From assembly GCA_951406725.2 (NCBI GenBank), contig OX597814.1:26102001-26166000 (forward strand): a DNA stretch of 64,000 bases, in the 5' to 3' direction. This document shows, in pieces, positions 1 to 64,000 of the stretch (within the stretch, counting starts at the first letter, position 1; each line of letters begins with the position of its first letter). The position numbers and the translations under genes are program-made. Below the pieces are notes generated by a model that worked only from the letters and a program-made list of their open reading frames with translations, did not search any database and had not been told where the DNA came from. The stretch is from Octopus vulgaris (lineage: Eukaryota).

Positions 1-642
1 TTTTTCTCTCTTCAATATGAAATTTTAATTGACTGTAACAGTTTTTGGGCTCTATATAAAATACATTATGAGAGTCTTTAGCACTTTTCAATGTGTGAAA
101 AGAAATGAACAGCAGTATATCATTTATTTTAGAAAACCTTATAATATTCTTCATAAAATATCTTTTAAAGTGACAGAAATATTGTTGTAAAAGTATAGTT
201 CACAACACATTGATGTTATATACTCCATTATGTATGGCAACACTACAATATACTGTTATAATGTATATTTTAAAGTGAGTAAATATTGTTAAATCCTTCT
301 TAATTTGTATAAAAGACATTGGCTTGTCATAACCTTTAACATTCAGGGCAGATAAAACAGCTATAATGGAGATAATAAAAAGAATTTAGTGGAAGTTGAA
401 CAAGTCCAAACTGTGTTTAATGATGAAATCTAATCGGTAATGTATAAACATATTTTCTTTGTCACAAACACAGACACACACACATACACACATAGACACA
501 CATATGAGTGTGTATAGATGTATGTTTGTATACACATAAGTCAAAGTAAAAAATGGAGAATTAATATAGCACAAGTTTAATATTTGTTAAAATTATACAG
601 TACCATTTCACTTTGAATCACATTACAACATATATTTATATT

Positions 643-960
643 ATCATCAACATCATCATTTAACATCCATTTTCTATGCTGGCAAGGACAGTCTGACTGG
701 AAACTGGTAAGCTGGGGAGTTGCATCAGGCTTCAATCGGACTTGGCATGGTTTCTACAGCTGGATGCCTTTCCTAACACCAACCACTCCAAGTAGTGCTT
801 TTACTACCAGCACGGGTGCTAGTTACAAGACACCGGTATCAGCCATGATTACAATCTCACTTGGCTTGATAGGTCTTCTCAAGCACAGTATATTGCAAAG
901 GTCTCGGTCATTTGTCACAGTCTATGTGATGCCCAAAATTCGAAGAGTGCTTTTTGTGTT
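643..960 (-). mobile_element. RTE-type LINE 3' UTR/tail fragment
   Basis: Reverse complement of the tail motif ggaagggcatccagctgtagaaac...catgctagcatggaaa...ttaaatgatgatg, which recurs more than 10 times in the window and follows RTE ORF remnants at 16.4-17.6 kb. Confidence 0.75.
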
Positions 961-1137
961 CCACTGCCACGGGTGTCAGGTATGCAACACTGGTGTACAC
1001 ACATACACACAGGCCTGCACACATACAAAATTTCTGATCTAGGCATCTTAATATGTTTTCAGCAGTGTAGAATTTACATTGTAATTATTCTTTTTCATTT
1101 CAGGTGCCATTATATTAAACATTTGTGAAGATTAACC

Positions 1138-2138
1138 ATGCCACGCACAAAAATTCAGCACAACTGAGTTTTTCAAAGAGATTGTATTGTTGGGCAATCT
1201 GAGGCTGGTCTTAGCCAGCTAAAAATTGCTGAAAATCTTCAAATTACTCTTACTACTGTTAATAGAATTATAGTGCAATTCAAAAGCCAAGGAAAAGAAT
1301 CAACAGATTCTTGTCCCAGCTGACCTGGGCCCTTGGAAAGGCAGCTTTGCTGTTTGAAGAGAATTGCAGAAAATGAATCCCATTCGAAGGCTTCTGACAT
1401 TGAAAAACAGCTACAAGTTAGTCCAAGAACGTGTGTTACATATCCACATAAGCTTGGGTATTATGGACGAGCAGCTAGAAGAAAACCTCTCCTTCAACCA
1501 ATTAATATCATGAAAGAAAGAAATGGGCTAAGGAGATGTCAGAAAAATCCAGTTCATTTTGGGATAAAGTGATTTTCTCAGATGAATCCAGATTTGCATT
1601 ATTTTCAGACTGTGGATGTGTTTGGGTCTGAAGGCTTCCCAATCAAGAATTTATTTTGAAACGACTCCAACCAACTGTGAAGCATGGTGGTATCTCTGTA
1701 ATGGTATGGAGAGCTGTCACCAGTGATGGTCGTTCTGAGCTGATCGAATGTGTTGGAACCATAAACTCTGAAATATACATCAAAATACTTAAGTAAGGAC
1801 TACTTCCGATGTATTCACATGATAACATAATGAAAAATGAGTTTTTATTCATGGAAGATGGGGCTCCATGCCACACAGCAAAAAGGAATCAACAATGGCT
1901 GGCTGAAAATAGGATCAAAATGCTTCCTTGGGTGAACCAATCTTCTGACATGAACCAAATTGAAAATTGGAGCATACTAGATTGAGGTATACTTAAAACT
2001 CAACAGAAACCTACACCTAAAGATGAATTTTTTCAATTGTTGTGTGAAAAGTGGGTAGAAATTCCACAACAGACAATCACAATGTCAAAAAGAGTTTCTG
2101 AATTAAAAATTGCAAAGAGAATGTCAACTAAATACTAA
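1138..2138 (+). pseudogene. Decayed Tc1-family (DD34E) transposase
   Basis: ATG at 1138 (MPRTK). Motifs across frameshifts and stops: [55 protein letters not shown] (34 residues between D and E), and terminal STKY*. TIRs not found. Confidence 0.92.
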
Positions 2139-2245
2139 AGTATGTAGTCCTACCTATCGATTACATTTCACTAGTTCACTTTGCGTATTAAATAAAAGAT
2201 TTTGAAAATTAAAGGTTTCTATTTATTTCCTGCATATATGTGTGT

Positions 2246-2381
2246 AGGGCATCCAGCCATAGAAACACTGCCAGATCAGACTGGGCCTGATGCAGCCTTC
2301 TGGCTTCAGAGACCCCAGTTGAACCGTCCAACCCATGCTAGCATGGAAAGCGGACACTAAATGATGATGATGATGATGATG

Positions 2382-2382
<1 letters not shown>
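2246..2382 (+). mobile_element. RTE-type 3' tail ending in (GAT)n
   Basis: gggcatccagccatagaaacactgccagatcag...cccatgctagcatggaaagcggacactaaatgatgatg. Confidence 0.8.
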
Positions 2383-2421
<39 letters not shown>

Positions 2422-2809
2422 CATATGTCATAAATCATCATCATTTAATGTCCATATGTCCTAGCATGGATTAAATTGTCTAACAGAATGCAACTAGCCT
2501 AAAAGCTGAGTTGGCATCTGCTTTACCAAAATTTCCAACTGTTTTGGCAAAATTTGTACAACTGGATATCCTTCCTAATGTCAACTACTTGGTAGAATGT
2601 ACTAAGAGCTCTTCTCATAGCACCAGCACTCATAAGGTCTAACAGTTCACTTTCTCTCATGCATTCTTCACATTTAGTAATCTTTTATTGTATCACTTCC
2701 AAGTCTCTTTCTTTTCAGACTCACTACATACTCTCACATTACTCATCCTTACATACTCCTCTCTCACAATATCTCACTTCTCTCTCTGATATGCTGTCTA
2801 GCAATCCAG

Positions 2810-3090
2810 TGAATTGAGGGAAAATTTGGGTATAAGAGGCTTCAGATATAGTATGCAAGAAAGAAGACTGTGCTATTATGGTTATTTGATGTGTAAGGAT
2901 GAGGAAAGCTGCATAAAGAAGTACCAGTCTCTAATTGGGGGAGGCAAAAAGTGGAAGGGCTAGACTTAGGGAGACATGGAAGAAAGTGATGACAAAGGAT
3001 CTTCAGATGCTAGGCCTAACTGAGGAGATGACAAGGAACTGAGAATTCTAGTGATTCCCTGTGCTAGAGAAGACATCTGAAGCCAAGTAA
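2810..3090 (+). mobile_element. RTE LINE ORF C-terminal remnant
   Basis: Translates to ELRxxLGIRGFRYSMQERRLCYYGYLMCKDEESCIKK, matching the RTE C-terminal RRLRWYGHVMR / GRGRPRKTW region seen at 16.8 kb. Confidence 0.75.
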
Positions 3091-3377
3091 AATCGGGGCC
3101 ATCTAAACATACAGGCATATCCCTCTGTCAGCCAGGAGATCCCCATCCTGCAGGCTCGTAGGTGTCAGTGTTGTGTAAAAAGCACCTGTGCTGCTGTCAA
3201 AGAAAAAGCCTGTGCTACTGTCATGTAAGATGCACCCAAGCCAGTGCCATGTAAGCATTGATTTGTGGGTTTGATTCTGACCTGGGTTAGCTCATCATTT
3301 ATCAGTCAATAAGATAAATGTCGCTTTAAATCGGATTATATATATCATTATGATATATTATAATACAGTTATTATGT

Positions 3378-3408
<31 letters not shown>

Positions 3409-3711
3409 GTATACTTTATATGCATATTAATGTTGATATAATATCTATTAATATAACTACCAAGATTATGAAACAGTTGTAAACTAATGGAATAAACATC
3501 TATTCAATCACCTCACTTCTCTTATATGTTTTATTTGTATGCATTTTCCTCTATTGTATCTCCTGGATTTTCAAAACAATGTGAAGGTTAATCCTAACAT
3601 CAATTACAGTCATTCTTGTTAGCTACACACTTTGAAGAGAGCTTAATTTGAGATCTGTTTGATGCTTCAAATCTCTGTGTTTCTTATATGCATATACATA
3701 CATATTATATA

Positions 3712-4275
3712 TGTCCATTTTCCCCTATTTTTCTCTCTCTTGCCCTCTCACTCGTATTTGTAGCCTTTCTTCTTCTCCTTTTCCCTTTCATATCTTCTGT
3801 TATTTTCTCTTTATTTTCTCTCTGCCACACTCTCCCCCTTTCTCCTCTAACACATGCTAACACATGACCCATGGCCAGCTTTTCTTCATTCTCTTCCTTT
3901 TTCACACCAGCTGCCCAGCTATTCAGTCACAAAAAATTTTTCCTCTTGCTATTTCCATATACTTTAGGATTTCTTTTAACTATTACTCATCATTTTTGTT
4001 GTTTTGGCCCAAAGGCTGTATTTTGCTCGTTTCCTATTTATTTCGTCTTTGTCCATCATCTATCTTAATTATAGTTTTTTTAACTTTTGTATATCCATTC
4101 TGTGATGATTTGTTTGCTTGTGGCTTGACATTCTCTGCAATTTTCGCAGGCACCACCAATATGGGAAGTTCCCAGTCTTATCATTAATGGTGCGAAACTG
4201 AGTATTACCATTTTGGTTGATAACTGATGAAGAATTAGGGATCCTCTGTGTCTGTCTCCCATCTTGTTGTTCTCT
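3712..4275 (+). mobile_element. Pyrimidine-rich non-coding repeat (probable PLE-related) with permuted hammerhead-like core
   Basis: Shares tgctaacacatgacccatggccagcttttctt with the minus strand of 57241-57815 (tgctcacacgtgaccatcgcccatctttctt). GAAA at 4194-4197 and CTGATGA at 4224-4230. Starts next to a TA-rich tract. Confidence 0.45.
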
Positions 4276-4597
4276 CAGTAAAAAGCACCAACTGAATGTG
4301 GTTGATGCCAGTACCCGCTGACTGGCTCTTGTGCTGGTGGCATGTAAAAAGCACCATCCAAACGTGACCGATGCCAGTACCCCTGGCCTGGCCCCTGTGC
4401 TGATGGCATGTAAAATGCACTCACTACACTCTCGGAATGGTTTGCATTAGGAAGTGTATCCAGCTGTAGAAACAATTTCCAGATCAGATTGGAGCCTGGT
4501 GCAGCCTCCTGGCTTCCCAGATCCAGTCAAACCGTCCAACCCATGCTAGCATAGAAAATGGACGTTAAATGATGATGATGATGATGATGATGATGAT
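4276..4597 (+). mobile_element. RTE-type 3' UTR with short tandem units and (GAT)n tail
   Basis: Repeated ctgtgctggtggcatgtaaaaagcacc units, then the shared tail and (GAT)n. Confidence 0.8.
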
Positions 4598-4598
4598 G

Positions 4599-5834
4599 CA
4601 GGGTGCATAAGATATTTGAGGACAGATTTATGTTTATAAAAAAACAGATATATAAAAACAGATACTAACTTTATCAGAAAATGGTATGAGGATAAAAATA
4701 AACCTTCTTTTCTATAATGTTATTCAATAAAACCACCTTCAGTTTCAACAACTACTTCTGTATGAGATTTAAATCATCTACATGCTCAAATCAAGTGGTC
4801 CTGGTTCATTTTGAACATTACTCTGACTATAGCAGATTTCAAAGAATCTTTGGTGTTATGGGCATGTTCATTGACCTCTCTCTCTCAACAACACTCCACT
4901 TGTAATAGTCCAATGGATTGAGACCTAGGGAATTAGGAGGCCAAATGTTAAGGGTTATGTGATCAGGAAAATTTTCAGCCATCCATGCCTGTGTTACTAG
5001 AGCCATGTGGCCTGCCATTTCATACACTGTCTATCCAGGGTTTAACAATTACATTGTCTATCCAGGACCTCGATATAGGCAGTAGAATAAAATCTAAGGC
5101 CTATTGGAAAGAAGTAAGGAGACATCACATGTCCTTCGTTGCTGACAACCCCTAAATCCATGGCAGTTGTAGGAAATTTTGCATGCATAACACTTGGAAC
5201 TTCAGAAGGCTCTGCATATAACCATCTGTCATTTCTTCAGTTAACTTTTTGATCTTGGTCGAAGTTTTTCTCATTTGAGGGAAAACCAAATCAAATCTTC
5301 TGCTGGATTTTTCAGTTTGTTTAAGAGTCTTTTAGATCTGATGTAGTGATTTTCTTTTGCTTTTTCTAACAAATTGACCTTTCCTCATCATATAAGACTT
5401 ATACCTGATGTCTTCGTGGGCATTTCTGACTGTTCCTTTTGACACATGGAGATCTCTTGCAAGTGACCTCATGGACTTTCTTGGATTGTAATCAATGGTC
5501 TATTGAATTTGCTAGATAATTTCAGGTGTTCTGACAATTTCAGAGCATTTAGAATATTTTTTATGCTTTGACACTAGTGACATGTTTCCATCTTCAGTCT
5601 CTAGCTCCTTACAAACTTTGTAGACAAAAGATCTGGCAACTTTTAAAAATCGGGATATTTCTAAATCATTATGCTCAGCCTTTATAACCACAACAACAGT
5701 ATGCCTCTTCATTTCTTGAGTAAGCTGAGGGCAAGCTGCCATTATTATTTTCTAAAACAAAGATTATACAGAATTAGCAAAAAATGCTGCAATGATCCAT
5801 AACAGGTATGTCCCCAAATACCTTATGCACCCTG
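4599..5834 (-). mobile_element. Near full-length DD37D/maT-like Tc1/mariner transposon (decayed)
   Basis: TIRs cagggtgcataagatatttgaggaca (4599) and tgtccccaaataccttatgcaccctg (to 5834), followed by TA. Minus-strand transposase from 5742 (MAACPQLTQEMKRH...) with RKSMRSLARDL, an FSNEKNF-like first catalytic block and WPPNSLGLNPLDY. Contains stops and frameshifts. Confidence 0.88.
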
Positions 5835-5884
5835 TATACACACACACACTTATTTATACATATATATGCACAAGATCATAAAAA

Positions 5885-6530
5885 TATACAGACACATGAG
5901 AAATTGGTTTTCTCAAATGCCCTCAGAGGCTCTCTATAGGTAGTAGATAATTTCTGCTACCTAATTTAGTAGTTGAAGAGGATTTACTGAAAGTGTAATT
6001 TCAAGAATAAGAATAAGATGGAGAGAGTTCAGAGAGCTTTGACCTCTTTTAGCAAAGAAAGGTTTCTCTCTCCAAATGAAAGAAAGATTGTGCGATGCAT
6101 GTGTATGAACAGCAATGCTACATGGTAGTGAAACATGGATCCTGAATGCAGAGGGCATGTGAAGGCTAGAGAGTAATGAAGCTTATATGCTCCACTGGAT
6201 ATGCAATGTCAGTGTACATGTGTGACTTAGTGCTAGTGTATTGAGAGAAAAGTTTGGCATAAGAGGAATTGGATGCAGTCTGTAGACAAAAAGATTGTGC
6301 TGGTTTAGTCATGTGATGCATAGGAATGAGGATAGTTGCATGAAGAAACACCTATCACTTAAAGTGGAAGGAAATTGTGGTAGAGGGAAACCCAAGACAG
6401 TTGGATGAAGTATTGAAGGCCAGTATAAAGATGCTGAGCCTTACAAAGGAGATGACAAAGGACTGAGCTATCAGGTACCTTGCTATACTCAAGAAAACCT
6501 GGTCACCACAGCAAAACTGATATCCTAAAG
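5885..6530 (+). mobile_element. RTE LINE RT C-terminal remnant
   Basis: VVDNFCYL...RIRIRWREFREL...RLCDACV*TAMLHGSETW. Confidence 0.85.
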
Positions 6531-6697
6531 CCACACTGGTAATGCTAGCCCATGAGGGGCTCTGCCCTGTTATCCTTTCTCCCATTTATTTCATCATCTA
6601 ACACCCATCATTCCTCTATCACTTGAGAGCAGAATAGGCACATGCTACATCCCCCAGCTTTCTCAGTTAACTCTCTTTTCCACCCAAAACTACTTCC

Positions 6698-6700
<3 letters not shown>

Positions 6701-6776
<76 letters not shown>

Positions 6777-7001
6777 CACACACATACACACATCTATATA
6801 AACATATCACACAGGCATACACACACACAGACTGTTATATTCACTTTCTATTCATTTTGTGAGGCATCAAAATTTTTGGTGCATCATTTCATCCTGGTCA
6901 TTGACACAGTTCAACATTGTGTTTTTAGAGAGCTAAAATGGCTCTTGCATAAATGAAGTATCTCTCTCTTATCCTCCCTCCCTCCCTCTCTCTCTCTATG
7001 T

Positions 7002-7078
<77 letters not shown>

Positions 7079-7172
7079 TGTATATTTATTATAGATAAAT
7101 AAATACACACAAATATATATTTACATATAGAAATTTATTTGTCTCTATATACCTATAAATCTATTATATATG

Positions 7173-7209
<37 letters not shown>

Positions 7210-7818
7210 ATACACACACACATATGCACACATGTATGCATATATACATACATGCATAAATACTTATATAGATAGACAGATAGATAGATAGATAGATATA
7301 GATATATATGTATATACACACATATGAACACATGCACACGCACATATGTAATGATGTGTGTATATATCTATATATGGAAGTATGTATGTATGTGTGTGTA
7401 TATATATATATATATATACACACACACATACATACATACTTCCATATATAGAAATATATATATATATATATATAGAAAGAAGTTAGTATTTTGACATTTA
7501 AACACCGAGGAGTTGAAATTGCACAGTGACAAAGAAGCCTGCCACTCATTATGACAAGAATTTTTTGTGATCATAAGATTTGAACATCAAGATTCCTATG
7601 ACAGTAGCTGTCAAGTTTGGGATACACTTTAACAAAGGTTTGTTGAAACATGTTGATATTATCAACAAAAGAAAACATCAAGATTACTTTCAGGTCCATG
7701 CCAGTACAATATTCTCAATTCAACAGTTTGTAGCTGTATCAGACACTAAACTTAATGAAGCTTACATACACACTCCTACACATATACAAACAGAAATACA
7801 AACCCACACACACACATA

Positions 7819-7888
<70 letters not shown>

Positions 7889-7989
7889 TATATTTATATA
7901 TGTATGTATATATATATGTGTGTGTACATATATATATATATACATATATATTTATATATATACACACATACATACATATATCCATATAA

Positions 7990-8027
<38 letters not shown>

Positions 8028-8085
8028 ATATATATATATATACATATGTGTGTGTGTGTGTGTATGTGTGTATGTATGTATGTAA

Positions 8086-8116
<31 letters not shown>

Positions 8117-8118
8117 TG

Positions 8119-8152
<34 letters not shown>

Positions 8153-8186
8153 TGTATGTATGTATGTATGTATGTATGTATGTATA
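6701..8186. repeat. Cluster of (TA)n, (TG)n, (GATA)n and (TATG)n microsatellites
   Basis: Directly visible. Source of the YIYIY/CMYV pseudo-ORFs. Confidence 0.95.
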
Positions 8187-8377
8187 CAGAATGAGAGAGA
8201 GAGGTGGGGAGGGGAGAGAAAGCAAGTGAGGGTGACAAAGAAAGTAAAATGTATGAGAGAAAAGAAACAGAAAATTATTTCCAGTTCTAAAACTTTTTAG
8301 ACATACTGTTGAGGTGTGATTATTTCTAGTTACAAACTATACACATAGTGCACATGTGCTCACACATACACACACAG

Positions 8378-8408
<31 letters not shown>

Positions 8409-8498
8409 CAAACATATGTTTTTACATATATTTATAGAACAGACTGCAGCAAAAAGCTAAAACCATTTTTATTTCACTTTTTCATTATTTCCTATATA

Positions 8499-8911
8499 GA
8501 GTAAAGATTGTTTGCCAACATAACATTGCAGTCCTGGTTTAGGACGAATGTTGCTGCAATTTAGCCCCAGGAGACATTGTCTCCAGCTGGCTATATGACA
8601 TGATCTGTGTCCTTATATTTTCAAACTAGGGATTCTAGCGACCCCACTCAGCTCAAAACAATATCTGTGTATCGCGATTTCTGGGTTATTTCACTTTATC
8701 AGCACAGAATAATTGTTCAGCTAGATTCCCTTGTTCAAAAATATAAGGACACAGATCATGTTGTATAGCCAGCTGGAGACGATGTCTCCTGGGGCTAAAT
8801 TACAGCAACATTCGTCCTAAACCAGGACTGCCATGTTTTGTTGGTAAACAATCTTTGCTCCAAAGTACTGTCGCTAAATATCTCTTGGGAGATTTATAAA
8901 TAGTAATTTTC
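8499..8911 (-). mobile_element. 413-bp insertion with ~140-bp inverted arms, 13-bp TSD and a central hammerhead (PLE pLTR/retrozyme-like)
   Basis: Arms 8499-8639 and 8720-8860 are reverse complements with few mismatches. Direct repeat tatttcctatata at 8486-8498 and 8912-8924. Hammerhead in the spacer. Confidence 0.85.
8664..8708 (-). ncRNA. Minimal type I hammerhead ribozyme motif (G8A variant)
   Basis: Minus strand reads tctgtg CTGATAA agtgaaataaccca GAAA tcgcga TA cacaga: 6-bp stem I, palindromic stem III tcgcga, AUA site. Confidence 0.8.
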
Positions 8912-8934
8912 TATTTCCTATATATTTTTTATGT

Positions 8935-9280
8935 TTTTGCTTTTGCTTGTTTCAGTCATTAGACTGCAGCCATCCTGGAGCACTGCCTTTCTTTTTTAGA
9001 ATTTTTAGTCAAATGAATCAACCCTAGTACTTATTTTTTTAAAGCATAGTACTAATTCAATGATTCTCTTTTGCTGGTCTGCTAAGTTACAGGGATGTAA
9101 ACACACCAACACCAGCTGTCACAAAGATACGCACACACTCACACACGCAAAGACACACACACACACTAGAAGACTTTGGTCAGCCTGAGGCTATAGTAGA
9201 AGACACTTGCCCAAGGTATCATGCTGTACCATGTGGTTGGGAAGCAAGCTTCTTACTTCATAGCCCTGCCTGTGCCTATA
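8935..9280 (-). mobile_element. tRNA-derived composite SINE (reverse orientation)
   Basis: Reverse complement of the copies at 22190-22605 and 50813-51155 (ttgtttcagtcatt...gctatagtagaagacacttgcccaagg). Confidence 0.8.
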
Positions 9281-9339
9281 CATAGCGTTCTTTCATAAGC
9301 TTACTGCTGATTTACTACTATATATATAACAGTCACATA

Positions 9340-10570
9340 AAATGGAGGGAACTTGTGGAAAAGGAAGACTTGGGAAGATTTGGAGTGAAATAGTGAAGTC
9401 TGATCTCAAGATGTTGAACCTCACAAAATAGATGTTAGAGGACTAAGGTGATTGGTAATTCACTGTGCTCAAGAAGTCACAATCCATCACAGAAAAAATG
9501 AGATCCTAAAACATTTTGTGTACACAAGTACATGTTAGGCTTTGCCCTTACACCCATCTGCCTTATTAAGCACTCCCCTTGAGAGCAAAACTGATGCATA
9601 TTTTATCCCCTACTTTTTATGCTACTACTTGCATCTCTCTCTCTCTCCCTGCAACCACTTCTTTTTACTATACATCCTTCATATTCATTATCATCTTTTC
9701 TCACTGTATTTTTACCAATCACCCCCTTTCTATATCTTCAGTTATCTTTCCCTCCAACAGCATCTTAGGCCCGCCAAACGTAATCTTTAGCACTTCTCAT
9801 ATCTTCTATAATTTTCAATACCCTTCAACATCTGCCATCAATGTTCTAGTCACCTTTGTTATCCACTCATTATAGGCACCCTTATGTACCTCTGATCTCC
9901 ATCTCTGTCACTGTACATCTCTCTTTCACTACTTTTACACTTGCGCACCATCTCTCTACAGTCTCATCTATCTTCCTTCCTGAGCCACTTCTATCTTTCT
10001 CGTTTTACCTACCTCCAAACTGATATTTATCATTAGCTACACCTTCACTCTTACTTATTACTCACTATATTCACCTCCACCCCTGTCTTTAATTATCTGT
10101 TGCTCTCCTCCAGCACTCTTATGAAATAGCCTACACTCTCTTTCTACTTCTCTCAATCCATATTCTCTCCTATATTTTACTCATCTTGTACCCTGAGAAT
10201 TTACTCTGGCACCATCTTTATCTTCTTCCTGGCTACTTCCACCCACCCTTATATATACTGTAGGATAGCCATGTAGCTCCTCTATAGCAAGACACTTGTG
10301 CTTGTCCTCACATTTTAGCCTCTTAACACCTAGCAGAAAGCTATCACCGCATCTCAAATATCCATCTTACTTAGTTGAGGGGTCCTTTTATCTTCTTCTT
10401 GTCAACTTGGGAACCTCACTAATGCCAGTGGCATGAAAAGGAAGCAGAACATCCAGCCATACAAACCATTGACATTGGAGTTTGATGGTGTCCTGTAGCT
10501 CAATGGATCCTGCTAAACCATCCAACCCATTCCAGCATGGAAAACAGATGTTAAACAATGATGATGATGT
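9340..10570 (+). mobile_element. RTE LINE 3' end with long C/T-rich 3' UTR and (GAT)n tail
   Basis: ORF-end remnant (EGTCGKGRLGKIWSEIVKSDL), then ~800 bp of pyrimidine-rich sequence, then ccatccaacccattccagcatggaaaacagatgttaaacaatgatgatg. Confidence 0.6.
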
Positions 10571-11855
10571 TGATATATATATATATATATATAGGGAGAG
10601 AGAGAGATGTATATATATATATATATACACCTACCTGTCAACCTCATTGTCATCATCATCTTATGTCCTCTTTCCATGCTAGCATGAGTAAGACAGATTG
10701 TCATGGTGTGAGTTAATTCTTTCTGAGAGCCATTGCTCTCATGGACTACTGTTTGCGCAAATCCTCCCATATCCAACCACTTTGCATTTTCTCATACCAC
10801 TCACACCAGAAAAGTTGAATAACCCTTTACAAGTTTGAACTAAATGAACCTTGCACCCTTATGCTTTCTTTGCTCATTTTCTAATGTCTTTATTGTGTGT
10901 ACTGGTGCATCTTTTTCATGGCATCAGAACTAGAGAAGTTGTTTCACTCAGAAATTATTCCAGAGAGAATGCAGGGAAGGTCTTCAATTCTGGTGTAAGC
11001 ACAGGAAATAGAGGTGCCTTGTACACAGTAAATGTAAGGAGCTCTCAGTAATCTAAAATGTGTAGACCAAGCAGGGAATAGGAAAGAGAGAGAGAGTGGT
11101 AGAGAGGTCAGAAATAGATGAATAAAAGTGTAGAGCATAGAGTGTATTCAATTACCTTGATTCACTTGCTCTCATGACTGACAAAAGAACAAGAGAGAGA
11201 AAGAGAGAAAGAGGGGGTAATGACAGCAGAAAGACAAGAATGGGTGAATGGATTGAAGAATATGACAGAAAAGGGAAAGTTATTTGGAGCATAGTTGTAA
11301 GAGACGTCATTAGCAATAGGAGAGAAGGACAAAAGTAAAGTGCGTGTGTGTATGTGTGTGTGTGTATGTAACATCTTTTCTCTATAAATATAATGTAACT
11401 TTTCAAATTTGATCCCATTGAACAGGTATTCAAGCACAAACTCCAGGCCCATCTCAGCTATAGAAAAAAATAAGTACTCTATTGAGTACTTTCTCTCTCT
11501 CTCTCTTTCTCTCTGTGGTAAGAAACACTTGTCCAAGGTTCTGTATTGTGTGATTGAACCCCAGAAGCTCATAAGGGCAAGATTTTAAACCATCTATTCA
11601 TCCACATTTATAAAACAAATTTCTGTTTGTCAGATTAGCTGTGTTTTTCAATCACCTTATGATAATATATCAAAAGGAAACATAAATTAAAGGAAAGGAA
11701 ATGGGAAATGATGGACTACCTCAGCACAATACCAACCAAATCTGACCAGGAATAGGGATGTGAAATAAAATGACACTAACACAATTTTAGTTACAATATA
11801 ATATGACTGAATTAAGTAGCATAATATTTTAAAATATAATATAAAAATTTTAAAA

Positions 11856-12252
11856 TCTTTATATATAAAAGAGAAGTTGTGTGTCTGTCTCCTACGATTT
11901 AGATTCCTAACTACTCCCACATTTTGCAGTGCAGTTTAACCAAAACCGGGTATCTTATAGTCGTAATTCATATCGAGCCCTTCTGGGTATTAGTGCACGT
12001 CTATGATGAGTCTACAATTTAAAAAAAAATTTACCATCATTTTCTTTCCATTTTAATGCATTTTTTCGCTATTATATAAGGGAAGTAACTCTCTAAAAAT
12101 GTCTACGATGAGTCAACGATTTAAAAAAATTTACCATCATTTGTTTTCCATTTTTAATGCATTTTTTTGCTATTTTTTAGCTATAACTCTCTAAAAATGC
12201 TTATATAGTTATTTCCCTTACAAACCCAAGCAACGCCGGGCGATACTGCTAG
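11856..12252 (+). mobile_element. Non-autonomous Helitron
   Basis: 5' TCTTTATATATAAAAG, subterminal GC hairpin cccaagcaacgccggg, 3' CTAG. Inserted between A and T without TSD. Internal ~100-bp tandem duplication (about 12000-12200). Confidence 0.85.
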
Positions 12253-12466
12253 TATAATATAAAATAATGGCACATAGCCTAGCAGGACTACTGATCATAA
12301 GGTCATCATTTTGATCCTCAGGTCAAGAAGTGGGCTGCATTCTAGAGCAAAACATTTCTTTTCATGTTCTTTCATCCTAGCAGTTGAAATTGAGTATCAA
12401 CAATGGCTGCAATGGACTAGTGTCCTATTCATTGAAGAGTATTGTGGTGTTGGTCACTTACATACC

Positions 12467-12857
12467 CTCATCATCATTATCATCTTCATCATTTAACGTT
12501 CGCCTTCTATGCCGGCATGAGCTGGATGATTTGACTAGAGTTGGCACCAGACACCATTGTCTGCTTTGGCATGGTTTCTATGGCTGGATACTCTTCATAG
12601 CACCAACTACTTTATAGAGTGTACTGTGTGCTTCTTATGCAACACTGACACTATTGGGGTTGGCAAGTAACTTGTAAGATGAAGCAGGGGTGGAATTGTG
12701 GAAAGTGGCGAAATTTATTGAAATATTGTTATTGAAATAAAGTGACTTTGTGCCAGATAAGAGGTTAGAGTATGAAAGAAGGATATAAACTAGTAATAAA
12801 TGAGAGGAGAGGAAGGAGAGATAGAGTTAGAGAGACAGCCAGAGTGAGAGAAAGAGG

Positions 12858-12910
<53 letters not shown>

Positions 12911-13250
12911 AGATTGCACTTAAGTAGCAGTGAGGGGGAATATAAGTGGTACAGAAAGGATAGAGGGGAATGTTCCATAAGAGTGCAAAGGGAGATGTCT
13001 AGAGATGGGAAAGAGATGGCTGTAGCAAGTGATGGTGGGAGTAGTTGGAGTCACTGGAAGTGGGGTGTGGTAGATGTGTGAAGGCATTTGGCGTGTGCAG
13101 ATGTTGGGTATTGGACAGATAGGTTGCAGAGGGTAGTTTTGACAAAGGACAGATTGTGTGTGTGTGCACGCAAATGTAAGAGAGAGAGCATGGCCTGCCA
13201 TGATGGAAAGTGGAATAAACTACAACATACTGGGCTGATGGGCTCATGTT
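12467..13250 (-). mobile_element. RTE-type tail plus purine-rich (reverse C/T-rich) 3' UTR
   Basis: catcatttaacgttcgccttctatgccggcatg...ggcatggtttctatggctggat, followed by a GA-rich tract mirroring 9540-10400. Confidence 0.55.
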
Positions 13251-15440
13251 AGACCTAATACGTAAGATATTTTAAAATGAAGTAGTATTTAGAAAGCTAG
13301 AAAATGTGAAGTTTTTCATCAAAATACATCGAAAGTAGGAAACTAAATGACATTTTCTTGCATTTTTGGTTTTTTGTTGTCTTTTTCTGTTTGTTTTTTG
13401 TTTGAAAGCTTGCCAAATTCAATCAGATCAAAACAAAGATTAGAGATCAATTTTGTCTTATTTTCCTGGAATTACTAGGCAACATGGAAGCAGAAAATGA
13501 AGCAAAAGATTTGTAATACCAAATTGAATGAGATTTATATGGATGAGAACTAACAAATGATTTCTACAAACATATCCTGCATTTTAAAAAACAAGGAAAC
13601 AAAATGAACGAGTAGGAAAATGCTTGCAACAGAAACCAAAACAAAGAGAAAATCCTTGAAATTTTCAAAAACGATACAAAATATAAAAGGATATTCTTTT
13701 GTATTGGAAGAGATTTCCACAAAGAAACAGCTTCTGCTGTTTTAGAGTGAGAGGAATTTATTCTATCTTTATAAATTATTTTTAGAAGGGAACACCAGTT
13801 TACCCTGGTATGATAATTGAATGTGGTGTGCATGCTTCTATTTTGGTTATTTACTGATTTTCTTGTTTTCTCTCCTTCATGATTTTTTTTTTTTTTTGCT
13901 TTTGTAAATTATGCCCTTGGCAATTATCTACATTTTAGATAAACAAATTTATATATTATCATCCTTATCACTACCATCATCATCATCATTTAAACCTCCA
14001 CTTTTCCCTGTTTGCATGGGTCAGGCAGAGTTTAATGAAGCAGATTTTCTATGGCCAGATACCCTTCTTGTTGCCAACCCTTGCCTATTTCCAAACAAGT
14101 TTATATTTTCTCGATACCTGACATATTTTTGCAGAATACTGAAAATGAATGGTACTATTTGTATGACAGTGACACTCATTTACAACTATTATGAGATGTC
14201 AAGACAAGGAGACACATACATAGACACTAACACATACATATGTACATATATGGCAGGTCTCTTTCAGTTTCCATCTATCAAAGGCACTAGTAGATCCAGC
14301 ACACAAATAGAAGACACTTGCTCAAGGTGCCACACAGTAGGACTAAACTGAAAACCATCTGGTTGGTAAGCAAACTTCTTAACCACACAGACATACCAGC
14401 CCCTTTAAAAAAATATATCTTTTTCAAATTTAGTCATGCTTAACACAAATTTTGAGCAACACTTATATTTATGAAATACTATCATGGAGTTTAGTTTTAG
14501 AAAGATAGATTAAGAAATGTGAATTTACATTTGCTCTCAATACTAATAATTTTCATTTTGCAATGGTTCATTTAAAAGCTTTCCAAAATTACCTAAAACA
14601 ACTGAAGTAAAAAAATTAGAATAACAAAGAATTGCAATTCAGTAACACATTGTAGCAATGCTTCAGGTGATGCTATTGGTAAATAATTTTAGGGAAGGAG
14701 GTATTTATTCATTTCTTTCTTGAGCATCAAGCAATTTCTCTATCTTTCCCAAAGTTTTGGTTGATGCTGTTCCAGAAACTGGAGTTTGTGGAATTTTTTC
14801 CGCTTTAGTTGGTCTTTATTATTTTTGTTTCATTTTCCTTCTGTCCTTTTTGATTTATGAATTTGTTTTGTCTTTATTATTTTTAGGCTTTGCTTTTTCA
14901 GTGTAGGGGTTGATGGGGAGGTTGCCTTGTCTTTCTGGCTCATCAGGACAAGAGGCTTTGAGGTAACTCTTACTATAAAAAATGCAACATCTACGCATAT
15001 TCCTCTGCCCTTTGACTTAATACCGTAAACTGGGCACAGTTAGGGATTGTGTGTTTTTAAATATATGAGTGTGTTTATATGTGTGTGTGTATGCACATGT
15101 GTGGGGATCATCATTAAGCATACATTTTTTCCATGCTTGCAAGGGTCAGGTGGAATTTGCTGAGGCAAATTTTCCTAGGACCAGATGCCCTTCCTGCTTC
15201 AACCCCTCACCTGTTTCCAAGGAATATAATACTTATCATAACCAAACATGCTTTACAAGGAAGACTGAAAACAAAACATCACTTGTATGATAAGGATGCT
15301 TGTTTACAACCATCACATGATATAAAGACAAAGGTTTACACACAGATGCACACACATATAGATATACATATACATATATAATGTATGTATGTATGTATGT
15401 ATGTATGTATGTATGTATGTATGTATGTATGTATCTCTCC

Positions 15441-15495
<55 letters not shown>

Positions 15496-15524
15496 TGTAT
15501 CTCTTTCTCTCTCACTATATATAT

Positions 15525-15559
<35 letters not shown>

Positions 15560-15699
15560 CATACATACGTACATACATACTCACATACAAGGAGAATGCT
15601 GATTTGAAGACTACAGATCCAGTCCATCACTGGAGCTGTAAAAATCTCTAAACTTTCCACTTCATCATTTAAGTATACATGAGCATGTCTAGAAATGCA

Positions 15700-16289
15700 A
15701 CTAGACATGGAATGAGGTAGTGAAGCATGACCTTTGAACATTGGGCCTCACAGAAGCAATGATGAAAGACCAAGACCTCTGGAGATATGCTGTAACTGTG
15801 AAGACCTGGCAAATAAAGTGAGTTCAATGCTGTATCCTACACCAGTTTCGCATAACCAGCCCCAGCCCATTCAAAAGTGCCTTGGATCATAGGGTGACAT
15901 GCTGTGCTTGAGGAGACCTATTGAATCAAGTACATCAACATCAAAATAAAAATCAAATGGAAATTGTAATTGTGATCCCTGTGCCTGTGGCATGTAAAAA
16001 GCACCATCCAAACATGGCTGATGCCAGTGCTGCCTTGACTGGCTTCCATGCTGGTGGCATGTAAAAAGCACCAACCGATCAGCCTCCTCTGGCCCCTGTG
16101 CTGGTGGCACTTAAAAAGCACCCACTACACTCACATAGTGGTTGGCATTAGGAAGGGCATCCAGCTGTAGAAACACTGCCAGATCAAACTGGAGCCTGGT
16201 TCAGCCTCTTGGCTCCCTAGACCCCAGTTAAACCGTCCAACCCATGCTAGCATGGAAAACAGACGTTAAACGTTTATGATGATGATGAT
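15700..16289 (+). mobile_element. RTE-type 3' UTR with tandem units and (GAT)n tail
   Basis: Repeated gtggcatgtaaaaagcacc units and the shared tail. Confidence 0.8.
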
Positions 16290-16379
16290 ACATGCACACA
16301 TACATACATACATACATACATACATACATACATACATACATACATACATACATACATACAGATATACAAATATGGAAGG

Positions 16380-17510
16380 TGCATAGGTAAAATTAACACC
16401 ACAAATGTACAGAAAATAGACTCCATCAAATACCAGGGGGTAAAACTAGAAGTAGTTAATAGCTTCTGTTACCAAGGTGACCAAGTCAGAAGTGGAAGTG
16501 GATGCTCCAAGAGCCTAGCTGCTAGAATAAGAATAGGCTGAGCAAACTTCAGAGAGCTCCTACTTCTGCTGGAAACAAAGGGCCTCTCCCTCAGAGTGAA
16601 AGACAGATTGTATGATGCCTGTGTGTGAACAGCTATGCTACACAGTAGTGAAATATGGGCTGTAGCAGCTAAGAATATGTGTGGGGTTGAAAGAAATGAA
16701 GCCAGTATGCTTTGTTGGCTGAGCAATGTCGGTGTGCATCTTCAACAGAGTGTAAGCATCTTGAGAGGAAAGTTGGGCATAAGAGGCACCAGATGTGGTG
16801 TGTATGAGAGACGACTGCACTGGTATGGTCATGGGCTGTGTATAGATGAGACAGCTGTGTGAAGAAGTGCCGATCTCTAATGGAGGAAACCTGTGGAAGA
16901 GGTAAGCCTAGGAAAACATGGGATGAAGTGGTGAAGCTTGATCTTTGAACGCTGAGTTTCACAGAAGCAATGACAAATGACTGAGACCTTTGGCAATATG
17001 CCATGCTTGAGAAGCCTCATCATGTCAAGTGAAATCATAGTCTTGGCTGATGCTAGTGTCATGTAACTAGCAGCTGTGCCAGTGGCATGTAAAAGGCACT
17101 TGTTAAACATTGAGCGATATGCTGTGCTTGAGAAAACCCATCAAGCCAAGTGAATTGATAGTCATGGCCAATGGCAGTGTTGCATAACTGGCACTCATGC
17201 TAGTGGCTTGTAAAAGATGCTCTTCAAACTTTGGGCCTCATGGAAGCAATGACAAACGATTGAGACCTTTGGCAATATATCATGCTTGAGAAGACCTGTC
17301 AAGCCAAGGGAAATAATAATCATGGCTGATGCCAGTGATTCGTAACTGGCACCAAAAAGCATCCACCACACTCTTGGAGTGGTTGATGTTAGGAAGGGCA
17401 TCCAGCTGTAGAAACCATGCCAAATCAGATAGGAACTTGGTGCAGCTCCAAGCTTACCAGTTTTCAGTCAAACTATCCAACCCATGCCACCATGGGAAAT
17501 GGACGTTAAT

Positions 17511-17546
<36 letters not shown>

Positions 17547-17590
17547 CGACGACGACGATGACGATGACGATGATGATGATGATGATGATG
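16380..17590 (+). mobile_element. 5'-truncated RTE LINE (RT C-terminus, 3' UTR with ~130-160-bp repeats, GAT/GAC tail)
   Basis: KLEVVNSFCYQGDQVRSGSGCSKSLAARIRIG*ANFRELLLLLETKGLSLRVKDRLYDACV*TAMLHSSEIW...ERRLHWYGH...GRGKPRKTWDEVVK. Three copies of the tgcttgagaa...aagtgaaat unit. Confidence 0.92.
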
Positions 17591-17745
17591 GACTTCTTCC
17601 AGTCTCTACTCACAAGGTTTTTGCCAGCCTGGTCCTATAGTTGAAGACACTTGTCCAAGAGCTAATATGTTGCAAAGTGGAACTGAAACTGAGTCTAAAT
17701 GGTCAGAAAGCAACCTTTTTGACTACACTGCAATGCCAGTACCTT
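17591..17745 (-). mobile_element. SINE 5' (tRNA/CORE) part
   Basis: ctcacaaggttttt...ctatagttgaagacacttgtccaag...ggaactgaaact. Confidence 0.65.
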
Positions 17746-17777
17746 ATACTGTATATGTATGTATATATGTAAGTATG

Positions 17778-17811
<34 letters not shown>

Positions 17812-17874
17812 TGTATGTATGTATGTATGCATGCATGTATGTATGCATACATGTATGTGTGTATGTATGTACAT

Positions 17875-17934
<60 letters not shown>

Positions 17935-18479
17935 GATTTAAAGGAATTGTAGATGTTTGATGCACTGTTAATCTTTAATCATGATAAAAATTTCCACCTT
18001 ACCTCCCCTTCTCTAAAAATCTACAAACAAGGTATTATTGGTTTCCATTATAGCATGCCAGGATTTTCCAATTCCTTTTGCTCTGTTAGAGTAACATGAG
18101 ATACCAATTCCCTAGTAACTATTTTTTTTTATTGAATGTTTTTATATCAGTTTTTATTGTCCTTGCATGTGATTGGTTTTGATATGGTGATGTGTTTTGG
18201 TATTTGTATTGCATATTAATGTTTATTAGCACATTTAAAGCAATATTCTATAGCAGAATGTCTCCTGGATTCTACCTTGCCTATCTTGCTATCATATTCA
18301 AATTCATTTATTTTACTATTGTATTCAAATTCACTTATGCACAGCCATCACATTTTCAGCCACCATCAGATCTTTTGGTTATAGTCTAATGAAGTCAACC
18401 CAATTCCTATCGAAGTGTTTTGGGATATCTATGATGAGCTTTTGGTTTTTTTTTAATTAATGATAGTAATGCACAAGAG

Positions 18480-19043
18480 TCATAAAAACAACAGATACTC
18501 AGGAAATTGATTTTTCCAAATGCCTCAGAGGCTCATTAGAAGTAGTGGATAATTTCTGCTACATAGGAGACAAAATTAGTAGTGGGGGCAGATGTACAGA
18601 GAGTGTAATAGCTAGAATAAGAATAAGATGGAGAAATTCGAAAAGTCAGAGATTTTTTACCTCTCTGAGAAAAAGAAAAATTATATGATGCATGTATACA
18701 AACAGAAATTCTACATGATAATGAGATGTGTGCCCTGAATGCACAGAGGAAATGTGAATGCTAGAGAAGAATGAGGTTAGTATGTTCTGCTGGAACATTA
18801 GAAAGGGTATCCAGCCTTAGAAACCAAGCCAAATAAGACTAGAACCTGGTGCAGCTCTTCAGCTTGCCAGCTCTGACCAAATCGTCCAATCCAAGCCAGC
18901 ACGGAAATCAGATGCTAAAGGACGATGATGATGATGATGACAACTACAATGACGACGACAGCGACGACGATGATGAGGATGAGGAGGAGGATGAGGATGA
19001 AGATGACGACGACGATGATGAAGATGACGATGGTGATGGTGCT

Positions 19044-19074
<31 letters not shown>

Positions 19075-19077
19075 ATA

Positions 19078-19127
<50 letters not shown>

Positions 19128-19203
19128 GGTGGTGGTGGTGGTGGTGGTGGTGATGATGATGATGATGGGGTGGTGGTGCTGATAGTGATGGTGATGATGA
19201 TGA
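18480..19203 (+). mobile_element. Internally deleted RTE remnant with expanded mixed trinucleotide tail
   Basis: LEVVDNFCYIGDKISSGGRCTESVIARIRIRWRN joined to the tail at ~18800. Tail expanded to GAT/GAC/GAG/GCT/GGT (18921-19203). Confidence 0.8.
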
Positions 19204-20579
19204 TATATACATTTAAATTTTGATGTCATTTAAATTTATTTTTCATTGGCACCAGCTATACTAAATCGATGTTAGTACTAAAGTTACAGTTTAGGTTTCC
19301 AGTATGTAGTATGCTATCGCTTATGGAAATTTCATTCCATTGTAGTATTTGACTGTTTTCTGCATCATATGTTCCAGCAATTCCTGGCTTAGATGTTTCT
19401 CCCTTCATTTGTTCTTTTCAATGTTCCTCTAGTGTGACATGTAAGAACCTCCTAGTTTTTCCTTTATAAGATTTTCCACAAACCAATAGGAGATTTAGAT
19501 GCAGTTATGTTTCAGCTATTACAGTCTAAGTTTTATTTTAATGAGAAACCTGTGAAGTGTGTTGTTACTTTTAAATACAATTCTAGTGTTATGTGTTGCA
19601 GAAGCACAACTAAGGCAAAACAACCACCTAGTTTGTGCATGTGCAACACATAACATTAGACAAATTTTACTGTGTCCCTACCTTCTTGAACTGCAGCTAT
19701 AAAGAATACAGCCTACAACAATTAGATGAAGTCACCAACCATCAACAGCTTAGTTAAGTTTGTTTATCTTTGTAATGTCTTCGGTGTGACTACTATGGAA
19801 TCAAAGGATGCAGAATTTCTCACCTTCCTAATTCCTACCAGTTTTCTCATCTCCAGCCAAAATAATAACTACTAGTTTTTCAAGATCCATTTATTTGTCT
19901 GTGGCACAGTTTAGACAAAGGCACCATATTTGCTGTCCATTTGGATCACAATTCACACAACAAAATCTTCCTTAAATTCTACACTTTAGCACCATATATT
20001 TCTCTTTCATACGCTGCTGCTTAGTGCAAAAACACTGCCTTGATTATTCCAACTAAATAAATAGGCTAAGCTTCATAATCTTCATCTGACTATTACTCAG
20101 AAACAGTGCATTCCTAACCCATTGCTATTAAACTGTTCAACCTCCACCCTTTACAGAGATCTAATGAAACCTATAGAAATATTCAATGGTATGTCACATT
20201 TCAAAGAGAAACCTCTCCGAGGCTGCCATCTATTAAGCCATTGCCCTTACTTCCAATACATCAAATATTTGTAAATAATCAGCTAACCTCTTCACATTCC
20301 ATTACTATACTTTTTGTTGAACCAGATCTACCAACAATTAGTTTTTCCATGCCATGCAAGTGGTTTTTCACTCTTGAAATCATCACTGAAAGCAATGCTG
20401 TTTCTCTTGGCATAAGAAGAACCATGAACCCTCAAACAATCTTTCCAGTTTAGGAGTATTAAATGTCTCTCTTCTCTAGAATTAGACGTTTCTACTTGGA
20501 CCACTCATTTCTATTTCTGTCACCTCTAGAGTACCTTAAAGTTTTGACAATCTATGCACTTTCTCCCAGGCATCACCCA

Positions 20580-20830
20580 CAAGGAAAACATTACATCTGA
20601 ACAAAGATATCAGAAGCATTTTCCTAAGGGAAAATGACAAACCAGCTAATCTGACAGCAACAAAGTACATAAAATAAAGAAGCAATTTTTTAAAATATGA
20701 CCCCTACTCATGAACAGGCTTTTATAGATTTACAGCTAACAATGTTCTGATGATTAAAGTGACTGCACATTCACAATGCCAAAATTGTTTTCCAAAGACT
20801 TGGATTTTATTTCACTAGCAAAATACATTT
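20580..20830 (+). mobile_element. Possible ancient PLE reverse-transcriptase N-terminal remnant
   Basis: Scattered motifs across frames: NITSEQR, KPA, DP, FYFTSKIH, resembling PLE NITxEER...KPADKG...DPT...FYxLPKIHK. Confidence 0.3.
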
Positions 20831-21689
20831 CATATATGAATAGTTGCTGAATTTTCACGAAGTTCAGTAGTGACCTACACTCATATATTAACCATATATC
20901 TGGAACAGAGCTGTTACCTATTGCTTCTTACAAACACCTCAAACTAGAACTAAAAATAGACCAGCTGGCGAATTCTAAAACACTCATCAAACATCACAAG
21001 AAATATATAGATATATTGTTTTCTATCTCTGTCTATTCAACAGCTTCTTATGACTATTTCTACTCCTCTAAACTAGTAAATTGTTTACTACTTCCACTCA
21101 AACCAGTGTAAAGTATTTGCCTCTTCTCTTGTCTATTGTGTTCCCACCAAATCTCACATTCAACACTTTTTGCAATCATTTTCCTCTGTAACTGTATCCA
21201 TCTGAATTTCTCCTCTGCTCACATTTTGTCAAGAAGCTTCAAGCTAAGCTTTTAACAACATTAACTTTACCAGCCAGAAGGATTTGCAGAGATCATGGAT
21301 TCTGCTCCACCTTTGACAAAATAATCAAAATTAAAACATGGAAAAGTGAAGGTATAATCCATCCCGTATGAGATTTCCTGAAGACAAATCACTGGTTATA
21401 AACCATTCTGATCAACTGTTCAACTAAAAAATTCTCAAAATTGTTTTGCAGGTGATATGACAGAAAATTTGTTTTTTTATGACATAACTGTGGTGTAACT
21501 AACATTTTTCAGACTTCTCACTTGCAGTGTCAGTCAATTGAGTTCCAACTGAGAAACTGTTTTTATGTAGAAAAATTCTTCAATATTTGGACTCCTTTTG
21601 CTTGAATTATTTTTCTTACTGTTGGTTTATAAATATGCTAATGTTTAATTAATAAAACACAGTTAATATTATGCAATAAATATAAATCT

Positions 21690-21840
21690 ATGAGCTGACT
21701 GGCAGAATCATTGGTATGCTGGGTAAAATGCTTTGCAATATTTCATCTGTTTTTATGTTCTGAGTTCAAATTCCACCAAGGTCGATTTTACCTTTCATCC
21801 TTTTAAGATTGATAAAATAAGTACCAGTTGAGCACTGGCC
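21690..21840 (+). mobile_element. tRNA-derived SINE with Meta/MESC-like domain
   Basis: ctggcagaatcatt...ttctgagttcaaattccaccaaggtcgattttacctttcatcc...gataaaataagtaccag. Confidence 0.75.
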
Positions 21841-22189
21841 TTACTACCAAAGTTTTAAACTAATTTTATGCTATAAATTGTGTATGCAGGCTATACAAGA
21901 GGGATGAAAATGCAGAAAGAAAAATGTTAAGTAACATTGCAATAAATTTTGGTATACACCAAAGTTAGGTTATGTCTCCAACACTCTTTCTTCTGTATCT
22001 TCTTACTATATGTGTTCCTTCTTACCATATGTGTTCATAATACTGCACTTCAATTCTCATTAATCAGCCTTTAGTTGTCAGACAACCTTGAGATCTTACA
22101 AATAAATGCCTTGCTTCCGTGAAAAATCCCACAGAAATTCCATGAAGAGATCTCACAGAAACAACCTTCGGCAGAGTCACAACATCATG

Positions 22190-22339
22190 CTTTCTTCCCA
22201 ACTACAAGGTTCTGGGTTCAGTCCCACTGCATGGCACCTTGGTTAAGTGTCTTCTACTATAGCCTCGTGCTGACCAAAGCCTCATGAGGAGTTTGGTAGA
22301 CAGAAACTGGAAGAAGCCCGTTGTATATGCATACATAGA

Positions 22340-22378
<39 letters not shown>

Positions 22379-22605
22379 ATGCATGTGTGTGTATGTATTC
22401 GTGTGTCTGTGTTTGTCCCCCGGCCATCGCTTGACAATTGATGCTGGTCTGTTTATGTCCCCATAACTTAGTGGTTCAGCAAAAGAGGCAAATAGAATAA
22501 GTACTAGGGGTCGAGTTCTTCGACTAGCACCTTTTAAGGTGGTACTCCAGCATAGCTGAAGTTAAATGACTGAAACGAGTAAGAGAGTAAAAGAATAAAA
22601 GAATA
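22190..22605 (+). mobile_element. Composite SINE: tRNA head, CORE-like box, (TG)n linker, 3' domain ending gactgaaac...aaaaga
   Basis: B-box-like ggttcagtccc, ccttggttaagtgtcttctactatagcc, microsatellite linker, then tttgtcccc...agaataagtact...aaatgactgaaac. Confidence 0.85.
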
Positions 22606-23560
22606 ACAAAAATTTGGGAAATAAATACCAGGGTAGCAGATCACATTATAAAAAATGAGATAATCCTTGCTAACTAAGATACAAGGTAAACACTGAATTG
22701 TAAGTTTTGTAGATGTTGATGCTTAACCCCAGATAAGCTCTATTCAAGCAGACTTATAAGGTCAAAGATGTTCCAGCCACAACCATCCCACCATTGCCTG
22801 TGTTCTTTCATTTTAAGCATGTTAATCACCACATGTATCACCAGTGCTTCATTGCAAATTTCACACAAGTGCCATATGCACCACCAGTGGTACATTTTCA
22901 TAATTGGAGAAAATGTTTTACTCTGTTTGAGGAGATTTAAATAAGTTGAGTGCTCTATATTAAAGTTTAATTATGAAATATTGTAAAAATACAAAAAAAT
23001 AACATTTCCTTGCAATTAAACAGTATGCTGTGTGACTAGAAATACATGGTAACACTGAGAAGTTCCAGTAACAGTGGTGGTTAACATGTTAAAATTATAG
23101 GATATGTTTTAAGGAGATTTAATTACTATTTCTAGCAGAGAGAGTGGCTGTGTAGAGGCTTCTTCTTAAGCTCACTGAACTTCGAATCAAAATGATATGT
23201 GAAGTATTGTAAAAGTTTGATGGATCTAAGGGTGTCTTTTAACTATGGAACCAATGTAATGTTGTAGCCCTTGTTTAACTCCAACCAAATCTATGATCAA
23301 AGGCATTCCAACCATGACTATCCCATTCTTCTGTTAGGCATTACATATATTCTAAGATTACATTGTGCAATGTACCCTTTCCTTTTTAAGATAGTGTTGG
23401 CTATCATTAAAGGAACATTTAGCTGCTATTTCCAGAAGGTAATATGAGGGCTAGTGATGGTAATAGTGGATGATCTTAAGGGAGAAGAATAACAAATTAT
23501 TGATTCTTAGAGAACAGGATATTGGGTATTTCTTTATTTGAACTTACCACCTCGCAAAGG

Positions 23561-23585
23561 AGAAAGAAAGAAAGAAAGGAAGATA

Positions 23586-23658
<73 letters not shown>

Positions 23659-23681
23659 GAAGAAAGAAAGAAAGAAAGAAA
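23561..23681. repeat. (GAAA)n microsatellite
   Basis: Directly visible. Confidence 0.95.
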
Positions 23682-24380
23682 ATACTGAGCTGTGATCATA
23701 CTAAAATATTCTCAGCAGGGTTGCTGTTTTGCAATCTTGGATTCCAGTTGATATCAAAGACATAATCTGGAAGTATAATTCAATTGTAGATGCAACAGAT
23801 GTTAGGCTACCACGACTACTATTAGAACTATGAAACCAATCCCATTATCAACACCTCTACAACAATCCCCACCACTACCACCACCACCACCACCACCACC
23901 ACCACCCTCCTCATCAGCATCATCAGCAGTAGCAGTAGCATTATCTTTTGCATTATTACTATTAGGTAAACTCTTCATAAACACTGATGTCATTTTCAGC
24001 AGCGACCACCTCTTCTTTCATCACATTTACACAGTATTAACAGCCATAGAATCTTCAGCTTTCTATTTAACCCACACCAACCCTTGCATCATCTGCCTCC
24101 ACTCTGAGACAATGTTTACTACTTCTTTTGCTGATGTCCAGTTTGTGCTTGGTTGTGAGCTTAAATATGTGGCTATGCAGCTGATGGTGTATTGATCCAA
24201 TTTTCATGTCTGTGTTGCTCAGTTTGCATGTATGTATATATTTTTCTATTTATTATACATGTGTATACCTGTATCTATATCTGTATCACTGTATATCCAT
24301 TTCTAGATCAATATTTATCTCTCTATATACACAAGCACATACATACATGCATACATACATACATGCATGCACACACACAC

Positions 24381-24650
24381 ATCATCATCATTTAACGTCC
24401 GCTTTCCATGCTGGCTTGGGTTGGATGATTTGACTGAGGACTGGCAAGCTAGGAGGCCATACCAGGATCCAATCTGATCTGGAAAGGTTTCTATAGCTGG
24501 ATGCCCTTCCTAACACCAACCACTCCAAGAGTGTAATGGGTGCTTTTTACATGCCACCGGCATGTGGACCAATCAGGTGATACTAGCATTGACCACATTT
24601 GAATGGTGCTTTTTACATTCCAACGGCATGGAAGCCAGTTAGGTAGCCAT
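24381..24650 (-). mobile_element. RTE-type 3' tail
   Basis: catcatcatttaacgtccgctttccatgctggc...ctggatgcccttcctaacacc. Confidence 0.8.
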
Positions 24651-24663
24651 GCTCATAAAAATG

Positions 24664-24714
<51 letters not shown>

Positions 24715-24737
24715 AGATATATATATATATACATATA

Positions 24738-25505
24738 TAGGTGGAGATGTGACTGTGTGGTAAGAAGCTTGCTTTCCAACCACATGGTTTTCCAGGTTCA
24801 GTCCCACAGCATGACACCTTGGGCAACTATCTTCTACTGTAGCCTAAGGCCAAGCAAAGCCTTGTGTGTAGATTTGGTAGGCAGAAACTGAAAGAAGCCA
24901 ATCATTTATATACACACACACACACATACATGTATATATTTGTATATACTTGAAATCATAATCGTAGTCATGGCTGAAGCCAGTGTCAGATAGCTAGCAC
25001 CCATACTGGTGACACATAAAAAGTATCATTCAAACGTTGGGCCTCACAGAGGCAGTGACAAGTGATCAAGACCTTTGGTGATATACCTCACTTGAGAAGA
25101 CCTATCAAGCCAAGTGAGATCATAGTCATGGCCGATGCTGGTGCTACATAATTGGAAACCATGCCAGTGGCATGTAAAAGGCATGCACTACACTTTTGGA
25201 GTGGCTGGCATTAGGAAGAGCATCCATCCATACCAAATCAGGTTGGAACCTGGTGCAGCTCCCCAGTTTACCTGTTTTCAGTCAAAGTGTCCAACACATG
25301 CCAACATGGAAACATCATCATAACTTGGCATCAGTTCTTGGTGTGTTTACGTCCCCATAATTTAGCAGTTTGGCAAAACAGACCGATAGAATAAGTACTA
25401 GTCTTACAGAGAATAAGTCCTGGGGCCAATATGTTCAACTAAAATTCCCTTCAGGTGGTACTCCAGCATGATCACAGTCAAATGACTGAAACAAGTAAAA
25501 GAATA
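24738..25505 (+). mobile_element. Composite SINE split by an RTE 3' UTR fragment (~24950-25320)
   Basis: SINE head 24738-24900, RTE UTR/tail in the middle, SINE 3' domain 25335-25505. Confidence 0.75.
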
Positions 25506-25553
25506 TAAAAAATATATACATGCATGCATACATACATAGATACATACACAAAC

Positions 25554-25600
<47 letters not shown>

Positions 25601-26772
25601 AATATATATATACGTGCATGTGTGTATGTATGTATGTATGTATGTATGTATGTATGTATGTATGTACAACTGAGTACTCTTAGCACATTGCTTGCTCTTA
25701 GAATGTAGTCCTCACATTCAGCTGTAGGTATATTCTGCAAGGAAAAATTAAAATGCTTTCAGCTTAGATAGGTTGCCATCATTCTCCTTCTCTCTGATGT
25801 GAAGGTCATCATATTTAGTCATATTCCTCTATCTTCTCCTTATTATTATTCCCATTGTCATCATCACAATCATTACTGCCACCAACAGTACCTCACTAAC
25901 TTCCAGTGAACATTGGTTTTTTTTCTTCTTTTTATTATTATAATCAGTTACACAAACAGCTGGCACTATATTATTGTTTTCCTTGTTATTTCTGTGGTGT
26001 TGATTTTGTGTTGTTATTTTCCTTATTCTGTGCCTCTCTTCTATTCAACGTTATTCCTTTCAAATTCGTATTAAATATTGCTTCTCAGTAATTTGATTGA
26101 GATCAAAGTGTATTTATCTGCTCTTATAAGCTTAATATCTAATAAGGATTCTATTAAAGACCACAGATATTAAACAGATATGCAGAACAAAATGATGAGT
26201 TATAGGTTAGCAGTATTACAATTTTTTCAGGATTCAGACTATCTTTCATGTGGCTGTTGTTATTTAGCTCTGATACAATCCTGATTGAACAGACTTTATA
26301 TTCAAGGGCATTCCAGCCATGACTATCTCATATTTTTCCTATGTAATAAAAACCCAGGGCTACATTATTCAACAGGTCTTTTCAAGGACACTAAGTTGTT
26401 ATTTAAATGAGATTCGGTTATTATTCCTAAAAGAGTGAATGACAACATTTAGGCTACTTCATTGGTTTCTCTCACATGGAAATGTAATAGCTTGATTACA
26501 GCCTAAAACCGAAATCAGTACCAGAGCAAAACAATAAACAATTTGATGTTTACAGATATATTTTTAGATACTTTCTATTTCACCATTTTAAAATTTCATT
26601 TATTTTCTTAAATGTTCTTTTTTGTAACATGTCAGTCAGGTTTTACCAAAATACACACACACCAGCAAAATATTAAAAAATGCAACCTATGAACAATTAT
26701 GTTATGTATGCTACTTCCTCTACATCATTACTAGACTGAATTTATTTGTATTTTATTATTTACAAAACACAA

Positions 26773-26980
26773 TTGGTCAGCTGGCAGAAACATTAGTACT
26801 CCAGGTGAAATGCCTAGCAGTATTTTGTCTGGCTGTTTACGTTCTGAGTTTAAATTCTGCCAAGGTCGACTTTGCCTTTCAGAGTCGATAAATTAAGTAC
26901 CAGTTGCATACTGAGTCGATCTAATCAACTGGCCCCCTCCCCCAAAATTTCAGGCCTTGTGCCTAGAGTAGGAAAGATTA
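26773..26980 (+). mobile_element. tRNA-derived SINE with Meta/MESC-like domain
   Basis: cagctggcagaaacattagtactccaggtgaaatgcctagc...ggtcgactttgcctttc...gtcgataaattaagtaccag. Confidence 0.8.
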
Positions 26981-28219
26981 TTTAAAAAATACACAAAATG
27001 AGTTATTTAAGATCGCCCTTTCCTGTCATGTCAAAATATTCTTTTTGTTGTTACTTTTATAGGATATTCTGGTTTAAAATGCTTGTTTTAATAAATTTGC
27101 ATTTTGAAAGTAAAATGTTCTTGAGTGTAAAGTTATTTGTCCATAAATTAGATTATGTAGGTAGGTAGAAAGTAGATAGACATGCTTGTAGTAAGAAGTG
27201 AGTTAGAAATGACTTAGCTTGTAAAATATTGGAATACAAGCCAAACTATTGATCATGTATATGCTGTCACTGGTACTTTTGTGACATACACAAATCACAG
27301 CAAACTGAGAATTTTACCAAGTTTCTAGATTCTGAAGATTTGAGATTTGATACAAATAATTCAAAAGATACAATAATTCCTTGAGCCTTTAGATATTCTA
27401 CATGTTCAGGGCCCTTAAGCATTTGAGAGATAATATTGTCCTATTGTTTTTATTGTGCTTAATGGAAAGAAGCAGTTGTGGTCTGTGCCCTAGTTGCTTT
27501 AGTTTTGAGAACATTTTTCAAGCAAGTATTTGATAAAGGAGTTTGTTTGCTATTGCTATGATCATTAAAGTTATTATCATTATTATTATTATGGTGATAG
27601 AAAAAAAATTTTAATTTTTTTTTTTTTTCAATTCACTTTTTATGGTGATCTCATTTTGTGTGCATGTGAGATACAAATATTTGATAGTTTCCCACTTTTC
27701 ATTGGTTTATATTCTCTGTTATTTTGTTGTTTAGTTACTACAACATAAAGTGATATCTGAAGAAGAGCTATTAAAATTTACAAGTAAAGATAATATGTTA
27801 GTATGAGCTGTTTAGTAATGTAAAGGAAGTTTAGTTTTGACACTATTATAATACCTCTTATATCTATCTGTCATGAAGGCATGTAATTTAGTGGTTACGA
27901 TGTTGAGCTCATACTCAACAAACCATGGATCTAATTTCTGCATCAAGCTGCACATTGTGTCCTTGAGCAAAATGCTTAATTTCACTTTGTTCCATCTGCT
28001 CTGCCGTAAATGAGTACCAGTCTAATGGTGAGACATCTTTTTCTCTCCCATTGGCAGTCATGTTCAGTACTCTACTGGTTAAGAGTGCAAGGGTCAAGAT
28101 GGGATCTATGTCTGCTTGCAACAACATAGGCACCTAAAACTCTTTCTGACAGTGTGGTACAAGCTACCAGCTAAAACTCACTTTTGGGTGATGGCCAAGC
28201 AATATTATTTGGTTCTAAA

Positions 28220-28842
28220 ACTCGATACATAAGAAATGAACTTACACATATCTGGAATAAATGTAGCAAGACAGAAGACCAAATCATACACACTGCATAC
28301 TTCATAGATGTACTGAAGATGAATGGATACCCAACATCCACAATGAATCAACTGAAGAATCGAAGGTGCTGCAGGCATAGGACCTCTGCTAACATCTGCT
28401 TTATAAAATAACCATAGCTATCCGTAGGGCTATCCACAAAGAAGGACTGGACATACAGTTAGTACACTTCAGCTCTTTTCTGCATGGATACCTATCTAAA
28501 AAGCAATCCAGAAACAACAATCAATGCTCACTGACTAATTGCCTTATCCATGATACAGGTATGTGCCAGCGGATACATGTAGTATACTAGATTGAATGCA
28601 ACAAATGTAAGAAGTTCTACATTGGTAGCAAAACTTGAACACGCCACACTTACATTAAAGAACACCTCAACACATGCGCATCCTCATTCAAAAGACTCAT
28701 TGACAAATTTAGAAACATTGACCAACATATCATTATCATTAAAGCCAATGATAGAAATATGGGGAACTTAAGAATTAAGGAAACCTTGCTCATACATAGA
28801 CTCAGCCCACAAATAAATAATAGATTAGAACTCAGCACATAA
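28220..28842 (+). pseudogene. Penelope-like element: RT thumb, Cys-rich linker and GIY-YIG endonuclease remnant
   Basis: LKMNGYP...CSLTNCLIHDTGMCQRIHVVY*IECNKCKKFYIGSKT*TRHTYIKEHLN...LRIKETLLIHRLSPQINNRLEL*. Confidence 0.88.
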
Positions 28843-29063
28843 TACTTGACAGAAAGGACACACCCACAGGCACACAAACTAAACATCTCATACAAAAGAA
28901 AAAAATGATTTCACAAAATACTATATTAGCAATTGACATCATTCACATGGAAAGCAAAATAACCATCAAAAATGCTTGAAAACGACCTAAGAAAAAATTT
29001 TAATCAAAATGTTATCCCAAAGAGGGAAAAATAAAACATTATCCAATGAAAGTTCCTTAAACC

Positions 29064-29098
29064 CTGATGAAGGGACTGTTAGGTCTTAAAATATTGGA
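29064..29098 (+). ncRNA. Degenerate hammerhead core in the PLE 3' repeat
   Basis: CTGATGA agggac tgttag gtctt AAAA. GAAA is mutated and stems I/III are not evident. Lies ~220 bp after the PLE stop codon. Confidence 0.45.
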
Positions 29099-29299
29099 CA
29101 GATAAAAGTACAACAGCAACAACAATAAGAAAAAACAAAACAAAGATTACCAGGTAATTTACTTTTAATTTCTATTACCTCATCTTGCTGTCCATTTTGC
29201 ATTGTTTAGCTTTCTATCTCTTTAAACGTTATTATTTGCATTATTTTTATGCCAAGGTATGCTGTGAATATTGAAACCTTCCTAACTGATGGCATTTAG

Positions 29300-29417
29300 A
29301 GTATGCTGCTGTGTTCTAGTTAGAGGAGTATACAACTTTTAAAGGGAACCAGTAATGCGTTGTATGTGGAATGTTGATATTTTTGGTATTGATGGCTCTC
29401 ATTTTGAATGTTGTTCA

Positions 29418-29461
<44 letters not shown>

Positions 29462-29670
29462 ATTGAATGCATGCTTTTTATTATATATTAAGAGACCTTC
29501 ACTATGGCTTTTTTCCTATCATGCCTTAAGGAATTTGAGGGGATTTGTGTTGCAGTTGCAGCATTATTCCCAGCATTATGTCCACAGATATTTTGTGTAA
29601 TGATGTTGGTAATTCCATTAAGTATGTTAGGCCATTAGTGTTGTATTTCAGTAAGTTTAGATTTGTTGAT
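29300..29670 (-). mobile_element. Ancient LINE apurinic-endonuclease remnant
   Basis: Minus strand NLLKYNTNGL, HDRKKSHSEGLLIY and NINIP resemble the APE motifs xLQWNxNG, DRxxxGGGLxIYI and NIYIPP. Confidence 0.4.
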
Positions 29671-31809
29671 TTATGTTTACATGGGTACATTTGCTATTTT
29701 GTTTGTTGGTGTACATTTTCATATATTGGCTATGTTTTGTGAGGAGTTAAACTCATGAGAAGGAAGGTAATAGTGATACTTCTGATTTAATTGTAATTTG
29801 AGATTAGATTATTTGAGATTTAGTGCTTTGTATTGTCTTTTAATGTGCATGTGAATGTTTTGCTGCAGTACTCTTATCTGTCTGGTGATTTATTGTCAGT
29901 TTTATGCAGTCATCACTAACAGATTTTTTCTACATATGATGTTGAATCATCTATTGTACAACAGGTTTCTGTATGTCTAACTTTTATTTGACCAGTTTTC
30001 TGGCTACAACTATCAGGTCTTCATTTCTGGCACATTTAATTTAAGATTAAATTCTTTTAAATATTCATCTTTCTTTTGTTACATATAGCAAATTAAGCAA
30101 ACAAAATTAGCTCCTTTAATATAATTAACTGAATTGAGTACTAGTAACTTATAGCAAGGAGAATTATGTAACTTAATCATCTATTAGTACCACCATCTTT
30201 TGACAGGTCTCCATATTAAAACATTCATCTTGACAGTATGAATTTGTTAGCACATTTGATATCCTGTAACTTTCCCAACAGATTGACAAAGTAATATTTC
30301 TAAATGTTAATTTTATGTATCTGTAGAAAATTAAAGAAATGTTTGCAGAGATAACAACAGTAGTAGATTAAATATAATTTTTCATTTATTTTCTCTATTC
30401 CAGCAAAAGATAGATAATTTTTTTCCCAATTTTATTGGTACACTAATTCAATATTGTTAGAGAATATATGGTGGATGGGTACAGTTTTGAAATAGAACAG
30501 TAATTCAAACATGGAATATGAAGATTTTAATTTACAGCATCAATCAAAGAACGTTTACATAGAAAAACTACATACAAAGTCAACTGAATAATTTTTGTGG
30601 TGCAGAAAGTGTCATCAAAATTGACCAGGTGGAAAAGGTAAGGCAATTTTGTATTTCATTCCATAAGAACATGTATTTAGACTAGGCCTATGAGAGTTGC
30701 TCAAAATTGTAAAATAATAACTATAAGTGAATGACATTCAGTTAATATTTCATATGAATGCTGCGTGTTTGCTTGCAGATCATTGCACAGAAGAAAAAGA
30801 CTAAGTTAGCACATCTTTTCAAACTGGAAGAAACTGACATTGCCAAATGATGTCTTATTCATCTTAATTTGTCTTGTAGTTTGAAATAGCTGAAAGGAAA
30901 AGCTTTTCTGTTGTGTTGCATTTTTAATGTCTATGAAAGGTGAACAGCAGGTCAATCTGTTCTGTCAGGGCTGAAGCCAAAAGTGAGAGACAATCATGTG
31001 TTTTGCCAAAGCAAACCAAAGAGCAAAAGGCCAAGAGCTAAGAGAGTCTGGAGTAAAACTGTTAACTCATGGCTACTAATGGCAAGAGTCAATAGGGAAA
31101 AAAATTTTTTGAGTTTTGCCTTATATGTCCAAAATGACCACCAGATGACTGTTGATCTATTTCAATTATCGTGCTTATTTGTTTTTAATGCCCACTTATG
31201 TATAATGTACACCACTATATTGGAGTGAAGAAATGCCCAAAAAGTATGTTGTGTATAATACACACTGACTTTTTCTTGAGAGTAATCTTTCAGGAAAGGT
31301 CCTGAAAGATAGCTTAATTAAGTGGCTTAATTTAAAATGAGAGCAACAATAAGGTTATAATAAGCTATGTAAAAAAAATAGCTTGGCTTTCTTGAATATG
31401 TAAATGTTTCACAACAGTTGAATCATGTATCACCTTTTAAGATCTTTTATTTTAGATTTTTTTTCAACAGTCTGTCTCTTCCAAAACTTGTCAAATAAAT
31501 AATCATAATTATGTTTATATTTCCTAAAAATGATCTTTGAACTTTATCAGTGTTGTCCATAAAAGAGCACTTGTATAAATTCAATATGTTTGTCTTTTTG
31601 GTTTGTTTTGTTTTTTTTTCTTCTTAGAAATCAATTTGAATTTGATTATGATATATTCAGTTTCACTACATGTTGTCACAGAAGAACAAATGTTCTACTG
31701 AAAATTTTTTAAACATCTCTAATATTTTCATCACACAATTTTAAAACAGACTTTTTACTTCGATGTTTTGACCTTCAGACATTTAGGATCTGGCAAACTT
31801 TCTTTTTAA

Positions 31810-33125
31810 CATGCATGGTTGTGTGGCAAGAAGTTTGCTTCCAAACCACATGGGTTTGGATTCAGTCCTACTGCATGATGTCTTGGACAAGTGGCTTCTA
31901 CTATAGCTTCAGGTCAACCCAAACCTTGTGAGTAGACAGAAACTGAAAAAAGCCCATTGTATATGTGTATATATGGAGTGTTTAGACTAAATTTGACAGT
32001 GCACATAAGAAGGGAAATAAAAGCTACAATATCACACCCCAAAAGAAAAGTACTTAAAAAAATCAAAAATTAGCAACCAGTTAATTAGCAAACATAAAAT
32101 CAAAAATTAGCAACTAGCTGTTTACTTAAAACAGTTTAGTTAAAATAGGCACCTTTGGCTTCCACCTTGGCCTCAAGACAGCTCCAGAACCTGGGATATG
32201 CATTCTTCCTCATGTTCCTATGAAGATCTTTGAATGCCTCCTTGATCTTGGCCACCACCTCAGCCTTGGTAAATCAGGTAGAGTTTTTTTAACTTTGTTC
32301 CACACATCCATGGGATTACAATCAAGGAAATTCAGAACACAGAAATTGGAGCTGGTGAAGTCATAGATTTTTTTCCAACAACCACATCTAACAATTTCTG
32401 GAAGTAAAGCAAGGAGCCATATCATGCTGCTACACATATGGCCTTCCAGCAGCAGCCATCTCCAGCCAGGGTTTGACTACAGTCTTTAGCAGCTTTACAT
32501 AACCATCTGAAGTGAGCCTAAAGCCCTGTTCAAAGATGTGGGATGGATTCAGAAATGCAGATGCAGTCAGAACACCTGCCAAGACACTTCCTGCTGGCCA
32601 TGGTTTCCTAGCTGCCACTGCAACTGGCTATGCCACATCTTACAACCTTTACAGTGTTCACAGAACACTGAGCAGCAGTCATGACACCAGCATTTTAATA
32701 TCTGATGCTAATCATTATGATATAGGTAACTCTTCTCCAATATTCAGATGATTTTCATTCCTCCATATCAGCTACCTTTTTTTCAACTACAACTTTAATC
32801 TTTATGTTCTCCAATGCCATTGACTGCTCACAAATATGTCAAAAAAGAAACATAAAAATCATCAAATTTAACCCAAACTGTGTGCATGAGTGTGTGTATT
32901 TATATGATTGTATGTATGTGTGTGTGTAGCTATGTTTGTGTGTTTATGTTTGTCCTCTTCTATCTCTTTTCAACCGATATTAGCTTATTTATATCCCTAT
33001 AACGTTCAACAAAATGAATCTTGTAGAACAAGTATCAGGCTTAAAAATAAGTACTGGAATTGATTTGTTCAACAAATCCTTTCCTGTTGGTGTCCCAGCA
33101 TAGCCATAGTTCTAAAACTGAAAAA
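31810..33125 (+). mobile_element. Composite SINE interrupted by a DNA transposon
   Basis: SINE head 31810-31960 and 3' domain 32930-33125 flank the maT-like element. Confidence 0.7.
31975..32885 (-). mobile_element. DD37D/maT-like transposon remnant
   Basis: PSHIFEQGFRLTSDGYVKLLKTVVKPWLEMAAAGRPYV*QHDMAPC...NFLDCNPMD. Weak TIRs gtttagactaaatttga / tcaaatttaacccaaac. Confidence 0.8.
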
Positions 33126-33619
33126 ATAAAAGTAAGTATGATTATGCAAGTTATATCATTTAATATAATACTGGAATTATAGGATACAACAAAAAGAAAT
33201 AGTTTTATATAAATTGTGTATATATTAAATGATTTTAACATATTGCCTAGAACACCTTTGAAGTATAATCTATTACAAAAGATTATTGAAACACATAACA
33301 TTTTCAGAAGTTCATATTACTATAATATGGTCACATACTTGCACTTAATGTACACTCATAAGATTTCAATCCATTCTTTAAAATCTACCTTTATTTCCAT
33401 AATCAGTTTTCTTTATATTTCACAATAAACTTTAAATGACAATAATTTTTTTCTCTGGTTTTATTGTAGGTATCTTATCATTATGTATTTCATATTCTAT
33501 GTTCACTAAATTCTGGATTACTAACCATACTTAAGCCAATTGCTCAAAAACATGAGTGGTTTTTGGTATGAAATCTCTTTATGATGACAAGATATATACA
33601 TTTATTCTGATTTGATGCA

Positions 33620-33960
33620 AGTGTGACTGTGTAGTTGAGAAGCTTGATTCCCAGCCATGTGGTCTTAGGTTCAGTTACACTGTATGGTACCTTGGGTGTC
33701 TTCTATAACTCCAGACCAACAAAAGCTTTGAGTGTATTGTGAATTTGGTAGGCAAAAACAGACAGAAGTCTGTTGTTTGTATCATCATGCTCATCATCAT
33801 TTAATGTCTGTTTTCCATGCTGGACAGTTTTACAGGAGCTGTCAAGCCAGAGGGCTGCACCAGCCTCCAGTTGTCTGTTTGGCATGGTTTCTACAACTGG
33901 AGGCCCTTCCTAACACCAACTACTATACAAAGTGTACTGGACACTTTTTATGTTGTGCCA
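33620..33960. mobile_element. SINE head (+) followed by RTE tail (-)
   Basis: gtgactgtgtagttgagaagcttg...ggttcagtt, then catcatttaatgtctgttttccatgc. Confidence 0.65.
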
Positions 33961-36022
33961 GTGTTGGTACTTTTTACATGTGTGTATGTATCTGTTTGTG
34001 TATCTATGTGCTTGTGCATACCCTTGCCTAGACATCATGTGATAGTTGTAAATGAGCAATGTTGTCTATCTCCAGTTTTCTGAAAAAAAAACATGGTTAA
34101 ACATGGTCAAGTATGAGAAAATATTTATCTTGCTTGGAAACTGGTGAATGTTGGTGAAAGTAAGGACATCCAATCATAGTAAATCTGACTCTGCAAATTT
34201 TGTCAGACCCATGCTAGTGGATGCTAAAGAATGAAGATGATGATGATTTCAGTAGCAGCATTTCAGATTATAACATCTTTCTATTGCAAACAATTGATGT
34301 TTGCAAAAACAGTAGTTATCTTCTAAGGCAAAATCTACTATCAACCCTATGTTAATTTTATTTCAGAGTTTGGCTCTCACTAATGGCTTTTATCTATTAT
34401 TGTACAAGTAGCATCATCACTTCTGATTTTAAGTTTGCAGAAAAGAAAAAGAAATTGATTACAATTTGCAAACAAGAAACTACAAGTTGAGCTATTTCAA
34501 AATTTTGAGGAAGAATAGGTCAAAAGTATGGTGGGTGATATATACTGAGTCAAAATATATAGATACGAATGAGAAGCTGATTAAGTTACAGAGATAAGTC
34601 CTTTGAAAACTATTGTTCCACATTGGTCCATATATAAACAGCATATTGTCAGCTGAACGTAATAAAACGTTTCAGTGAACCAGAAATTGGAACCTTTAAG
34701 TCTGCAACATGTTGTAATGATCAATAAAGATAAATATTTGGAAATATTCACAAAACTCCTTCCATACAGAAGCAGCAACAAAGGTTCTATATATTTATTT
34801 GTTTCTGTAAGTATACATTGATTAAAAAAAAAAGCATTTTCAAAAGAATCAAATAGTTTTGTTAAGTAACTGAAATTAAATTACCTTCTTCAAAGAATCT
34901 GAAATGAAATTAAAATCTCAGCCATTAGCAATTGCCCTAAAGAAATGACAGCAGTAAACTGAATAGATCAAAATTTTATGAAAAATGTTGCCAGTGTGTA
35001 TACACAAGCATACATACATACATACATATATATATAGATTGATATATATACACACACACATATATATACATATATATATAAACACATATTAATATAGATA
35101 GTTTAATATATATGTGCATATACATATTATATATATGTATATGTTTGTGTATGAGAGAGAGATATATAGATATATATATATATATACATACATACGTATG
35201 TATGCATATGATGTTTAAATATATATATATATATATATTTATATTTTACTTAAAACTTAACATTCTGGAATTGAACATTTCAAAGATTTATATTTCTAAT
35301 ATCTATCAAAAGCTGAAGTCTTTACTTTTCTAGCCTTTTATCTACTGTTGTTTCAGCAGAGAACTTTGGTTTATTTGCTTGTTTGGCTTTTAATTTATCA
35401 AAGAATACTTTTCATTTTAGTTTAGCAAATAAACAAGAAGTAAATTGAGCATTGAAACCTGTTTAAACTACTCTCTGTAAATATTTCATTTTAATAAAAG
35501 TGAATTTTGTCTGTACTCAACAATTTATGACAGGAATTAATAATAGATTCTGAATGTTGATAATTTCAAGCAGTTAGGTCGTAATTTTCTTCATCATAAA
35601 TTCTTCCCAGTTGCAGCTGACCAATTTGTTAGTTCTGTGTACTGGTCAATATGTCAGTGGTTCATTTCTTACCACATTACTGCACTAATTCAAACAACTC
35701 AAAACTTACAATTACCCTTTTTGCTTCACTATAAATAATTTGTTTTGGTCCTTTAGCTCCATATCTCTCTTGATTGAACACACTTATCACAAACTCTTTT
35801 GACATCAAACTGCCTCAGACCACCACTGCTTCTATGATACAAATTTCCAATTTTCAAGTGACCTAAATTAAAAACATCCATCAAAATTTCATATCAATTT
35901 ATTTTCCAAACACCATGTTTATGATAAACTCTGTATTTTCTAAATTAATTGAAATAAAAGCAGTAAAGTTTAAGAAAAATGGTAACAAAATATTTTCCAT
36001 TTGTATCCTATATTTTTTTTAG

Positions 36023-36129
36023 ATATTTAGTACTACTCTATCCAATATGTCCTTCCTACTTTTAGATGGCTGGATGTGCTATTTCTTGAATATTGAGCAA
36101 AAGATGGAGGTTTCCTTAGCAAACAAGAT
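36023..36129 (+). repeat. 107-bp inverted duplicate of 44072-44178
   Basis: Manual alignment to the reverse complement of 44072-44178: 5 mismatches, no gaps. Confidence 0.9.
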
Positions 36130-37624
36130 GTCTCATTGATTACTACAGTTATGAATGAATAAATTTATTGAGTTATATCCATGTGTATTCACTCTAGCCC
36201 ACGAAATTTAGCTCATGTGAATCCTAATTTGTAGAACACATATACTCCAATACGTAAGAAGGAAACATTGAAAAATCACTCCTACATTTCCTTTGTCTAT
36301 TGAATTAATACATGAAAAGTGCATTGTTAGTACTACTCAAACAACCAGCCTAGTCTAAGGGCTGTAACTATCATAAATTTCTGCTCACTCAATCAGATGA
36401 AATTTTAGATAAAAGTTGATGATAAATTAATATTTTATTTTTATTTTTTAATAAATTACTTTGATATATATAATATTTTGTAAATTAATACAAGGCAATT
36501 AATTAATACAAATTAATTTTCACATGTATATGAACAACACACACATATACACACACATTGTATGTGTGTGTATGTGTGTGAACATATACGTTTGCATATA
36601 CTAATTTCAAATATTAACATTTTTTGAAGTGGAAGAGATAATTTTGCATAAGGCAAATCAAAACAAAACAAAAAACTATGTTCAAACCCTTAATGAGCTT
36701 ATGGGTAATGACAAGAAAATTGATGATTATCATAAATATCAGCTGGCAACCAGCCAAAGATAAAAGATGAGCTAACAGTTCACCTTTTATCTTTTATATA
36801 ATAAATCTTAACAAGATTTGTTTTTTTCCTTTAAATATCTCACAATTTTCAAAGAAACAATGAAATGCTTCATATAAAATGATGAACTTATTGAAATGTG
36901 CATTTTCATAAACCAGCTAAATGTGGTAAAAAGAAATAATTGCTGAAGCTGTTGAGAGAATTGATTAAGAGGGATTTGAAGTTAAAGTATACAGAGTACA
37001 GCCATAGATAAAAATATTCAAAGTGATTAACAAGCATATTTTACATTTCTACATTAAATTTTGCAAATGTTCTCTGCAGGATACTGGTCAATCATCATCA
37101 TCATCATTCAACATCTGCTTTCTGTGCTGGCATGATTTAGATAGTTTGACTGGAACTGGTAAGTCAGAGAGCTGTACTAGGTTCCAGTCTGATTTGACTT
37201 GGTTTCTACAGCTGGATGCGCTTCCTAATGCAAACTACACCAAGAGTATTGTGGATGCCTCTCATGTGTCACTGGCACGTGTACCTTTTATGTGTCACCA
37301 GCACAGGTGCCTTTTATGTGTCACAAGCAGGGGTGCCTTTCATGTGTCACTTGCACCAGTGCCTTTTACTGAGAACAGTTGTGAAAATTTATTTTATGAT
37401 TACAGTATAAAAAATTTTTACTCATGCTTACATGTTTATTAATTCAGAACTTCTCCCACTTTCAATGGTGTGCATGATGGTGAGTACAAGACTTTCAGGA
37501 TGGGGTGCCAGTCCTTTGCAGACTCAAACTCCCATCTGTTGCTGGTACTTATTTTCAGCAGTGTGGACTGGAGCAATGTGAGTCTTGCTCAATGATACAA
37601 TTTGCTGCCTATATCAGGAATCAA

Positions 37625-38605
37625 ACCTGCTGCCTTGCAAAAGGAATGTGCTTTCATCTGGGTAACATGCACATTGTGAACTGGGGTGCTATCTTGGAGG
37701 AGGTGGACTCCTTTGGTCAGCATGCCATGCCTCTCTGCTTTGACGGCATCCCACAATTTCTGCAACAGAGAAGCATAATATGCCCCGTTAATTGTGGCAC
37801 CCAGAAAATCCATCATCACTCCTCCGTGCTGGTCCCAAAAGACTGTGAGCATCATCATGCCTGCTGAGAGTTGGACACAAGCCTTCTTTTGGAGGTGGTG
37901 AGTTATCATGCTTCCATTGCTTCGACTTGATCTTTGTCTGGGATCATATTGGTGGACTCATGTTTCATGCGGTGTGATAAGTTTGCTGAAAAAGTCCTCA
38001 TTTTCTTGGCACATTGTCAAAAGAGCCAGGGAGTAATTGACTCATTCCAGCTTCAGAAAAGGTGTGGGCATCTGGGGAATCCATCGTGCAGACAACTTCT
38101 GCACGTGCAACTGTTTGTGAATTATTTTTTCCTTGGACCTTACACTTATCTTCACTTATTAGGCTAGTTGCTATATAGTTATGTGGTGATCCTCCAAAAT
38201 GGTAGCTCCTACTTTATGGATGGTGTCCTCATCAATTGCAGAATGTGGTCATCCAGGAATAGAAGCAGTTTTAACCAATGTCTGACCACATTTGAACTGG
38301 TGATATCTGCTCTTGACTACATCATATGATGGTTCATCGTCACCATAACCTTCTTTCATCTCACTGAGAGTCTCTTTTAGTAATTGACCTTTATAGTATA
38401 AGAATCTGATCACTAATCTGCATTCAACTACCTCCATTATAACACCTTAGTTCACTTCAGCAGTTGTAAAAGACAAACTAATACTAGTAGAAAGCTGCAA
38501 TTTACAATGTGACGTGTAGAGACATGTATGATTATACTTGTACAAGTTCCATTTCCTGCAATAATCAAAAGTGAGTCAGAGGAAATCTTTAATGAACACT
38601 CCTTG
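37625..38605 (-). mobile_element. Mariner-family transposon, 3'-truncated
   Basis: TIR (ta)caaggagtgttcattaaag at 38605. MEVVECRLVIRFLYYKG...; SAGMMMLTVFWDQHGG...TINGAYYASLLQKL...LLQDSTPVH. Confidence 0.88.
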
Positions 38606-39489
38606 TATGCTTACATATTCAGTTTCTAGCTACCAAATTCCACTCACAAGGTAGTGGTCAAGACAAGATGCTGCACAGTAGGAATGAACCGGGACTCTGT
38701 GTGTGTGTGTGTGCATGTGTGTGTGCGTGCGCGTGTATGTGTGTTTATGTCTGTGTTCTGTGTTTGTCTGTTTGTTGTATGTGGTGGTGGGGGGGCTCCA
38801 AATATTTAATGGCTTTATGTAACCTTACGCAGTGTAATTGTGGTTTAAATTTATGACAAGAGTAGAAAATGAGGTTAATTAAGATTTAATGTTTTAAAAT
38901 TGTAAAATAGGCTGAATTTGTTATCAACTTTTATCAGAAGTACTAGCAATAGATGGGAGTTTAAGCCTGCAAAAAATTATCATTCCATAATTAAATTAAA
39001 ATGTTCAGCATATTAATTTAGTTGAAAAGTAGCAATAAGAAATAGAGCAGAACTGGTTATATATGAGATGGGAGTGAAGTAGGTGGTCTTTCCTCATACA
39101 TATGAAAAAGGAATCTGATAGTGTCTCCATTTTTTGAGTGTCTTTCATGAAGTAGTTGACATTATAGTATATCACGTTTAGAGCACACCTCTTTGTCTTC
39201 ACTGTTATACTCTCTGTCAAGTTATTCTCATTAAAGCTAGTTCCTGATTTCCATCATATTGATGAAGTTGTTATTGATAAAATTATTCTATGGTTCTGGC
39301 TCTACAGTATGGTCTTCAAATTCATTTTGGATGTACAACTGTGCTAATTCCTGCAGCTCATGATAGATTTGGCTGATAAGACCCAGCACGGGAGCCAGTC
39401 AGGTGACACTGTCATCAACCAAAAATCTAGGGAACTATAATCCCTACTGACAACAAAGTGATTCTGTTTTCAAGTGAAGAATAGATTGT

Positions 39490-39890
39490 ACAATACTTGC
39501 ATACAAGGTGCAGTGTTTCACAATCATGAAACATGGACAATGAAGGCTGGGAAGAAATAAGAAGATGAGAATGCTTCAGTGGACATCTCATGTTAGTGTA
39601 CCTGAACAACAGAGCACAAATGAGCTGAGAAAGAAAAATCTTGATATAAATGGAGTCAAATATAGTGTGCAAGAGAGAAGACTGAGCAGTGACAAACATA
39701 TGATGCAAAAAGAGGATAGCATTTGGTTAAAAAGTGCCAAGAGCTTCAATTAAAAGGAATCTGAAAAGGAGTAAGATTTGGAAGCCATGGAAGGAAATGG
39801 TGGAAGCTGATCTCAAGATACTGAACTTAACAAAGTAGATCACAAGTGACCATGACAAATAAAGGGATATTGTTCCAGAGAAGACCTGTT
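39490..39890 (+). mobile_element. RTE LINE C-terminal remnant
   Basis: MRMLQWTSHVSVPEQQSTNELRKKNLDINGVKYSVQERRL. Confidence 0.75.
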
Positions 39891-40945
39891 CAAAGAAGGC
39901 CCATCTTGAAAATCATATCAAATTATCATGATGATGATGGTCAATGATGATAATGATGATAGAAATGATGATGTATCCTCTTCTTACACTTTGATAAGTG
40001 TACAAATAACATTTTATGCATATTTTTTTTTATTAATATCAATCACAAAATATTCCTTTTATTTCTGTTAATTTATTATGTTAATAAGAATACATCGAAA
40101 TTCAATGAAAATTTTCGACAATATTTTTTTATCTAAAATATTAATTTAAAATAGATGAAGATTAAAACGTCTTAAAATAATGTGAACAATGGCTCATATT
40201 TCTTGAAAATAAAAAGGAAGATAAATGCAACTGATGATCATGAGATTGGAAGTCTTGTATTAACAAATCTATACATCTGAGTTCAAATACTACATTGGTC
40301 AACTTTACCATTCATTCCAGATTGAGTGAGTAAAAAGGAATCAACAAGAATAGTGTGTTTGATTAAATTTTCTAGATGTGAGTGCCCCCTTGAAAAAAAA
40401 AAGCTAGTTTTATTCCTTGTCAAAAGAAATCAATATGAATTGAAAGAAGTTCTTATAAAAATAGAAAAATAAATGATATTATAAGCATCATTCTATTTCA
40501 TTGGTCAAACCAAAAAAAATTATGAATATATATTATTGTATTCTGCTTAATAGAGAAGTTGACAAAAGTCGCTGAAATAGAACTCATTGAAGAAACTCAA
40601 AGAAGTTATATTTCATATGGCCTAACAACAATATATAACATTAAGTATATTTTTGTGCATCATTTTCTTCAGCTTTCAACATAGAGAAATTCCTCTTTAA
40701 CAAACTACAGCTAGTACTGTTTATTATTCTAGAACTAATTTCGTTCTTGGAAAGAAATATATGAGAGAAAAAAAAAGACATTGTGAACATTTATCTTAAA
40801 GTTTTTCTCTAGCAAAACATTTTAACTTTTTATTTTTCTTGCTGTTCTTTTTTTTTTACTTTTCACTTCCTAAAATCAATACCATCAGCCATAGAATTAT
40901 CTGCTTAGACAACAAGTAGCAAGTCAGCCATTACAACAACAACAG

Positions 40946-40980
<35 letters not shown>

Positions 40981-43900
40981 ACAGTAACATGAATGATGAC
41001 AAAAGAATAATTGATTTCACTGACATTATTACAAGAAAACACGTTTTGGGTTCTTACATGCAATCCACACAACTAAATAACTAGTAGTGGATAAAAGAAA
41101 ACAATTTATTTTTCTTTTTCAAAATATCTGAACCATGAAATAAATAGGTTGTTCTTTAAAAAGATATTTGTTAATGGAATCTTCATAACATTTTCTCTCT
41201 TTTAATTCTTTCTAGAAATTCTAGAAATAGAGAGAATAATGTAGTTTTATGTTATGAATATTGATTTCTTTCTCTCAAAGTTAATAAAATAATTACCTGT
41301 AATATGCTGATGTCAATTCAATTGACCATACATCCTTGTTTTCTTCTGTCAAGTTATACAAGCACAAGACCACAGAATTGTAAAGAAATGAAATACAATG
41401 GTGTCACATTTGCAATTTCTAAAAGGCATTGTCATAATAACATAAATGGAAATGATTCTGATCAGGAACCAAAAGCCTGTTGTGAACTTGGCTAACAACT
41501 TGCTTGCTTCTACCTAAGAGGACACATTGTTTTACCTCCCAATTTTAATAACAACAGGATAAGGGCTGAAACAATGAATGAACCTCTACACAGCCAAATC
41601 TCACAACTTACATCCTACTATCTTAAAAAAAAAAAAGAACACATAGTAAACTTGAAAAATAAAATAAAAGACAAAGAAGCTCACATCTGGAACACTTTGG
41701 ATTCTATGTCTGCTTGATAAGAATTTATCTAGAGCTAAACTACAGCAAAAGCAATATTAACTTAAGACAGGTGTTTGAAAGAATTGATAATACACAGAAT
41801 ATGATGTTCTGCAGTATTTAACAAGATCCCTTTTGTAATTTTACCGTGTCACTTTCACTTTGTTCCATGTAGTGATTTATAAAATAAATGCCAATCAAAT
41901 ACAGTGTATGAATACATTAAAGATTCCCATCACTTATGAATGTATAATCTCCTACTACTCTATTGGTAATAATGTTACAACAGCCATTCTTTTATTGTTT
42001 CAGCTATTGGACTGTGGCCATGCTGAGACACTACATTGAAAAATTTAAGCAATCAAATTTACTACAATATTTAATTTAAGTCTAGTAAACAATCTAACAA
42101 GCAGTGAAAGACACATAGATACACACACACACACACATACACATGGATATGGCAAGCTTTTGAACAGTTACCATCAAGAAATTCTCACAGCCCAGGGCTA
42201 TAGTTGAAGATGCTTATCTTAAATTGCACACAGCTGAAAGGAGTGAGCCTAAAAACACATGGTTTGTAAAGCAAGCTTTTTAAACACACAGCTGGGTCTG
42301 AAGATTAAGAAAATAACATTAGAAAATTTCCTTAGGATAGGTTTTGCATGAAAAACATATAACCAAGTGCAAGTTTGCTTCTAGCTTTAATTTTTTACTG
42401 GGTTTCTATAGTTGACTGCCCTTCTTAACACCAACCACCTTTCAGTGTGTACTTCATGCACCAACACTAGAGAAATTGTCATATCATCAACAAGATTAGA
42501 GTTTCTTTGGCTCCACACTTGCCAGAGTGCCCTGCATATGCATTTTATTATATCCCTAGCACTAGAGAGGATTACCATGTCCTTGACAGAACTGAAGGGA
42601 CCCTTTCACCCATGATTCTACATGCTCTTCAGCCACTTTACAGAGTGTTATAGGCTGAATTATAGTGGCATCAACACTATGACTGGATTAGATTCATACC
42701 TCATAAAATCAGAGAGTCTTCACCACTCGATTATGCATTCCACAACAGTGTGATAATGGAAACAAAGTGATTGATGGAATCATGGAAAGAGAATTGATGG
42801 AAGTATGGAGGAGGGATAGTTAGTAATGAGTGGTTAAATGGGTGAAAAAATTCCTGACAGTTGAATAGCATCTTGTCAAAATGAAATTTTGCATCTCATC
42901 CCTTTGGAAATCAGTAATAAATATTTACTCAACACTAACTAAAAGATGAGAAAGGAAATAGTAATTCCAGACAGAGAGGGGGTGCTGTAGTATATAAAAT
43001 AAAATGTACTGTTTAAATAAATATGAACTCAAGACTCATGAATTATTGGCAATTCAATGTTTTATCTACTTGGCCATTTCCTAACTGCACATTCATATAT
43101 GAAATAAATTAATAATTAAAATAACTGGGCTTAACTCTTTAATGCAGAAAATATATTTTTAGAATTTTTATGGCTGTTGTGAAATAAATTTCATGAAATC
43201 CTATTTTATTACATGGCATAGGATGTATACAAAGAATATTATATGACAGCTTTGCAGTAATGCTCAGATTCACTCTCATAATCACTTTCATAATCAATAT
43301 CAGGAAATGCTATCCCCAAACATGGCATTTTATGGCAGCTAAAAATAATTGTATATAATATGGGAGATTGTATCCCTCTAAATAACAAGAACATTGCACT
43401 TCATAAAAGCAGGGTACATCAACTCACCACATAAAGTAAATAATACTTCCAATAAGTATATTAAAGGTCAGTGCCTCAAGTATATTAAATGGGAGAATGC
43501 ATCATTCCAAACAGCAAGGACATTGCATTTATATTATGTAGGTATCATAAATCAACTTTAAACATACGCATACAAAATAATGCCTTCCAATAAATATATT
43601 TGAAATCTACTGCAGTAAGTTTTGGTAGTAATGGTTTAAATTATTCTTCATTGATGAGATCTAATAAGACTGAAACATGTTTGAAGTTGTCATCATACTG
43701 CCAAAGATCAGATCGTCTCTTCCATTCTATTTTGAATTCTTTTAACTTTTGTGGTTAACTCCCCAACCCTTTTTTTTAATGCAAGAGTGGCTGTGTGGTA
43801 AGTAGCTTGCTTACCAACTACATAGTTCCAGGTTCATAAAAATTTAACATAGCAAGTGTGACTCCCTACCATGTAAATATAGGAAAAGGAACACCTGCCA

Positions 43901-44071
43901 GATGAGTATGAGAATATATAGATAAGAACCCACTACACACAAAATCAGCTTTTGTTTGATTAAAATGATTGCTTTTTCTTTTCAAAATAATTGAAGGAGC
44001 TTTTATAAAATATCAGTTGAGAAAAAGAGGTACTTTACAAGAATTTGATAAAAAAAACAACTCTGCTCTAT

Positions 44072-44178
44072 ATCTTGTTTGCTAAGGAAACCTCCAGCTT
44101 TTGCTCAATATTCAATAAATAGCACATCCAGCCATCTAAAAATAGGAAGGACATATTGGATAATGTAGTACTAAATAT
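44072..44178 (-). repeat. 107-bp inverted duplicate of 36023-36129
   Basis: Partner of 36023-36129 (same alignment). Confidence 0.9.
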
Positions 44179-45073
44179 GTAAAAAAAAAAAGTCACTCAA
44201 TATACAAAAATATTCCTGTAAAATATTCACATTTCTTAGAAAGAAGAAAAATTGGATAGGGTAGTCCTGGATAAAGTATGTAAGAAATATATGTGGTAGT
44301 TATAGCACAGATAATTTTGATCATAGGTCAAAAGCTAACATTGGCTTTTGTGAATACATTTCTCATGAAACACACTGGCTGTGTAGTTTAATTAGTCTTG
44401 AAAGTAATCAAGAATTTGGAAAAATTAAATGAAATGAGAAAATTTTTTTATTAAGCTAGTGTTTAGTACTTAGCAAAAATGGTTTTAAGATAAATCTCTG
44501 ATGCAAGATTTTAATTTAAGCATGAGCATTTTAAAATGCTAGTTTTTCCATTATAGAAGTAGAAGTGGTTTCAGACAAGTTATTATGAAAAGGGTTACAC
44601 AACAGCATAACTTATTGATTAGAAACAAGTTTCACTTTTGCACCTATCAGCATATAAAATGCATGATAAAACTACTAACATGACCTCTGAAACTTTAAAA
44701 AAATTACAAAAGATGCAAAGATGTTTTACATGCCATGTCTAGAATTTAAAACTTATCGATGGTGTGAGCTATAAATCAAATTTAAGTTTTATACTTGGCA
44801 TATAAGATTTAGGTAACACTTTTAAAGTGACAAAGAATGTTTTATGAGATGGAATATCTCATAAAGCTTAGCTTAGTAACTTAGCTTAATAACTCAAGAA
44901 CATTCTGACTCATTGATTATGCTAACGTATATTCTTTGCATAGGAATCCTGCTACCTAAGCGACCAGTCAATTTACTACTCAACGTAACTGGTCCAACAC
45001 TCTTCTCTCAGACCTATCAAGACATATAATCCAGCATATTACATGTATCATATATTAAACAATGTTAACACTT

Positions 45074-45985
45074 CAAGATGGTATCAAAATGTTCCTGGAC
45101 TAGTTCCATAGTGTGCCAACAGATGGCAGCACATGGTTGCATGCACAGTGAGAGCTAGCAGTGACCTTCATGAGGCAGTGTGCCGATTGACATCAGTGTG
45201 TTTACTTCGTAAGATGTGAAATTTGTGTTTTTGTGATCACTTGGATGCTGTAGTCTGCAGTTTTGTTATGGATAGGAACAAAGAGCCAACATAATATTTT
45301 GCATTAAATTTAGGAAGTCTGCTACAAAAGACATTGAGCATGCTTTGGCAAGCTTACAGTAACAAGTTAAATGAATTGTACACAATATTTTGAATGGCAC
45401 AGATGCTTCAAAAGTGGAAGAAGGTTCCTGGAAGATGATGTGCAATCTGGAAAATATACAATGAGCGTCACCCCTGGGAGTGTGGTATTGTGCATTGAGA
45501 ATTTGTCCCCCAGGATCAGATCAATCAAGAATTCTACTGCAATGTTTTGAAGCATTTGAGGGAGGAAATTCGTCAAATGTGATCGGATCTATGGAGCGCA
45601 AAGAATTGAATTCTTTACAGCAACACTGTACCCTATCACCAAGCTCTCCTCACTCATGAGTTTCTCATCAAAAACATAGTATTGCTTCTGCACCGACCCA
45701 ATTCAACAGATTTAGCACCTGCAGGCTTCCATCTCTTCCCCAAGATGAAAAGACAGCTCAAAGGTCACTATTTTAACACTGTTGTCATGATTCAGAGTGA
45801 ATTGCAGAAGACCCTTGACTTGCTTATGGAAAATTACTTCCAGGCCAGATTCTAAAAGTGACAGGAATGCTGGAACCAGTGTATTGCTACACAAGATGAC
45901 TATTTCAAAGGAGATTATGTTAAAACTTATATAAATGATTGTTTATTAAACATAACCTGTCCAGGAATTCTTTGATACCACCTTG
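45074..45985 (+). mobile_element. Internally deleted mariner transposon with both TIRs
   Basis: TIRs caagatggtatcaaaatgttcctggac / gtccaggaattctttgataccaccttg. EFVPQDQINQEFYCNVLKHLRE, STDLAPAGFHLFPKMKRQLKG and CIATQDDYFKGD are present. The central WVP-to-first-D region is missing. Confidence 0.9.
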
Positions 45986-47217
45986 CACAACAACATCTAG
46001 AATGTTTATTGCTCAATTAAACTATCTGAATAACTGCAGGAAAACAGACGATTACATTCTACCACAAGGTAAAATTATTTCTCATGGTTTGCTAGACAAC
46101 AATAGCACCAAAATATCAAATATCTAGAGATTTTACCAGTTCACAGTAAATTCTCCTAAGACCCTTGTTATTCTTTGAGTCTACATTGAGCTATTATACA
46201 GTTCCTGTTTCATCCTTAAAAAAAAACAATTGCAAAACATCTCATTCAAGCAATATTTATTTTCTGATTTACTGTACACTTAATGGGTCATTACTTATTT
46301 ATGGATTAAATGATTGAAACAAATCTATAAGAAGCGAATAGAGAGATAAATATGTTGTTCTGTCTGGCTCATTCATATTCAGTAACAGTGGAGTCTCTCT
46401 AACACATACAGTGAAAGTTAATTTGATTAGCAGCAGACTGGTTATTATTTGACTGAATATCACTTAGCTTTCATAATCATAAATCATTTCTGAATGCTGA
46501 TATTCACTTTGAATACAATAATGCTGGTTCTTTATCAGTGAGAATTCTATTGGTCATTGGAAGCATAACCCATGTTCTAATAGTTTATAAGTAGAACATT
46601 GTTAAACATTAATAGGTGCTAAGTCAGTATAATCATTAAGTTGAATTAATACATAAAAACTTTGATCCAATTTAATTAATTATCATATTTCACAGCAGAT
46701 GTTTCCTTTATTTTCAGCAAGTCAATGCAGTATCAGAATGATTTCCTAAGAGGTTGACACTTTGTCTTGTGTCACTCTCATTACATGAATCCACTTAATT
46801 TTTAATGGCTAAGTCTACTAGCTCAAGATAGCATGCAGGACTGTATGTTGCAATGATGTAAGCTGTATCATAATGAATGTTTTTTTTTCTTTTTTTACTT
46901 ATACAGCTGAGTTCAAATCTTTCGGTGAGGAATATACCTGCTATTGACTAATATTCCATTCAGGGAAAGATTTGCTTTCATATTCACTTAACATAATTGT
47001 AACCAGAAAACAAGCACCCACCCTTGAAACAAACACAAGTACACTACTCTGGAGTAGAAGATAATTGATATAGTGAATTTTAAACTTTTGAATACTAGTT
47101 CTGTTGCTAACCACATTAACTTTTCACTACTTTGCTACTTTATCAAAAATAATGGATATGTGACAGTGAATATGAATATGTAACAGTATATGTATTTATC
47201 AGGCATGTACCAGAGTT

Positions 47218-47291
<74 letters not shown>

Positions 47292-47315
47292 TTCTCTTGC
47301 TTTCTCTCACTCTCC

Positions 47316-47355
<40 letters not shown>

Positions 47356-48077
47356 CCTCCACCACCATACATCTCCCCTACTCTCTCTACACTCATATGT
47401 TTCTTTCCTTGTATACTGTCATTATTATTGGTACTATTCTGCTACACTTCCTCCTTCTATTTACCCCCTTTTCTACATGGTCAGTCAACTCCTCTCCCCT
47501 ACTCCCACTTACGTAAGAGATTTGAGGTAAATTTTTGTTGCCTACTCTTCCCTACTTTCTGTATTTATCATCTCTCAACACCTGTTACTTATAATATTTA
47601 CTCTTTCACCCATTGTTCATCTCATCTCTAACCCTCTCTCAGTTCCCACTCATTTCTACTTATCTCATATCTTGATGGTCCAGTCTCACACCTCATCACC
47701 ACCATTTGTATCTTCTTTCAGTTCCACTACAACCACACACACCATGTCTTCTATATTGTGAAGATCTCTACAGCAAGAAGCCTATTCTATCCTGATCCCT
47801 TTTCTCTTACTTTAACCCCTCATTCCACAACATAAAGCTTCCTCCCACTCAGAGGAAGCTTTATGCTACAATCCCAATTGGTCATAGAGATCATAGACAT
47901 ATGAATAGACAGGAGAATAAAGTTCATGCGTAATAAAGTTCATACATAATAATGATGGGCTGTGAACTTTATTCTCCTGCCTGTATTATTCTATCTACTC
48001 TTTTACTCTTTATTATTCTATCTGCTATTTTATTCTTTTATAATTCCCTGTCTAGAACTTTCATACATAGACACCTT

Positions 48078-48153
48078 GTCTCTGATGATGAAATACCCAG
48101 TGTATGGAGATGCTAACCTATCACTTGAGATATCCCAGAAACAGCTGTAAAGC
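48078..48153 (+). ncRNA. Minimal type I hammerhead motif in a PLE-like terminal repeat fragment (~47963-48260)
   Basis: gtct CTGATGA tgaaatacccagtg...cacttgagatatccca GAAA cagctg TA aagc: intact core, palindromic stem III, GUA site, degenerate stems I and II. Confidence 0.75.
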
Positions 48154-48322
48154 ATCCAATAATTAATTAATTAATTAATTAACTAATTGATTAATCAATT
48201 ACCTAAAATTCACCTTACTCTAATTAAATATTCTAAATGACTCGAGATACTCATCTTGCCTTGGTTTTTCTTGTTCTTTTTCCTCTAATATATATACATG
48301 TATATATATATATGTATGTATG

Positions 48323-48364
<42 letters not shown>

Positions 48365-50423
48365 TGTATATATTGTGTTGTACATACATACATATATACA
48401 TATATACATACATACACATGCACACCCACACACACACGCATGTGCACGCACACGAGCTTGTGCGCACACACACACACACACACACATACACATATATGAA
48501 TATACAACAGACTTCTTCAAGTTCTATTTACCAAATTTTACTCACATGGTATTGGTCAACTCATGGCTAGTGTACAGAACACCAGCCAGCTGCATCCATG
48601 CCACATGGTTCCAAAGTGAACTTCTTAACCACACAGTCATATCTGCATCTACATAAGCATGTATGTATGTATGTATGTATGTATGTATGTATGTATGTAT
48701 GTATGTATGTATGTATGTATGTATGTATGTATGCATGTATGCATGTGTGTATGCATGTATGTATGCATGTATGTATGCATGCATACAAGTATGTATTTCA
48801 GGAGAAAAAATCTTCATTCAGATCACATCTATTTTACATGGAACTTAAAGTAAAGGTAAAGCTAGTAGCATTTATCTACTGTATTATAATACACACATAA
48901 ATACATATACTTATGTGTGTATATGTGTGAGTATGTGTGAGTGTGTGTATGTATATGTATATATATGTATGTGTATATGTGTACATACATATGTGTATAT
49001 GTATGGATGTGTGTCAGCACATGCACATAATTATGCATTATATGTTTATGTATATTTAGAATATCTGAACCTACCCAGTACGTCAGGGAGATCAAACATA
49101 TAACGTGGTATACAAATTTTAAAGTGTTTCCCGTTACCTACCAAATTTTAATATTTAATGACAAAAACTCATTTTTATTTTCCATATACAATTTATAAAG
49201 TTTTATTTTTAGTGACTGAATTATGCAAAAATAATAGTGAGATCCATAGAAAAATCTAGAATTTTGATATTTCCATAGTTCTTATTGATTTTGATTTTTT
49301 CACAAAGCTAGAAAAAAATGTGAGGATTTTTCACAGATGCATATACTTAAAAATCATGCTTTGATATGAAAGTTATTTATAAATGACAGTATTAATTCAT
49401 CTCACTCAAATATACATAGGGCTACATCAAAAGTTGGTCCCTGTAGCAGTTTTTCTACAATATATATATAAAAAGTTTACTCATATTTTAAATGTATTCT
49501 CTCTTTTGGCATGGGCAGCAGTATATATGCTTGTTGTGGTATTTCTGTAACGTGCTATTTTGCCTTTCTTGCTTGATCTTTTATATCTTTGGTTCTCAAT
49601 TCATCCTGTTACGCTTCTATTAATCTTTCTTTGTTCTCATTTGCACTATTTCAGCTTTATATATAACTTCATATATTCAGCTTTATATATTTCAAAGTTT
49701 CTTATTTTATTATTTTATTATTACTTGCTTGCTATTAATTCAGGGAAAATTTAATACTCACTTTAGAGTATTTTGGTAAAAACATCAAAATTTTCAGCTG
49801 TATTTTATTATATTCAACTCTGTCTCGTAATTGTTTTAATGTAATTTTGAATTTCCATTTTTTTTATTCCTTTGCTTTTGCAATAAAAACTATATTGTTG
49901 TTTTATTAATATTTTATTTCATTCTTGTCTAGCTTGCTACTAGGGTAGTCAGGTGGTAGAATTATTAAAGCATTGGCAAAGTAGCATGCAGTATTTTCTC
50001 CAGCTCTTTGCATTCTATGCTCAAATTTTACTGAGGCCAACTCTCCCACTTATTCTTCTAGGGTTGGTAAAATAAAGTACCATCAATTGCTGGGGTTCAA
50101 TTCCTCTCTTTCTTTTCCATAGTTTCCATTTCCTTAAAGACAACAGCTTTCATTCTCATAAAATGGAAGAATGTGCTCACCAAGGACCAATGCTATCTTA
50201 AGGTCCAAGAACACCAAGCAGTTGGTCTATAATACTGTAAAGATGGCCCAGCCAATGACCCAGCATGTAATGTTAATGTAAGGCCTATGATATTAATGAG
50301 CACCTCATTTAGTTTTTCTTAATATTTGCTTTTGTTATCATCATGATTTTGTGAATATATTTTTTGTCCATCATAACAGAAACACAACACAGATATATAT
50401 GTGTGTGCGTGTGCATATGAATA

Positions 50424-50462
<39 letters not shown>

Positions 50463-50812
50463 TTTAAAAATAGAGAAAAATGGCAACAAGAAAAAACAAC
50501 AACACAAGTATGTGGTACATGCAAAGTATTAATAAGACACTCAGAGAAGAAAAGAAAGAGTGGTTGTTTTATGTATCAAAGCAAAGTTCTTCTTCAGAAA
50601 CAAGAGATGCATGAAAGTCCAAAAGAAAAGGAAGAAGGTGGGAAAAAATTGCTAACTGTCCATGTGTAGTTACATTTTCGAATGGCCGGAAGTAGATGGA
50701 CAAAGAGAAAGTGCTTTCTGGGACTGGAGAGTGTGAAGAATGGTTGGTATCTGTGTGTATGTGTGATATACATACATATTTATATTCATATATATATATA
50801 TATATATATATA

Positions 50813-51155
50813 TAGGTGCTGGAGTGACTGTGTGGTAAGTAGCTTGCTTACCAACCACAAGGTTCTGGGTTCAATCCCATTACGATGCACCTTGGGCAAG
50901 TGTCTTCTACTATAGCCTTGGGCCAACCAAAGCCTTGTGAGTGGATTTGGTAGACAGAAACTGAAAGAAGCCTGTCGTGTGTGTGTGTGTGTTTGTGTAT
51001 CTGTGTTTGTCCCCCCAAACATTGCTTGAAAACCGATGTTGGTGTGTTTATGCCCCTGCAACTTAGTGGTTCAGCAAAATAGACCAATAGAATATGTACT
51101 AGGCTTATAAAGAATAAGTCCTGGGGTCAATTTGCTCGACTAAAGGTGGAGCACC
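50813..51155 (+). mobile_element. Composite tRNA/CORE SINE
   Basis: ggagtgactgtgtggtaagtagcttgcttaccaaccac...ggttcaatccc...ccttgggcaagtgtcttctactatagcc...(TG)n...ctggggtcaatttgctcgactaaagg. Confidence 0.88.
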
Positions 51156-51177
51156 ACATTTATATATATATATATAC

Positions 51178-51965
51178 CATCATTTTCATTATTTAGTGTC
51201 CATTTTCCATGCTGGCATGGGTAAGATGGTCTGACTGAGGCTGGTAAACCAGAGAGCTGCACCAGGTTCTAGTCTGTTTGGGCTTGGTTTCGACTGCTGG
51301 ATGTCCGTCCTCACATCAACTACTCCACAGTGAAATGGGTGTTTATTTTCATGTCACTGGCACAGATGCTTCTTACATGGTATGGGTGCTTCTGTCACTG
51401 GCACATGTCTTTTATGTGTCACTGGCAATTTCACTTAGCTTGACAAGCACAGCAAATCACCAAAAGTCTCAATCACTTGTCATCACTGCCATGAGACTCA
51501 ACATCTAAAGTTCATATTTCACCACCTCGTCCCACATCTTCCCGAGTCTACTTCTTCCTCAGGTTCACTCCACAGTTAGAGATCGGCACTTCTTTACGCA
51601 ACTGTCCTTGTCTATATGCATCACATGACCATACCATTACAGTCTTCTCCCTTGCACACTACATCTGATGCTTCTTGTACACAATTTTTCACTTACACTC
51701 TACCATATGCGCACACTGACATTGCCCATCCAGTGGAGCATACTAGCTTCATTACTTTCAAGCCTTTCCATGTCCTCTGCAGTCACAGCCCATGTTTCAC
51801 TGTCATGTAGCATAGCTGTTCGCACACGGCCATCATACAATCTGACTTTCACTCTGACAAAGAGGTTCTTTGTTACCAACAGTTGCAGAAGCTCTCTGAA
51901 CTTTGCTCAGCTCATTCTTATTCAAGAAGCTACATGCTCAGATCATCCTCCTCCACAGCTAATTT
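51178..51965 (-). mobile_element. 5'-truncated RTE LINE
   Basis: Reverse complement of the 16.4-17.6 kb copy (RIRMS*AKFRELL, TAMLHDSETW), ending in the tail at ~51180. Confidence 0.88.
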
Positions 51966-51974
51966 TGGGTGTAT

Positions 51975-52030
<56 letters not shown>

Positions 52031-52032
<2 letters not shown>

Positions 52033-52275
52033 CAGCGTACGTACACTTTGTTCTCTTATATCTGAATGTAATAGCTGAATGATGGCAGTACAGCCAGAAG
52101 TTGATAGCCCTAATCCTCTTGTTTATATTTGCTTTTGTATTGAGATTTTGCCCCTCCATATTTTAAAGAGGTCTTAGGCCATCAGGTCTTGGAGTCTGAT
52201 GATACGCCATAAAGTTAAACCCTTTATGGACGGGAAACTCAGGGTAAGCCCATAAACCAGCCTTCACCAGAAAAA
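52031..52275 (+). mobile_element. ~245-bp non-coding element with two tandem hammerhead motifs, between (TA)n tracts
   Basis: Motif 1 (52075-52110): CTGAATGA tggc agtaca gcca GAAG ttga TA gccc. Motif 2 (52196-52250): CTGATGA tacg ccataaag ttaaacc ctttatgg acgg GAAA ctcaggg TA agcc. Confidence 0.7.
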
Positions 52276-52525
52276 AAAAATTATATATATATATACATGA
52301 TAAAATAGCCCTGATTCTGTTGTATAGTGTAGATACAGCAATATATTTACATACACAAAAAGGCACCCAGCCTTTCACCTATAAGTGACATTGTGTTATT
52401 TTGACTGCTTGTAACTTCAGTACAACGATGACACACTTGTATGCTACATTATCCTCACCACATATTCACCACTTTAGTTGACTGTAAAACTGCATTGACG
52501 GAACATCTCTAACCATTTCTTCCAG

Positions 52526-53087
52526 ATGGCACACTCAATAGCAAAAAGAGTGGGAGATTGTGGAAGCATATGTGAGAATGGGTTCTGTTAAGCAAATGCA
52601 CAAAACTTTTGAAATCAAGTTTTTCGGTAAGGCTTTACTTGCAAAGAGAATGATACAAATGTTGGTTAAGAAATGGCACTCTATGGGGTCAGTGCACAAC
52701 ACTCCATAACAAAGAAATCCTACAGTTTGAAAGCTGGAAGTTATTGAGAATATTTGCCAAACGTTTACTCAGAAGTACAAAGAAATCAGGATATAAATTG
52801 GCACAGTAATCTCTCAGAAGTATGAGGTCATGCCAACAGGAGTTGAAAAGTCTGAAGTTGAAGCCATATCATTTCAAGTAAAAATGGATGACAAGAACAA
52901 ACAAGTACATTACTACCCATGGCTTTTGAATTGCAGTTGCAAACAATCAATAGAACACATTTGCAAATGAAATGGTGAGTTTTTTTCATGTGCATAAATT
53001 TATTTCTGTGTTTATAATATGTTATGGAACCTAGGTTTTTCATACACTACCACGTATACATATGTATGTATATATGTGTGTGTATAT

Positions 53088-53140
<53 letters not shown>

Positions 53141-53165
53141 GGATGACCATTTTTTGGACAACCCT
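52526..53165 (+). mobile_element. Tc1/mariner-superfamily remnant (DUF4817-like N-terminal HTH)
   Basis: MAHSIAKRV..IVEAYVRMGSVKQMHKTFEIKF...RMIQMLVKKWHSMGSVHN. TIR-like end gaccattttttggacaaccct at 53145-53165. Confidence 0.6.
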
Positions 53166-53498
53166 TATGCTAGAAGTAGATCCACTATGGTCTTACCACT
53201 AACAAATGTTCTCAAGAAAAATTTAGCAAACACTAGAATGTAAGTGAGCAAGACAAACGAAAAGTAACAAAATACAGATTATTCCCATACATGTTTCACT
53301 ATTAACAGATAACGTAATTTTACTTACACAATTGACCGGAGAACTTCAGTGTGACCGTCCATACAAATATAATTTGTAGAACTATATACGGGGACGTCTG
53401 CATGAGTCAGATCTGTATATAGTTCTACCTATTACATTTGCGTAACTGTGATAACTAAGTTACATAATTCATGACATCATAACACATAAATATATGCG

Positions 53499-53559
<61 letters not shown>

Positions 53560-53569
53560 ATATATAGTT

Positions 53570-53800
53570 TTTTATTCTTTATCCTTTTACTTGTTTCAGT
53601 CATTTGACTGTGGCCATGCTGGAGCACTGCTGTAAAGGATTTTAGTTGAAGAAATCGCCCCTGGGTCTTATTTTTTGTCAGCCTAGTATTTATTCTATTA
53701 GCAACTTTTGCCAAACCACAAAGTTACAGGGACATAAACATACCAACATCAGTTGTGAAGCAATGGTAGGAACACACACCAACACAGGATACACTCACAT
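53570..53800 (-). mobile_element. SINE 3' domain
   Basis: cttttacttgtttcagtcatttgactgtggccatgctggagcac...gttacagggacataaac. Confidence 0.8.
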
Positions 53801-54042
53801 AAACACACACACACATGTGTATATATATAAGAAATAATGGTGTCATTGTCATTGAGACCCAAAGGTGTCAGGTAATGCTGAATAAATGCTATAGACAGAC
53901 CATAGTTAAGTTCCAGATTTGGTAATATTACGAATAAAGGGTTCAACGTTGGTTCTATGTCAGCGTGTGTATATAAGAATTTTTTGCATAATAAGATAAA
54001 AAACCAAGGCTGTATAGATATTAGAGCATTTATAGATAGAAG

Positions 54043-54094
54043 GTCTTACAGCTATTTCTAGGATATTAATTAATAATATCCCTTCATCGGAGAC
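54043..54094 (-). ncRNA. Minimal type I hammerhead ribozyme motif (U4C variant)
   Basis: Minus strand reads gtct CCGATGA a gggatatt attaatt aatatcct a GAAA tagctg TA agac. Stem I gtct/agac, 8-bp stem II. Same family as the 48078 motif. Confidence 0.85.
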
Positions 54095-55181
54095 GGTGTG
54101 AGAGGAAAAATTAAGTCATAGTTAGTTTCGATGTGATACAAAATAGAGAGTGAGGTGGAGGAAAGAAAATAGATGTAAGATATGTATGGGTATTGAATTT
54201 GTAAATCCACTTTATAGGAATAATGGTATATATGCAATATTCCAATATCCTTTGAGTAAAATCCAAAAGTCCAACAGAGTTTAATATGAGTCCTTCCAAA
54301 TATAGAGTATATAAGCAATGTAAGATTCCATTATGAGTGAGATCCAGCAGATTTTTAAACTTGGTCATTCCCAGTAGGGAATTTATATACAGTGTTGTAG
54401 AGTCAAGGTTTATATTTAAAATGACCTAGAAATAGGGAGTGTATTAGTATGGTTACATTGAAAACAGGAAGAGAGAAATGAAATAAAGAGAAAAAAAGCG
54501 AAAAAGAGGAGAGAACAAAAGAATAAAAGAGAAAGGAGAGAGAAGATTAGTAAAAATAACAAAATGATAAAAAAAATTAAAAAATAAAGAATAAAAATCC
54601 TGAAGATATGAATAAAGGGAATAAAGAAAAACGAAAAAAGAAAAATTAAGGTATAGATCAGTCAGTGGTCAGTGGAGATAATTTGAAAGTAGAAGTGGGG
54701 ATAGAGAGAGAAAGGTATTATAGTGTAAAAGATAGAGGAATGGGGAGGTTTAAGAGATAGAGGAAAGACCAATGTATAGTAGTATCTTCTAATTGTGAGG
54801 CAAAGATATGAAGAATTAAGGAAATAGCAGTTCAGTGTTTAGTAGTCTGAGAAAATATATATGTGAAGATGCATATACATGTATACATCAGATAAGTTAC
54901 ATATACAATCCTTATTCGCATGCGTATGCTCTCATACACGTTCGCTTATACACTCATCTGCGTGTATCATTGCCCCTGCATATGCAGGTATATATACCTT
55001 GCAAGTGTACATATGTTTACATATACCCACATGCATGCATATATGCATACCCTCACTCGTACTTATATACACATGCATGGGTGTGTGCTCGTACATATGA
55101 ATATAATCAGATGGTTGTATATGTGAGAAACTAGACAGGGATTATGAGTTAGAGTGTAAATTTATAGTTTAATGGGATTAC

Positions 55182-55592
55182 CTAAAAATTATTGCGGAAA
55201 TGTACTGTATGGTCATTCTGGCATTTGAATTTGTGGTAGAATTTAAATGTGTGGTAACAGCGGTGGTTGCATGTGCTTAGTGCCTCGTTATGCTTATTAA
55301 GCAGTGTTGGAGAGTTGTGCTTTAATATTTGAAGTGCCTCCTTCAGGCAAAGCTTGCAGATTGAGCGTTGACCTTGGCAGGGAAGTCCTGAGTCCAGTAT
55401 GGACCATGATAGGGTATAGGGTATATTTGCATTTTTGAGATGATGTATGTGGTTGGTGAATGTTGTAGATTTACTATGTTTATCGTATCTAAAAGAGTGG
55501 AGATGAGTGGCATATCATTGCTTAAAATGCTTTGTTGATTCTATGTATATGGCTGTAGCATTGTGTAATAGGTTAAGGACCGTGCATTTGTA
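55182..55592 (-). pseudogene. PLE GIY-YIG endonuclease domain (one in-frame stop)
   Basis: YKCTVLNLLHNATAIYIESTKHFKQ*YATHLHSFRYDKHSKSTTFTNHIHHLKNANIPYTLSWSILD...CKLCLKEALQILKHNSPTLLNKHNEALSTCNHR. Confidence 0.88.
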
Positions 55593-56006
55593 GGGCATAC
55601 GCATGTGAATAAGGATTGTATATGTAACTTATCTGATATATACATGTATATACATCTTCATATATATTTTCTCAGACTACCAAACACTGAACTACTATTT
55701 CCTTAATTCTTCATATCTTTGCCTCACAATTAGAAGCTACTACTACACATTGGTCTTTCCTCTACCTTTTAAACCGCCCCCCATTCCTCTATCTTTTACA
55801 CTATAATACCTTTCTCTCTCCAGCATGACCACAGTCAAATGACTGAAACAAGTAAAAGGATAAAAGAATAAAAAACTATATATGCACACACACACACACA
55901 CACACATACACACATATATTTATGTGTGTGTGTGTATGTGTGTGCATGTGTGTGTGTGATGAATATGTCATGATGTTATGAATTATGTAACTTAGTTATC
56001 ACAGTT
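55592..56006 (+). repeat. Composite inverted duplication (of 54704-54932 and 53444-53624)
   Basis: 55592-55820 is the reverse complement of 54704-54932, and 55818-56006 is the reverse complement of 53444-53624 (microsatellite part differs in length). ctc is shared at the junction. Confidence 0.9.
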
Positions 56007-57075
56007 TAAAAATACCTATATTTTATGCAAATGGTAGATAACAGGGTACATATCACGTATGCATCTTCTACCAAAGCTTCATGAATTAAAATGATTAGAT
56101 GATATTAAACTCTTCCATTTGAATATCTCTTTCTCAGCTACTGATGTACAAGAAAGAATGTGCTTACATTCTTATTTCACTCACAGTGGGGTTTTGTAAT
56201 ATTTAGCTTTATTGCATTTCATCTGATTTAAGATGGGCTGAGTATGAAGTAAATATTATTTAATTAATGACAAGCTGGTAAAATTGCAAGTATGCAAATT
56301 AGCCAATCCATTAGAGTACTTTTCTAATTTAAAAATGCTGACCTTTAATTCTGACCTTGATGGGAGTCTAGGTACATTTCTTCTGAGAGCAACAACACAT
56401 TCTCCATTTCTTTTTAATACTAAATATATGAGTATGTATGTGTGTGCTTATGTTTCATATTTAAAACTCAAAAGTTCTCAGACACTGTTGCAAGGAAGTG
56501 TAAAGACTACAGTGTTATCTTTAAGTGTGCTAAAGCATATGTGTGTGTATATATATATATATACATGGAACAAAAATCTATATATTAGTGTATATGTAAA
56601 GACACACGTATAAATGTGTTTGTGTATATATACATATATAGAGAATATTTTGTTCTATAAATTTAACAAATTTTTTTTTGTATATGTGTGGCATATCCTC
56701 CGTTTATAGTGATGAATATCACCAAGAATCTTAATTGCTATAACAATTTCATCTCTTGGCATTCAACCAGAAAGTGAAGGATTTCAATAATATCTTTCTG
56801 CCAAGTCTTTGAACAAGGCACCGATTCCCTATGAATATTTTCAAGCTCTACTTGTTAACAGATCAAATCCAGGAAAAAAAGATTTGAAAGCCAAAAAGAA
56901 AAAAAGAGAAAAAGAAAATCAAAAACAGAAAGTAAGCAAAATTATCATATATTGATAATTTCTAAGAATTGTTGCAAATTCTAAAATCTAATTTCTTTCC
57001 AAATAATGTCCATCTTATAACAGTTTATATATATGTGTGTGTGGGGTGTGTATATATATACATATATATATATAT

Positions 57076-57113
57076 ACTTACTTGGAAACGGATGTGTAGT
57101 GTTCAATTAAATG

Positions 57114-57152
<39 letters not shown>

Positions 57153-57194
57153 TTACTTGGAAATGGATGTGTAGTGTTCAATTAAATGACAATA
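57076..57194 (+). repeat. 44-bp direct duplication separated by (TA)n
   Basis: acttacttggaaa(c/t)ggatgtgtagtgttcaattaaatgacaata at 57076 and 57151. Confidence 0.9.
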
Positions 57195-57240
57195 AAAAAT
57201 GATATACCTATATATATATATGTATATGCATATATGTGTA

Positions 57241-57815
57241 CAGGACATCACCAACTGTAAACAGCATGAAGTATGAAAACAAACAAGTTGAATATGCAAA
57301 CAACAAGAGAAAATAGAAAACAGGACAAGTAACACAAAGAACGACTCATCATCAGTTGTCAGCTGTCTATCTAATCCTCCTTTCAAGCATTCAACGACAA
57401 TATGACTTCCAAAATAAAACTTTGGATTTATGGAGGGTCAAAGTTGGGAACGAAAACAGGACAGTGGAGACATGCAAGGAAACCAAACAAAAACAAACAA
57501 GGAAGATTGTTAGACCAGAACAACGGGAAAGTAGTGAACACAGGTAGAAATATTTTCTTTGAAAAGATAGAAGAGAGAAATGGAAGACGTCCAGTCCTTA
57601 GAACATCCATGCAGGAAAAAAAAGCTGATCACATGAGGAAAAGAAAGATGGGCGATGGTCACGTGTGAGCAATGAAAAACAGAAAAAGAGAAAGAATGGA
57701 GAGAGATACACAGGTAGAAAATGGTGAAGGAGAGAAAAATGGATTTCTCTCCTTGTTTGCGTATCCAAGTTGTTTGTTTTCGCACTTCATGTCGTTTATA
57801 GTTGGTGACGTCCTG
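57241..57815 (-). mobile_element. 575-bp non-coding element with ~75-bp inverted termini (inverted PLE repeat or MITE)
   Basis: Left caggacatcaccaactgtaaacagcatgaagtatgaaaacaaacaag versus reverse complement of the right end caggacgtcaccaactataaacgacatgaagtgcgaaaacaaacaac. TA at both ends, TA-rich flanks. Confidence 0.8.
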
Positions 57816-57820
57816 TACCA

Positions 57821-57866
<46 letters not shown>

Positions 57867-58239
57867 ACATTAGTAAGGGCATTCAGTCACAGAAACCATA
57901 CCAAAACAGACAATGGAGTTTGGTGCACTCCCCAGGCTTATCAGCTCTTGTCAAACCATCCACCACAAACCGACATGGTAAACAGACGTTACATGATGAT
58001 GATGATAACGATGATATATATGCAAATGTAAATGTATGTGTATGCATATTTATATATGTGTATATTATTATCATCATTGTCATTATTTTACATTAATTTT
58101 CTGGTATGGTCAGATCAGATTGTCACAGTCTGAGTCATTTCTTATTGGATGCTGCTAGATTTATAGACCAGTGTTCATAGAATTCATTTACTTTGGTTTC
58201 TATAACCAGATAAGCTTTGCATCAGCAGCCACATTACAG

Positions 58240-58274
<35 letters not shown>

Positions 58275-58335
58275 AATTATATATATACACATACACACAC
58301 ACGTACATACATACATACATACATACATACATACA

Positions 58336-58367
<32 letters not shown>

Positions 58368-58449
58368 CATGTGTTTTTGTGTCTGTATTTGTCCCACACT
58401 ACTGCTTGACAACTAGTGTTGGTGTGTTTACATCCCTGCCTGACTAGCT

Positions 58450-58640
58450 CCTATGCCAGTGGCACATAAAAAGTACCCACTACACTCTCGGAGTGGTTAG
58501 CATTAGGAAGGGTATCCAGCTGTAGAAACATTGCCAGATCAGATTGGAGCCTGTAGCAGCCGCTGGCTTTCCAGACTTCAGTCAAACTGTCCAACCCATG
58601 CCAGCATGGAAAACGAACGTTAGACGATGATGATGATGAT
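58450..58640 (+). mobile_element. RTE-type 3' tail inserted in a SINE 3' domain
   Basis: cccactacactctcggagtggttagcattaggaagggtatccagctg...gttagacgatgatgatg, following SINE sequence at 58375-58440. Confidence 0.75.
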
Positions 58641-58842
58641 ACACACGCACACATATATATGCTATATGTGTTTTCTCTTTTATTTTGGAGTGTATGTATG
58701 CCAGTACAGGTGTGGATATACAGAAGTATAGTGGTGTGGATTAGCAGGGGTGTGAGATGTTGGTGTGTAATTGCAATTACACCCTGTGTGTGTGTGTGTG
58801 TGTGTATGTCTGTGTGTGTGTGAGTTTGTGTGTGTGTGTGTC

Positions 58843-59126
<284 letters not shown>

Positions 59127-61321
59127 TAGTTATCACCATTGTGACTATTATATTTTATTTTAGCATTTTCCTCGTTGATAGGGGTTGAACAAAATTTATT
59201 GGAACAATATTCTACAACCAGATGCCATTCTTGTTGCCAATCCTTATATGTTTCTCAAGTAAAGTATTTTTATTTTACTGATCTTTCCTGTCAAAGCTAA
59301 CCAAACTGCCAAACTACAACAGACATAAACAAGCTTCGGCATCTTTTACTCAGACAGTGTAAATGTTAAGTAAAAATGTGGAAACTCACACTAACACACA
59401 TACATACATGCACAAATATACAAATATGTTGTTGTTCTTCTTATCCTAATCAAGAAAACATATGTCTGAGGATATTCCAGCTGTTATCATCTCATCATTT
59501 TGTTTTCAAACATCTGAAAGTACACTATGCTACATTTCTTCTCTCTTTTTTAAGAAGGTAGTATATAGGATTTTAATGAAATTTGACTGGTTTTTAGTTG
59601 ATCAAGAGACCATGTAGAGGCTTCCACATCAGCTCAAGAACTAGTTGTTTCATTTGCAAGACTTTTTTGTTTTTTTTTGTTATATCCTTTTATATGTGAG
59701 GTTTTGCTCTTGTTTTTCTTTTGTATGTTGTATATTAACTGACTGCAGGATGCGATGTGTTTAGTGTTGTGTCACAGTATAAAGGACTAATATCATTACT
59801 CCTGTGTGAGAAACAGAAACTACTGGTGTTTCAAAAGTTTAGCTGACAATTCTTGTTTGTTGCTTGGCTATGGAGTGGCAGATTTCTTTCCAATTTCAGA
59901 GTGGCTTCTAACACTTGCCTATAGATTATATATGCCACTTTATGAAAGATTCCAGTGTAGTAGTTTAATCATTTCCTTTCTGAGATTTTTCTTCCTGTGC
60001 ATATTATTTAAAGAACTCTCTCTGTGAGTCTGGATGTACATGTCTGTTTGTGTATGCATATGTGTGTGTAACTGTGTGTGCATGTATGTGTGTTGAATCA
60101 CTGTAAATGCTTACTTGATTTTCTCTGCATGATATCATGATGTTGAACCCCACAGAAGAGATGATGCATACTCGAGACAATACAGCACAACGATGATGGT
60201 GGTGGTGATGGAGCTGCTGTTGCTGTTGCTGGTACTGTTGCTGCTGCTGCTGTTGATGATGGTGGTGGTGGCAGCGGCGGTGGCAATGAGGAGGAGGAGA
60301 ATGTAGCAGTGTAAGAGGAGAAGTTGACGTCAACAATGACAAAGATGATGAGATAATAATAACTACACAGATGACAACAATGATGACGATAATAATGACA
60401 AGGATGAATTCGATGATGATCATTTTGTGGTGCCAGAAAAGTCAAAATTTAGTTTATCCTTATACTGGAATTAATGTATAAATAACATTCTTGACATGTT
60501 GGCTTGAAATTATGCATCCTCTATAAGTAAGTTTAAAACTATTGAAACAAGAATAACATTTACAACAACTAGATATCTTTTATAATATTTAAATTGAAAT
60601 ATGATATTCAAATTGTAATTAGAAAATTTATAATTAAAACTAATGATCTGTGACCTGCATAAAAGAAAATAATTCTAAAAAATAAATTAGCTAATGTTAT
60701 TTAAATATTACAACTGCCGGAGGTCTTAAAAGGAGCAGAAAGGAGACAATGAAGTAATTGCTAAACAATGTAGAATTCAAATAAAACAGTAATCAATTAG
60801 CTAATTTGTGACGGTTCCTTAGCACCAAGACATTCATCATATTTTCACATGATCCAGAATTGTTAATAAATTCCTTAATAACCTAAGAAAAATTGATTAC
60901 AGAATCAAGTTCCATCTCAGCTAGTCATAAGCTCCCAACAAATAACTTGTGAAAGTTGGATTATTATTGAACCAATTAATAACATTTAACAGCTAACAGA
61001 GGCCTCTTTTCAATGCACAATTTTGTTGTGACAATGGCTTTCTAATAAAATCTTCCACTTATCATTATATCCATTGAATTCAATTCAGTTCTGACAATCA
61101 ATCAAAGAGCAATCTTGTTCAGTTGGAACATTCATGTATTTTCAACATCTAACTATATTCTGATGGTAACAACTACATGTAGTGTAGAATAGTGTAAAAA
61201 TTTTTGTTCTCTTTTTCCTGTGTGATAGAAACTATGGACTGTTTGATAAAATAGGTGCATTGCAATCTTAACATCACAGCAGACGTATTTTTCAATTGCT
61301 GTTATGCACATATACATATAG

Positions 61322-61378
<57 letters not shown>

Positions 61379-61394
61379 TTTATATATAGTCTTT

Positions 61395-61986
61395 TTCTTT
61401 TGTTCTTTTGTGTGTTTCAGTCATTTGACTACAGCCATGCTGGAGCAGTGCCTTTAGTCAAAACAAATCAACCCCAGGACTTATTCTTTGTAAGCCTAAT
61501 ACTTATTCTTTCAGTCTCTTTTGCTAAACGGTTAAGTTACGGGGACGTAAAAACACCAACATCGGTTGTCAAGCAATGGAGGAGGGACAAACACAGTCAC
61601 ACTCACAAATACATACATATATATATGTGTGTATATATATATCATCATCATCATCATCATCATCGTTTAACGTCCGCTTTCCATGCTAGCATGGGTTGGA
61701 CGGTTCACCTGGGGTCTGGGAAGCCAGAAGGCTGCACCAGGCCCAGTCTGATCTGGCAGTGTTTCTACAGCTGGATGCCCTTCCTAACGCCAACCACTCC
61801 ATGAGTGTAGTGGGTGCTTTTTACATGACGGGCTTCTTTCAGTTTCTGTCTACCAAATCCATTCACAAAGCTTTGGTTGGCCTGAGGCTACAGCAGAAGA
61901 CACTGACCCAAGGTGCCATGCAGTGGAACTGAAACTGGAACTACGTGGTTGGGAAGCAAGCTTCTTACCGCACAGCCACTCCAGTA

Positions 61987-61988
<2 letters not shown>
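61395..61988 (-). mobile_element. Composite SINE with an RTE tail (61641-61825) in its microsatellite linker
   Basis: SINE 3' domain 61395-61605, RTE tail, SINE head 61826-61988. Confidence 0.85.
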
Positions 61989-62040
<52 letters not shown>

Positions 62041-62346
62041 ATATATGCATATACATGCACATGTACTCACACATATGTTCATATCAACACCTACACACGT
62101 ATATGTACAATTTAAATAGATTTTATCTATTTTATGATACAAAAACTTAAAAGTTCTCAAAATACTTTTTATGTTGGAAGCGTGTTATGTCCAGAATATA
62201 TTTGTCATATGTAAAGTTTATTTAACCAACACTAAAAGTTTTGTGCAATCATCAGCCTTTCTGTTGTTTTCATGAAGTATTTTATATATAGATAAGCAAT
62301 CCTGTTTACATCATAAACAACAACCCCACCAAATACATACATGTGT

Positions 62347-62391
<45 letters not shown>

Positions 62392-63206
62392 AATACACAC
62401 ACACATGCACACATATGATATATCTTTTGGCTCATGAACATACAAGCAGCAGGAATATAAAAGAGTAAGTTGTAAAAATGATATATCAAAGAAAAAATGG
62501 GCAATGCATAAAGAAAGCAAAAATATGAAACAATGTTAGCTGGATCATTCATTCATGGTGTTGATGATGTCTTGCCAAATCCATGGTAGACTAAGAGACA
62601 TAGGCTATATTTCATCCAGATGTAACTTAGGATTCTTGACATTTTAAATTTGTTGTAACCAATGTGGACACATCTCACATGTACCTTTACTTCAGCATTC
62701 AATTTGCATATAAGCTCACAAATGTAGTGTTGAGATCTGGTGTTTTAAATAGGATAACTTTTTTGGTATTAGAAAGCTCTTTGTGTTATGTAGTAAGAAA
62801 GACGTGGTTCAGAGTTTGGATTCTAGAGATTCCTATCACTAGATGGCATTAGTAGTTGTTTGACATGTGACCCTGAGATACCTACTGACAGTATGGAAGA
62901 GTTTCAAACATTGGAATGGATTTCAAAGAGCTTGAAAAAAACTTAGAGTAGCTCCAGTAGTTTCTGCATGGGACAGGGCATTTCTGATATTTATTTCATC
63001 AATTTATTTCATGTATTTCATCTTATTCAGTACAAAACTACATTTGAATCTAGGTTAATTAGAATCAACAAGTTGATGTTGATGACTTACAAATATTTTG
63101 CCTGCAATTCACAAAAAGATGTGACAGTAATTATCATAGGGCCCTTACAAGTCACTCTTATGAATTGCTGAATAATGGTAGCACACTGCCTTCCCCAGCT
63201 TGGTAA

Positions 63207-63426
63207 CCCTTTAGCATTTAAACTGGTCATATCTGATCCAAATATTCTACTTGTTTTATGTTCAAACTAGCCAGATTCAGCCTCTCATACCTAGCCTACG
63301 ATATCATTCTAAAAATGAAAAATCACATTATTGAAACCTTGAAGCTATCGGCTAATGCATGATTAATTCAAAACAATGTGAATAACTAAGCATTACACTT
63401 GACAGAATAATCTGAATGCTAAAGGC
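63207..63426. mobile_element. piggyBac-like MITE
   Basis: TIRs ccctttagcatt / aatgctaaagg, with a degenerate TTAA (gtaa) on the left. ~220 bp, non-coding. Confidence 0.65.
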
Positions 63427-64000
63427 AGATGGTGGTGCAACTTTCACAATGAACACAATGAACTGTCAATAGCTAGATTCATTCTAAATGTGACAACAGC
63501 TGTTTGACAAAACTTCACAAGTCAGCAATCCTCAGACACTGCACAAGTGCATGAAATATGGTTTCATCACTTTGTGCTAATCTCAGACAATCCAACCTGG
63601 TGACACTTTCGCTTCTGAAAATTATACCACAAATTTATAGTGTCCCTTTGTAGCACTCCCAGACTAGGGATTTCTGGAAGTTATCCACCATAGATTCCTC
63701 TTCAAAAGTCCCTCACAACAGACCAGCTATTTCATCTTCATTGATGCCAAGAATTTCTTCAATAGCATGGGGATTCTACATAATGGTTTGTTAGCTATAG
63801 AAACTGTATTTCTGTTCCACAGTATTTAGTGTGAGATCCGGGCAGTAAAATGAATTGCTATGTTTAGCAAAATGAAAGGATTGGTAGGGCTAGATGGGGC
63901 TGGTACTCAGCTTGATAGTTCAAAGACACAAAAGTTATTATAAGAGTGATAGAAGAAACTATGTAAAGAAAAATTGTGTCTGTGAGTTGTGGCAGTAGTG

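Follow-up and report, generated by a model that had tools for sequence, protein, structure and literature searches.

The locus analyzed here raises the question of how hammerhead core letters that occur in a permuted order, with GAAA ahead of CUGAUGA, may be wired into a self-cleaving RNA within an animal repeat. The letters lie in a 64-kb window (the whole stretch of DNA that was analyzed), and the original prediction assigned them to a type II hammerhead that cuts after position 4204. The reading preferred here, to which we give a probability of roughly 0.8, is that 4120–4245 forms a hammerhead of the pseudoknotted, non-circularly permuted kind near the 3′ end of what is likely a Naiad-type Penelope-like element, with a predicted cut after C4177 of a GUC triplet.

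The motif is carried by a 5′-truncated copy of a high-copy repeat at 3672–4277 on the plus strand, likely a Naiad-type Penelope-like 3′ untranslated tail, which lacks an ORF. The bounds of this copy were taken from depth in runs X1 and X13, which exceeds the unique level from the bin 3672–3693 to about 4280. Judged from depth and sequence in this one copy, its start at ∼3672–3716 sits in an AT-rich dinucleotide stretch. The family was viewed through contigs from four public runs on 3650–4295 at 80% likeness, and the stretch was wholly or partly present in 20 of the 24 runs listed, which belong to 11 studies; none of the runs containing it was listed as RNA, although X9 may be of that kind. In run X1 the summed contig depth, which is not a copy number, rose from 35.7 in a unique contig to 61,308 at 4222–4243. 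The claim that a hammerhead-like RNA with GAAA before CUGAUGA, unusual for an animal, is borne on a repeat was judged to be right. As depth peaks at 4178–4265 in all four runs, no other part of the family is as widely shared as the core. Other members run past 4280 into a T-rich tail in the contigs of the public runs. The present copy is ended by a SINE-like repeat (4278–4598, plus strand) that lies outside the ribozyme and resembles over 15 further stretches of the window, which is animal DNA with many microsatellites and SINE-like repeats of cephalopod appearance. No second copy of the 3672–4277 repeat was found within the 64 kb. The two overlapping frames of the copy gave no convincing Pfam match, by which a protein-coding reading of 3861–4187 or 4069–4446 was ruled out, and six-frame translation of the whole window gave no convincing reverse transcriptase motif. 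Naiads are marked by an ORF with an N-terminal GIY-YIG endonuclease, a CxC linker and a C-terminal reverse transcriptase, by interspersed 5′-truncated copies that prefer (TA)n insertion sites and by a pseudo-LTR or partial tandem arrangement. The ribozyme anatomy, the 3′ position and the AT-rich site, rather than an ORF, make it likely that 3672–4277, a single 5′-truncated fragment, belongs to a Naiad-type Penelope-like retroelement.

Several other features were observed in the window. A truncated U2 snRNA copy at 26077–26192 (plus strand, 53 bits) was the sole match in an Rfam gathering scan of the window and is probably a pseudogene. A fragment of a Mariner-type transposase occupies 37589–37957 on the minus strand (Pfam Transposase_1, E 1.8e-11). 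At 52196–52246 (plus strand), CTGATGA, an 8-bp hairpin, GAAAC and GTA follow one another as in a type I hammerhead, but stem I pairs poorly; this may be a decayed ordinary hammerhead. A minus-strand frame at 55182–55514 (region 54704–55820), for which no Pfam match was obtained, is by eye like the endonuclease tail found at the C-terminus in Hydra-clade Penelope-like elements; it is flanked by a 231-bp inverted repeat with 93.5% identity and resembles an inverted truncated copy.

The letters of the type II proposal are present where it placed them (GAAA at 4194–4197, GTA at 4202–4204 and CTGATGA at 4224–4230), and TTACCA at 4205–4210 does form five of six pairs with TGATAA at 4218–4223. The stem II that it drew from the flanks did not hold up, since in the core register only four of 11 pairs form, beginning with an A·C; one extra A raises this to eight of 11, yet the second pair is then mismatched. 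In the type II wiring the stem I duplex has an energy of +1.0 kcal/mol, against −2.8 kcal/mol for the alternative, and the whole fold reaches +7.1 kcal/mol; type II stems I and III have a pair probability of 0.0 in the unconstrained nested ensemble. The type II pattern itself (GAAA, a 2-bp stem III, NUH, stem I with five of six pairs and CUGANGA) is not above chance, as it was found without stem II in 31 of 150 whole-window dinucleotide shuffles and in 880 of 20000 local core-fixed shuffles. The proposed comparison with Rfam returned no Hammerhead_II or other hammerhead in 3900–4500 at E ≤ 10, the two weak matches both being unrelated, and folding of 4181–4241 was no better than that of shuffles (z −0.21). 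When the majority letters of the family were placed on the type II model, six of the seven differences were unpaired and the remaining one, at 4242, broke a stem II pair. Type II membership, judged by the G-S-C order, hairpin stems III and I and a stem II open at the core, was not supported. The predicted cut lies instead after C4177, 27 bases upstream of the GUA cut, where better stems are formed with the same core letters. A type II form with a 59-nt insert and a cut at 4204 was replaced by the wiring through the upstream GUC block, and a decayed type I hammerhead built on the stem 4150/4193 was ruled out because there is no CUGANGA upstream.

In the preferred model, six helices, all on the plus strand, are defined by sequence complementarity (P0, hairpin A, II, L, III and I), and the order of elements is P0, A, the 5′ strand of II, the 5′ strand of L, the site block, the GAAA block, the 3′ strand of L, the 5′ strand of I, CUGAUGA and P0. 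The closing helix P0 is formed by 4120–4134 and by 4231–4245, which directly follows A9; 4130–4134 and 4231–4235 form five of five pairs, and distal pairs are restored or strengthened by majority letters at 4121, 4125 and 4126 on one strand and at 4242 and 4244 on the other. Hairpin A (4135–4149), with four contiguous pairs, is a predicted fourth junction arm and directly abuts P0 on one side and stem II on the other; a C–G pair in a loose-end line of run X13 takes the place of a T–A pair in the window. The 5′ strand of stem II (4150–4154, with G10.1) stands upstream instead of after A9, and all five of its bases pair with 4189–4193, the GGTGC preceding GAAA, with a duplex energy of −6.9 kcal/mol. 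Helix L links the far ends of stems I and II through nine of ten pairs between 4155–4164 and 4208–4217, and its assignment rests on pairing together with probabilities of 0.67–0.92 for 4155–4164 in the unconstrained ensemble.

The site block (4171–4183) comprises the 3′ strand of stem III (4171–4176), the GUC triplet (4175–4177) and the 3′ strand of stem I (4178–4183), so that the predicted cut falls between 4177 and 4178. It is joined to stem II by a five-nucleotide linker, TTAAT (4184–4188), and by eye the same TTAAT precedes the stem II strand in Naiad_Amil and Naiad-2_Movir. The GAAA block (4189–4202) holds the 3′ strand of stem II (4189–4193), G12-A13-A14-A15.1 (4194–4197) and the 5′ strand of stem III (4197–4202); it is retained in the loose-end lines of X1, X8 and X13, with an A at G12 in the X1 line. 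The truncated CUGAUGA block (4218–4230), which lies at the family depth peak in four runs, consists of the 5′ strand of stem I (4218–4223) and C3-U4-G5-A6-U7-G8-A9 (4224–4230). In stem I, TTATCA at 4178–4183 and TGATAA at 4218–4223 form six of six pairs. Stem III (4171–4176 with 4197–4202) has five of six pairs, or all six with the family majority letter: the mismatched position, 4172, is T in 70–90% of depth and then pairs with A4201. The hammerhead core is complete (C3-U4-G5-A6-N7-G8-A9, G12-A13-A14, A15.1–U16.1 and H17, with U4176 and C4177), and stems I and III flank the predicted cut site, as the hammerhead class requires. One feature of the class is absent, namely a stem II that joins the base after A9 to the base before G12; the base before G12 pairs upstream (4150–4154), and the bases after A9 pair with 4130–4134.

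A descriptor of this split form, drafted after the sequence of 4120–4245 had been seen, found this site alone on both strands of the window. It occurred in none of 150 whole-window shuffles and in four of 20000 core-fixed shuffles; 29 of those 20000 contained stems I and III by themselves. A minus-strand ribozyme was ruled out, as the descriptor found none. In the unconstrained nested ensemble, helices L and III have pair probabilities of 0.5–0.92, mismatched positions aside, and stems I and II, hairpin A and P0 have probabilities of 0.0–0.09. The low values of stems I and II are expected, because both cross L and III, and those of P0 and hairpin A arise because a competing helix pairs 4141–4149 with the core; the best nested fold of 4120–4245 hides CUGAUGA beneath 4141–4149. 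Nested folding of this region was no better than that of shuffles (z 0.15).

The family letters were also compared with the model. Between 4109 and 4250, seven differences between the family majority and the window were listed, of which six bring back or stabilise a pair of the model and the seventh falls in the hairpin A loop; of the 426 possible single changes, only 20 would improve a model pair. The helpful changes include that at 4172 in stem III and a double change at 4121/4244 in P0. These differences come from the 40 rows listed of 183, so that minor pair-breaking changes may be hidden in the rest, and the support for distal P0 is not independent, because its register was drawn from the same majority letters that were used as the score. 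The loose-end lines, with an agreement of only 0.56–0.80, suggest a subfamily in which stem II and hairpin A are each changed on both strands, although for stem II the two strands come from different runs. Compensatory letters were seen in the family majority and, by eye, in six sets of Naiad sequences. Some X13 contigs, one each, switch strand at 4163, 4176 and 4179 against 4210–4212, near the predicted cut, and may represent inverted truncated copies. Searches beyond the family returned seven loci with the core pattern in viral contigs, none with the stems, and no match to the family pattern in metagenomes. The nematode-type CSG pattern was matched by one viral and 94 metagenome stretches, and none of 94 matches scored had all three stems.

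Naiads are said, in the available text of PMC8557442, to be without canonical hammerheads, eight of them being flagged HHR_half_core and none being reported with a complete hammerhead. The 3′ ends of 52 of the 54 Naiad consensus sequences in the supplement of that paper (the last ∼350–480 bases) were surveyed by eye. Nine of the 52 have the order seen in the window: Naiad_Amil, Naiad_Aacu, Naiad_Anas, Naiad-2_Movir, Naiad-3_Chem, Naiad_EuTe, Naiad_Obim, Naiad_Ovul and Naiad_Esco. They amount to six independent sequence sets with differing stem letters, since the Amil, Aacu and Anas sequences are near-identical (Aacu having one mismatch in I and one in II), as are Obim and Ovul. For stems I, II, III and L, respectively, the pairs counted by eye were 6/6, 6/6, 13/13 and 9/9 in Naiad_Amil; 5/5, 6/6, 10/10 and 5/5 in Naiad_EuTe; 6/6, 6/6, 5/5 and 5/5 in Naiad_Ovul; 6/6, six with one bulge, 7/7 and 7/7 in Naiad_Esco; 4/4, 5/5, 5/5 and 7/7 in Naiad-2_Movir; and 5/5, 4/4, 5/5 and 8/8 in Naiad-3_Chem. 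The NUH triplets of the six sets are GUA, UUC, GUA, GUU, AUC and AUA, and each N pairs to 15.2. As in the window, P0, the hairpin and stem II are consecutive, separated by no more than one unpaired base, in Amil, EuTe, Ovul and 2_Movir. Naiad_Esco is without hairpin A, P0 of Naiad-3_Chem lies beyond the bases examined and Naiad_Bfor fits in part, with a stem I of 2 bp. We take Amil to denote a coral, Movir a box jelly, Chem a hydrozoan, Bfor a ctenophore and EuTe a clam shrimp. The supplement table (PMC8557442) names the species behind Obim, Ovul, Esco, Nbra, Hpol and Smim.

Other orders of the same blocks were also recognised in these 3′ ends. A complete type-CSG hammerhead with an unbroken CUGANGA block was found in six nematode-named entries (Naiad-1_Nbra, Naiad-2_Nbra, Naiad-3_Nbra, Hcon, Hpol and Asuum), the stem letters of which differ with pairing kept in full by eye; natural CSG sequences number only two in the available text of PMC10085705. 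The SGC order was found in Naiad_Smim and Naiad_Ptep, both of which have an L helix and extended stems I and III; stem II is ∼3 bp in Smim and was not clearly made out in Ptep. In the remaining 34 entries no complete hammerhead was recognised by eye in the part examined, and four of these (1_Dst, 2_Dst, 4_Dst and Sdum) show core letters with a wiring that was not made out. Motifs that look twister-like by eye occupy the corresponding 3′ position in Naiad-1_Movir, Naiad-4_Chem and several bivalve-named entries, which suggests that Naiads may swap ribozyme classes there. Naiad_CGi, Sglo, Olur, Tgra, Pmar, Skow and Pfla have in common a well kept 3′ motif of ∼60–80 nt without hammerhead core letters, which is a candidate structured RNA.

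Among described hammerheads, the closest relatives of the model are the non-circularly permuted type-SGC and type-CSG forms (Eckert et al., 2023; PMC10085705), which cleave in vitro and need the I–II helix according to the available text. The locus shares with type-SGC the order of the site block (4171–4183), the GAAA block (4189–4202) and the CUGAnGA block (4218–4230), stems I and II as pseudoknots, all core letters, a helix L that joins the far ends of I and II (nine of ten pairs) and a five-nucleotide linker from I to II. However, its CUGAnGA block is split: stem II has its 5′ strand ahead of the site block, a closing helix of its own takes up the chain after A9, and hairpin A gives a predicted four-way junction. 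The window hammerhead would function in the manner of type-SGC but, because an unbroken CUGAnGA block is absent, it was not filed as SGC. It also differs in being an animal genomic repeat, whereas the cases in the text available of PMC10085705 are metatranscriptomic, metagenomic and, in one instance, bacterial, with no animal or retrotransposon case mentioned. The same text assumes that the block of CUGAnGA and stem II cannot be interrupted.

Like the HHR_half_core Naiads (Craig et al., 2021; PMC8557442, as far as available), the window motif lies near the 3′ end of a 5′-truncated repeat that adjoins an AT dinucleotide stretch. The helix order is by eye that of Naiad_Amil, EuTe, Ovul/Obim, 2_Movir and 3_Chem, and of Esco minus hairpin A; the tail sequence differs by eye from the octopus Naiad consensus sequences, and the window copy has no ORF. 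With type II hammerheads (Rfam Hammerhead_II; Perreault et al., 2011, PMC3088659, seen in part) the motif has in common GAAA before CUGAUGA and an open stem II side, but type II hammerheads have hairpin stems I and III and a site placed after GAAA and before CUGANGA, whereas here the site lies upstream of GAAA and both stems are long-range. The type I hammerheads of Penelope/Poseidon, Neptune, Hydra and non-LTR retrozymes share the 3′-end or pseudo-LTR position in a Penelope-like repeat. They run from CUGANGA through stem II and GAAA to a tiny stem III and the site and often cleave as dimers, such minimal dimer-cleaving hammerheads being typical of Penelope-like elements in the accessible part of PMC6765202; the window model has a full stem III and does not need a dimer. 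Within the accessible parts of the open literature, which included PMC6155905, PMC3088659, PMC6765202, PMC13725137, PMC10162972 and bioRxiv 10.64898/2026.07.22.740005, neither a permuted Naiad hammerhead nor a split at A9 was found to have been reported. Hammerhead variants `containing additional helices' are mentioned in PMC13725137 (three references) and may bear on the junction. An A9 that is not followed by stem II would be without precedent in the literature examined, and the sequences point to what is likely a new hammerhead topology in animal retrotransposons.

Three other explanations have to be weighed against this model. The helices could be conserved without cutting, or with cutting that depends on protein, the RNA being a hammerhead-derived signal for reverse transcriptase binding or packaging or being held off by pairing of 4141–4149 with the core. 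The best nested fold does pair 4141–4149 with 4224–4233, the PAc hammerhead showed no cleavage when protein was absent (PMC11167929, in the part available) and the split link between A9 and 10.1 has no precedent in the literature consulted. We nevertheless consider this explanation unlikely: the majority C at 4141 weakens the helix that buries the core, and the window and six independent Naiad sets alike retain all core letters and an NUH with the N–15.2 pair. This retention argues against a purely structural role, for which such letters would be superfluous.

It is very improbable that the RNA is a type II (G-S-C) hammerhead that cuts after 4204 with a minimal, near-palindromic stem III, perhaps as a dimer. 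The letters permit a 2-bp stem III, GUA and five of six pairs in stem I, dimer-cleaving minimal hammerheads are typical of Penelope-like elements (PMC6765202, as accessible) and the stretch after GAAA is retained in the family. Apart from the missing stem II at the core, the unfavorable energy of +7.1 kcal/mol, the pair probabilities of 0.0 and the frequency of the pattern by chance, this stem I loses its first pair to the A that X1 and X8 carry at 4205 in their loose-end lines, and the examined tails of Naiad_Ovul and Naiad_Obim have no usable NUH there. Still more remote is chance pairing in an AT-rich repeat, with the core letters as leftover halves of two type I hammerheads in a partial tandem. 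Penelope-like elements do form partial tandems (PMC8557442, in the part available), Rfam is blank for a hammerhead and the folding z-scores are near 0. However, CUGANGA does not occur ahead of stem II within range, nor does GAAA follow CUGAUGA there; furthermore, the descriptor controls, the majority letters that favor the pairs and the recurrence of the order in unrelated sequences all count against chance.

If 4120–4245 is wired as a split, pseudoknotted hammerhead, L and III would form the nested backbone and stems I and II would cross it as pseudoknots, rebuilding a normal core around C4177. The four-way junction would replace the link from A9 to 10.1, so that stem II, with its usual G10.1–C11.1 pair, may stack under A9·G12 and P0 may stack on hairpin A. 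The split form could then be regarded as a further opening point on the ring of blocks that is common to the CSG and SGC Naiads. Its role would be the cutting of tandem transcripts of the element at a fixed pseudo-LTR point, which would set the ends of each unit. The cleavage products would be kept joined by P0, II, L and III, and re-ligation or circle formation would therefore be favored. In the available text on the Poseidon PAc hammerhead, cleavage depended on protein, and insertion in vitro did not require it (PMC11167929). The window copy itself is decayed: stem III contains a C·A mismatch, the distal part of P0 is weakened and the alternative that buries the core is strengthened. Owing to this decay at several helix positions, it may be less active than its family and may be slow or dead.

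Taken across the family, we think it likely, with somewhat less assurance than for the locus itself, that Naiads of several phyla carry active pseudoknotted hammerheads, of type CSG in nematodes and SGC in spiders. The cnidarian, crustacean and cephalopod elements, including the family in the window, would represent a seventh permutation, in which the backbone opens within the core, at the point where stem II would otherwise follow A9, and a three-way or four-way junction closes it. These would be the first non-circularly permuted ribozymes in eukaryote genomes, with a topology that was earlier assumed to be impossible, and the stated assumption that CUGAnGA and stem II are inseparable would be broken. 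The absence of canonical hammerheads in Naiads was taken, in the available text of PMC8557442, to indicate that ribozymes may be no more than parasites of Penelope-like elements. Many Naiads would instead keep a hammerhead in a wiring that is invisible to standard descriptors and to Rfam, which would explain the reported absence. Self-cleavage at the 3′ end would then be the rule across Penelope-like elements, and non-circular permutations would move from environmental RNAs into animal genomes.

Follow-up and report, generated by a model that had tools for sequence, protein, structure and literature searches.

The window, a 64,000-nucleotide stretch of Octopus vulgaris DNA, carries what we take, with a probability of roughly 70%, to be decayed copies of seven Penelope-type families, of which five bear type I hammerhead ribozymes and two (at 4194 and 57339) a rearranged, covarying, pseudoknotted hammerhead that is likely self-cutting and likely Naiad-derived. 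The families are lettered A (54043), B (8664), C (4194), D (52196), E (48078), F (57339), and G (29064). In the consensuses of C and F, GAAA precedes CUGAUGA, and they are not type I; a stem II strand comes first, the cleavage site and GAAA follow, CUGAUGA stands last, and the backbone link from A9 to G10.1 is opened. We name the blocks S (cleavage site), G (GAAA), and C (CUGAUGA), and the layout the split form. A sequence-only reading missed that these two are rearranged and have a fold in common with Naiad Penelope-like elements (PLEs).

That reading listed nine hammerhead-like cores. All nine strings are present and seven lie in multi-copy families, while the other two failed. The core at 14921..14952 (reverse strand) was rejected as single-copy (1 genome candidate), with no stem III and no UH site, and the one at 52075 is a relic, being the upstream part of the 52196 family, with a consensus that lacks a canonical core. 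Its list of stem III sequences also needed amending: 'ctcaggg' is a mutated copy of a near-palindrome, and 'ctgag' forms half of a 6-bp stem, its pairing strand being upstream. The window alone offers little by way of counts, since a type I descriptor matched 2 sites with a perfect core, where 20 shuffles averaged 0.5, and 19 sites against 12.7 with one mismatch. The excess over chance was thus small for type I cores in the window; genome-wide, the split-order pattern (GAAA before CUGAYGA) gave 3,791 matches against 55 for the reversed control (69-fold). Support for hammerheads comes from the genome-wide repeat families and not from window counts. The families were searched for with the best 40 candidates scored per search, and first-look candidates numbered 3966 for 54043, 2915 for 8664, 1097 for 4194, 1815 for 52196, 1302 for 48078, 4508 for 57339, and 62 for 29064. 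The proposed check with Rfam did not recover the cores: RF00163 gave 6 genomic matches of 73 scored and 0 in the window, no hammerhead was found in the window among 150 of 273 matches listed, and covariance models run on seven loci returned no ribozyme among 96 matches. A Pfam search of eight window ORFs yielded one DDE transposase and no GIY-YIG match.

Type I hammerheads are restored by the family consensuses at 8664, 29064, 48078, 52196, and 54043, and judged from these consensuses they are the known minimal hammerheads of PLEs, a part of the system that is already described (PMC4209133, PMC7229834, bioRxiv 10.64898/2026.07.22.740005). Each of A, B, D, E, and G runs from CUGANGA through GAAA to UH with stems I and II. 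Stem III is palindromic in A, B, E, and G and near-palindromic in D. Core boxes are intact in 25/30 copies of A (allowing C at position 4), 19/30 of B, 12/25 of D, and 10/25 of E; the class of family G was assigned from its alignment, the box pattern, with a spacing that is wrong for G, having matched 1/15. Family A has C at position 4 of its core, with U4 in only 3/30 copies. On the reverse strand, the 3' end of a C-terminal-endonuclease PLE of family A occupies 53820..55820, with its hammerhead (C at position 4) at 54043-54094, a GIY-YIG remnant at 55182-55514 (weak Pfam match, E 0.0027), and an inverted segment at 55592-55820. Family G, on the forward strand, is likewise the 3' end of a coding PLE (28560..29231), with a broken GIY-YIG frame at 28561-28840 and a minimal hammerhead at 29062-29098 whose stem I has 2 bp. 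The claim that two cores lie downstream of PLE GIY-YIG remnants thus holds for 29064 and 54043; neither D nor E was traced to an ORF. The forward strand also carries the family E repeat (47954..48280, 3' end approximate), with a hammerhead at 48077-48154 that has a long stem II and a palindromic stem III, and the family D repeat (52071..52299), with a hammerhead at 52191-52254 and the non-canonical relic at 52075-52110. Family B consists of ORF-less head-to-tail units of 347–353 nt; one unit of this roughly 350-nt tandem retrozyme, with a 5' inverted arm, lies at 8499..8860 on the reverse strand, and its hammerhead (8665-8707) is mutated at G8 and in stem II. We considered family B as a MITE and rejected this on its ragged ends, an extension of about 57 nt on one side only (20/30 copies), and its head-to-tail continuation.

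The sequence-only reading further described these hosts as non-autonomous, inverted-repeat elements beside TA-rich tracts. They are PLE-type ribozyme repeats, as that reading held. Non-autonomy stands for B, C, and F, which form ORF-less head-to-tail units, and fails for A and G as separate elements, both being 5'-truncated ends of coding PLEs. Inversions are present, but they are the ordinary PLE 5' inversion, with the tail on one side, and define no distinct element type. The association with TA tracts was borne out for many copies: (TA)4 lay within 330 nt downstream (copies against control windows) in 16/20 against 4 for A, 11/17 against 6 for C, 12/14 against 5 for D, 9/17 against 5 for E, 11/12 against 1 for F, and 0/6 against 2 for G.

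The family C element in the window (3712..4280, forward strand, extent taken from other copies) is a truncated copy of an ORF-less unit of about 750 nt. Its stem II 5' strand begins at G10.1 upstream of the cleavage block (4150..4155) and pairs with 4188-4193 at 6/6 positions. The S block (4171..4183) holds a stem III strand, a predicted GUC cut after 4177, and a stem I strand; the G block (4188..4202) holds the stem II 3' strand, GAAA, and a stem III strand; and the C block (4218..4235) holds a stem I strand and CUGAUGA (to 4230), after which a helix X 3' strand stands in place of stem II. Directly 5' of G10.1 are the likely helix X 5' strand (4130-4134, 5 bp) and hairpin Y (4135-4149, 4 bp), both as given by the descriptor and with moderate statistics. 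This copy has one mismatch, in distal stem III. The family F element (57230..57746, reverse strand, with an inverted piece at 57744-57871) belongs to an ORF-less unit of about 600–750 nt, and its decayed split core, placed by the family alignment, spans 57349..57439: helix X 5' strand at 57434-57439, S block at 57395-57407 with a predicted cut between 57401 and 57400, G block at 57377-57389, and C block at 57349-57361, with 26 nt lost that include the stem II strand. Most copies are decayed, with intact core boxes in 11/25 for C and 6/20 for F. Head-to-tail units measure about 750 nt in C, 605–752 nt in F, and 720–807 nt in a further family, H; 3'-to-5' junctions of C were found at four loci (L087, L089, L090, L091), with a spacing of 771 nt in L089. 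An intron across tandem units was rejected as the source of the A9–G10.1 gap, the AG before G10.1 occurring in family C alone and being absent from the other examples.

Genome-wide, the block order, stems I–III, and a helix joining the stem I and stem II regions are found in ORF-less tandem units, and the fold is also found behind a Naiad-type RT. The split-order descriptor matched the window once, at 4150-4230, and had 0 matches in 10 shuffles of 630 kb. An independent set of 43 loci was assembled from the first 30 pattern matches plus 13 chosen for variety, with pairing scored outside the pattern. Here stem I was paired at 90.7% and stem III at 82.8%, against 45.6% and 50.7% in cross-family swaps, with several pair types per position and compensatory changes; the covariation that the earlier reading had proposed to look for is thus seen in stems I and III of the split fold. 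U16.1 was present in 38/43 loci and the NUH triplet was ATA, ATC, or GTC in 34/43. Stem II was perfect upstream in 25/43 (null 25%) and at its canonical place after A9 in 1/43. Among 11 diverse examples, chosen after passing the descriptor, 94.2% of positions were paired, two-sided changes occurred in 10/11 pairs, and covariation was 0.952 against 0.262; the underlying alignment leaves out stem II, another family (K), and the Naiad type, and two MAFFT alignments that misregistered stem II and K were not counted. The stem I–II helix measures 5–9 bp in raw length in F, H, K, and C2 matches and 12 bp in L332, and several decayed copies of C and of the Naiad type score only 2–5 bp. Support for helices X and Y is weaker. 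A loose test found X of at least 6 bp in 16/25 against a null of 70%, which was not beaten; a position-constrained test gave 13/32 against 30%; and nested folding of a family H copy, in a model without pseudoknots, gave X a probability near 1 and stems I–III 0.1–0.2. In metagenomes, 7/119 sampled loci had new stem sequences. Family H is young, with 2,188 exact 30-mer matches and a five-unit array. Contigs from sequencing runs presumed, though not recorded, to be RNA extend over most of the H unit and span its head-to-tail joint; because this joint also exists in DNA, they are no evidence of circles or expression.

These pairing data bear on the idea that decayed repeats, through small inversions and AT-rich symmetry, only mimic such a fold. 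PLEs do generate inversions, the family C region can fold as a single long hairpin, and type I core counts in the window are near chance. We nevertheless find it very hard to credit, given the empty shuffles, the 69-fold excess over the control pattern, the compensatory changes in crossing helices, and the recurrence of the layout in unrelated sequences of other phyla; the control pattern and the 43-locus pairing have already largely refuted it.

The same loci speak to how the RNA might cut. A look-alike second S block inside the family C linker, the occurrence of the elements in tandems, and the view that PLE minimal hammerheads act as dimers (PMC4209133) could mean that cutting requires a dimer or neighbouring tandem units, or that a second cleavage block between GAAA and CUGAUGA serves a type II hammerhead. 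This seems improbable to us. Stem III is a non-palindromic helix of 5–6 bp available within one unit; F, H, K, and the Naiad form lack the inner block, which is broken at the first stem I pair in 6/25 copies of C (one subfamily); and a perfect stem II occurs at the type II position in 1/43 loci. On these last two counts, a type II assignment of family C was rejected.

The link to Naiads comes from the genome and from published records. A Naiad-type motif had 399 genome matches against 0 in its control and lies about 850 nt downstream of a 292-aa Naiad-type RT frame in locus L483. Naiads have been reported without a canonical hammerhead, only a 'core' or 'half core' being marked (PMC8557442). 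Reading the supplement of that paper by eye, we found the split fold at the end of 11/54 Naiad records and a type CSG form in 8/8 nematode records, and neither form could be made out at the 3' ends of Naiads from spiders, bivalves, hemichordates, and fish; CTGAAGA matches added no further clear case among 30 of 43 listed. The units of C, F, and H have no ORF, and a Naiad-type RT stands upstream of the Naiad-type motif only. Among 39 RT-anchored stretches (best candidates scored), the Naiad-type motif lay downstream in 9 and a C-, F-, H-, or K-type motif in 0, and neither an intact Naiad nor a coding partner of C, F, H, or K was found. Open frames over the RT probes reached at most 246 aa among 108 matches and 300 aa among 88, with no intact mobilising element, and beyond the fold there was no alignable common sequence between family C and the sampled Naiad lineage. 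Upstream tracing of a Naiad ORF in L277-L280 led to an unrelated LTR-type fragment.

We propose that the split fold is a type CSG hammerhead opened between A9 and G10.1. The RNA would exit after A9 via helix X and re-enter at G10.1 via hairpin Y, where an extra base is already tolerated in PLE hammerheads. Because all stems can form inside one unit, a dimer would be unnecessary. One cut per unit would turn tandem transcripts into monomers of 700–800 nt, and stems II, III, and X would hold the cut pieces together, perhaps helping them to re-ligate into circles. Partial tandems and 5' inversions would arise as a Naiad-type RT-endonuclease copied the RNA into TA-rich DNA; the repeats do have (TA)n targets, partial tandems, and 5' inversions, which are common to other PLE clades and not Naiad-specific. 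Other non-circular hammerhead permutations cleave, and, counter to the split layout, CUGAnGA was assumed by Eckert et al. to be inseparable from its stem II strand (PMC10085705). That A9 is not joined to G10.1 also leads us to weigh a genuine rearranged fold without cleavage activity, retained because a retroelement protein binds it or uses it in priming. For an Anolis PLE, hammerhead cleavage was dispensable for insertion in vitro, mutants having inserted, and the site showed no RNA ends (PMC11167929); among Xenopus retrozyme dimers, 1/9 cleaved. We hold such a role to be rather unlikely, as all catalytic positions and the NUH triplet are kept across wholly different stems in several phyla and the G10.1–C11.1 pair is kept in the families examined. 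With self-cutting as the preferred reading, the sequences tilt us somewhat past even odds towards a broader proposal: Naiads of ctenophores, cnidarians, nematodes, crustaceans, and cephalopods may carry active, non-circularly permuted hammerheads (plain CSG in nematodes, elsewhere a seventh topology opened in the core at A9/G10.1), the ribozyme of this seventh topology driving young ORF-less retrozymes, present in thousands of copies, that cut as monomers and circularise.

No small ribozyme has been studied more than the hammerhead, whose natural layouts have been taken as six orders of three indivisible blocks. If a natural form split the core strand from stem II, that rule would be broken, and structure work and engineering would gain a new place to open the fold. 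The statement that Naiads lack hammerheads would also be reversed; this supposed absence has served as an argument that PLEs may carry the ribozymes as dispensable passengers. Non-circular permutations, until now on unassigned contigs of metatranscriptomes and metagenomes, would be placed in animal genomes with high copy numbers and a host element, and the split form and CSG would be linked as relatives in one clade. Because standard Rfam and RNAMotif scans miss both, counts of invertebrate ribozymes and retrozymes are likely too low.

Compared as sequence layouts, the split form falls outside the six published permutations, and we found no description of it. The minimal type I hammerheads of PLEs (Cervera and de la Pena 2014, PMC4209133) match A, B, D, E, and G in their short stem I, palindromic or near-palindromic stem III, and extra base after A9; they differ from A in its C at position 4 and from C and F, which are not type I. 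Non-LTR retrozymes (Cervera and de la Pena 2020, PMC7229834; Li et al. 2026, bioRxiv 10.64898/2026.07.22.740005) are ORF-less, head-to-tail, and carry one hammerhead each. Family B (347–353 nt, type I) fits them directly, whereas they are defined by type I and C, F, and H have the split form in units of 600–800 nt. The pseudoknot hammerhead (Zhan et al. 2024, PMC11300833) is also pseudoknotted with a standard core, but it keeps A9–G10.1, has CUGAnGA before GAAA, and forms its pseudoknot via loop II; the reversed block order sets the split form apart from this pistol-like class. Naiad PLEs (Craig et al. 2021, PMC8557442) share the 3'-end fold, (TA)n targets, partial tandems, and 5' inversions, whereas families C, F, H, and K are without an ORF, and the Naiad ORF (N-terminal GIY-YIG and C-terminal RT) is absent from C, F, and H units. 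Type SGC (HRIMA-1; Eckert et al. 2023, PMC10085705) likewise has the cleavage site first, GAAA next, and CUGAnGA last, with covarying stems I and III in our families, a short linker between stems I and II, and a helix in which the strand following stem II pairs with the one preceding stem I. Its stem II strand lies directly 3' of CUGAnGA, whereas that of the split form lies upstream of the cleavage block. Type CSG, with two examples in the same study (PMC10085705), is the layout of the nematode Naiad consensuses (8/8 by eye), which are plain CSG with a stem I–II helix. The order C, S, G with an intact C block is not that of the window families, in which CUGAUGA comes last and unjoined to G10.1; the split form can be drawn as CSG circularly permuted at A9/G10.1, with helices X and Y likely closing the gap.

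Hammerhead-like strings were present at all nine sites flagged in a sequence-only reading of the window. Perfect type I sites numbered 2 in the window versus 0.5 in shuffles, and sites with one mismatch 19 versus 12.7, a frequency near chance for the flagged cores; no hammerhead was among the Rfam matches listed for the window (150 of 273). Because these window-level counts were near chance, we used each site as a query against the whole Octopus vulgaris genome (2.8 Gb, AT-rich and microsatellite-rich). Eight of the nine sites lie in multi-copy repeats, which fall in seven families named here by window site: A (54043), B (8664), C (4194), D (52196, including 52075), E (48078), F (57339), and G (29064). 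The core at 14921 is unique in the genome and lacks both stem III and UH, and the family consensus shows the core at 52075 to be a non-canonical relic inside family D. The proposal of several hammerhead-bearing families is partly supported; the cores of C and F are not type I. Core positions (C3-A9, G10.1, C11.1, G12, U16.1, H17) follow the standard hammerhead numbering. Other window features include a U2 snRNA-like match at 26077-26192 (+; 53 bits, over the gathering score), AT-drifted and probably a pseudogene, and a mariner-type DDE transposase fragment at 37589-37957 (-; PF01359, E 1.8e-11).

Family alignments identified the consensuses of A, B, D, E, and G as minimal hammerheads of type I: stem I is short, stem III is a palindrome or nearly one, and A9 is followed by a mismatch or an additional base. 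These features match the minimal type I hammerheads of Penelope-like elements (PLEs) described in PMC4209133. GIY-YIG remnants, claimed upstream of two cores, were recovered as a frame upstream of A and a broken one upstream of G. The family A frame is a weak Pfam GIY-YIG match (E 0.0027, under the cut-off) with a cysteine cluster upstream; we read this family as putatively Neptune-like, after the label in PMC8557442. At 54043-54094 (-), family A has the core CCGAUGA in most copies (U4 is kept in 3 of 30), and C at position 4 is a fixed change in an otherwise well-formed hammerhead. Family B is a 347-353-nt head-to-tail unit without an ORF, whose motif has 557 exact genome matches versus 0 for the control. 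Its 5' inverted arm (18 of 20 copies picked by core motif alone) and its extension of ~57 nt at one end only (20 of 30 copies picked by palindrome) correspond to the inversion and tail that PMC8557442 and PMC11167929 describe for PLEs. The family fits the non-LTR retrozymes (PMC7229834; bioRxiv 10.64898/2026.07.22.740005); the available text of the preprint names no mollusc among the groups sampled. Inversions, also reported for the hammerhead hosts, were found in 11 of 25 copies of family D and 8 of 25 of family E. Family B includes hundreds of near-perfect palindromes of ~400 bp, one of them at window 8499-8860; if transcribed, such palindromes would give long dsRNA, a possible substrate of A-to-I editing in cephalopods. 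Three fetched loci (L002, L003, L006) represent another PLE-like family, with type I hammerheads whose stem II is very long (Rfam matches of 108 nt); L002 contains an inverted pair of them. Luense et al. (2017) reportedly described type I hammerheads in which stem III is reduced.

In families C and F, which are tandem units without an ORF, the alignments place GAAA upstream of CUGAUGA and the cleavage block 5' of GAAA. The left side of the cleavage block pairs with bases 3' of GAA (stem III) and its right side with bases 5' of CUGAUGA (stem I). For stem II, the strand 5' of GAAA has its partner in a G-initial strand farther upstream and not in the bases after A9, while a fourth helix joins the strand 3' of stem II to the strand 5' of stem I. 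The bases after A9 often pair upstream as helix X, adjoining hairpin Y, which ends at G10.1. We call this layout, with the backbone opened between A9 and G10.1, the split form.

A split-order descriptor matched the window only at 4150-4230; across 630 kb of fetched loci it had 19 hits, versus 0 in 10 shuffles. Across the whole genome, a pairing-free split pattern gave 3,791 matches versus 55 for the control and exposed family H (units of 720-807 nt; 2,188 exact 30-mer matches). Of the first 30 pattern loci, 14 pass the descriptor and the remainder are decayed or truncated. The descriptor also revealed, unlooked for, family K in flanks, with a core that is mostly CUGAAGA. Such chance finds of split-hammerhead families, K among them, came from the flanks of L077, L087, L119, L132, L203, and L121, that of L121 being GC-rich. 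One locus, L474 (G000:C1:79499421-79502343), is a five-unit family H array with a spacing of 720-726 nt, units 99% identical, and a full split hammerhead in each unit. Units of C, F, and H (L075, L160, L220; window 57657-57667 (-) and 3860) have in common a CT-rich tract and, after it, a CACGTGACC-like motif, possibly a promoter element or a sign of common origin. Among metagenome loci, 7 of the 119 sampled passed the descriptor, with new stem sequences. Short metagenome contigs with such new stems include L332, L315, L361, L376, and L411; L332 carries all six helices, with a TA-centred palindrome lying downstream.

In 11 descriptor-passed examples from the host genome and metagenomes, 94.2% of cells were paired and both sides changed in 10 of 11 pairs (slid controls, at most 45%). 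Since this set was pre-selected by the descriptor, the pairing count over 43 pattern loci, with strands swapped between families as the null, served as the independent test. Here stems I and III were paired far above the null (90.7% versus 45.6% and 82.8% versus 50.7%), and U16.1 was present in 38 of 43 loci. Stem II paired perfectly with the upstream strand at 25 of 43 loci (null 25%) versus 1 of 43 after A9, with variants including GCACC/GGTGC, GAGCA/TGCTC, GGCTG/CAGCC, and GAAGG/CCTTC; relaxing the requirement to four of five pairs left a weak contrast, with 34 of 43 loci upstream (null 65%) and 18 of 43 after A9. Helices X and Y, no better than the null in a loose test and at 13 of 32 versus a 30% null in a constrained one, appear less secure than stems I-III; in family H they extend to as much as 13 bp and show compensatory changes. 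As judged from sequence, the split-core variant is well supported by covariation, and we put the probability that the fold is real at about 0.93.

The split form also occurs in Naiads, a PLE clade. According to the available text of PMC8557442, Naiads have no canonical hammerhead; 10 cases there are labelled 'core' and 8 'half core'. Combining inspection by eye of the 3' ends in its supplement with motif searches, among the matches listed and with others hidden by line breaks, we found the split form by eye in at least 11 of 54 published records: three Acropora records, two Octopus records, two from the Morbakka part, single ones from the Clytia, crustacean, and ctenophore parts (the last with a short stem I), and the record preceding Naiad_Adux, which by table order is Euprymna. 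Records without a displayed header were named by file order. The Euprymna-position record has a short TTAAA-type linker common to C, F, and H. By eye, all eight nematode records in the supplement are plain type CSG (CUGAnGA, cleavage, and GAAA blocks in that order) with a I-II helix. Several spider, Limulus, crustacean, and hemichordate 3' ends there contain CUGANGA or GAAA boxes that pair differently, and may hold further hammerhead layouts.

In the host genome, one repeat family matches the published octopus Naiad consensuses. Its motif has 399 matches versus 0 for the control, and in 9 of the 39 RT-anchored stretches it lies downstream of a Naiad-type RT frame, L466 and L483 being the clearest cases. 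Motifs of C, F, H, or K type were absent from all 39 stretches, and the RT frames were short throughout; we therefore infer probable Naiad mobilisation of C, F, and H from the fold and the manner of insertion that they share with Naiads. Family H is young, whereas the Naiads found in this genome appear dead. These observations link the split-core variant to a PLE clade from which hammerheads had been reported absent.

The split order is exactly what results if type CSG is opened between A9 and G10.1 and its two halves exchange places. PLE hammerheads carry an extra unpaired base at this position (PMC4209133), and engineered minizymes with a linker from A9 replacing helix II retain some activity (PMC544870). 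The core would adopt its normal fold, the gap being closed by X and Y, and would cut once per unit, as a monomer; self-cleavage is the probable, predicted activity. By analogy with retrozymes and PLEs, monomers and circles could follow, with a Naiad-type protein copying them into TA-rich DNA.

The ribozyme retroelement system proposed from the sequence is largely known already; the split-core variant within it is new. Rfam returned no ribozyme match on seven split-form loci, the available texts of PMC13725137, PMC10162972, and PMC13159263 do not describe the layout, and no description was found in literature searches that covered mainly open-access text. Eckert et al. (PMC10085705) considered six orders of three blocks assumed to be indivisible and validated SGC (cleavage, GAAA, CUGAnGA) and CSG; according to the available text, genomes of known organisms held none except one GCS candidate. 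The split form differs from type SGC at stem II, and is therefore kept out of that type. The pseudoknot hammerhead (PMC11300833) retains the A9-G10.1 connection, exactly where the split form is opened.

Follow-up and report, generated by a model that had tools for sequence, protein, structure and literature searches.

Non-LTR retrozymes, in the accounts of Cervera and de la Pena (2020, PMC7229834) and of Li, Clavereau and Pollet (2026, 10.64898/2026.07.22.740005), of which sections are drawn on here, consist of tandem units of 150–450 nt, with those of mussels measuring 350–390 nt. The family described below has in common with them a non-coding tandem unit, low GC, a type I hammerhead, a TSD longer than 4 bp and the occurrence of PLEs in the same genome; this likeness is one of sequence criteria alone, circular RNA and self-cleavage being properties of the known system. 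It differs from them in that most of its sampled dispersed copies consist of two pieces placed head to head, have a tail and end, on the 3′ side, at two fixed internal positions, and neither the main text of PMC7229834 nor the available text of the preprint (10.64898/2026.07.22.740005) mentions inverted retrozyme copies.

Such an arrangement is known from PLE insertions, which in the relevant sections of three reports (Arkhipova 2013, PMC3846280; Craig 2021, PMC8557442; Frangieh 2024, PMC11167929) share with the present family an inverted, 5′-truncated copy placed head to head, a one-sided tail, AT-rich targets and two RT start sites. The TSDs given there are 8–10 bp and the tails 30–40 nt, one case in PMC3846280 comprising a head-to-head PLE terminal repeat (pLTR) with a 31-bp tail and a 9-bp TSD. 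The copies analyzed here differ from these insertions in having no ORF, a longer tail (47–59 nt) and a repeating unit as template. As the origin of the inverted ends and tails of PLEs, self-priming has been proposed (PMC3846280). According to the in vitro results set out in PMC11167929, a purified PLE protein cleaves and extends each of the two target strands, favoring AT-rich DNA, initiates reverse transcription at two sites inside the RNA, the interval between which equals the genomic tail, uses uncut RNA and is predicted to form a dimer.

For the ribozyme, the comparison is with the canonical metazoan type I hammerhead, described by Cervera and de la Pena (2014, PMC4209133) as having a palindromic loop 3 and acting in dimeric form, of which a variant with U3-A8 has already been described (PMC4209133, PMC6155905).

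The locus studied here occupies positions 8486–8924 of the window, the whole 64-kb stretch of DNA that was analyzed. It is most probably (roughly 75%) a non-LTR retrozyme copy, likely inserted in trans by a PLE enzyme, in which two cDNAs were primed at two fixed sites and joined head to head. No paper on the family was found in the literature on hammerheads or retrozymes in octopus or cephalopods; it may nevertheless be listed in Repbase or Dfam, or in the supplements of the papers cited.

The insertion and its 353-nt source unit

The insertion is flanked by two perfect copies of the 13-bp direct repeat TATTTCCTATATA, at 8486–8498 and 8912–8924, and is composed of two pieces of a single unit, numbered such that position 1 is the base directly after the predicted ribozyme cut. 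Piece 1 (8499–8725, minus strand, 94% identity to the family majority) corresponds to unit positions −55 to +171, with its 3′ end at a fixed site termed A, and piece 2 (8720–8911, plus strand, 93% identity) to +31 to about +225/230 (about +228), with its 3′ end at a second fixed site, B. The head-to-head junction at 8720–8725 is a 6-nt overlap, GCTAGA, common to both pieces, and falls inside the extended stem I inverted repeat that is native to the 353-nt unit. The two arms (8499–8639 and 8720–8860) are 141 nt each, 91% complementary and spaced 80 nt apart, and the interval from A to B is present on one arm only, as a 51-nt tail at 8861–8911 on the plus strand. Each arm of this copy consequently has sequence of its own, the A arm 86 nt including the hammerhead and the B arm the tail. 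These dimensions and the perfect repeat agree with the first-pass annotation, which had given arms of about 140 bp, an 80-bp spacer, an extension of about 50 bp and a 13-bp TSD. Folding of the whole element gave a predicted energy of −255 kcal/mol (z = −27, with 0 of 100 shuffles as good), and the spacer folded alone was no better than shuffles (z 0.12). No second copy of the element was found within the 64-kb window, where a scan of ORFs made no exon-like frame evident.

A search of the genome (2.8 Gb, 227 contigs) yielded 3,333 candidates, and the 40 of these that were scored contained 84 matches; a 22-mer motif from the arm had 1,739 exact matches as compared with 0 for its reversed control. 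As the 22-mer is kept, in near-identical form, in only 57 of 149 arms (∼38%), these matches suggest roughly 4,500 arms in the genome, as a rough figure. The longer copies extend into a head-to-tail tandem array with a period of 353, where the sequence upstream of the hammerhead is the next copy of the 353-nt unit, without an ORF. The unit has no coding capacity, its longest stop-free stretches being 48 codons in the sense and 73 in the antisense direction, and in its predicted fold stem I of the hammerhead extends into an imperfect rod of ∼55 bp, with two hammerheads predicted to pair via their palindrome. With CpG sites set aside, the divergence of arms from the family majority is about 4%; the window copy diverges by 6–7%, comparable to its sibling copies. 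The window element is one decayed copy of a dispersed family with thousands of copies, and the interpretation made from the window alone is partly supported, the tandem source unit lying beyond the view of that sequence.

A hammerhead motif and its covariation in sister families

The spacer contains, as first annotated, a type I hammerhead motif on the minus strand (8708–8664), which reads TCTGTG-CTGATAA-AGTGAAATAACCCA-GAAA-TCGCGA-TA-CACAGA, where TCTGTG/CACAGA forms stem I and TCGCGA is the palindrome. From the motif, the cut is predicted between 8670 and 8669. Two changes are seen in this copy, G8A in the core at 8697 and a G>T change in stem II at 8693. Seventy-four copies of the motif were found in a wider survey, of which five with indels were set aside; CTGATGA is present in 58 of the remaining 69 ungapped copies, which bears out the expected CUGAUGA consensus, and the core is fully intact in 50. 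G8 is kept in 68 of the 69, the sole A8 being that of the window copy. Since the window copy retains C3, A8 breaks the core pair and its ribozyme is predicted to be inactive; the uniqueness of the change (1/69) likewise suggests that the window copy is dead, and the earlier suspicion that G8A is inactivating therefore appears likely to be right. An Rfam scan of the window copy and one intact copy gave no hammerhead match in either, so the ribozyme assignment rests on the motif and on covariation.

Two sister families provide this covariation. Family 2, reached via the loose ends of RNA reads aligned to family 1 (that of the window copy), has a 352-nt unit with 937 exact pattern matches (loci L165–L189, e.g. 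L180:1372–1923) and is identical to family 1 in 219 of 366 columns. Family 3, reached via a match beside the PLE locus L109 that had been considered as a link to a partner, has a 362-nt unit (loci L191–L220, e.g. L205:502–1790) and is young, with copies 96–98% alike and mostly inserted in TA repeats. Stem I is TCTGTG/CACAGA in family 1, CGTACG/CGTGCG in family 2 and CTGCA/TGCAG in family 3, and the stem III palindrome is TCGCGA, CTGCAG or CTATAG, and CATG, respectively. Family 1 has C3-G8 as its core pair; among the 12 copies of family 2, 8 have U3-A8 and 4 have U3-G8, and in family 3 U3 is found in 41/41 and A8 in 42/42 copies. Within a set of 12 hand-picked copies, representing two to three lineages only, 94% of cells are paired and 9 of 14 pairs are changed on both sides, as compared with at most 51% paired when the partners are slid. 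Compensatory changes, among them the replacement of C3-G8 by U3-A8, thus preserve the predicted hammerhead fold in the sister families. The core of family 2 reads UUGACAA or UUGACGA, and the palindrome of its stem III, either CTGCAG or CTATAG, changes in step with the core; in family 3, helix III is a single pair with a CATG loop, and its arrays place up to about three units inside one arm.

As set out in the parts of PMC4209133 used here, the metazoan hammerhead shares with these motifs a helix I of 6 bp, a helix II of 3–4 bp, a helix III of 1–2 bp whose loop is palindromic, U3-A8 as a variant of C3-G8 and dimer pairing via the palindrome, which is a prediction for the present family. It differs from them in that the motif found here goes undetected by Rfam, is mismatched in family 1 where helix II begins at its base (A opposite A/G) and continues helix I as the imperfect rod. 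PLE hammerheads are of the minimal form, whereas a real palindromic helix III is present here. Measured against the known retrozymes, the periods of 353, 352 and 362 nt lie within the described range of unit sizes, the 353-nt unit has no coding capacity, the TSDs exceed 4 bp and the type I hammerhead is identified by motif and covariation, without an Rfam match. Further related hammerhead units were seen at L226:241–439 (CTAG loop), L235:3808–4369 (C3-G8 and a CTCGAG palindrome) and L222:6120–6327, and a palindromic insertion of ∼420 bp at L112:5532–5954 has at its center another hammerhead-like motif, distinct from these, whose stem II is long. The hammerhead superfamily in this genome has at least four or five members.

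Fixed ends, variable junctions and the origin of the inverted copies

The architecture of the family was determined from 63 distinct insertions on contig C1, taken from the first 100 listed 22-mer matches and blind to architecture. Forty-eight are head to head, with 5′ ends central and 3′ ends outward (76% raw, or about two thirds after rough correction for the over-representation of two-armed insertions by 22-mer sampling), 15 are one-way and none is tail to tail. The outer 3′ ends form two groups about 56 nt apart, A near +170 (+167 to +177) and B near +228 (+224 to +241), and the 48 head-to-head pairs comprise 40 A+B, one A+A, one B+B and six with one unclassified end, such that 40 of the 42 classifiable pairs are A+B (p = 4e-10 versus free pairing) and have their tail between these two sites. 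The outer ends of family 2 (+169 to +176 and +217 to +225) and family 3 (+178 and +237) are homologous in place to sites A and B, and tails measure about 47–59 nt across the three families. An insertion of PLE type, as first proposed, is consistent with this inverted arrangement and its tail; the tail-to-tail orientation proposed with it is not. No paper describing the rule of one A and one B was found in the literature searched.

The center of the insertions is free. Among the 35 two-piece A+B insertions, which are 139 to 907 bp long, all 35 junctions are distinct, and 20 hold the whole hammerhead. Whether the inversion point is fixed was posed as a question at the outset; its variability, together with the partial retention of the hammerhead, indicates that the hairpin is a by-product of insertion rather than a MITE or a designed ribozyme cap. 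A hammerhead in the loop, as in the first-pass annotation, is not a constant feature of these insertions. Overlaps of at least 2 nt are found at 44 of 64 junctions. The predicted cut site is traversed by 28 of 70 arms, and 5′ ends fall within 3 nt of it in just 3 of 70, i.e. without pile-up. A TSD score of at least 9 was obtained for 24 of 40 A+B insertions as compared with 0 of 150 mismatched flank pairs; a clear TSD is absent from the other 16 and present in only 3 of 15 one-way copies. The TSDs scored in 56 of 98 loci are 9–16 bp (one of 20), mostly 12–15, and all 56 are distinct in sequence, with 73% AT.

According to the preferred reading, tandem arrays would be transcribed into multimeric or circular RNA, and the two strands of the target would be nicked ∼13 nt apart by a GIY-YIG/RT protein, with reverse transcription primed from one nick at A and from the other at B. 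The resulting pair of truncated cDNAs could then anneal by short overlaps, sometimes within the stem I repeat of the unit, before repair, and the stretch from A to B would be left as a one-sided tail. In vitro PLE behavior (PMC11167929, in the sections used here) fits the A/B priming, free 5′ truncation, short-overlap joining and read-through of the cut site that the copies appear to record. That a dimeric enzyme acts on one uncut or circular retrozyme RNA, priming once at A and once at B from opposite strands, is slightly favored. If this is so, the one-A-one-B rule, the free center and the tail would follow from a single mechanism, the self-priming model would be replaced, animal retrozymes would have been shown directly to ride on PLE proteins, and the families would constitute a fossil record of Penelope-type integration.

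An origin of the mirror arm by self-priming within the same family, in which a strand folds back and copies itself and the endonuclease trims the ends at A and B, is unlikely. The short overlaps at many junctions and the native inverted repeat around the hammerhead, which could fold back, are what it would lead one to expect, and variants are common to both arms of one insertion more often than by chance (34 versus a mean of 8.6 and a maximum of 19; in a second count, 9 versus a mean of 2.9 and a maximum of 6). However, the shared variants are only 34 of about 266 per arm, and they fit self-copying, same-template copying or later gene conversion alike. Moreover, each arm of the window copy has sequence that the other lacks, and a fold-back of fixed polarity would place the loop always on the same arm, whereas the A arm is the one with the greater 5′ reach in 18 insertions, the B arm in 13, and the two are within 15 nt in 4 (n = 35). 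This split favors two separate primings over the published self-priming. It is improbable that the copies represent terminal-repeat stumps of an autonomous PLE rather than a retrozyme that propagates separately, even though their architecture equals that of PLE ends (PMC3846280, PMC8557442, in the parts relevant here), PLE copies are frequently 5′-truncated and the partner search reached only part of the PLE loci. What lies upstream of the hammerhead is another copy of the unit and not an ORF; no RT and GIY-YIG ORF between pLTRs was found in the loci examined; a tblastn search with a 781-aa PLE protein gave just four short or distant matches in the family loci L001–L134; and the sole family copy near a PLE ORF, at L221, lies 1.7 kb from it as an insertion of its own.

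The remaining two explanations are very improbable. An ordinary MITE or foldback DNA transposon would account for the flanking duplication and the length of the inverted arms, but not for junctions that differ in every two-piece insertion, asymmetric ends, TSDs of 9–16 bp, one-way copies and tandem arrays, arms both built from unit sequence, or a covarying hammerhead. The symmetric TIRs, fixed interior and fixed short TSD of such elements were not observed and a conserved core was, in line with the initial preference against a MITE. Selection by the host of a ribozyme-capped hairpin RNA at the window locus is hard to reconcile with a divergence like that of the siblings, with a copy that alone has G8A (1/69) and also has a stem II change, and with zero RNA reads on the left flank in two runs that may be of another species; the very stable predicted fold and the presence of family sequence in RNA reads are the points in its favor.

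The component parts of this system are known, and their combination bears on two questions. Mobilization of retrozymes by PLEs has so far been argued mainly from co-occurrence and pLTR similarity, and here the PLE insertion signature itself is borne by retrozyme copies. As to how the inverted ends and tails of PLEs arise, the 40/42 A+B pairs and the 18:13 split provide a countable genomic test, which favors priming at two sites and on two strands and agrees with the in vitro data of 2024 as far as these are drawn on here (PMC11167929). Thousands of such insertions would be sources of double-stranded RNA of 100–400 bp wherever they are transcribed, and head-to-head insertions are easily mislabeled as MITEs.

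PLE loci and RNA reads

The genome is rich in GIY-YIG PLEs, with at least 150 GIY-YIG matches, many of them in 781-aa frames. No coding PLE linked or similar to the unit was found in the part of these 150 matches that was examined, comprising 20 GIY-YIG loci and 25 longer stretches. The abundant PLE family represented by L111:430–5672 has an intact 781-aa RT/GIY-YIG frame (Pfam RVT_1 slightly below and GIY-YIG above the cut-off), preceded by a frame of 359 aa, and direct repeats of 456 bp. A hammerhead descriptor search of the L111 element was negative, and this dominant family was rejected as the partner, having no sequence in common with the unit. A family copy 4 kb from a GIY-YIG match was found to be a separate insertion, and the match beside L109 belongs to sister family 3. 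At L222:2321–5483 there is a 5′-truncated RT/GIY-YIG PLE copy with a hammerhead-like motif, a 766-bp inverted arm of 100% identity and a tail of roughly 26–30 nt, an architecture like that of the family copies; as a candidate partner it was likewise rejected, since its sequence is unrelated to the unit and gave chance word matches only. The PLE family to which it belongs (L222, L229, L230 and L233–L235) has an RT/GIY-YIG frame and a hammerhead-like motif with a GTAC loop in its terminal repeat.

Two RNA runs, which were chosen by species label and may derive from another species, contain 1,943 and 1,685 family reads among 12.9 and 12.0 million records, respectively. These reads, from standard cDNA libraries, are equal in both directions and show no pile-up of ends, and neither run, possibly of other species, has reads on the unique left flank of the window locus. 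A>G differences of ∼25–40% are seen in the reads at positions where genomic copies are almost all A; differences of the C>T and A>C kinds accompany them, and the organism label of the RNA runs differs from that of the contig runs, which are likely DNA, so the A>G signal, as a possible sign of editing, is not separable from differences between species.

A very high-copy repeat, probably SINE-like, begins ∼15 bp to the right of the element (window 8938–9100) and has deep coverage in both the RNA runs and the contig runs. Elsewhere in the window, the minus strand has a frame at 37592–37957 that we take to resemble a fragment of a mariner transposase, and another at 55185–55514 that presumably resembles a C-terminal GIY-YIG/PLE fragment.

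Follow-up and report, generated by a model that had tools for sequence, protein, structure and literature searches.

The stretch of Octopus vulgaris DNA described here is most probably a decayed copy of a ~120-nt, high-copy module, which is likely the 3′ end of a family of Hydra-type Penelope-like elements (PLEs), or of a coding-free derivative of such a family, and was likely copied into a (TA)n tract by the family's enzymes from an uncut RNA; this copy would represent a rare long variant carrying a hammerhead-like relic upstream of the module. All positions are those of the window, i.e., the entire 64,000 nt that were analysed, which are AT-rich, animal-type DNA, rich in microsatellites and decayed mobile elements. 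The features of the locus are as follows.

51976..52031, no strand: left target, (CA)n then (TA)n, the TA array spanning 51991-52031
52032..52067, + strand: repeated short block, at ~20-33 times the depth of the hammerhead-1 block, with a recurring 12-mer at 52056-52067
52069..52113, + strand: hammerhead 1, decayed (descriptor scan, contig alignments); stem I 52069-52075/52107-52113, altered core 52075-52082, stem II 52083-52086/52093-52096, GAAG 52097-52100, predicted cut after 52106
52107..52146, + strand: T-rich linker of a small subfamily, 6-12 contigs in run X2 (depth; records 1, 10 and 26)
52147..52266, + strand: high-copy ~120-nt terminal module, made of a small hairpin (52153-52156/52168-52171), hammerhead 2 and a tail (depth, loose ends)
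52185..52258, + strand: hammerhead 2, type I (core, stems, descriptor scan, family letters); stem I 52185-52195/52247-52258, core 52196-52202, stem II 52203-52233, GAAA 52234-52237, near-palindromic helix III 52237-52245, predicted cut after 52246
52247..52270, + strand: tail past the predicted cut, kept in family copies (shown in each of the four runs by loose ends behind 52238)
52271..52296, no strand: right target, A-run (starting at ~52270) and (TA)n

An earlier note on this DNA had placed an element between (TA)n tracts, and this is what the letters give, with (TA)n up to 52031 and, from ~52270, an A-run followed by (TA)n. The fold of the whole stretch is close to that of its shuffles (z 0.58). 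No further copy of the element was found by blastn inside the window, and an Rfam search of 51500-52800 at E up to 10 returned no hammerhead; at gathering score, the sole Rfam match of the window is a U2 remnant. This remnant (26077-26192, + strand, 53 bits) is a truncated copy of the U2 snRNA and likely a pseudogene.

Organization and Abundance of the Repeat Family

The family was described from contigs of 4 of 24 public runs (X2, X4, X19, and X22) aligned to 52032-52631 with a likeness of at least 80%; the two DNA runs gave 1143 (X2) and 1208 (X4) such contigs. Throughout the depth, positions 52110 and 52488 carry letters other than those of the window, so that the contig of the locus itself is apparently absent from the aligned set and the aligned contigs are, thus, paralogues.

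Summed depth, which according to the tool's own warning is not a copy number and where contigs tell of presence and not of absence, amounts to 26,500-111,000 over 52152-52251, to ~250-460 over 52072-52131, and to 5,300-10,300 over 52032-52071, single listed contigs in X2 having a depth of 19-80. With the hammerhead-1 block (52072-52131) set at 1x, 52032-52063 stands at ~20-33x and 52152-52251 at 86-360x (the latter relative to 52072-52091); as an order-of-magnitude reading, this means hundreds of copies for the module with motif 2 versus only about five other copies for motif 1. The 266 nt that had been taken for one element, thus, come apart into three blocks of very different depth, with motif 1 missing from nearly all family depth. 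Judging from the family contigs, copies with both hammerheads form a rare long variant and are not the family unit.

Loose ends of the alignments cluster at 52146-52152, where the sequence upstream is mixed (agreement of 0.45-0.63 in X2 and X4), so a ~120-nt terminal module is common to copies that differ further upstream; the longest family pieces end at 52262-52266. Depth does not fall steadily toward the 5′ side, and plain 5′ truncation fails to explain it because 52032-52063 is abundant again. The 12-mer at 52056-52067 recurs in a loose-end consensus of X4 right before 52147 (rough chance 0.02). The block 52032-52067 may represent either the family's usual 5′ portion or the end of a separate repeat, and the common form may join this block to 52147 without motif 1; if it does, we would be dealing with a ~155-nt, single-hammerhead, non-autonomous element and not with a pile of truncated copies.

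Joints between copies were listed for 14 cases, 6 of which connect opposite strands, and record 26 consists of two copies placed head to head. A (TA)n flank is present in this copy and at one further contig end, in X19. The runs X19 and X22 were guessed to be RNA and their contigs are of uncertain kind; family contigs are present in both, in X22 at 0.003-0.026 of the DNA depth over the bins of the element, and no junction from 52246 to 52107 appears among the contigs listed for these two runs; we count them as evidence in neither direction.

The Downstream Hammerhead

By sequence and predicted fold, the downstream hammerhead (52185-52258) is a genuine motif. Its core is intact (CTGATGA with GAAA...GTA, and NUH at 52244-52246), as the earlier note had read it (CUGAUGA/GAAA/GUA), and the perfect 8-bp stem II of that note (52207-52214/52222-52229) is borne out and is part of a longer stem, in which 11 of 11 pairs form around two bulged A; helix III forms 3 pairs as a monomer. 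A descriptor demanding the exact core and at least 8 pairs in stem II finds one site in the window, versus 0.06 on average across 100 dinucleotide shuffles.

Stem I, rightly called weak, has 8 of 11 pairs in this copy, with two mismatches adjoining the core, and is repaired in family copies. Indeed, the family has T at 52188 (63-93% of depth) and G at 52193 (67-93%), and the loose-end consensuses have an A-T pair in place of the G52194/G52248 of the window, so that all three mismatches are restored. Among the listed rows, the sole core position to vary is position 7 (52200), a freely variable site, with C in 45-73% of depth and otherwise T; in one loose end, stem II is closed by U-A and helix III reads ACCC-A-GGGT. 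From these family letters, hammerhead 2 is conserved by structure across the family. The copy in the window is probably inactive since, for the same 74 nt, the active fold is predicted at -5.0 kcal/mol versus -18.7 kcal/mol for the best fold.

The Upstream Motif

The two cores start at 52075 and 52196, i.e., 121 nt apart on the + strand, which agrees with the claim of two different hammerhead motifs ~120 bp apart on one strand. The first had been described as decayed, with GAAG and a 4-pair stem II, and its letters are as stated: the 8-letter core is CTGAATGA, stem II has 4 of 4 pairs, and GAAG stands for GAAA, while stem I reaches only 2 of 7 pairs if C52075 is counted as C3 of the core and 4 of 7 if it is counted as part of the stem. 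Motif 1, thus, fails as a type I hammerhead defined by a CUGANGA plus GAAA core with stem I in register. An alignment of motifs 1 and 2 gives a best local score that is matched by 218 of 300 shuffles, and neither is a copy of the other.

How far motif 1 exceeds chance depends on the space considered. With a relaxed descriptor fitted to motif 1, the window yields 1 site versus 0.56 expected per shuffled window, and window-wide the motif is not above chance; for any one stretch of 150 nt on a single strand, the expectation is ~0.0007 sites, with a descriptor fitted after the fact, and the presence of motif 1 within 150 nt of motif 2 is unlikely to be due to chance.

Among other copies, no substitution at 52072-52109 appears in the 40 listed of 77 substitution rows and no indel in the indel table, hence nothing that would restore the core, and the broken core seems to be common to the few sisters. 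Record 9 and a second contig contain 52071-52109 upstream of hammerhead 2, followed by GCCATTA, which by eye pairs at 6 of 7 positions with 52069-52075. Because these two paralogues restore stem I, motif 1 probably descends from a real hammerhead that is now broken in this copy and, in the rows listed, in its few sisters as well. By eye, the layout of motif 1 (TAATAG, a core followed by an additional U, a short GC stem) resembles that of Penelope-15_HM in File S2 of PMC8557442.

Likeness to Hydra-Type Penelope-Like Elements

The module probably works like the end of a Hydra-type PLE and probably is one, known here without an attached ORF. Several PLE-like features are observed: a high copy number, a conserved hammerhead fold, a tail past the cut, (TA)n on both sides, variable 5′ ends, and head-to-head inversions. 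As in the Hydra clade, a canonical hammerhead with a short palindromic helix III lies near the 3′ end, its cut here being 24 nt before the A-run; this copy is inserted into (TA)n; and the opposite-strand joints, record 26, and the mixed ends at 52146-52152 are those of 5′-variable and head-to-head inverted copies.

These traits have close counterparts in the literature. A 4+1+4 palindromic helix III like that of the module is found in 17 of the 26 Hydra rows of File S2 (PMC8557442), Penelope-3_HM being one letter off, and 15 of 26 have a U right after the CUGANGA core; the hammerhead lies ~100 nt from the 3′ end (in Hydra-1_oBim, at 2403 of 2507). The same study gives (TA)n as the insertion target of almost all Hydra families (PMC8557442), and head-to-head inverted copies have been described for PLEs (PMC3846280; PMC8557442). 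The module, thus, shares with the Hydra-clade ends published in 2021 (PMC8557442) a type I hammerhead at most ~100 nt from the 3′ end, the 4+1+4 helix III, the U after the core, a short tail, insertion into (TA)n, and 5′-truncated and inverted copies. It departs from them in having no linked ORF and in the stem I of the family, with ~11 of 12 pairs versus 3-10 in File S2; in addition, a second, different hammerhead relic upstream is listed for none of the Hydra consensuses in File S2 (PMC8557442).

The hammerheads published for truncated PLEs also resemble the module by their long helix II, their palindromic helix III suited to dimers, their thousands of scattered single motifs, and their high variability, whereas helix II is here closed by U-G or U-A and not by G10.1-C11.1. 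Dual motifs in those accounts are 100-700 bp apart on opposite strands, whereas the two motifs here are different and on one strand. In the open literature searched (mostly titles and the beginnings of abstracts), there was no account of this family or of an unlike, same-strand hammerhead pair in a PLE end.

Coding sequence was sought at the locus and beyond. As the earlier note had said, no ORF is associated: no PLE ORF overlaps or adjoins the element at the locus, and tblastn with homologues matches only 55158-55598; upstream of other copies, the sequence examined consists of 30-letter consensuses. Scans for DNA around Hydra-type proteins gave no confirmed locus, and a word-index search for longer homologues found none. 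Five 10-letter words of the element gave no match to published Hydra 3′ ends, three of them matching elsewhere by chance and two being absent. A look-alike of ~24 letters, seen by eye between 52149-52171 and the 3′ UTR of Hydra-1_Obim, was not counted as evidence. Exact-pattern scans for stem II yielded 0 matches in the metagenome, viral, and prokaryote collections; a looser 19-letter pattern matched at least 120 prokaryote loci versus ~69 by chance, and these were rejected because the best blastn match to the element comprised 24 letters around the pattern.

As we infer from published PLE work, a GIY-YIG endonuclease would nick AT-rich DNA, and the RT would start copying the RNA immediately past the hammerhead, with early stops or jumps. 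The template would be an RNA left uncut at hammerhead 2, which the enzymes of the family would insert into a (TA)n microsatellite; for an anole PLE, uncut RNA is given as the main substrate of insertion in vitro (PMC11167929). The present copy would stem from a rare longer variant with a second, unrelated hammerhead-like relic upstream.

Alternative Explanations

The earlier note had proposed a retrozyme-like unit, in which both hammerheads cut and the ~140-nt RNA so released circularises and is reverse-transcribed. Such a unit would account for two same-strand motifs with cut sites 140 nt apart, for the lack of an ORF, and for the conservation of hammerhead 2, and PLE ends are the reported source of animal retrozymes (preprint 10.64898/2026.07.22.740005). 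According to Cervera and De la Pena 2020 (PMC7229834) and Li, Clavereau and Pollet 2026, animal non-LTR retrozymes are, like this module, short, non-coding, low in GC, endowed with a type I hammerhead, and dependent on PLE enzymes, and solo monomers exist; they are, however, built of one unit repeated in tandem, every repeat having the same complete hammerhead, whereas the locus has an unlike pair, one of them broken. With the first core broken, fewer than two complete hammerheads are present, and this locus would not release a 140-nt circle. The 6-nt and 9-nt segments of helix III are not complementary, so that motifs 1 and 2 would, by their letters, form no joint dimeric ribozyme; the fold of the 140-mer is close to that of its shuffles (z -0.86), and copies retain the tail past the second cut. 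Tandem arrays, which the earlier note suggested looking for, are absent from the locus, and among the 14 joints listed there is no return to an earlier point of the element, which says little about other loci as contigs collapse repeats. With motifs that are unlike, a first core that is unusable, and motif 1 missing from nearly all depth, we consider the circle-releasing retrozyme very improbable; what stands of the earlier reading is a piece of hammerhead-bearing retroelement in (TA)n with a genuine second hammerhead.

Another possibility keeps a role for the upstream cut in a linear template. A master with two hammerheads would have produced a ~160-nt RNA (52107 to the tail) whose 5′ end was set by that cut and which a PLE enzyme inserted, the present copy coming from an uncut or decayed master. 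Depth in X2 jumps from 78 at 52110 to 436 at 52112, and records 1, 10, and 26 align from 52111, with 228, 63, and 173 letters upstream left unaligned; because the only contig spanning 52110 has A there, which clips alignments, these copies are taken to begin within 52107-52111, next to the cut predicted after 52106. The stem I restored at 6 of 7 pairs in record 9 and the second contig also speaks for a working upstream hammerhead, but the restored stem uses C52075 and leaves the core without C3, no indel being listed at 52071-52109. Only a handful of contigs is involved, some of them possibly one locus seen across runs; the step at 52111 could be a point of recombination or of template jumping; and nearly all family depth starts at 52146-52152 instead. 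We, thus, hold this history to be unlikely. The same doubt applies to its general form, a short coding-free PLE derivative in which two unrelated hammerheads share the work, the upstream cut setting the 5′ terminus of the template and the downstream hammerhead, left uncut, serving the PLE enzyme as its 3′ recognition fold; this too we would accept only with considerable reserve.

At the opposite end, motif 1 might resemble a hammerhead by chance alone, as a piece of AT-rich sequence captured upstream of an ordinary PLE end that only ever had one hammerhead; this differs from the explanation we prefer on motif 1 alone and keeps the reading of the module as a PLE end. The 0.56 sites per shuffled window of the relaxed descriptor, the alterations in the core and in the G12-A13-A14-A15.1 box, and the 2-4 pairs out of 7 in stem I are all compatible with chance, but the ~0.0007 expected in a given 150 nt (again with the descriptor fitted afterwards), the restoration of stem I in two paralogues, and a layout that by eye is like that of published Hydra hammerheads, e.g., Penelope-15_HM, make a mere look-alike quite unlikely. 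Our preferred reading, thus, remains that of a PLE end with a relic upstream.

Neighbouring Elements in the Window

About 3 kb from the module, 55185-55598 (− strand) is a remnant of the C-terminus of a Hydra-type PLE GIY-YIG endonuclease. It has 1396 homologues at E up to 0.001, the alignment keeping CxCX5C, CxxC, and CxH, and an Argonauta protein is the sole named one of the 8 homologues looked up. The remnant is framed by an inverted repeat of ~230 nt (54704-54932/55592-55820, 91-100% complementary), of a kind that PLE insertions leave. A second hammerhead family is found at 54047-54090 (− strand), with CCGATGA (one core change), a 9-pair stem II, and a palindromic helix III; it lies ~90 nt before a TA/CA run and 1.1 kb downstream of the remnant, and is probably the 3′ end of the element from which the remnant comes. 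Elements of the Hydra type are, thus, present in this genome, which favours the reading of the module as a Hydra-type end. When the module is compared with this hammerhead region, 266 of 300 shuffles score as well; because the two regions are unlike, the remnant is not the parent of the module and belongs to a different insertion.

Two decayed hammerhead-like remnants on the + strand, at 48082-48152 and 29064-29100, resemble the 54090 family, the likeness being not significant for the former (120 of 300 shuffles) and borderline for the latter (16 of 300). Closer to the module, 18 of 22 letters of 52304-52326 match 52103-52124 (8 of 300 shuffles as good) and 52367-52380 is a short look-alike of the tail of motif 2, a few paralogous contigs covering 52302-52377; 52304-52380 may represent a third such fragment, likewise worn. 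The region 52450-52630 is a multi-copy repeat with contig depth up to ~2,500, which by eye resembles a Tc1/mariner remnant. A fragment of a mariner-type transposase lies at 37589-37957 on the − strand (Pfam PF01359, E 1.8e-11).

Significance

As most likely read, the module adds one more abundant, hammerhead-bearing family of PLE ends to a known class, in a genome assembly where PLEs make up 6.83% with 190 families (PMC13282606, supplement). The role of the hammerhead in endonuclease-bearing PLEs is called unclear in PMC8557442, and reads ending at the hammerhead cut are given as not found for the anole PLE in PMC11167929. The wider use of the locus lies in the few copies whose 5′ ends fall next to the predicted cut of motif 1: if it is true that they start at the upstream cut, these genomic copies would be a natural record, of a rare sort, that a hammerhead cuts during the PLE cycle.
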